From positions 1 to 28,723 of the forward strand of contig JAUWHU010000344.1 in assembly GCA_030605705.1 (NCBI GenBank): DNA of 28,723 nucleotides, given 5' to 3'. Position numbers and translations under genes: made by a program. Positions 1 through 28,723 of the stretch are shown here, piece after piece. The notes beneath the pieces were generated by a model that was given only the letters and a program-made list of their open reading frames with translations, had not been told where the DNA came from and ran no database searches. Within the stretch, counting starts at the first letter, position 1. Each line of letters starts with the position of its first letter. This stretch comes from Thermoflexia bacterium. Lineage in GTDB: Bacteria; Chloroflexota; Anaerolineae; B4-G1; SLSP01.

Positions 1-1146
1 GATGAGATCGGCACGCTGGCCCAGGCTTTCAACAGTATGACGGCTCAGTTGCGCGGCCTCATCGGCGAACTGGAGCAGCGTGTGGCCGAGCGTACGGCTG
101 ATCTGACGCGGCGTTCCGCGGAATTGGAGGCCTCGGCCCAGGTGGCTCGCGAGGCTGCGGCTATCCGGGACGTAAAGCAGCTGCTGGATGCCACTGTGCG
201 GCTTATCTCAGAACAATTTGGCTTTTACCACGCCGGCATATTTCTGCTGGACGATGCTAAGAACTACGCTACCCTGGCGGCGGCTTCCTCGGAGGGCGGA
301 CAGCGGATGCTGGCGCGCGGGCACCGGTTGGAGGTGGGACAGGTCGGCATTGTGGGATACGTCTCGGCGCAGGGTGAGCCGCGCGTCGCGTTGGATGTAG
401 GGCAGGATGCCTATTTCTTCAACAACCCCGATCTCCCAGAGACCCGTTCGGAGGCGGGCTTGCCGTTGCAGGTTCACGGTCAGGTGATCGGTGTGTTAGA
501 CGTTCAATCTGAACGAGCGGCGGCTTTCAGCGCGGAAGATGTGGAAATCTTGCAGACGTTAGCCGATCAGGTGGCGCTGGCGATTGACAATGCGCGCTTG
601 TTGGAGGAAAGCCGCCAGGCCCTGCAGGAATTGCAGACTTTGTACGGACAGCAGACCCGGAGAGCGTGGCAGGAGCGGCTGGCCGGCAAATCCATAGGGT
701 ATCTCTTCAGCGGTGGGCAGGTTGTGCCGCTGACTTCCCGCGAGACAGAGCAGACGTTGCCAGCTGAGGCCCTCCAGCCCGACCCGGAGCGGGCCGGATT
801 GCAGGCGGAGGGGCGACGGATCGTCGCGCCGGTTCCGTTGCGCGGTCAGAATGTAGGTTCCCTCGTTTTCTGGAAAGAGGAAGAACAGGAACCCTGGTCA
901 TCCGAAGATGTGGCGACGTTGGAATCCTTGAGTGTTCAAGTCGGATTGGCCCTGGAAAATGCGCGTTTGCTTGAGGATGCTCAACGTCGGGCGCAGCGTG
1001 AGTCAAGCATCCGTGAAATTGCCGATAAGGTCGGTGCTTCATTTGACCTTGAGACCGTTTTGCACACAGCGGTTGAGGAATTGAGTGTAGCCCTGGGAGC
1101 CGGCGGCGCGCTCGTTGAACTTGGTCTGCCGCAGGAGGAGAAGTGA
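1..1146 (+). CDS. 5'-truncated HAMP-GAF-GAF signalling protein with no catalytic output domain
   Basis: Frame 1 is open from base 1 (DEIGTLAQAFNSMTAQLR, the second HAMP helix), so the gene starts upstream of the window. It continues with a coiled coil (LEQRVAERT), a GAF domain (GFYHAGIFLLD...LPETRSEAGLPL...IGVLDVQS...LADQVALAIDNARL), a small second GAF, RRAQRE and a partial GAF. Stop TGA at 1144-1146. Confidence 0.9.
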   Translation, partial: DEIGTLAQAFNSMTAQLRGLIGELEQRVAERTADLTRRSAELEASAQVAREAAAIRDVKQLLDATVRLISEQFGFYHAGIFLLDDAKNYATLAAASSEGGQRMLARGHRLEVGQVGIVGYVSAQGEPRVALDVGQDAYFFNNPDLPETRSEAGLPLQVHGQVIGVLDVQSERAAAFSAEDVEILQTLADQVALAIDNARLLEESRQALQELQTLYGQQTRRAWQERLAGKSIGYLFSGGQVVPLTSRETEQTLPAEALQPDPERAGLQAEGRRIVAPVPLRGQNVGSLVFWKEEEQEPWSSEDVATLESLSVQVGLALENARLLEDAQRRAQRESSIREIADKVGASFDLETVLHTAVEELSVALGAGGALVELGLPQEEK

Positions 1147-2867
1147 TGCCGGATATAGCGCAGAAGGACACCCTCCCCGATGTGACACTTGAAACGGATT
1201 CTGAACTGCAGGCCTGGCGTACCGGCGTGCTGAACGTATTGCTAACTGTAGTATCCGTTGCCGCTACACCGGCTGTTATCATTCCCATCATCCAGGCAAT
1301 TCATAGTCCGGAGCAATGGTTGGTTGTGTCAATCTTCGTGGTGGGCTATCTGTTTGTACTCGCGTTGGCGGTTTTTCGTCATCTTGATCCTCGCCCGCGG
1401 GCCTGGGGTTTACTTATCATAGGCTACGTCGTCGGGGTGTTGTCTTTCGCGCGCGGTGGATTGGCGGGAGATGGGGGGCTGTATCTCCTGGCATTGCCGA
1501 TGCTGGCTATGATCCTCATCGGCGCGCGTTCCGGCCTGATCATGACCGCTCTCAGCCTGCTTACTTTTGCCGCATTCGGAGTTGCTGCTCACCTGGGATG
1601 GTTGGCAAACTGGCTTATCATATTAGATAACCCTCTTACCCCTGCTGCGTGGCTGGACGAAGGTATTAACTTCGCGATGCTGTTGGTAGCACTGGTAGTG
1701 TTGCAATGGTTCTTCAGCCGTTTCCAGACCCGGACTTTGCAGGCATCGAGGGAGAGGGCGACTGAGCTAAGTCAGGCTCACGTTCTCTTGCAGGAACGGG
1801 CGGAGGAACTGAGCCGGCGGGCGCAGCGGTTCGAGGCCATCGCGCGTATCTCTCGTGATACGACGGCGCTGCTTGAGCCGGAGGAAATGCTGCAACGCAC
1901 GGCCGAGTCAATCAAGGAGCAATTTGGCTTTGATGCGGTGGCCGTTTACCTGGCCGATGAGCCAGGCGGTGAGCTCAGCCTGCGCGTCACTGCCGGGGCT
2001 ACACCGCCTGTCCTGAGCGGAGCCGAAGGAGCCGCCGGCGCGCGCCTTGAGCAACTGGAGGCCGTGACTCAGACGATTCTTAGCAGCGCAGCGTACGTTG
2101 TCCAACCCTCCGCAGAAAAAGCGGAGGGGGGCCTGGGCCGGCTGGTGCTCCCGCTCAGGATACGCGACCAGACCATCGGCGCGTTAGCTGTACAGACCCG
2201 TGTACACGCCGCCTTTAGCGCTGAGGACACCGCCGCCTTGCAGATGCTGGCCGACCAGACCGCCACCGCCATTGAGAACGCCCGGCTCTTCAGCGAGAGC
2301 CAGGCCAGCCTGCGGGAACTGAACGCGCTTTATCGCCAGTACATGGCTGGGGCTTGGGAGGAGTACGTACAATCCCAACCGGAGGCTATGCATTATTCCT
2401 ATGGAAGTCTGACGTGTTCAGTCGCAACGTGGCAGGCTGCCTGCGAGCAAGCCCGCGCGTCGGGCAAAGCGGTTGCCTTCATGGGAGACGCTGGCGATGG
2501 CGGGGCCACCCGGTCGTTGGCCGTGCCGGTTGTCTTGCGCGGCCTGTCCCTCGGTGTGCTGGGCTTTCACCGTCCGGCCGGAGCCGGCGCGTGGCAGCCG
2601 GAGGAGATAGCCATGGTCGGAATGATTGCCGACCGGCTGGCGCTGGCGGTGGAGAATATCCGGTTGTTGGAGAACACCCAGCGCCGGGCGGAGCGTGAGC
2701 AGCTGGTCGGACGGATGACGACCCGCTTCACTCGCTCTCTCGACATGGAAGCCGTGCTGCGAACTGCTGTGCGCGAACTGGGACAATTACCCCAGGTGGC
2801 CGAGGTGTCTGTCCACGTGATTTCTCCTGAAGCGTCTCCGGCAGCGAGTGAGGGAGAGGAGGCTTGA
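1143..2867 (+). CDS. About 6-TM membrane sensor with tandem GAF domains and no output domain
   Basis: 574-aa ORF overlapping the previous stop (GTGATG; start 1143 or 1146). About six hydrophobic segments in aa ~29-192, then GAF (QMLADQTATAIENARL), small GAF (LAVPVVLRGLSLGVL...LALAVENIRLL), RRAERE and a partial GAF. Confidence 0.88.
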   Translation: MMPDIAQKDTLPDVTLETDSELQAWRTGVLNVLLTVVSVAATPAVIIPIIQAIHSPEQWLVVSIFVVGYLFVLALAVFRHLDPRPRAWGLLIIGYVVGVLSFARGGLAGDGGLYLLALPMLAMILIGARSGLIMTALSLLTFAAFGVAAHLGWLANWLIILDNPLTPAAWLDEGINFAMLLVALVVLQWFFSRFQTRTLQASRERATELSQAHVLLQERAEELSRRAQRFEAIARISRDTTALLEPEEMLQRTAESIKEQFGFDAVAVYLADEPGGELSLRVTAGATPPVLSGAEGAAGARLEQLEAVTQTILSSAAYVVQPSAEKAEGGLGRLVLPLRIRDQTIGALAVQTRVHAAFSAEDTAALQMLADQTATAIENARLFSESQASLRELNALYRQYMAGAWEEYVQSQPEAMHYSYGSLTCSVATWQAACEQARASGKAVAFMGDAGDGGATRSLAVPVVLRGLSLGVLGFHRPAGAGAWQPEEIAMVGMIADRLALAVENIRLLENTQRRAEREQLVGRMTTRFTRSLDMEAVLRTAVRELGQLPQVAEVSVHVISPEASPAASEGEEA

Positions 2868-2869
2868 TC

Positions 2870-4990
2870 ATGCATTGGCAGTACGTCTCTTATGCGCTAC
2901 CTTTGATTATAGCAGCGGCTATATCGTTTGCCGTCGCAGTCTTCGCCTGGCGGCGGCGTACTGCGCCTGGCGCAACAGCGCTCGCGTTGCTGATGCTGGC
3001 TGCGGCTGAATGGTCGCTGGCGTATGCCTTGCGACTGGCAAGCGTTGACTTGCCGACCAAAATCTTCTGGTCCCAGGTCCGCTACCTGGGCATTGTCGTC
3101 ACTTCAACGGCGTGGTTAGTCTTCGCGCTGCAGTACACAGGTCGCGGCACCAAGTGGTTGACACGCCGGGGCCTCGCCTGGTTGGCCGTTGAACCTCTGG
3201 TCATATTGCTGTTGGTCTGGACTAACAAGTATCACAATTTGATCTGGACCAATATTGAATTGGAAAGCGTTGGCTCATTGCTGGTGTGGCACGCATCTCA
3301 CGGCATGGCGTGGTGGGTACACACGGTGTATTCTTACCTGTTGATCCTGCTCGGTGATTTCTTGATCATCCAGGTGTTCATTCGTTCACCCCGCCTTTAC
3401 CGCGAACAGGCGGGCGCTCTATTGCTCGGGATGCTGGCGCCGCTGCTCGGAAACGTGTTGTCTGTCTTTGGCCTGATTCCCACCCCGCTGGATCTGACCC
3501 CCTTTGCTTTTACTGCCATGGGTCTGGCATTGGCCTGGGCCATCTTTCACCCGCAGCTGTTGGACATCGTGCCGGTGGCGCGCGAGGCTATCATTGAAGG
3601 CCTGCAGGATGGCCTGCTCGTGTTGGACGCGCAGGGCCGTGTCGTGGAGCTCAATCCGGCCATTCAACGGATCATTGGCCGCCCGGCTAAAGAGATAATC
3701 GGGCAACCGGCGGTTCAGGCGCTAGCCGGCTGGCCCGACCTGGCCGCACTCTGTCACGACATGACAGAGACACAGGTGGAGATCGTCCTGGGTGAGGGGG
3801 GGGCGCAGCGCATCTTTGACCTGCGCAGCTCATTCCTACGAGACTATCGGGAGCGTATCACCGGACGGCTGGTGATTCTGCGTGACATCACTGAGCGCAA
3901 GCGGACGGAGAAGGCGCTACAGCGCGGAACTATGCGCCTGCAGATGGCCGCCGATGTGGCCCGTAGTGCAGCCTTCACACACGGGTTGGATGACCTGCTG
4001 GAGCGCACCGCTAATCTGATCCAGGACCGTTTTGGGTTCTATCACGCCGCCATTTTTTTGGTAGATGAGCGGGGCGAGCATGTTATCTTGAAGGCCGCCA
4101 CCGGCGAGGCCGGCCGCGCGATGCTGGAGCGTGGATATAAGTTGGCGATGGACGAAATCAGCATTGTGGCTCGCGTTACCAGCACCGGTCAATCCCGTAT
4201 TGCTCTCGATGTGGGTGCTGACGCCGTGCATTTCGAGAATCTTCTGTTGCCGGAAACCCGTTCGGAGATGACGTTGCCGCTGCAAGTAGGTGGGCGGGTC
4301 ATCGGCGCTTTGGATGTGCAGAGCCGGGAGATGGCCGCCTTTGACGAGGACGACATGGCGGCGTCACAGATGGTGGCTGACCAGTTGGCCGTGTTCATCG
4401 AAAATGCCCGTCTGCTCCAGGAGATGGAACAGACCATGCGTGACCTGGAAGTGGCCTCTGGTCGTTACACTCAGGAGTCGTGGGCCGCGGTTACCCAGAG
4501 GCATGACCGGCCGGTGGGGTATCGTTACAATCGCTTGGGCGTCGAGCCGGTCGCCGGGCCGCGCGCGGAGGCTCTTCAAGCCTGGCAACAGGGCCGCCCC
4601 ATTGTCGCCACCGTTCAGCCAGAGGCGCAAGATAGTGGGCAATTTGCCAGTGGTGCCCTGGCTGTACCCATCACACTGCGGGGACAGGTGATAGGGTTGC
4701 TCGACCTGCGTTCTGAAGATGAGGCCTTCTCCCCGGAGACAGTCTCGCTGGTCAAGGAAGTGGCCGGCCGTCTGGCGCTGGCCATGGAGAACGCACGTCT
4801 GTTGGAGGACACCCGGCGTCGCGCTACACGCGAGCAGGTAACGCGCGAGATCACGGATAAGATGCGACAGGCTACTGATATGAAGTCCCTGTTGCGTATC
4901 ACGGCGGAGCAGTTGAACAGCGCGTTGGGAGCAGCACAGACCTACGTGCGCCTGGACACCGGGGATACCGTGGATGGCGATGCGGAATGA
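2870..4990 (+). CDS. HisKA_7TM-type 7TM sensor with PAS and tandem GAF domains; no kinase or GGDEF domain
   Basis: The N-terminus resembles the 7TM region found in front of histidine kinases (AWRRRTAPGA...AAEWSLAY...RYLGIV...WLVFALQYTG...LLVWTNKYHNLIW...HTVYSY). PAS at EGLQDGLLVLDAQGRVVELNPA...ILRDITERKR, then GAF-GAF-RRATRE. ATG 2870 follows a GAGGAGG RBS; the ORF track starts at TTG 2864. Confidence 0.88.
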   Translation: MHWQYVSYALPLIIAAAISFAVAVFAWRRRTAPGATALALLMLAAAEWSLAYALRLASVDLPTKIFWSQVRYLGIVVTSTAWLVFALQYTGRGTKWLTRRGLAWLAVEPLVILLLVWTNKYHNLIWTNIELESVGSLLVWHASHGMAWWVHTVYSYLLILLGDFLIIQVFIRSPRLYREQAGALLLGMLAPLLGNVLSVFGLIPTPLDLTPFAFTAMGLALAWAIFHPQLLDIVPVAREAIIEGLQDGLLVLDAQGRVVELNPAIQRIIGRPAKEIIGQPAVQALAGWPDLAALCHDMTETQVEIVLGEGGAQRIFDLRSSFLRDYRERITGRLVILRDITERKRTEKALQRGTMRLQMAADVARSAAFTHGLDDLLERTANLIQDRFGFYHAAIFLVDERGEHVILKAATGEAGRAMLERGYKLAMDEISIVARVTSTGQSRIALDVGADAVHFENLLLPETRSEMTLPLQVGGRVIGALDVQSREMAAFDEDDMAASQMVADQLAVFIENARLLQEMEQTMRDLEVASGRYTQESWAAVTQRHDRPVGYRYNRLGVEPVAGPRAEALQAWQQGRPIVATVQPEAQDSGQFASGALAVPITLRGQVIGLLDLRSEDEAFSPETVSLVKEVAGRLALAMENARLLEDTRRRATREQVTREITDKMRQATDMKSLLRITAEQLNSALGAAQTYVRLDTGDTVDGDAE

Positions 4991-5045
4991 TGTATAGCGT
5001 GGCAAGCCGCAAAACATACCTTGCGGTGCTGAGGAGCAGATAAGT

Positions 5046-7496
5046 ATGGAAAAATACGCTGCTTTACGAGTACGGGGAAGCATCAGGACAAAGCTGCTGG
5101 CTGTGCTGTTGGGCATGGTGATAACGGCAGCGGTTATTATCTCCTACGTGTCCGTCTTGTCGTTGCTGGAGACGGGACGAGAAGCTCAACAGGCCAGCAG
5201 CGCCACGTTGCGTCTGCAGATCGAGGATTACCTCCGGCAGCTCACTGCCACTAACGCTCAGGAAAACGACCGTATTTTGCAGGGCGCACAGTACGGCGCG
5301 GAGAGCGTGGCCAAGTATGCGGCACGCATCTTTGAGAACCCCGAGGTCTTTGGGAGCGGGGCTTACTGGCTGGCCGAGGAGCACATGTTCGAAGGGCCTG
5401 GAGGACAGTATATCAATGGCCCAGATGAGGTTTCTTCTATCTTCATCCCTAACTTTGTAGAGCTCAACGCTGACTTGCTGACGAATTTGCAGGTGGGAGC
5501 GCATGTGGAATCGCTTTTCCCCCAAACCTACGAAGGAGACCCCCATACGGTGGCCCTTTACCTGGCGACGAAAGAAGGGATCACTTGGTACTACCCCAAT
5601 GTGGATCTGGGAGCCATTCTTCCGCCAGACTGGGATGTCACTCAGCGTCCGTGGTATGTTGCCGCCGTGGAGGACAACCCGCAGCAAGGAACAGTGTGGA
5701 CGTCGGTGTACGAGGATGCCACCGGTCAGGGCTTATTGGTCACGGCGGCGGTACCCGTTTACACCGACCAGGGTGAGTTCGTCGGGGTCGTTGGCGTGGA
5801 CGTGACATTGGGGGACATCAGTGATAGCGTCAAGGCCACCCGGTTGCTCGGGGGAGGTTACTCTTTTCTCGTGGATGAGACAGGACACACCATCGTCCTG
5901 CCACAGCAAGGTTATTTGGATATTTTGGGACGCGCTGTTGAATCCGACGAATTCGGGACGGATCTGGCCGAGGCGCCGGAGGAATTTGCGCCTGTATTGG
6001 CTAAAATGGTGGCCGGCGCAGCGGGTTTTGACGCTTTAGAGGTGAACGAAAAGGAATTGTTCATCGCTTACGCCCCTGTGGAAAGCACTGGCTGGAGCCT
6101 GGGCAGTGTGGTGGAAGCAGGAAAAGTCATGGGGGCCGTGGCGGGCTTGCAAGCGGAACTGGAAACCTCAACCAAATCCCTGATGCTGAAACGCCTTTTG
6201 CCCCTGGGCGTGGGGCTTGTCGTGATCATGGCGGTGATAGGGATCATGGTCACTAACCGTCTAGTCACCCCGCTGCAGGAATTGGCCACGGCAGCGCAAC
6301 AACTGGGGGCGGGGGAATGGGATGTCCTGCTCCCCTCGGTGGGCGAGGACGAGATCGGCGTGCTGACACAAGCTTTTGCCACCATGAGGACGCAACTGCG
6401 GGAGTTGTTGGGAGGCCTGGAGCAACGCGTGGCTGAGCGCACCCGTAACTTGCAGGCGGCCGCTGAGGTTTCCCATGCTACCACTTCCATCCTTGATCCC
6501 GACCAATTGCTCCCTCAGGTGGTAGAGCTGGTTCGTGAGCGTTTTGACCTGTACTACGTGGGCTTGTTCCTGCTTGATGAGAAAGAGAAATTCGCCGTCT
6601 TGCGGGCGGGCACAGGCGAGGCCGGACGGCAGATGCTGTCCAGGGAGCACAAGCTGGAAGTGGGAGGGAACTCGATGATCGGCCAGTGTGTGGCTACGGA
6701 TAAGGCCGATATCCAGCTGGATGTAGGAGAGGCCGCCGTGCGTTTCGATAATCCGCTGTTGCCGGAGACCCGTTCGGAGATGGCGCTGCCCCTGCGCTCG
6801 CGCGGGAGGGCTATCGGCGCGATGACTGTGCAGAGCACCGTGGCCGCAGCCTTCGATGAGACGGATATCGCCGTGTTGCAGACGATGGCTGACCAGCTGG
6901 CAAACGCCATCGCCAATGCCGAGCTCTACACCGCCGCGCAGGCCGCTCTGGCGGAGGCGCGGGCCACCCAGAGGCATTACCTGGTGCAGGCCTGGGCTGA
7001 ATACTTGCAAACGACCACCGCTGACCGCTACGAGACCTCCGGGCCGGACGTCGCTCCCCTGGGAGAGACGGTGTTGCCCGAGGTGCGACAGGCGATGGCG
7101 GAACGCAGGACATTGGTACGGGGAGGGGATGGTGAGAAAATACCCGCCCTGATAGCGCCCGTCATGTTGCGCGACCATCCCCTGGGCGTCGTGGGAGTCA
7201 GGATAGCCGAGGGCCGGCAATCGTGGAGCGAAGAGGAGATCACTTTAGTTGAGGCCATCGCCGAGCAATTTGCCCTGGCGGCGGATAACCTGCGTCTCGT
7301 TGAAGCCACCCAGCGCCGCGCCGCTCGCGAGCGACTTGTGGGCGAGATCAACGCCGATATTCGCTCGCAGCTGGAGATCGAAACTGTCCTGGAGCGGGCG
7401 CTGATGGAGTTGGGAAAGGCATTAGATGCGGATCGGGCAGCAGCGTATCTGGGGACGGCAGATGAAATGTCCCCGGCGGAGCGGAGGCAGGAATGA
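5046..7496 (+). CDS. TM-dCache_1-TM-HAMP-GAF-GAF signalling protein with no output domain
   Basis: Two TM helices flank a ~350-aa extracytoplasmic region with dCache_1 signatures (QRPWY...WTSVYEDA...VTAAVPV...VGVVGVDV; YSFLVDETG; IAYAPVESTGWSL). HAMP (PLQELATAAQQLGAGEW...EDEIGVLTQAFATM), then GAF-GAF-RRAARE. GAGGAG RBS at 5031-5036. Confidence 0.9.
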   Translation: MEKYAALRVRGSIRTKLLAVLLGMVITAAVIISYVSVLSLLETGREAQQASSATLRLQIEDYLRQLTATNAQENDRILQGAQYGAESVAKYAARIFENPEVFGSGAYWLAEEHMFEGPGGQYINGPDEVSSIFIPNFVELNADLLTNLQVGAHVESLFPQTYEGDPHTVALYLATKEGITWYYPNVDLGAILPPDWDVTQRPWYVAAVEDNPQQGTVWTSVYEDATGQGLLVTAAVPVYTDQGEFVGVVGVDVTLGDISDSVKATRLLGGGYSFLVDETGHTIVLPQQGYLDILGRAVESDEFGTDLAEAPEEFAPVLAKMVAGAAGFDALEVNEKELFIAYAPVESTGWSLGSVVEAGKVMGAVAGLQAELETSTKSLMLKRLLPLGVGLVVIMAVIGIMVTNRLVTPLQELATAAQQLGAGEWDVLLPSVGEDEIGVLTQAFATMRTQLRELLGGLEQRVAERTRNLQAAAEVSHATTSILDPDQLLPQVVELVRERFDLYYVGLFLLDEKEKFAVLRAGTGEAGRQMLSREHKLEVGGNSMIGQCVATDKADIQLDVGEAAVRFDNPLLPETRSEMALPLRSRGRAIGAMTVQSTVAAAFDETDIAVLQTMADQLANAIANAELYTAAQAALAEARATQRHYLVQAWAEYLQTTTADRYETSGPDVAPLGETVLPEVRQAMAERRTLVRGGDGEKIPALIAPVMLRDHPLGVVGVRIAEGRQSWSEEEITLVEAIAEQFALAADNLRLVEATQRRAARERLVGEINADIRSQLEIETVLERALMELGKALDADRAAAYLGTADEMSPAERRQE

Positions 7497-9292
7497 CAAC
7501 GCAAATACCGGTGCAGAGGAAGGGGTGGCGGGCCTGGTGGAGTGCACAATGGGAACGTCTCGTCAGCGTGGAGGTTACCGACGCGGAAGAGGCGCGCCTG
7601 GGACGACTTTTTAACACATTGATGGTGGTCACCATCGCATTCATGCTTACCTTGTCCGCGATTCTCACCGCGATGGGACCATTGGGATTGCTCTCTACCT
7701 CTGGGACTTTGCGAAGAGCGGCCTTTTCTCTGGTTGTGATTCCCTTTGCCATTTTTTGCCTGATCCAGACGCGCCGTGGGCGCGTCCGGGCGATGTCCAA
7801 ATTATACGTCTGGGGTACCTTTGGCTTTATCGCGTTGGCCTGCGCACTTTTTAATGGCTCCGCTTCACCCGCTTTTATACTCTTTTTATGGGTCGTCGCG
7901 GTGGCCGGCGTGCTGCTCGCACCTTACTACGCGTTGCTGCTGAGCGGCGTGGTATTGTTATATTATGGCGCGCTTTGGTTTGCGGAGCGACAGGGATTCT
8001 ATACCCCTCTCCTGCCAACGGATGAAACGGCGTATAGATTCATGAATCAGTCTTTTACATTCCTCATACTGATCTTCGTGGCAGGCTTGATAACCTACCT
8101 GAACATGAGAAGCCTGCGCCAGACGCTGGCGAACCTGCGCGGCACTACGGACGAGCTGGAGAAGAGCCGGCGTCTTTTGGAAACCCGTGTGACGGAACGC
8201 ACGGAGCAGCTGCAGCAACGTTCGGAACAATCTCAGGCCATCGCGGAGTTCACCCGTTCTCTGGCCGGCTTGCGGGACTTAGGCCGGTTGTTGGATTCTG
8301 CGGTCATACTGATAGCCGAACGCTTGCATTACTATGATGTCGCTATCTTCCTGCTCAATGATTCAGAAGAATGGGTGCTCTTGAAAGCGGCATCCTCCGC
8401 AGGGGGTAAGCGCATGGTGGAAAGAGGGTACCGGTTGCGTGTGGGTTCCCCGGAGATCATCGGCCAGACGGCCGCCACGGCCCGCCCGCAGGTCGCCGTG
8501 AATGAGGGAGACGCTGCACTCAACTTCCAATTACCCGAGCTCCCCGCAGCTCAGTCGGAACTTGCGCTCCCGTTGCTTTCTGGCGGAAGATTGCTTGGGG
8601 TATTGGATATCCGGTGTGATCAGATCGTCCACTTTGCCGGGGAGGACATCCAGATTTTAGATATCTTGGCTGGCAGCCTGGCCGCGATGATTACGAATAC
8701 TCGATTGCTTCAGGAGACGCAGCAGGCTCTGGAACGACTGGAGCATTACCAGGAAGAAGAGGTAATACAGGGCTGGTATCGGGCGCTGGCGCGTCGTAAT
8801 AAGCGACTGGGCTATTTTTATGATCGGATCACGGTGCGTCCGGAGCTGCCCGACGCCGCTTTGATGCCTGTGGACCTCCAAAATTTAACCGGGTTGCAGG
8901 TGCTGGAATCGGAAGGGCAATACCTGCTGCTGGCCCCTCTCCGCGTACAACAGCGGACCTTAGGGGCGTTATCTTTCAGGGCTTCACGTCCCTGGACGGA
9001 GGAGGAGCAACGACTGGTAGGGAGTGTGGTGACACAATTGGGACTGGCCCTGGAGAACGCGCGGCTGCTGGAGGATACCCGCTTGAGCGCACAGCAGGAG
9101 AAGGCGCGGAGCGAGATCGTGGGGCGGGTGCGTTCCTCGATGCAGGTGGATACCGTGCTGCGTAGCGCGACCGAGGAGCTGGGACGGGCGTTGGGAGTTG
9201 AGCGCGTGCGCATCCAGCTGCTTCCGCCTGGCCGGCCGGTAGATTCGGAAGAGGCGTCTGTTTCACCAGCCTCCCCGGGGGAATCTGGATGA
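7493..9292 (+). CDS. About 6-TM membrane sensor with tandem GAF domains and no output domain
   Basis: ATGA overlap with the upstream stop. About six hydrophobic segments in aa ~42-203, coiled coil (LETRVTERTEQL), GAF, small GAF (LGLALENARLL) and a terminal partial GAF (VDTVLRSATEELGRALG). Confidence 0.88.
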   Translation: MTTQIPVQRKGWRAWWSAQWERLVSVEVTDAEEARLGRLFNTLMVVTIAFMLTLSAILTAMGPLGLLSTSGTLRRAAFSLVVIPFAIFCLIQTRRGRVRAMSKLYVWGTFGFIALACALFNGSASPAFILFLWVVAVAGVLLAPYYALLLSGVVLLYYGALWFAERQGFYTPLLPTDETAYRFMNQSFTFLILIFVAGLITYLNMRSLRQTLANLRGTTDELEKSRRLLETRVTERTEQLQQRSEQSQAIAEFTRSLAGLRDLGRLLDSAVILIAERLHYYDVAIFLLNDSEEWVLLKAASSAGGKRMVERGYRLRVGSPEIIGQTAATARPQVAVNEGDAALNFQLPELPAAQSELALPLLSGGRLLGVLDIRCDQIVHFAGEDIQILDILAGSLAAMITNTRLLQETQQALERLEHYQEEEVIQGWYRALARRNKRLGYFYDRITVRPELPDAALMPVDLQNLTGLQVLESEGQYLLLAPLRVQQRTLGALSFRASRPWTEEEQRLVGSVVTQLGLALENARLLEDTRLSAQQEKARSEIVGRVRSSMQVDTVLRSATEELGRALGVERVRIQLLPPGRPVDSEEASVSPASPGESG

Positions 9293-10392
9293 ACTGTCAC
9301 TGGTGGCATCTTGTGTTGATCGTTGGGTTGCTCTGCCCATTAGGGGCGGCCTGTTCTGGCGGCCCGGCAACGGAGACGCCGGCGCCCCCGGAATCTGTGA
9401 CATCGCTTCCCATGCTCTCCAAACCCTTGCGCCTGTTCTTAGTTTACAGCTATTCTCCTGCCGCGCCCCGGTCAGGTGAAATCCGCCCTGGAATCCTGGA
9501 GACGCTCGCCCGTCAGGGATACAACCTCTTTGAGGACACGCTCGAATTGGAGGAGTTTTCACTGAATGTCACTGCAGAGACTACCCCTGGAGAGCTGGCC
9601 GCCCTGGTGCAGGAGGTTGTCCAGGCCATCCAGAACTATGACCCGGACGTGGTGATCGTCTTAAATGATGAGGCGGCTCGCGCGGTGATCCCTGCTTACC
9701 CAGATTCCAATCAGCCTTTTGTGTTTTGCGGCCTCAAGGGTAACCCGCAGGATTATGATCTTAACCGGCCCAACGTGACCGGTGTGTTGGAGCACCCTTA
9801 TCCACTCCAGACGGCCAGGATGGCTATGGAGATAACCCAGAAGCAGGATAGTTTTATGGTCCTGGGGGATGACTCCCCGATGGGCAAGACGATTATCTCG
9901 GCGGTTTACCGGCAGCTCATAACCGATACGACGTTGGAGAGCCGGCCGGACCTGCGTATTACCTCGCGGTGGGAGGAATGGCAGCAGCTGGTACTCAGAG
10001 GGGCAGATGCCTCGGATTTCATCCTATTGGTGGGATATAGCGGTCTGAAAGACCGCACGGAGAATACCATCTCTGACCGGGAGGCGTTGCAGTGGACCCT
10101 GAGACACGCCCCTGTCCCTGTCTTTGGCTTGTGGACGGAGACTACGCGTGAGGGGGCGGTGGGCGGGCTGGCACTTACCCACTATGAACAGGGGGTGACT
10201 GCGGCCGAGATGGTGCTGCATATTGCGCAGGGCGCAGCTCCTTCGTCAATCCTGGCTGCGCAACCTGCTCGTAATATCCTGACCCTGAATTTTGCAGCAG
10301 TCGAACATTGGGAATTGCGTATACCCCTGGTATTTGTGACCACGGCGCGTATTTACCGCCGGTTTCCAGCTCCTGAAGAGGGAGGTCGGTGA
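9289..10392 (+). CDS. Solute-binding lipoprotein (ABC_sub_bind-like, periplasmic-binding-protein type I fold)
   Basis: Signal peptide with lipobox-like LGAAC (Cys22) and a Pro/Thr linker. ABC_sub_bind-like motifs: PDVVIVLNDEA, PFVFCG, NVTGVLE, PVFGLW...GAVGG...EQGVTAAEMVLHI, LTLNFAAVEHWELRIP. ATGA overlap with the upstream gene. Confidence 0.75.
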   Translation: MNCHWWHLVLIVGLLCPLGAACSGGPATETPAPPESVTSLPMLSKPLRLFLVYSYSPAAPRSGEIRPGILETLARQGYNLFEDTLELEEFSLNVTAETTPGELAALVQEVVQAIQNYDPDVVIVLNDEAARAVIPAYPDSNQPFVFCGLKGNPQDYDLNRPNVTGVLEHPYPLQTARMAMEITQKQDSFMVLGDDSPMGKTIISAVYRQLITDTTLESRPDLRITSRWEEWQQLVLRGADASDFILLVGYSGLKDRTENTISDREALQWTLRHAPVPVFGLWTETTREGAVGGLALTHYEQGVTAAEMVLHIAQGAAPSSILAAQPARNILTLNFAAVEHWELRIPLVFVTTARIYRRFPAPEEGGR

Positions 10393-13300
10393 TGTCCTTG
10401 AAGTCCTTGAGCTTGCGTTGGCGCGTGACTTTAATTGCGGTGCTTTTGCCTTTGCTGTTCTTGATGCCGGCATTCTTTTTCATTGGGCAAAAGTCCCGCA
10501 CTGCCTACCGGGAGGCCCGGTTGAGCAAAGGTGAGATGATCACCAGTCAGCTGGGGCAGGCGGTGAACTCGGTAACGCCCTACATCTCCTCTATTTACGA
10601 TGTCCCTGACCTGGAATCTTACCTCCGCGAGAGCATCGCGGATCAGCCTGAGATGGTGTTCTCCGCGCTGGTGCTGGATACCGGGTTTGTGGTTTACCAT
10701 TCTCTGCCAGGACTCGGTGGCACTTACGTCTCTGAGTTAGCTTATTTGGACCAGGAAGGGCTTATCAGACGGGTCGTCCATCCCTATGACGAAGTCTACC
10801 TGGTGGTGCGGAAATTACCGCTGCCCGGCAACGAGGAACGTTTTCTGTATGCCGTCGTGGCCGAGTCGGTGGAGATGGTGGATCCTCCTTTGATATCATT
10901 GTTGCCGGTTTTGGTAGGCATGAGTGTGGCCCTGATCCTGGTAGTCATGATACAGCTCTTCATGCGCCGTTGGATTCTCACGCCGTTGAGCCAACTGGCG
11001 GAAGGGGCGGCCATCGTCGGGGCCGGCGACCTGGCTTACGAGATCACCTTGCCGGGAACGGACGAGTTCGGCTTTCTGGCGCGTTCCTTCAATGATATGG
11101 CCCGGCGTTTGCAAGGGCTGGTGACTTCGTTGGAGCAACAGGTGTCGGAGCGCACCCGTGACCTGGAGAAGAAGAGTCGCCAGCTGGAGGCGGTGGCCTT
11201 TGTCAGCCGGGAAGTGGCGAATATTCGCAGTGTTTCTCTGTTCCTGGAGGCGACGGTGGCGGCAATCTCCAGACAGTTTGGACACTATCACACCGGCATC
11301 TTTTTGATTGACGACAAACGGGAATGGGCGGTATTGCAGGCTGCTTCTTCTGAGGGCGGACAGCGTATGTTATCTCGCCGGCATCGTCTGCGGGTGGGGC
11401 AACAGGGTATCGTGGGTACCGTCGCCGGTACCGGCAAAGCGCACATCGCCTTAGACGTGGGTGTGGACGCGGTGTGGTTCGATAATCCCGATTTGCCGGA
11501 CACACACTCGGAGATTGGCCTGCCGCTGAAGGACCTGGAGGGACAGGTGATCGGCGTCCTCGACGTGCAGAGCGCGGAGACGCAGGCCTTTAGTGCTGAG
11601 GACATCGAGACGCTGCAGTTGCTGGCCGATCAGCTCTCCATTGTGTTGCGAAACGCCCGGCTTTTCGAGCGCACCCAGAGTGCGTTGAGCCAATTGGAAG
11701 ATTTGCAGTGGAGCTACAGCCGCGAGGGTTGGGCACGGATCATGAACCAGGGTCGCCCGAGGGCTTACGAATACGACTCTGTTTCCGTGCAACCTGTGTT
11801 GCCCTTGCCTGCCCCGCGAATTTTGTCGGACGGCACGTTCCCCCGGCAGATGGTGATGACGGACGGCGCCGCGGCGCTGGTGGAGCCGATGCGCTACCGT
11901 GACCAGACAATCGGTCTGGTGGCTCTCTCCGATCCGCACCGTGTCTGGACCGCAGAGGAAAGAGGGCTGGTGCAGAGCGTGGTTGATCAGGTGGGGATCG
12001 CGTTGGAGAACGCGCGTCTCTTTGAGGAAACCCAAAATACGGCCCGGCAACAGGCATTGATGAGCCAGGTACTGCAGACGACGGCGATGGTGAGAGACCC
12101 TGACGTTGCACTCCGCGAGATCACCGGCATTCTGGCGCGGGGTCTGGGCATGGCGGTGGGTATTTTTACCTTCCCGCGCCCCGATGCCACAGAGGTACAG
12201 TTGCAAGCGTTTGTTTTGCCTGACGGTGAATCGCTTTTGCCTGAAGGTGAGCTCTATTCTCTTCCTCCCGATCTACGGATTTTCTTCCAGGGCCTGGAGG
12301 AGCCGGAATTGGGTAAAATGCTCCCCGTTTTGGGGAAGATATCGCCGGGAGAAGCGTACAATCTGGAGCAGGTCTTGTACGTCGCCATCAGGACGGCGGC
12401 GACCCGTGAGGGTTTCTTAGTCTTGCTCCAGCGCCGGGGCGACATATTACTTGATCCTGAGACGCGCTCGCTGGCCCGCAACCTGGCCGGCCAGGTTGCG
12501 ATGATGCTGGCAAATATGCATCTTCTTGAGGAGACCCAGCGCCGCTCGACGGAGATGGAGGCTTTGTATGATATCTCACTGCGCTTCGGAAAAAATCTGG
12601 AGCTGGAGGCGATCCAGAATCTCCTGGTGAATCAAGCCAGGGAGCTGTTATCTGCTGATGCCGGAGGTTTCTTAGTCTACCACGAACATGGAAATATGTT
12701 GGATTTTTCCGTCGCCCACGGGTCTATCCATGCCCCCCAGTGGAGGGCGAAACCGGGGGAGGGACTGGTGGGGCAGGTATTCCAGCAGGCTAAAACCATC
12801 CGGATTGACGATTACGCGGCATGGGCAGATTATGAGGAGGCGGCGGAAGAATCTCCCGCCGTGCAGGCGGTACTGGCCGTGCCCCTGAGCGTCTCCTGGG
12901 GTGTGGCCGGCGTTTTGCTCGGTTTGCGAGAGAGAGGAAAACCGCCCTTTGATCAGGCGGACGTTCGTCTGGCGGAGCTCCTCGCAGCTCAGGCGGCGGT
13001 GGCATTGGAGAGTGCGCGTCTTTACCAGGAGAGCACCAAACGGGCGCGCGACTTGCAACAACTTTACGACGCGGGTTTGGCCCTGGTCTCTCTGTTGGAT
13101 GTGGACGAGGTCTTGAACACGGGCGCGGATTGGGCGCGTCGCCTCTTTGACGGGGAGACGGCGACCATTTTCTACTGGGATGAGGCCCTGGGGCAATACC
13201 GGGCCGGTCGCTCGCTGGCTTCGTCCAAGTGGGAAACGACCTCTGCTATGCCCCGGTCCGGTGGGATCACCCATACTATCCGTGAAACCGGCAAGCCTGT

Positions 13301-14834
13301 GTTGATCTACGATGACCGGATCACTGCCCGGAATCCCGCCGAACTGATTGAGCTCGGCCTTATTTCTCAGATCGGGGTGCCTGTACGTTTAGGCCGACAG
13401 ATCGTCGGCGCGTTCTATGTACACAGTGCCGAGGTCGGCCACTTTAGAGAGGAAGATCTGTACCTTTTGGAGTTCTTAGGTACCCAACTGGCCTCGGCGG
13501 TTCAGAATGCGCAGCTGTTTGGACAGACGCAGGCCGCGCTGGGTGTTGTCGAAATGCAGGTGCATTATCAGACCAATGTGGCGCAATCCACGGCCTTGCT
13601 GGCGGAGCGCGGGACACAGGCCTTAGAGGAAGTGCTGGCTCTGCTGGGTGATGCTAGCCACGCGGGCCGGGTTGTTTACTTCGAGACACAGGAGGATGTT
13701 GAGGGGCCGTACTGGAGTCTCGCTTCGGAATGGGCTGCCCCTGGCGTGGGATCGAAGCTGGAAAACTCGCTATTACAGGCTTTGCGCCCGGAGCAGTTCT
13801 CGGAATGGTCGCTCAAATTCAAGGAGAGCGGCATGGTGCAGACCTTCTTGAGCAGTGCGTCACCTGTGGAGCGCCAGATCCTGGAGGCGTTGGGGATTCA
13901 ATCCCTGCTCCTGGTACCCGTGGCGGGCAATCATCCTACCGTTCCGGGTTTCGTGGGAATACTTGACCTGGAACAGGAACGCGAATGGGAGAAAGAGGTA
14001 CGGGTGGTGATGCAGACAGTGGGCGTGGCCCTCTCCAGCACGCTGGCTCGTGAGTGGCTCTTCAGTCAGGTGCAGGACGCCCTCACCGAGACCGAGGTAC
14101 TTTACAAGACCGGCACCGCCTTGAACACGGCGCAGAGCTACGACGATATTCTCGAAGCGCTGTGTAGCCACACGATTCTCGGCCAGGGCGCGCACGATGT
14201 GACGATCGAATTTTATGACCGCCCCTGGACGGAAACGGAGCGACCTGAGTGGATTGAGATTCTCGCGCGCTGGGGCCGGCTGCCTCCGGAGAAGGTGCGG
14301 CAGCGTTATCACATGGATAAGACGGACATAGTTCTGTTCTCTGACAGGGTGGGGGTTGTCGAGGACGTGCCGAACGACTCACGCTTAGATTCCCGGGCCC
14401 GCGACTTCTTCTTCAAGTACCTGGGGGCCAGGAGCGCGGTTTTCGTCCCCCTGATCGTCGGTGGTCAGCGGATTGGTACCATTATCGCATTATATCCTGA
14501 ACCGACCACGGTATCGGAGGTTGAGCAGCGTCGCTTGATGAACCTGGCGGCTCAAGCTGCGGTGGCGATCCAGAACCGTTACCAGCTACAGGCTACCGCC
14601 GCGCGGGCGCGCCGGGAGCGGTTGGCCCGTGAGATCATCGGGAATATCCAGGGCGCAGTTGATGTCCAGGGAGTACTGCAGGCGGCGGCCCGCGAGCTGG
14701 GGCGGGCACTTCGCGCTCCGCACACCTCTATCCAGGTTGGCGGTCTGGGCCAGCGACGGCACAGGAAGTTAGGCACGGGGGAGCTTGTCCCTAAACCGGA
14801 TGACTCATCCCCGGTTGTGAGCTCGGACGAGTAG
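10389..14834 (+). CDS. Large TM-periplasmic-TM-HAMP protein with about seven GAF domains and no output domain
   Basis: 1481 aa. Two TM helices, HAMP (PLSQLAEGAAIVGAGDL...DEFGFLARSFNDM), repeated GAF C-terminal helices (VLRNARLF, ALENARLF, MLANMHLL, ALESARLY, AVQNAQLF, AIQNRYQL), ending ARARRERL plus a partial GAF. No H-box/HATPase, GGDEF, EAL, HD-GYP or STAS domain seen. Confidence 0.9.
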   Translation: MMSLKSLSLRWRVTLIAVLLPLLFLMPAFFFIGQKSRTAYREARLSKGEMITSQLGQAVNSVTPYISSIYDVPDLESYLRESIADQPEMVFSALVLDTGFVVYHSLPGLGGTYVSELAYLDQEGLIRRVVHPYDEVYLVVRKLPLPGNEERFLYAVVAESVEMVDPPLISLLPVLVGMSVALILVVMIQLFMRRWILTPLSQLAEGAAIVGAGDLAYEITLPGTDEFGFLARSFNDMARRLQGLVTSLEQQVSERTRDLEKKSRQLEAVAFVSREVANIRSVSLFLEATVAAISRQFGHYHTGIFLIDDKREWAVLQAASSEGGQRMLSRRHRLRVGQQGIVGTVAGTGKAHIALDVGVDAVWFDNPDLPDTHSEIGLPLKDLEGQVIGVLDVQSAETQAFSAEDIETLQLLADQLSIVLRNARLFERTQSALSQLEDLQWSYSREGWARIMNQGRPRAYEYDSVSVQPVLPLPAPRILSDGTFPRQMVMTDGAAALVEPMRYRDQTIGLVALSDPHRVWTAEERGLVQSVVDQVGIALENARLFEETQNTARQQALMSQVLQTTAMVRDPDVALREITGILARGLGMAVGIFTFPRPDATEVQLQAFVLPDGESLLPEGELYSLPPDLRIFFQGLEEPELGKMLPVLGKISPGEAYNLEQVLYVAIRTAATREGFLVLLQRRGDILLDPETRSLARNLAGQVAMMLANMHLLEETQRRSTEMEALYDISLRFGKNLELEAIQNLLVNQARELLSADAGGFLVYHEHGNMLDFSVAHGSIHAPQWRAKPGEGLVGQVFQQAKTIRIDDYAAWADYEEAAEESPAVQAVLAVPLSVSWGVAGVLLGLRERGKPPFDQADVRLAELLAAQAAVALESARLYQESTKRARDLQQLYDAGLALVSLLDVDEVLNTGADWARRLFDGETATIFYWDEALGQYRAGRSLASSKWETTSAMPRSGGITHTIRETGKPVLIYDDRITARNPAELIELGLISQIGVPVRLGRQIVGAFYVHSAEVGHFREEDLYLLEFLGTQLASAVQNAQLFGQTQAALGVVEMQVHYQTNVAQSTALLAERGTQALEEVLALLGDASHAGRVVYFETQEDVEGPYWSLASEWAAPGVGSKLENSLLQALRPEQFSEWSLKFKESGMVQTFLSSASPVERQILEALGIQSLLLVPVAGNHPTVPGFVGILDLEQEREWEKEVRVVMQTVGVALSSTLAREWLFSQVQDALTETEVLYKTGTALNTAQSYDDILEALCSHTILGQGAHDVTIEFYDRPWTETERPEWIEILARWGRLPPEKVRQRYHMDKTDIVLFSDRVGVVEDVPNDSRLDSRARDFFFKYLGARSAVFVPLIVGGQRIGTIIALYPEPTTVSEVEQRRLMNLAAQAAVAIQNRYQLQATAARARRERLAREIIGNIQGAVDVQGVLQAAARELGRALRAPHTSIQVGGLGQRRHRKLGTGELVPKPDDSSPVVSSDE

Positions 14835-14852
14835 GGTGTCCTAAACGAAAAT

Positions 14853-14993
14853 ATTACTACTCAGGCCGGTTTATTTCAGACTTCCGAGGTCTACAAATCC
14901 GCCGCTCGGTGGCGGAATCCCGGTCTTGGTAAGTGCTTTGACAAGCAAACCCTGTACAAAGACCTCGGAGGTCTATCACGCCTGAGTAGTAAC
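14853..14993. mobile_element. 141-bp MITE-like element with 14-bp terminal inverted repeats and an 8-bp target-site duplication
   Basis: Left end ATTACTACTCAGGC (14853-14866) and right end GCCTGAGTAGTAAC (14980-14993) match 13/14 as inverted repeats. The direct repeat ACGAAAAT lies immediately outside both ends (14845-14852, 14994-15001). Internal palindromic pair AGACTTCCGAGGTCT (14878-14892) / AGACCTCGGAGGTCT (14960-14974). Confidence 0.8.
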
Positions 14994-15027
14994 ACGAAAA
15001 TCAACTATCAAGCAAGGAGGGCCGGGA

Positions 15028-15504
15028 GTGGGTATTGATCCTGCTCTTACACACGATCTTTTACAGCGGCTGCGGGAGCACCGTGAATCTTTGGTCTCCG
15101 GCCTATGCAGCGCGCTGCATGAAACGACCTTCTCCAATCACTTACTTATTGTTCCTCGTCGCCTGAACGCCATCGGACGGGAGGAGGTTGATACTTTCAT
15201 CGCCTTTCTGGCGCGAGGGGAGGATGACGAGCAGGCGGTACGCGCGCATGGCCGGCGTTTGGCAGTGGAGGGGTTGGGGCACAGCTCCGTTTTGGGGATG
15301 ACCGAGGCCCTCCGTCGCACCTGTTGGGATAGTGTTTTCCCGGATGATAGGATGCTGCATCACCTTTTGGCGATCTGTGGTTATTACCTCAACGCCTTGA
15401 TGGCGGGATACATGTCCGGACGGGAAGAGTCCATCCTGCGAGAGCAGGAACGCACCCGCCGGGCGTATTTGCGTGTCCGCGAACGACACGCCGACCAGAG
15501 GTAA
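15028..15504 (+). CDS. Stand-alone globin-like helical protein (RsbR N-terminal / RsbRD_N-like), probably non-heme
   Basis: AAGGAGG RBS at 15014-15020 and GTG start; 158 aa, apparently all-helical. The HGRRLAVEGLG...V segment and the C-terminal GYMSGREESILREQ helix resemble globin-fold sensor domains and the RsbR linker helix. Confidence 0.65.
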   Translation: MGIDPALTHDLLQRLREHRESLVSGLCSALHETTFSNHLLIVPRRLNAIGREEVDTFIAFLARGEDDEQAVRAHGRRLAVEGLGHSSVLGMTEALRRTCWDSVFPDDRMLHHLLAICGYYLNALMAGYMSGREESILREQERTRRAYLRVRERHADQR

Positions 15505-15546
15505 CTGCACCATGAGATTCGCATTTGGAAGAGGAGGATATTCTAT

Positions 15547-15560
15547 GCTTGAGTAGTAAC
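15547..15560. repeat. Solo copy of the MITE right terminal repeat
   Basis: GCTTGAGTAGTAAC matches GCCTGAGTAGTAAC (14980-14993) at 13/14 positions, in the same orientation. Confidence 0.5.
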
Positions 15561-15617
15561 CTTTCGCGGTGAGTTGTCAATCTATAGCTTGAACAATCTA
15601 CATTTAAGGAGAGAAAG

Positions 15618-16406
15618 ATGTCTGAAACGACGATAGTTGACATTAATATTCCCAATGCCGGGCGGGTTTACGACTATGTATTGGGAGGCAGCCACAACTT
15701 TGAATCCGATCGCCAGGCTGCCGAATATATGATCAGTCTGGTACCCTCAACTCGCAAGTGGGTGCGTATGTTGCGCATGTTCTTGAACGAGGCCACCCAC
15801 CGGTTGTCCGAAGAAGGATTTGAGCAGTTTCTGGACCTTGCTTCAGGCTTGCCCACCGCCGATCACATCCACCAATTGCTGCCTAATGCGTCGGTCGTCT
15901 ACACGGACAACGACCCTGTGACGGTAGCCTACTCTCAAGAGCTCATCGGGGATAACGAGAAGGTGCGTTACTTGGATGGCGACATCCGTAACGTAGCAGC
16001 CATTCTCAACTCTCCAACCATGGACGAATTTTTTGGAGCAGATCACAAGGTTGCTATTGGTTTCAATGCGGTGACGTGTTTCCTTTCCCATGAGGAGATC
16101 AAGCACATCATGAGCACCTTGTATGAATGGGCTGCTCCGGGTAGCAAAGTGTTTGCGAGCCTTGAGACGAAGCTGCCTGATGCCATGACGCCCAAGATGC
16201 AACAATTCGTGGATATGTTTGACCAGATGGGAAGCCCTTATCATTTTTTGACCTTAGAAGAGTGTCGAGAACTGATTAAGCCCTGGCAACTTGATGAGCA
16301 GGGCTTCCGTCCGCTCAGCGAATGGTTGGGCATCCAGGATCAGATCACAGAGGAAGATCGGGAAGACGTCGGACTGGAGTTCTACGGCGTGTTCCTGGTG
16401 AAATAA
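15618..16406 (+). CDS. SAM-dependent methyltransferase, Methyltransf_19 (PF04672)-like
   Basis: Family-typical N-terminus PNAGRVYDYVLGGSHNFESDRQAA, motif I QFLDLASGLPT, VVYTDNDP, YLDGDIRN and APGS. AAGGAG RBS upstream. Confidence 0.88.
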   Translation: MSETTIVDINIPNAGRVYDYVLGGSHNFESDRQAAEYMISLVPSTRKWVRMLRMFLNEATHRLSEEGFEQFLDLASGLPTADHIHQLLPNASVVYTDNDPVTVAYSQELIGDNEKVRYLDGDIRNVAAILNSPTMDEFFGADHKVAIGFNAVTCFLSHEEIKHIMSTLYEWAAPGSKVFASLETKLPDAMTPKMQQFVDMFDQMGSPYHFLTLEECRELIKPWQLDEQGFRPLSEWLGIQDQITEEDREDVGLEFYGVFLVK

Positions 16407-16418
16407 TCGTAAGTGTTC

Positions 16419-16471
16419 AGACCTCCGAGGTTTTGACGTAAAAGGACACATTTCGCAAACCTCGGAGGTCG
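16419..16471. repeat. REP-like inverted pair (AGACCTCCGAGGT family); could act as the 3' hairpin of the methyltransferase transcript
   Basis: AGACCTCCGAGGTTT (16419-16433) and AAACCTCGGAGGTCG (16457-16471) match 14/15 as inverted repeats, 12 bp after the stop codon. Confidence 0.75.
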
Positions 16472-16517
16472 GGGATAGAAAATAAGGGGCGGCAAGTTAG
16501 TTCGACAATGTTATATT

Positions 16518-16616
16518 AGACCTCCGAGGTCTACAAATGCGCTATCAATCTGTCAAACAGCAGTTCTTAGGAGATTTTTGTCATACAGAACTGTTCCTAA
16601 AAGACCTCTGAGGTCT
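16518..16616. repeat. REP-like inverted pair, the same ~100-bp unit as the one inside the MITE
   Basis: AGACCTCCGAGGTCT-ACAAAT (from 16518) and AA-AGACCTCTGAGGTCT-ATC (16602-16616). The flanking bases ACAAAT and ATC are identical to those at 14893-14898 and 14975-14977; the spans are 99 and 97 bp. Confidence 0.75.
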
Positions 16617-16675
16617 ATCTTGAATGTGACATTGTCAAGTTAGGCACTCATCAGTTGTTTTTTTTGTGCAGCGAG

Positions 16676-16966
16676 CAAGAATTTCACCACGGACCGAAGG
16701 TGTGGGCAGGCAGTGCTCATAGACGGAACACGGAGTTTTTTTGAGTTACCGGTTCCTTCTCCGTGGTTATGTCCCTCTTGGTTCCGGTTAGGCGCTTAAC
16801 AATCAAGTCCTGGCACAAAAAACAAGAATTTTACCACGGAGCGTAGTATGGGCAGGCAGTGCCCATTGACACAGAGAGCGCAGAGATTTTCTTCTTTGTT
16901 TTTCTCGGCGTTCTCAGCGTTCTCTGCGGTAAAGACCCCTTTTGGTTCTGGTTTGTCCAGGTTAGG
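16676..16966. repeat. Two tandem copies of a composite hairpin repeat (16676-16792 and 16823-16966)
   Basis: Both copies begin CAAGAATTTYACCACGGA...TGGGCAGGCAGTGCYCAT (16676-16720, 16823-16866). Each has a downstream inverted arm (TCCGTGGT 16760-16767; CTCTGCGGTAAA 16922-16933) and ends with TTGGTTCYGG...TTAGG (16778-16792, 16942-16966). Confidence 0.7.
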
Positions 16967-16991
16967 TATCTGCCTCGAAAATAAACTGTCC

Positions 16992-17043
16992 GTAGTAGCG
17001 ACTGAAGTCGCTGGCGACGCTGAACGACTAAAGTCATTACTAC
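16992..17043. repeat. GTAG-type REP pair
   Basis: GTAGTAGCGACTGAAGTCGCT (16992-17012) and the imperfect inverted copy AACGACTAAAGTCATTACTAC (17023-17043). Each arm is itself palindromic. Confidence 0.7.
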
Positions 17044-17101
17044 AAGTCATTTTCGTCCTTGGTGGTGTGTAAACACTCGTGACAACTTCTCAATAATTCG
17101 A

Positions 17102-17178
17102 GGTAGCTCGGGCCGGTCTGGTGGCTCTCGGTCGGCGTAAGTTTTGGGCAGGATACCCAAATGAGACCGGCCCCTACC
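17102..17178. repeat. GTAG-type REP pair downstream of relA
   Basis: GGTAG-ctc-GGGCCGGTCT (17102-17119) and AGACCGGCCC-CTACC (17164-17178): a 10-bp perfect inverted core with GTAG/CTAC ends. Confidence 0.65.
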
Positions 17179-17237
17179 TGCCAATTGGCACTACTTTAAA
17201 TCGCGGCTACTGAGCCGTATTGATTTAATCACCGTTC

Positions 17238-19397
17238 CTAAATGGTGCGCCGCACGTCAATGACGTTGCGGATCTGCTCGATATTTCTCAGCACATGGTT
17301 CAGCTTGCTTAGACTGGGAACCTCCAGCGTGACGTAGATAGGCACCACGTTATAGCGGTCTCGCTTCCCGGTTTTCAGAGAGGAAATATCAATCCCCTCA
17401 TCGGACATCACGGTGGAGATGTCCGAGTACAGCCGGGAGCGCTTGTAAGCCATGATCACCACCTGGACAGGGAAAGTCGCCTCTCGCCGGCCCCACGCCA
17501 ACTCGATCAGGCGCTCAGGTTCCTCACGCTCCAGGCGCAAGATGTTGGGACAACTGCGCCGGTGGATGGTAACTCCCCTCCCGCGCGTGACGTAGCCGAT
17601 GATCTTCTCCCCCGGCAGCGGGCGACAACAACCAGCGACGCGTGTCAGCAAGTCCCCCGTTCCTTGAACGTTGACGCTGGCCTCGACTGTAGGAGGGGGC
17701 GGGGGTTTTTGTTCCTCGGCATCGGGCAGTTCCGCCTCTTCCTTATCCCGACAGCGCAGCACATCTTCGACGCGGTTCACGATGCGCTCGCCTGTCACCT
17801 CGCCGATCCCCACCGCTACCAGGAAATCGTCACGCCGAGAGTAGCGCTTGGCGAAGAAGTCCGCCACCTCCTCGATAGTAAAAACCAGTCCCAGACGCTT
17901 GAGCTCGCGCTCCACGATCGAGCGGCCCCGGGTGATATTCTCCTCACGGCTCTGCTGGCGGAACCACTGCTTGATCTTCTGGCGGGCGCGAGCAGTCTTC
18001 GCGAATCCCAGCTCAGCATTGAGCCAGTCACGGCTCGGCCCGCCGGTGCGTCCGGTGACGATCTTGACCCGGTCACCGTTTTTCAGCCGGTAGCCCAGCG
18101 CCGTCCAGGTCCCGTTGACCTCCGCTCCACGGCAACGATGTCCAATATCCGTGTGAATCTGGTAGGCAAAATCCACCGGCGTGGCCCCGGCCGGCAAGTC
18201 AATGATCTTACCTTTAGGGGTGAAAACGTAAACGCGGTCATCGAAGATGTCGGAACGCACTTCCTCGAGAAGCAGGCTGCCCTCCTCAGTCTCCTGCAAC
18301 AATTCCCGCACGCCCTGGCGCATCTGGGTGATATACTCCACCATCCGCTCGCTGACCTGGGCGTGTTGTTCCTTGTAGCGCCAGTGGGTCGCCGCCACAC
18401 CAAACTCAGCGATGTGGTTCATCTCTGGAGTGCGGATTTGGATCTCCAGAGGCCTGCCATCCTCGCCAATCACGGCGGTGTGCAGGCTCTGGTAGCCGTT
18501 AGTCTTGGGGTTGGCGATATAATCGTCGAATTCACCCGGCACCGGCGTCCACAGACGGTGCGCCACCCCCAGTACCTGATAACATTGGGGTTCGGTCTCG
18601 ACGATCACCCGCAGGCCCTCAGCGTCGTAAATCTGGGAGAACGGCACATCCTTGCGCCGCATTTTGAGGTAGATGCTGTAGATATGCTTGGGACGTCCTT
18701 TGATCTCTCCCGTCAGGCCCTCCTGGGCCAGCGACTGGTGCAGCAGTTTGATGTGACGAGTCAGCCGCGCTTGCCGCGCCTCCTTACGGGCATCCAACAG
18801 CTGCGCCAGTTCCCCATACATTTCGGGATTCAGAACCCGAAATGCCAGGTCCTCCAGCTCGGCTTTCCAGCGCCAGATGCCCAGGCGATTTGCCAGCGGG
18901 GCGAAGATCTCCGCCGTCTCCCGAGCCATGCGCCGTTGCTCTGCAGAAGGCAAAGTAGCGAGGGTACGCATTTTATAGAGGCGGTCGGCGAGTTTGATGA
19001 AAATGACCCGCACGTCATCCACCGCCATCGCGATGAACACCTTACGCAGGCTCTCCAGCTCCTGGAGATCGCGGGAACGCTCCCCCTCCTGCTGCACACG
19101 CTGTTCGACATCTCCCAGCCTGGCGACTCCCTCCACCAGAGTCGCAACCTCAGCGCCGAACTGCTCACGCAATTGTTCGGGGGTCGCCGGCGCGTCGTGC
19201 AGGAGTCCGGCAGCGATCACCGCCGGTCCGAGGTGTAACTCGGCCAGGAGGTACGCCACGTGGAGTGGTTGCCGGGCGTCCGCCCCCCCGGCAAAATCGT
19301 AGGCGCGGCGAAGCAAGTCGCGGGCTTCGGTCGCCGCGACGCCGTCGGGGAGGTGGGCGAGGATGTCGTCAATGGTGATTTGGGGTGGTTTGGTCAT
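17238..19397 (-). CDS. relA: Long RelA/SpoT homologue, (p)ppGpp synthetase with a degenerate hydrolase domain
   Basis: Synthetase motifs GRPKHIYSIY, IYD, EFDDYIANPKTNGYQSLHT and EIQIRT. TGS (VYVFTPKG...ATPVDFAYQIHT), Zn-finger (GCCRPLPG...GYVTRGRGVTIHRRSC) and ACT domains are present. Confidence 0.95.
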   Translation of the reverse strand: MTKPPQITIDDILAHLPDGVAATEARDLLRRAYDFAGGADARQPLHVAYLLAELHLGPAVIAAGLLHDAPATPEQLREQFGAEVATLVEGVARLGDVEQRVQQEGERSRDLQELESLRKVFIAMAVDDVRVIFIKLADRLYKMRTLATLPSAEQRRMARETAEIFAPLANRLGIWRWKAELEDLAFRVLNPEMYGELAQLLDARKEARQARLTRHIKLLHQSLAQEGLTGEIKGRPKHIYSIYLKMRRKDVPFSQIYDAEGLRVIVETEPQCYQVLGVAHRLWTPVPGEFDDYIANPKTNGYQSLHTAVIGEDGRPLEIQIRTPEMNHIAEFGVAATHWRYKEQHAQVSERMVEYITQMRQGVRELLQETEEGSLLLEEVRSDIFDDRVYVFTPKGKIIDLPAGATPVDFAYQIHTDIGHRCRGAEVNGTWTALGYRLKNGDRVKIVTGRTGGPSRDWLNAELGFAKTARARQKIKQWFRQQSREENITRGRSIVERELKRLGLVFTIEEVADFFAKRYSRRDDFLVAVGIGEVTGERIVNRVEDVLRCRDKEEAELPDAEEQKPPPPPTVEASVNVQGTGDLLTRVAGCCRPLPGEKIIGYVTRGRGVTIHRRSCPNILRLEREEPERLIELAWGRREATFPVQVVIMAYKRSRLYSDISTVMSDEGIDISSLKTGKRDRYNVVPIYVTLEVPSLSKLNHVLRNIEQIRNVIDVRRTI

Positions 19398-19717
19398 GAT
19401 TTCTCAATCACATACCCTCATTGTCATTTTTCTGCCGCGCCATCAGATTCTGGACGAAATGAGTTCAACGCAAATCCTATCGCTTGTGGAAACAGAAAGC
19501 TAAAGTTAAGTTAGTGTCACCCGGTTTTCGCAATTTTCCAGCTGCCGCTTTCGGTGGGACGACAGATCTCTCAGAGCCATCCAAAAAGGGGTGTGGAGGG
19601 GAGGCAAACGTGCGTTCTCAATCCTCTAAAATGGATGCGGGGTGGGAAGTCAAAAACTCGTCCCGAAATTGCGGAAACTAAAATACACCAACGAAGTTAA
19701 AAGACCACTACTCGAAG

Positions 19718-20515
19718 TTAGGCGTAAAGAGCTAATGCACGTTTCAAACCATCATACGTTCCAATGTCTACATAGCAACCATCTTCAAAGGGTAAACCTT
19801 TTACACGCAAACCACGCTCCAGAGCCAGATCAAAAAAACTTCCTAAAACAACCTCGCCTGGATATTCAGCCTCAGTCTCCAGAGTTTCATGCATTAGCTG
19901 CATGAACCGCCCATCCCAGCAAGCAATACCCCACAACCATTCCAGGTTCGTCTTGGCCGGCTTATCAATGTGCCGAATTACATTGTAATGTTCATCAATT
20001 GCAATCATCCCAAACCTGGAAGAATCATGTGTGTGAAACAAGCCTAACGTCAGGTTTGCCTGCCACTCTTGGTGAGCCTGGAGCAGCTTACGGAAAGCAT
20101 CATGAGGTTCTACCACCGTATCGGGCATCCCCATCACAATAGTCTCATCTCCTTGAAGCCAGGGATAGATCAAATTGATGGCAAGGGGCATACCTTGTAA
20201 TCGCTCCTGGAACAGATAGGTAATATGTACACCGTAAACACGCCCATTGCCATAATAGCTCATAATATCGTACTTGCCACGACCAAGGACAAAGAAAAAG
20301 CGACGCACCCCACCAGTGATCATGTTTTCAACAAGATATTGACTAATGACTTTGGGGCGTTTCTCTAACCGGCCGTCAATCTCAATTTGCTGGTATCCAA
20401 CAGGGAACAGCTCTTTCGCATTAGGATAAGGGAATAAGCGATTACCCTGCCCGGCCGCCGGAATCACTCCGACCACCTTGGCTTGATTCTCAGACATAAT
20501 TCGCCTTGGTTTCAA
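19718..20515 (-). CDS. Sugar-phosphate nucleotidyltransferase (NTP_transferase, RmlA-like)
   Basis: GVIPAAGQGNRL...KELFPVG, FQERLQGMPLA, MGMPDT, RFGMI, IDKP and YVDIGTYD. The real start may be ATG 20497. Confidence 0.88.
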   Translation of the reverse strand: MKPRRIMSENQAKVVGVIPAAGQGNRLFPYPNAKELFPVGYQQIEIDGRLEKRPKVISQYLVENMITGGVRRFFFVLGRGKYDIMSYYGNGRVYGVHITYLFQERLQGMPLAINLIYPWLQGDETIVMGMPDTVVEPHDAFRKLLQAHQEWQANLTLGLFHTHDSSRFGMIAIDEHYNVIRHIDKPAKTNLEWLWGIACWDGRFMQLMHETLETEAEYPGEVVLGSFFDLALERGLRVKGLPFEDGCYVDIGTYDGLKRALALYA

Positions 20516-21006
20516 GGATGTAGCTCCACCAATTCACCAACATCCACCACTCTCTGATCACCCACAGAGATCACTAAAGGAGTACCATTTTTTACATCGC
20601 GGGCCATGATAGAATTCACCGGACTCCATAAAATGATAACATATTTACCTGGAGGAACATCCGTAATTACAAAACGACCATACGCATCAGTAACGCTACT
20701 TGGAGCCACAGAAGGATCCAAACCAAAAAGGGGAGTCTCTTCATCCGCTCCAATCGGCGTGCCTAAAAATACCTCGACGCTGGCCATGGGCTTTCCTACC
20801 GTCTCAATAATCACAGAGCCAATGACTATGCCGGTACCGGGCTGCGGAGTCGGCACAAATAGAGGCAACACCACTTCCTCGGTAGGGATAGGGCTCTCTA
20901 ACGGAGAAGTCGAAGGCTGCAGTGGGGATGTCGTGGTATGCTCGCCATTACACCCGGTAAAGATCCAAAGTATCACCACCATCAAGAGCCAATACACACG
21001 TTTCAT
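20512..21006 (-). CDS. Lipoprotein with a Pro/Ser/Thr linker and a carboxypeptidase-regulatory-like beta-sandwich domain
   Basis: GAGGAG RBS before ATG 21006. Signal peptide with lipobox FTGC, linker TTTSPLQPSTSPLESPIPT, domain motif VTDAYGRFVITDVPPGKYVII. Confidence 0.75.
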   Translation of the reverse strand: MKRVYWLLMVVILWIFTGCNGEHTTTSPLQPSTSPLESPIPTEEVVLPLFVPTPQPGTGIVIGSVIIETVGKPMASVEVFLGTPIGADEETPLFGLDPSVAPSSVTDAYGRFVITDVPPGKYVIILWSPVNSIMARDVKNGTPLVISVGDQRVVDVGELVELHP

Positions 21007-21032
21007 CTTGGGTCTCCTCACTATTCACACAA

Positions 21033-21063
21033 TAAGGGCCGCCAGCACCACCAGCGGCCCTTA
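21033..21063 (-). terminator. Hairpin downstream of the four-repeat surface-protein gene (terminator or mRNA-stabilising stem)
   Basis: 10-bp perfect inverted repeat TAAGGGCCGC (21033-21042) / GCGGCCCTTA (21054-21063). The U-tail on the minus strand is weak. Confidence 0.5.
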
Positions 21064-21096
21064 CAATCATCAAAACGTCATTGCATAAAAAATGCC

Positions 21097-22389
21097 TTAG
21101 GGCACAACAATGGCGTTATAGGCTAACAGCCAGTCCTCACTCGCCGTATTGCTGATTTGGTTCTCGTTCACGACACAAACGATATCCTGGCCAGCTGTAA
21201 GCACAGCGGAACCGTTAAACCCATCGCTCAGGCCAGTCGTATTGGGCTGATAGAACAGAGCTGTTCCGTTAGCCGGGACACCGGTAACCTCCTCAGTCGC
21301 ACCATTGGAGTAAGTGATGGTGATGTCCGTGGCTGAAGAGCCGATGTTCTGACAAGTTATGCTGGTGCTGTAGTTGTAGTAACCCTTCAACACGATGGGA
21401 GCATTAGCCATCATCCCACCACCAGCAAAGCCGGAGTAAGAAGCCGCACGATTGGCTGTCCCCTCCTCATTGATGATAGCTATGATTGGCTCACCATCAC
21501 TCTCAATCTTGGCGGAGCCAATCCAGTTGGTCGGCACACCCTCGTTGGGAGTATAGAACAGGGTAGAAGAACCGATAGCGACTGTCTTCGTAACCACCGT
21601 GCCATCAGAATAGCTCACAGCTACCTCAGTACTGGCTGTCCCCAGGTTCTGCACCGTCAGAGCGGTATTGAAGCCGTAGTAGCCGTTCATCAAGACAGGG
21701 GCATAAGCCACAATCGTTCCACTGCCAAAGGGATTATAGGAATAGAGCTGACTGCTGCCCTTCCAGATATCAACGACCGCCGCGACTGCACCAGTCGCCG
21801 AGATCTTGGCACTGTAGATACCATCAGTGGCCAAGTTGCCCTGATCAAAATTAACCGAGGCATAGGCAGGTACAGCCAGCTCGTTAAATGTTTCCACAGG
21901 CGTGCTGTTGCCCGGCTCGAAGATCTCCACCGTGACATCAACGGGATTGGCGGTGGTGTTTTGCACCACAAGGTTCGTGGTGAACCCATAGTAGTTCTTG
22001 TACACACCAGGTGCGTACAATTCATCCCCGACATCACCACTGGCGAAGCCGCTGTATGAAGCAGCACTCGTCACACCAGTCATGTTTGCCACAGCCGCAA
22101 CTTCTTTATCACAGGAAATCACACTCGAATACTGACCATTCGTGATGGAAAGCCCCCCCACATATACAAAGTAGCTGCCGTCTCCAGGAACAGTGAAATC
22201 CGCGCTGGTGTAAGTAGGTGTGCCAGTCGCATCGTACAGGGAGAAGACACACGTGGCATCCACTGCACCCATGTTCTGCACTGTGAACGCGCTATTATAG
22301 GGGCCACCAGGGCCAGGCACCTGCGCGATCACAGGCATAGTCGTCACCAACAAAACGAACAACACCAAACCGACAATTGTTTTCCGCAT
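21097..22389 (-). CDS. Secreted protein with four tandem ~100-aa beta-rich repeats; candidate cell-surface protein
   Basis: AAAGGAGG RBS and Sec-type signal peptide (MRKTIVGLVLFVLLVTTMPVIA). Four repeats start at YNSAFTVQNMG, FTTNLVVQNTT, FNTALTVQNLG and YSTSITCQNIG. Three end with AP...YY[GN]. Confidence 0.85.
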   Translation of the reverse strand: MRKTIVGLVLFVLLVTTMPVIAQVPGPGGPYNSAFTVQNMGAVDATCVFSLYDATGTPTYTSADFTVPGDGSYFVYVGGLSITNGQYSSVISCDKEVAAVANMTGVTSAASYSGFASGDVGDELYAPGVYKNYYGFTTNLVVQNTTANPVDVTVEIFEPGNSTPVETFNELAVPAYASVNFDQGNLATDGIYSAKISATGAVAAVVDIWKGSSQLYSYNPFGSGTIVAYAPVLMNGYYGFNTALTVQNLGTASTEVAVSYSDGTVVTKTVAIGSSTLFYTPNEGVPTNWIGSAKIESDGEPIIAIINEEGTANRAASYSGFAGGGMMANAPIVLKGYYNYSTSITCQNIGSSATDITITYSNGATEEVTGVPANGTALFYQPNTTGLSDGFNGSAVLTAGQDIVCVVNENQISNTASEDWLLAYNAIVVP

Positions 22390-22472
22390 GACTTTCCTCC
22401 TTTGGAACTGATAAGTTTAAACACCTCTATCACTGAAACATTTATATTTTACCCTATCTATACTCCCAGAAC

Positions 22473-22492
22473 AATACTCCCTATGGAGTATT
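22473..22492. terminator. Small perfect hairpin overlapping the stop codon of the flippase-like gene
   Basis: AATACTCC-CTAT-GGAGTATT, an 8-bp stem, followed on the minus strand by an AT-rich gap before the surface-protein RBS. Function uncertain. Confidence 0.3.
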
Positions 22493-23368
22493 CGGCGTTA
22501 GGTGATGCGCCAGCATCCACCCCACCCACCAAAACATCCCGCCCCACATTAAATCTCCCACCGTAAACAAGATTCGCAGCAAAAGAGCGATCACCAGCGC
22601 CCTACCCTCGCCAAGATATGGCCCCAGCAGAAATGTCAATGTCATCTCCCGTATACCCAGGCCAGCAGGGACAAAGATCATCATCATGCTTGCGCCTCCC
22701 CCCAATGCCCAGAGAGGAGTAATATCAAACAAAGAAAGCCCCATCTCTAAAGATCGTGTTAGGAGGTAAAGAATTTCTCCTCCCAGAAGCCAAGCGCCTA
22801 AGTAGACAAAAATCGCTAATAACAACCAGCCAACGGGCATACGAACAAGCAACTGCCATTTCTTAGCCCCAGGGAGCCGGCGCCAAATCAGGGACAGCAA
22901 GGTCAGTAAGATCACACTTGCCAGCAAGACCACGAGGACACCCTCCCATCCCCATTGCCCTAACGCCGCCCAGAAAACGGCAGCGATAAACATTCCTCCC
23001 CATTCAAAAAGGCTGGCAGCCAAGGCTGCCTCTCCGCTACGGCCCTGTTCTCGATATGCTAACGCCCGCCCGGCCATGTACCACGGTAAACCTGGAAGCC
23101 TGCGAGTAAGGTGGGTGGTACAATATACCTGGATATCCCATCCCCCCCAAGGAGAAGCTGATAATTTTGCCGCCAGAACCGTCCAAACCAATGCCTGTGC
23201 CGCCAACGAAACACCATACAAGACTAATCCTATTGCCGCAGGTCCCATAAATTGTCGCCACGCCAGCTCACGCAACTGGGCCGCACTCTTCCACAGAATT
23301 ACTCCCATAAAAACCAGGGAAAACAAAACAGCTCCCCAACCCAACCAGCGGTTCCATTTACGTTGCAC
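22481..23368 (-). CDS. Lysylphosphatidylglycerol-synthase TM-domain / flippase-like membrane protein
   Basis: Multi-TM protein with the typical C-terminal motif IFVPAGLGIREMTLTFLL...ALLLRILFTVGDL. GTG 23368 follows AAGGAG and overlaps the upstream TAG; the longer ORF-track start (23674) runs inside the methyltransferase gene. Confidence 0.8.
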   Translation of the reverse strand: MQRKWNRWLGWGAVLFSLVFMGVILWKSAAQLRELAWRQFMGPAAIGLVLYGVSLAAQALVWTVLAAKLSASPWGGWDIQVYCTTHLTRRLPGLPWYMAGRALAYREQGRSGEAALAASLFEWGGMFIAAVFWAALGQWGWEGVLVVLLASVILLTLLSLIWRRLPGAKKWQLLVRMPVGWLLLAIFVYLGAWLLGGEILYLLTRSLEMGLSLFDITPLWALGGGASMMMIFVPAGLGIREMTLTFLLGPYLGEGRALVIALLLRILFTVGDLMWGGMFWWVGWMLAHHLTPNTP

Positions 23369-24324
23369 TAGTCGCTCTCCTTGCGGACAAAAACTGTAAT
23401 CAACGAAGCCTGATTTAAATGGGTCAGCCCCCAAAACAATGGGGCCATCACTAACCGCATGAACATTGAGGACATCCCCTTTTGAACCCAGCCCTCCCAG
23501 GCGGCCCCACACGCCAGGGCAGGCAGTGCAAACCGCAGCGTCAGCAGAAAAGAGGGATAAGCACCCACCAAACAATCCCAGTGAAACGGTCTCAGACCGA
23601 GGTCCGGCAACCTGCTCTCCAGCACTGCACGAGGGAAATAATACAGATGTCGCGGTAGCTCCCAGCCCATCCAAGAACGACCAAACCAGCGCACACCCAG
23701 TCCTTCGAGATTAGGGATACTGAAGACGAAGAGGCCGCCAGGACGCAAGATCCGCTGCACTACCTGGAGATTGGCTAAGGGGTGATGTAAATGCTCCAAC
23801 ACATTCCACATGGTAACCACGTCAAAGGCAGCATCTGGCAGATCGACTTCGGTCAAGCGGCCCTGGTGAATCGTCAACCCAAAACGGTCCCGGGCATATG
23901 CAATAGCCTTAGCAGATGGTTCTACTCCCTCGACTTCCCAAATGCCTCGTCGCGCCATTTCATGGAGGAAATTCCCTGTTGCACACCCCACATCCAACAA
24001 ATGTCCTCCCCGCTGATAGCGCTCGATAGCCCGCCAGCGCTTCGCCATACCATACCGCCGGTCCCAACGGCGCAAACGTGAAGGTTCATCATCAATGGCC
24101 GCAGAATAGGGTTCGTAAGCAGAAGGGTAATAAAAATCTATGGTTTCAGCCATAGGACGCGGATTCTGGCGCAACAGCCCGCACCGTTTACACCGTACCA
24201 CCGCAAATTCACCGGGTAGACCTAACAAACGATCTGGGCCGCTGAACAAGGGTTGAGCCTCATGGCTACCACAAAAATCACAAGAGACATCCTCAAACAA
24301 CACACCTTCAAGATCGTCCATCAT
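23368..24324 (-). CDS. Class I SAM-dependent methyltransferase with an N-terminal CxxC...CxxC motif
   Basis: CDFC and CKRC pairs; LLDVGCATG, GVEPS, FDVVTMWNVLEHL, LRPGG and PRHLYYF. Confidence 0.9.
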   Translation of the reverse strand: MMDDLEGVLFEDVSCDFCGSHEAQPLFSGPDRLLGLPGEFAVVRCKRCGLLRQNPRPMAETIDFYYPSAYEPYSAAIDDEPSRLRRWDRRYGMAKRWRAIERYQRGGHLLDVGCATGNFLHEMARRGIWEVEGVEPSAKAIAYARDRFGLTIHQGRLTEVDLPDAAFDVVTMWNVLEHLHHPLANLQVVQRILRPGGLFVFSIPNLEGLGVRWFGRSWMGWELPRHLYYFPRAVLESRLPDLGLRPFHWDCLVGAYPSFLLTLRFALPALACGAAWEGWVQKGMSSMFMRLVMAPLFWGLTHLNQASLITVFVRKESD

Positions 24325-25234
24325 CCACCTCCAGCGGCAAAGCAGGGGGAGGTGTCAACGGACATCGCCACGCCCGCCACGCGCCTTGTAAGAAGTACCA
24401 CATGGATCGCGGCCCGTGGCACATTCCCTCACGTAACACCACATAACCCAAATGGATCACCGCCGCCGGCAAGGGAGGTCGACCAAATCTATGATAATAT
24501 CGTGCCCCGCTCGCGCCCCACGTCCGCCAGTAAAAGGGTGAACGCCCCTTGTGCTGAATAGTGCGGGAGACCTTGTGACGCAAACACGCAGAGGGAACGT
24601 ACAGGAGCGTCATGCCAGCTTGCCGCACCCGTAGGGAAAAATCCCAATCATCGAAGAAGAAAAAGTACCCGTCATCCAGTAGTCCCACCCGCTCGAAAGT
24701 CCTACGCGGAATCAACAACCCACAGGTGGGCGCGAAAGCAATTTCTTCCACCTGATCAAAACTACCATCATCCAGGTGATTCAATCCTCGCATCACAACA
24801 GCAGGGGGAAAACACCGATAGTACGCCCCCGCCGACCATATCCGCTGCGGTGCATCATAATAAACGATCTTCGGCATTAATATCCCACACGCAGACACGC
24901 CCAGGCTCGTTTGAACCAGCTCCTCCAACATGCCTTGCTGAACCACTGTATCATTGTTAAGGATAAAAACATAGTCGGCCCCTTCCTGCAAAGCACGAAT
25001 GATGCCTGGGTTAAAGCCCCCTGCAACCCCCAAATTCCTGCCGGTTTGCACAATAGTCAGGCCGGAGAAATCCTCCCGTGCCCGCTGGGCCGTGCCGTCG
25101 GTCGAGCCATTATCCACTAACAAAAGCTGCAATGGTGCATAGTTCAACGCCCGCAAAGAAAAAAGACACTCTCTCGTGTCCAAGTAGTTATTGTACGCGA
25201 GCACAACGACGGTAACCAACGGTTGTGTCATCAT
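24308..25234 (-). CDS. Glycosyltransferase family 2
   Basis: VTVVVLAYN, LVDNGSTDGT, NLGVAGGFNPG, ILNNDT, FERVGLLD..YF..FDDWDFSLR and LRHKVS. Confidence 0.92.
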   Translation of the reverse strand: MMTQPLVTVVVLAYNNYLDTRECLFSLRALNYAPLQLLLVDNGSTDGTAQRAREDFSGLTIVQTGRNLGVAGGFNPGIIRALQEGADYVFILNNDTVVQQGMLEELVQTSLGVSACGILMPKIVYYDAPQRIWSAGAYYRCFPPAVVMRGLNHLDDGSFDQVEEIAFAPTCGLLIPRRTFERVGLLDDGYFFFFDDWDFSLRVRQAGMTLLYVPSACLRHKVSRTIQHKGRSPFYWRTWGASGARYYHRFGRPPLPAAVIHLGYVVLREGMCHGPRSMWYFLQGAWRAWRCPLTPPPALPLEVDDGRS

Positions 25235-26136
25235 TCCCCTATCTCATCCGACGCGAGAGAGGACAAACCAGCAGCCGCCCCCCAACACCACGCAATTTTA
25301 CTTATCAAAACCCAGGGAGCACATTTCCAATACTTCCATAAACCCGGTGTATGAGTATAAATCTGTACTGATCGCACAGCAGCAATCCCCGGAGCCATAA
25401 TTCGCCAAACCTTGGGATTGGTTGTCCAGAACGGCATATCATAGTAATCAATATGCTGTAATCGCACTTTAATAGATTGACTACCGGCTCGATAAGCATG
25501 TTCCCACAGTAGTTTCCAATTACCCCGCGACGGAAAATGACGAACCGCAGCTGAATTGGTTAGATAGAGTTTTCGACCCTGTCGAGCTATGCGAATAGTA
25601 AAATCCAAGTCTTCAGCCGCTGCAAATTTAAAACTCTCATCAAATCCCCCTACGGATTTCCACATCTCGCGCGGCACAAGTAAACTAAAACTAGCCAACG
25701 CTGAACGTTGACTGGAAAGCGTACAATTAAGATGCTCATGGAAACCCGCTATCTGACCACAGTGCAAAACAAGCGAATCTCCATCAGGCAGCATGGCTCC
25801 ACTGATGGCGCCGGCATCTGGCCACCTCGCCCACGCCGCCAACATCGCCCGCAGCCATCCCGGTTGGGGAATACAATCGGCATCCAGGAAGATCAATAGC
25901 TCACCATCAGCCCGCTCCGCACCCAGGTTCCGCGCGACAGAAGGTGACACCGGGACAGGCGTAGGTAATAAGTGCACATGGGCTTGCGCTTTGACCAAGC
26001 CAGGATGATCCTGACCGACCACGTATATTTCCCAGGGGACAGAGAGACATGTCGTCTGACAGAGTAATGCAGTGATTACCCGGTCAATCACAAGGCTATT
26101 CAGGCTAGGAATGACAAAGGAAAGATACTCACTCAT
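25231..26136 (-). CDS. Glycosyltransferase family 2
   Basis: LSFVIPSLN, ARNLGAERADGELLIFLDADC and VGGFDESF..AAEDLDF. Confidence 0.92.
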   Translation of the reverse strand: MSEYLSFVIPSLNSLVIDRVITALLCQTTCLSVPWEIYVVGQDHPGLVKAQAHVHLLPTPVPVSPSVARNLGAERADGELLIFLDADCIPQPGWLRAMLAAWARWPDAGAISGAMLPDGDSLVLHCGQIAGFHEHLNCTLSSQRSALASFSLLVPREMWKSVGGFDESFKFAAAEDLDFTIRIARQGRKLYLTNSAAVRHFPSRGNWKLLWEHAYRAGSQSIKVRLQHIDYYDMPFWTTNPKVWRIMAPGIAAVRSVQIYTHTPGLWKYWKCAPWVLISKIAWCWGAAAGLSSLASDEIGE

Positions 26137-27233
26137 TGCGTGGTTTTCTCAAGCACTTGGCGGAACAAATCCTCATAAGCAGCCGCCATATGTTCCCAGG
26201 TAAACCCCGCCTGCACTGTCGCCCGTGCGGAAGCCCGCAAGGTTTCCAAATGCCGAGGATCAGCAACCAGGTCCGCGATGGCCGCCTCCCATCTTTCTGC
26301 ATCTCCTGCCGGCAACAAATAGCCTGTTCTCTCCAGTACCACCGCATCTTGAATTCCCTGCAATGCTGCCGCCACGACAGGCAAGGCATGGGCCGCAGCC
26401 TCTAAGGCCACCAATCCAAAGCCCTCCACGTCTCCTGAAACCGGCAAGTTAGGCATAACGAAGACATCCGCCGCCGCGTAGACGGTTCTTAATTGGAGCT
26501 CCGGCAAGTATCCTAACAGATGCACTCGCTTTTGCAATGCGCCGGACCCTGCCATTGTCAATGATCTCACGCGCTCCAGGTCTGACCCGGTACCCACCAC
26601 CACATACCGCACTGGCAAGTGACACGCGACCAGTCTTGGGAATACTGTTTCCAGGAACCAGGCTACCCCCTTGCGAGGCACCAATCGTCCTACCGTCAGC
26701 AAGACAATCTCATCATGCAAATCACACCCCAATGCACGCTCCAGTTGCTGTCGCGCAGCGTCCCGTTCCGGCAATACCGGAGGCACGGTCACACCTGGAG
26801 AAATGAGTGTGCATTTTTGCGCCGGAATGCCCCGTTCCACACACGCACGGTATGTAAAGTGACTGATGCAGACGACGCGATCAAAAGTACGCAAGCAGCG
26901 AGGAATCAACCACTGATAAATCCCCAATGGAAAGGTAATGTCCGAACCGTGGGCAGTCACAATCACCGAGACGTGGAAGAGACGTTTCAATGTCCACCCT
27001 ATCGACGACAGCACCGGATCGCCGATGTGCACGAGATCCACGCCCTGAACGCAAATATAGCTGGCCTTCACCAGGGCGTAAAGGAAGAAAAAGGGGAGAG
27101 CCCACTGGTTGCCACCCCATTTAATCACTCTTACATCAACGCGAGACCGCAAGTGCGTGATAAGTTGATAGCTTAGACGCTGCATTCCTCCCACGGAGGG
27201 CGGATGCTTACGAGTGATAAATAATATCTTCAT
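26133..27233 (-). CDS. Glycosyltransferase family 4
   Basis: PPSVGGMQR, TAHGSD, LLTVGRLVPRKG, ADVFVMPN...EGFGLVALEAAAHALPVVA and GIQDAV. Confidence 0.93.
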   Translation of the reverse strand: MKILFITRKHPPSVGGMQRLSYQLITHLRSRVDVRVIKWGGNQWALPFFFLYALVKASYICVQGVDLVHIGDPVLSSIGWTLKRLFHVSVIVTAHGSDITFPLGIYQWLIPRCLRTFDRVVCISHFTYRACVERGIPAQKCTLISPGVTVPPVLPERDAARQQLERALGCDLHDEIVLLTVGRLVPRKGVAWFLETVFPRLVACHLPVRYVVVGTGSDLERVRSLTMAGSGALQKRVHLLGYLPELQLRTVYAAADVFVMPNLPVSGDVEGFGLVALEAAAHALPVVAAALQGIQDAVVLERTGYLLPAGDAERWEAAIADLVADPRHLETLRASARATVQAGFTWEHMAAAYEDLFRQVLEKTTQ

Positions 27234-27287
27234 CCAGTCTCATCTCTGCCTTTGCTACACCGGCTGCACCCAACATCAAACATTATA

Positions 27288-28544
27288 TCACAAACGCTGC
27301 TGCTCGGTCATCACCTGGGCATACAAAGCCAGCAGCCGAGCAACGTGCTCCTCCAACGTCACAGGTGGCCGGAGCTGTGTACGGAAATCAAGTAACCTTT
27401 CAGAATGCACGACAAGTTTCTGCAAGGCGACTCGCCACGCTGCCACATTCCCGGCCGGCACACACACGCCATCCACTCCATCCTGCACCGCTTCGGCCAA
27501 TGCCCCGAGATCTGAAACGATGATGGGTACACCAGCGGCTATAGCCTCATGAGCGATGAGAGAAAAAGTTTCATACCACAGGGATGGAATGACTACTGCA
27601 TCCACCTGCGCCAACGTCTCCCATACCGTGCGTCGCGTCAGCCGTCCCAAGAAACGAGTACGCGCGTCAGCCCCTTCACGCAACGTCTGCACGTAATCAG
27701 GAGCGGAACGTTCATCTCCAGCGATCCAAAGCTCGGCGTTACCATCCACACCACGGAATGCCTCGATTACCACATGCACACCCTTTTGCCAGGACAAGCC
27801 GCCGATGTAGGCAAATCGCACCGGTGAACCGGTGGGTCGGGCCGGAGATGCAATCCCGGCAGGTATCTGAACACCGTGCGGAAGCACCTCGATTTTCTCT
27901 CCAGACACGCCATGGGCATCATACCAACGCGCCACGAACTCAGTTGGCGCGATCACACGGTCGGCCAACCGGAGCACCCGGCGTAACAGCCGATTACGTC
28001 GAACGAAAAGGGGAAGCAGCAAAGGCACGGCAGGCCACAGCGCCGGACGCCCGGCCCGGGCCAGGGCGCACCGAGCGCAATTGATATAAGCCCGAGGGCC
28101 ATCGCAGACCTCCGCACCATAGTTCGTGAGCAGTTGAGCGTTAGCGCAAACCCACCAGTAATCATGTAGGGTAACAACAAAAGGAATATCGCGTTGCCGA
28201 ATAGCGGAGAGCAGCCGCACCGGCAGCCCCATTAAATGTTGAAGATGAATTAAATCCGGCCTCATCTCGTTCAGCACCCGCTCGAAGGCGCTGTTGAGAC
28301 TTGACTCCCGTCTAAACGTTGCCCAGAAACGGCGCTGTGGAGTAACTACTCCATCCCAGGCAGCCCAGACCCGCACCGCGCCTTCAGTTCGTGCTGAGAC
28401 CCCCACGCCTTGAGCGCTCCGCCGGTAGAAGATTCCCACCTGGTGTCCATGTTTAGCCAATCCTTGAGCTATGGATTGGGTGAACAGCTCCGTTCCCCCC
28501 ACGTAATCAGGCAAGTATTGGTGAAGCAGATGGAGAATACGCAC
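27288..28544 (-). CDS. Glycosyltransferase family 4
   Basis: VGGTELF, TLHDYWWVC, YIGGLSWQKGVH, VVIPSLWYETFSLIAHEAIAAGVPIIVSDLGALAE. The GTG start directly follows the upstream TAA. Confidence 0.93.
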   Translation of the reverse strand: MRILHLLHQYLPDYVGGTELFTQSIAQGLAKHGHQVGIFYRRSAQGVGVSARTEGAVRVWAAWDGVVTPQRRFWATFRRESSLNSAFERVLNEMRPDLIHLQHLMGLPVRLLSAIRQRDIPFVVTLHDYWWVCANAQLLTNYGAEVCDGPRAYINCARCALARAGRPALWPAVPLLLPLFVRRNRLLRRVLRLADRVIAPTEFVARWYDAHGVSGEKIEVLPHGVQIPAGIASPARPTGSPVRFAYIGGLSWQKGVHVVIEAFRGVDGNAELWIAGDERSAPDYVQTLREGADARTRFLGRLTRRTVWETLAQVDAVVIPSLWYETFSLIAHEAIAAGVPIIVSDLGALAEAVQDGVDGVCVPAGNVAAWRVALQKLVVHSERLLDFRTQLRPPVTLEEHVARLLALYAQVMTEQQRL

Positions 28545-28723
28545 TTACGGGACCTCTGGATTAACCAAGTGTTCGTAGACTTCTCGCACAATTTCATACT
28601 TGCGCTCCCAAGTATGCAGCCAATAAACCTTGTGTTTTCCTTGAGATCCTTATGCGGCTCGTTCAGCAGGATATTTCAGAAGTCGTTTAATAGCCGCCGC
28701 CAGTGCCTCTACATCCCCAAATG
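28545..28723 (-). pseudogene. 3' end of a GT4 glycosyltransferase interrupted by an in-frame TAA (possible pseudogene or sequence error)
   Basis: The minus-strand frame reads FGDVEALAAAIKRLLKYPAERAA*GSQGKHKVYWLHTWERKYEIVREVYEHLVNPEVP*. The internal stop is at 28650-28652; the terminal stop at 28545-28547 abuts the next GTG. Confidence 0.6.

Follow-up and report, generated by a model that had tools for sequence, protein, structure and literature searches.

A conserved Anaerolineae locus of GAF-tailed receptors without output domains, a sensor globin and a PF04672 methyltransferase, with a candidate role in co-sensing for a hybrid histidine kinase

We analyzed a stretch of 28,723 nucleotides, here called the window, from a Thermoflexia bacterium of the class Anaerolineae, phylum Chloroflexota (assembly GCA_030605705.1, contig JAUWHU010000344.1, positions 1 to 28,723). 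Positions 1-16406 carry, all on the forward (+) strand, six membrane sensors, a lipoprotein, a 158-amino-acid protein (g8) and a PF04672 methyltransferase. The first gene, g1 (1..1146), is a receptor cut by the contig start, of which Pfam recognizes the end of a HAMP domain followed by a GAF tail and a C-terminal cap. Joined through an exact 141-nt overlap to the reverse complement of contig C15, whose N-terminal part encodes dCache_1-HAMP, it becomes a 751-amino-acid dCache_1-HAMP-tail protein. A further contig, L091, was rejected as a link to C15 because the receptor it encodes first is a paralogue (43 % identity) and not g1. The same tail and cap follow a MASE11 membrane sensor in g2 (1143..2867), for which an exact-protein look-up returned no record of an identical protein, and a HisKA_7TM membrane domain with PAS in g3 (2864..4990), both without an output domain. 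They also follow dCache_1-HAMP in g4 (5046..7496; Pfam, with the tail modelled by AF2) and a six-TM sensor with a weak 6TM_PilS match in g5 (7493..9292). The lipoprotein g6 (9289..10392) has an ABC_sub_bind-like solute-binding fold (Pfam), and g7 (10389..14834) encodes a 1481-amino-acid TM-HAMP receptor with about five to six GAFs that ends in the cap common to the other receptors.

The initial annotation had placed six sensors and a lipoprotein in a single run with mostly overlapping stop and start codons, and inspection of the open reading frames and their junctions agrees: 4-nt overlaps lie at 1143/1146, 7493/7496, 9289/9292 and 10389/10392, while the g3 start codon, TTG 2864 or ATG 2870, adjoins the stop at 2867. 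Overall, the locus comprises at least seven same-strand membrane receptors with differing sensor modules, some adjoining solute-binding lipoproteins. An inverted-repeat, MITE-like element (14845..15001), found also in the independent contig L069, separates g7 from g8 (15028..15504), and the methyltransferase g9 (15618..16406) is followed by a repeat-rich spacer (16407..16966). An Rfam scan of the whole window for riboswitches and other RNAs in the spacers gave no family at the gathering score, and a promoter and terminator scan of 14700-17300 gave no sites above shuffled sequence.

Alignment of the receptors reveals one tail common to all of them, which runs from an S-helix through a full GAF domain, a small GAF-like module and a helix with the motif RRAxRE to a helix-helix-strand cap. 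In the AF2 model of the g4 tail, a full GAF and the long helix after it lead to a small module of three strands, which is followed by the long RRAxRE helix and one last helix. All six receptors match GAF families (PF01590, PF13185 or PF13492) at 53-220 bits, above the Pfam cut-off; the first GAF of the model matches GAF structures at a TM-score of about 0.8 (Foldseek), and ligand-binding GAFs, cAMP-bound Lcd1 among them, come closest to its fold. Among the genes of 1-16406, Pfam and NCBIfam detect no HisKA, HATPase, GGDEF, EAL, HD-GYP, PP2C, STAS or MCPsignal domain, and no receptor contains PF00015 (MCPsignal) at E <= 0.01 in Pfam. None of the six receptors of the window classifies as a two-component hybrid histidine kinase, which would combine HisKA and its phospho-acceptor His with HATPase_c (N, G1 and G2 boxes) and a receiver domain. 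An output hidden within the tail was ruled out, as Foldseek with the AF2 tail model, like the two profile libraries, returned GAF alone; the tails are thus, as first proposed, without a recognizable output domain. This architecture is widespread: the tail has more than 4000 relatives, mostly in Anaerolineae, and the identical cap forms the C-terminal end of 75 of the roughly 103 best matches.

Tail modules of this kind are found inside true kinases as well, and the receptors could on that account be imagined as decayed histidine kinases, non-functional remnants that have lost their catalytic ends. We consider this very improbable, given that the frames are intact with mostly overlapping stop and start codons, that thousands of proteins across many genomes finish with one and the same conserved cap and that the chain always stops at one constant structural position.

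The stand-alone protein g8 has no Pfam match in our scan, although a weak precomputed match to RsbRD_N exists. Its AF2 model is confident (pLDDT 96) and its fold is that of the RsbR-type non-haem globins (2bnl, the RsbR N-domain and best structural match, Z 14.3; 3zta, Z 12.2). Each of the top 50 fold matches is a globin or a phycobiliprotein, so the early description of g8 as globin-like is borne out. The family is small, with 208 representative clusters among 1.8 billion proteins. A haem globin-coupled sensor was ruled out because no histidine occupies an invariant or near-invariant column in alignments of 12 and 52 sequences, leaving g8 without a conserved proximal His. Photoglobins, a non-haem globin family of bacterial signalling proteins that stand alone or are fused to GAF or kinase domains, are almost always coupled to B12-binding or B12-binding_2 domains (PMC8717448). 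Neither the window nor the relatives and neighbours scanned with Pfam contain a B12-binding domain, and this identity was rejected too; the partner that stays constant here is the PF04672 methyltransferase, and the photocobilin 8j2w ranks only 14th among the fold matches (Z 11.0). The suggested parallel to the stressosome stands as far as the RsbR-type globin fold is concerned and fails beyond it: g8 is only 158 amino acids long, and its scanned fused relatives combine GAF or PAS with kinase domains, never STAS, without which a stressosome is ruled out.

With its sensor-globin fold and the long signalling helix that extends it at the C-terminus, the model of g8 resembles the RsbR N-domain and the haem sensors AfGcHK, DosC and HemAT. 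The g8 domain differs from these in having neither STAS nor a conserved proximal His and in being fused to GAF-HisKA, and its sequence similarity to RsbRD_N is weak. A further precedent is found in Bacillus anthracis, where pXO1-118 and pXO2-61 (SkiA) are stand-alone non-haem globin sensors, paralogous to the sensor domain of the sporulation kinase BA2291 and modulating that kinase (PMC5862856). Likewise g8 is a paralogue of a kinase sensor domain, and 3pmd and 3pmc are among its fold matches. The present lineage and kinase architecture are unrelated to those of B. anthracis, a methyltransferase is linked, and the system is known here from sequence.

The kinase in question lies on another contig of this genome, C567. 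It is a 2152-amino-acid protein with a g8-like globin, eight GAFs, HisKA, HATPase and two REC domains, and by Pfam it classifies as a hybrid histidine kinase with intact H, N, G1 and G2 boxes (motifs SHELRTPL, NLLGNAAKFT, DSGVGI and GGTGLGL). Its N-terminal domain and g8 are paralogues with 39 % identity, and the similarity of its eight GAFs to the receptor tails is on a par with that among the tails themselves. The JGI contig L069, from an independent metagenome of the same population, is 99.9 % identical to window positions 13526-16772 and then 100 % identical to C567 10316-8150, so that in L069 the methyltransferase leads straight into the 2152-amino-acid kinase about 500 nt later. Beyond about 16772 the window and L069 disagree: the window's own contig continues from g9 to a convergent RelA/SpoT gene. 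A dispersed repeat of about 155 nt has one copy at window positions 16813-16966 and another in the first 154 nt of the reverse complement of C567, where it ends 8 nt ahead of the kinase start codon. From these sequence comparisons, the spacer 16407..16966 is likely a mis-join or a rearrangement point. The join of methyltransferase to kinase is supported by a second assembly across the repeat together with synteny; beyond the C567 kinase lies a gene with 71-76 % identity to the one that follows the kinase in three related genomes. L069 and the window differ over a 67-nt stretch inside the repeats, and a single Logan contig stops within the 154-nt repeat. A repeat of this length is too long for ordinary short reads to span.

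Absence of a kinase, as noted in the initial annotation, is therefore true of 1-16406 and untrue of the whole locus, and the kinase-less reading is an assembly artefact because L069 joins the methyltransferase to the C567 kinase. The proposed search of gene neighbourhoods for a recurring kinase also found one, a globin-multiGAF-HisKA-HATPase-REC-REC protein that recurs after the methyltransferase in relatives. We thus regard as improbable a self-contained array that signals by protein contacts only, with PF04672 methylating the receptors as CheR does MCPs. Tails without outputs, many inputs sharing one tail and a linked methyltransferase all suit such an array, while the hybrid kinase after the methyltransferase in relatives and in L069, the absence of MCPsignal, a methyltransferase outside the CheR family and its persistence beside a globin-kinase in lineages with no detected receptor array speak against it.

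As first annotated, g9 is a SAM-dependent methyltransferase of the Methyltransf_19 family, scoring 161.2 bits against PF04672 (cut-off 26, Pfam), and this family assignment rejects g9 as a CheR-family enzyme. Its relatives in the PDB, 3giw and 2qe6, are labelled 'unknown function', and a literature search on PF04672/DUF574 found nothing relevant. For relatives of g9 in Myxococcota and Polyangiaceae (50-63 % identity) we found no g8-like or GAF-tail neighbours, and they are for that reason uninformative on function. In a survey of 301 genomes of the class Anaerolineae, 33 carry a g8-like gene, and the methyltransferase adjoins the g8 match in 26 of these 33, spanning at least 13 families; the expected linkage of receptors with globin-like and PF04672 genes has been conserved in many genomes. 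Three families keep the methyltransferase and the globin-kinase with no GAF-tail protein detected upstream of the methyltransferase. The kinases of these receptor-free families are all short, whereas receptor arrays occur with long multi-GAF kinases. Because the pair persists without a receptor array, the conserved partner of the methyltransferase is the globin-kinase and not the receptors, and a role as the receptors' CheR analogue is unlikely. The step from methyltransferase to globin-domain protein is an ancient conserved core, and receptor arrays were added to it in lineages with many GAF modules in the kinase.

Across relatives the conserved order is receptors, solute-binding protein, g7-like receptor, methyltransferase, in some cases g8, and a multi-GAF protein with a g8 domain; in this genome g8 precedes the methyltransferase, and most relatives differ. 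The g6-like and g7-like genes stay paired in seven relatives, the g7-like gene being the last receptor ahead of the methyltransferase. The final g8-domain gene encodes a hybrid kinase in seven related genomes and several additional contigs, while in five relatives the g8-domain protein after the methyltransferase is kinase-less and cap-ended. Arrays of cap-ended receptors at other loci of Anaerolineae also close with a GAF-HisKA-HATPase-REC kinase followed by PALP-REC. The arrays are tandem, from four to more than ten genes. We found no published description or function for this locus and nothing relevant on output-less GAF or MASE11 receptors in the literature, in line with the initial view that no characterized system has this architecture.

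We favour the reading, to which we give a probability of roughly 55 %, that window 1-16406 is the receptor part of this conserved Anaerolineae locus, in which the receptors co-sense for the kinase and the methyltransferase serves the globin. Ligand-induced changes in the receptors would be relayed to the kinase by contact of their GAF and coiled-coil tails with the homologous GAF modules of the kinase, so that many inputs converge on a single phosphorelay. The stand-alone g8 would modulate the kinase by mimicking its sensor domain, and the likely downstream target would be a PLP enzyme that resembles threonine synthase and carries a fused receiver domain. Adjacency of receptors and kinase could come from GAF-module duplication instead. 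In the corresponding alternative, which we judge unlikely but worth weighing, the receptors are independent of the adjoining kinase: their GAFs bind a small molecule or nucleotide, they act through other partners or by buffering, and clustering reflects no more than tandem duplication and frequent reshuffling. It would account for array content that varies even between relatives about 90 % identical in DNA, for a 24-kb stretch where a row of eleven genes encodes ten GAF proteins and a single solute-binding protein and shows no kinase, and for the likeness of the first GAF to ligand-binding GAFs. It fits less well with same-strand genes whose stop and start codons often overlap, with kinase GAF modules that resemble the tails as closely as the tails resemble each other, and with the GAF-type hybrid kinase found in the last genes of every array whose end can be seen.

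For the methyltransferase, our preferred reading has the enzyme dock onto the globin domain. It would then either methylate the globin, with candidate acceptors in the conserved helix G-R-E-E-x-I-L-x-E-Q-E, or produce a methylated ligand for it; under either option it may set the gain of the kinase or report SAM status. A predicted complex of g9 with g8 scores 0.57, compared with 0.11 for the best of three controls. The mark is reached by 58 of 80 solved complexes and 2 of 110 mismatched pairs; just seven of the 80 reach it at 0.60 or under, as do both passing mismatches, and by the tool's own account 0.57 lies in a band where, unless a strong prior exists, a prediction is more likely wrong than right. 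The predicted interface joins the conserved loop 31-44 and helix 139-146 of g8 to the conserved residues 22-26 and 81-82 of the methyltransferase, and direct contact is weakly suggested. The step may instead be purely metabolic, as with PhcB, which supplies the kinase PhcS with fatty-acid methyl esters. PF04672 would then make a small methylated signal bound by the globin pocket and methylate no protein, an explanation we hold to be a minority one. Non-haem globin sensors of the pXO1-118/pXO2-61 class can bind lipids, the methyltransferase-kinase gene pair is tightly conserved, and literature and structures gave no protein substrate for PF04672. Against it stand the weakly predicted interface over conserved residues of both proteins and the lack of fatty-acid or other biosynthetic genes recurring in the locus. 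No demethylase was seen in the locus.

The architecture recalls several known systems. The RetS/LadS-GacS network is a multi-sensor system in which a hybrid-kinase phosphorelay works with accessory or co-sensor proteins; here too there is one catalytic kinase (HisKA, HATPase, two REC) on which the other membrane sensors would act by contacts, and as in accessory-sensor phosphorelays, solute-binding proteins adjoin some sensors. Unlike in that network, the present accessory sensors have no kinase core, share a tail of GAF, small GAF and cap, and stand in tandem arrays, and the kinase repeats the tail module several times. With MCP/CheR/CheA arrays the locus shares varied inputs, one non-catalytic cytoplasmic module, a linked SAM methyltransferase and a single kinase, but it contains no MCPsignal domain, CheR-family enzyme, CheW or CheA, and the partner of the methyltransferase is the globin domain of the kinase rather than the receptors. 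Tandem-GAF modules (PDE2/5/6, CyaB2) match the tail model in placing GAF-GAF on long parallel helices that regulate a downstream activity. In the receptors, however, nothing lies downstream, the second GAF is cut to three strands and the chain ends after the first helix-helix-strand of a would-be third GAF.

A bolder version of the favoured reading, which we put forward as a long shot, is a new bacterial sensory complex in which many output-less receptors dock, one GAF module each, on a giant kinase that is assembled from this module and acts as the scaffold, a dedicated PF04672 enzyme covalently methylates the haem-less globin domain of the kinase and the output is a receiver-fused PLP enzyme instead of a transcription factor. 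Docking and globin methylation of this kind, if true, would bring the integration and adaptation known from chemoreceptors to a system other than chemotaxis.

Sediments, hot springs, digesters and activated sludge all harbour abundant Anaerolineae and, to our knowledge, studies of signalling in these bacteria are scarce. The locus described here puts thousands of output-less 'GAF domain-containing proteins' into a concrete, testable circuit, defines a small unannotated globin family and provides a first functional context for PF04672 methyltransferases, a fixed partnership with a globin-kinase. If the receptors truly converge on one kinase through the pairing of GAF modules, they would exemplify a novel design for phosphorelays with many inputs.

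The first part of the window, 1-16406, is occupied by nine co-directional genes, g1 to g9. Four-nucleotide overlaps of stop and start codons lie at 1143/1146, 7493/7496, 9289/9292 and 10389/10392, and g3 begins at TTG 2864 or ATG 2870, beside the stop codon at 2867; the coordinates thus bear out the run of co-directional signalling genes with overlapping codons described in the initial annotation. Pfam assigns a HAMP end and GAF to g1, MASE11 and GAF to g2, HisKA_7TM, PAS and GAF to g3, dCache_1, HAMP and GAF to g4, and a weak PilS-like six-TM region with GAF to g5, while g6 is an ABC_sub_bind-like lipoprotein and g7 a TM-HAMP protein with about 5-6 GAFs. The globin-like g8 is without a Pfam family match and g9 is a Methyltransf_19 (PF04672) enzyme (161 bits). 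The array of receptors appears to reach beyond the window start, where the reverse complement of contig C15 from the same genome overlaps the window by exactly 141 nt, a contig-end overlap that suggests adjacency and is no proof of it. C15 encodes a further GAF protein with the same C-terminal end and a solute-binding protein (Peripla_BP_6); it also supplies the dCache_1-HAMP N-terminal part of g1, whose joined product is 751 aa long. A related contig (L091, ENA ERZ2433807) shares g4-g7 with window 4774-12514 at about 90% DNA identity, lacks g2 and g3 and instead carries a different dCache-HAMP-GAF receptor upstream; at this identity the differing receptor set indicates that array content turns over quickly.

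In the alignment all receptors have one tail layout, beginning with an S-helix and a full GAF; next come a helix carrying a conserved Trp and a reduced GAF-like module, and then a long helix with an RRAxRE motif followed by about 45 terminal residues. These last residues, the cap, resemble the first helix-helix-strand of another GAF, and every receptor stops there. An AF2 model of the g4 tail shows the aligned elements (pLDDT 79.5, 39-sequence alignment), the last predicted strand being unformed in the monomer. Foldseek matched this model to GAF structures only, namely single ligand-binding GAFs and tandem-GAF regulatory segments, and detected no hidden output; Pfam and NCBIfam likewise gave no receptor a match to a kinase, cyclase, phosphodiesterase, phosphatase, STAS, MCP or DNA-binding domain. 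The reading of these receptors as output-less therefore stands. Searching with the g4 tail retrieved 4397 proteins at E <= 1e-10 among 8000 candidates scored; they come from Anaerolineae or Chloroflexota MAGs, and 'GAF domain-containing' or 'PAS domain' protein is the only name they carry there. The majority are without HisKA or HATPase, and in 75 of the ~103 best matches the tail forms the protein C-terminus, as in the window.

A kinase is nevertheless associated with the locus, contrary to the proposal of a kinase-less system. The genome encodes a second g8 copy (39% identity; g8 search, 61 relatives) as the N-terminal domain of a 2152-aa protein on contig C567, which also contains 8 GAFs, HisKA, HATPase_c and two REC domains, with the H, N, G1 and G2 boxes all intact. 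C567 ends 162 nt upstream of the kinase gene, and its final 154 nt are a dispersed repeat with a copy at window 16813-16966, downstream of g9. An independent JGI metagenome contig, L069, found by exact-protein look-up of g9, matches window 13526-16772 at 99.9% identity over the end of g7, a MITE-like element, g8, g9 and 366 nt of spacer, and then runs on into the C567 kinase at 100% identity. Three relatives have, downstream of their orthologous kinase, a gene 71-76% identical to the one that follows the kinase on C567, and no counterparts of window genes beyond 17000 were found near the orthologous kinase loci of those three. From these contig comparisons we conclude that the kinase gene is to be placed after g9, in which case the run of the window into a RelA/SpoT gene would be an assembly error at the repeat or strain variation.

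The window's contig and L069 part ways (window 16773-17237) within the dispersed ~155-nt repeat, the former leading to RelA/SpoT and the latter to the hybrid kinase. In the organism, the right-hand 12 kb of the window may lie apart from the signalling locus. This part encodes, on the minus strand, a long RelA/SpoT homologue (17238-19397; HD_4, RelA_SpoT, TGS, AH-RIS and ACT domains) and a glycosylation locus unrelated to the signalling genes (19718-28544), comprising two GT2 and two GT4 glycosyltransferases, an NTP_transferase, a secreted 430-aa repeat protein, an LPG_synthase_TM-like membrane protein and a class I methyltransferase. The spacers at 16407-16966 and 14845-15001, and those on many contigs of this genome, are filled with several families of short REP or MITE-like repeats, including GACCTCCGAGGTC hairpins. 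Near-identical copies of the 154-nt element occur on at least 15 contigs, and contig ends often lie within it, which probably explains the fragmentation of the assembly into 605 contigs.

Conservation of the locus was assessed in seven relatives from three families of the order, fetched at 20-40 kb. All seven keep the same one-strand order. Between four and nine cap-ended receptors, among them MASE11, six-TM and dCache-HAMP types, come first; a g6-like lipoprotein, a long g7-like receptor and the methyltransferase follow, then in some a stand-alone g8, and finally a g8-multiGAF-HisKA-HATPase-REC-REC kinase. A scan for g9 across 185,579 species genomes yielded 34 loci. In 17/17 Chloroflexota loci having a g8-profile match, a g8-like domain forms the start of the gene that follows the methyltransferase; three other Chloroflexota loci stop at the methyltransferase, and for L067 and L068 no match was obtained within the short sequence present. 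In the Chloroflexota loci, all upstream sequence present codes for GAF-tail proteins, cap-ended in most loci, the Myxococcota loci being without them and without a g8-like gene after. Those records that are named are Anaerolineae, Thermoflexales/Thermoflexia and Ardenticatenaceae MAGs. Among 301 genomes drawn across the class, the g8 profile matches 33 and PF04672 matches 66. By coordinates, the methyltransferase adjoins the g8 match on the same strand in 26 of the 33, and lies upstream of it in all 26 except on the window contig, where the stand-alone g8 precedes. In 2 of the remaining genomes the genes are on separate short contigs, and in 5 no PF04672 gene was found. The 26 paired genomes represent at least 13 families, and since they are related this count is not a probability. 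The g8 domain is nearly absent outside the class (12 of 401 phylum-level genomes, mostly weak matches). The linkage of receptors with globin-like and PF04672 genes is thus upheld.

The constant partner of the methyltransferase is the globin-kinase rather than the receptors. Twenty of the class-sample loci were fetched and mapped. Families f42 (seven genomes) and f23 have a short g8-GAF-kinase (about 560-630 aa) after the methyltransferase, and f13 has there a g8-kinase of about 395 aa without GAF; one further f42 genome, G333, has only two g8 genes after the methyltransferase, then the contig end. In the ten f42/f23/f13 genomes and G333, the upstream sequence, up to 13 kb, gave no sign of a GAF-tail protein. 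Receptor arrays occur only with a long multi-GAF g8 protein (f1, f2, f3, f16, f20, f41, f50, f51, f52, f61), so that receptor presence tracks the number of kinase GAF modules, a suggestive relation among loci that are not phylogenetically independent. At some loci (L073 in G126, L090 in G288, L035, L039, L054) the g8-domain protein that follows the methyltransferase itself lacks a kinase and consists of globin, GAFs and a terminal cap, and a kinase is sometimes in the next gene (L053).

The g8 family is small, with 208 representative clusters at E <= 1e-3 among 1.8 billion proteins, either stand-alone (about 150 aa) or as the N-terminal 160 aa of GAF/PAS proteins, mostly histidine kinases. Its globin-like nature, first noted from sequence, holds: the AF2 model (pLDDT 96, 52-sequence alignment) has five helices, the last spanning 107 to 157, and an exhaustive structural search places the RsbR N-domain 2bnl first (Z 14.3), followed by phycobilisome linker domains, globin-coupled sensors, Moorella stressosome RsbR and pXO2-61. 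The 50 best matches listed are all globins or phycobiliproteins, and Foldseek is in weak agreement. Family alignments contain no conserved His, and g8 is therefore most likely a non-haem globin. Conserved stretches comprise a T-x-F-S-N-R...P loop and G-R-E-E-x-I-L-x-E-Q-E in the last helix.

For PF04672, the solved structures 3giw, 3go4 and 2qe6 have no function assigned in their records and almost no literature was found. A predicted g9-g8 complex scored 0.57 (best of 3 controls, 0.11), which lends weak support: of 80 solved complexes 58 pass the mark, as do 2 of 110 mismatched pairs, and those that pass at 0.60 or under are only 7 of the 80 solved complexes and both of the mismatches. The predicted interface involves g8 residues 31-44 and 139-146, both within the conserved stretches, and conserved g9 residues 22-26 and 81-82, which, judging by motif positions, would be close to the SAM site. 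Gene order provides a strong prior, on which g9 likely binds g8, and we hypothesize that it methylates the globin. Relatives of g9 at 48-63% identity, high for a cross-phylum pair, occur in Myxococcota (L056-L066, Myxococcus and Corallococcus; L055 and L058, Polyangiaceae) without globin or GAF neighbours; the methyltransferase may have been transferred horizontally.

Receptor arrays also occur elsewhere. Neighbourhoods were examined for three unrelated cap-ended receptors from the tail search. One is an unbroken run of eleven genes, ten of them for GAF proteins and one for a solute-binding protein, its end not in view; in the other two the array ends in a GAF-containing HisKA-HATPase-REC kinase, then a PALP-REC protein and an EamA transporter. 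None of the three contains a methyltransferase or g8 match, and an array with a terminal GAF-type kinase thus recurs independently of the methyltransferase-globin pair. A ParA/MinD-like ATPase gene (AAA_31) lies within the receptor array of G039 (L021:3819-4733) and within one other (L095:12322-13092), recalling the ParA-like proteins that position chemoreceptor clusters. PALP-REC proteins (C588 8153-11133 in the window's genome, L022:3477-6549, L093:18698-21368) are fusions of a threonine-synthase-like PLP enzyme and a receiver domain, the latter at the C-terminus; the enzyme part has an SFKDR lysine motif and, at its N-terminus, a Cys4 ribbon. The gene directly follows the array kinase in several genomes (G039, L035, G123, G269, G108), often with a REC-kinase or EamA exporter next, and on C588 it adjoins a REC-kinase gene, making PALP-REC a candidate enzymatic output of the relay.

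On the observed protein architectures, locus conservation, kinase link and globin fold, a mechanism can be proposed in which receptors would modulate the kinase by pairing of homologous GAF/coiled-coil modules, and the methyltransferase would modify the globin domain or supply its ligand. Stand-alone g8 might mimic the sensor domain of the kinase, in the way pXO2-61/SkiA mimics that of a sporulation kinase in Bacillus anthracis (PMC5862856), and relay output may pass to receiver proteins such as the PALP-REC enzyme. The likeness to chemoreceptor arrays suggested at the outset stands in outline, whereas the locus fails the defining tests of MCP/CheR; likewise g8 best matches the RsbR N-domain, yet the defining tests of the stressosome fail, as do those of haem globin-coupled sensors and photoglobin. 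No publication was found that describes the tail architecture, the g8 family or the pairing of the methyltransferase with the globin-kinase, in keeping with the initial statement that no characterised system with this architecture was known. The locus works like a multi-sensor phosphorelay, and we class it as a two-component phosphorelay with unusual accessory parts, with a modest chance that it represents a new type of sensory complex.
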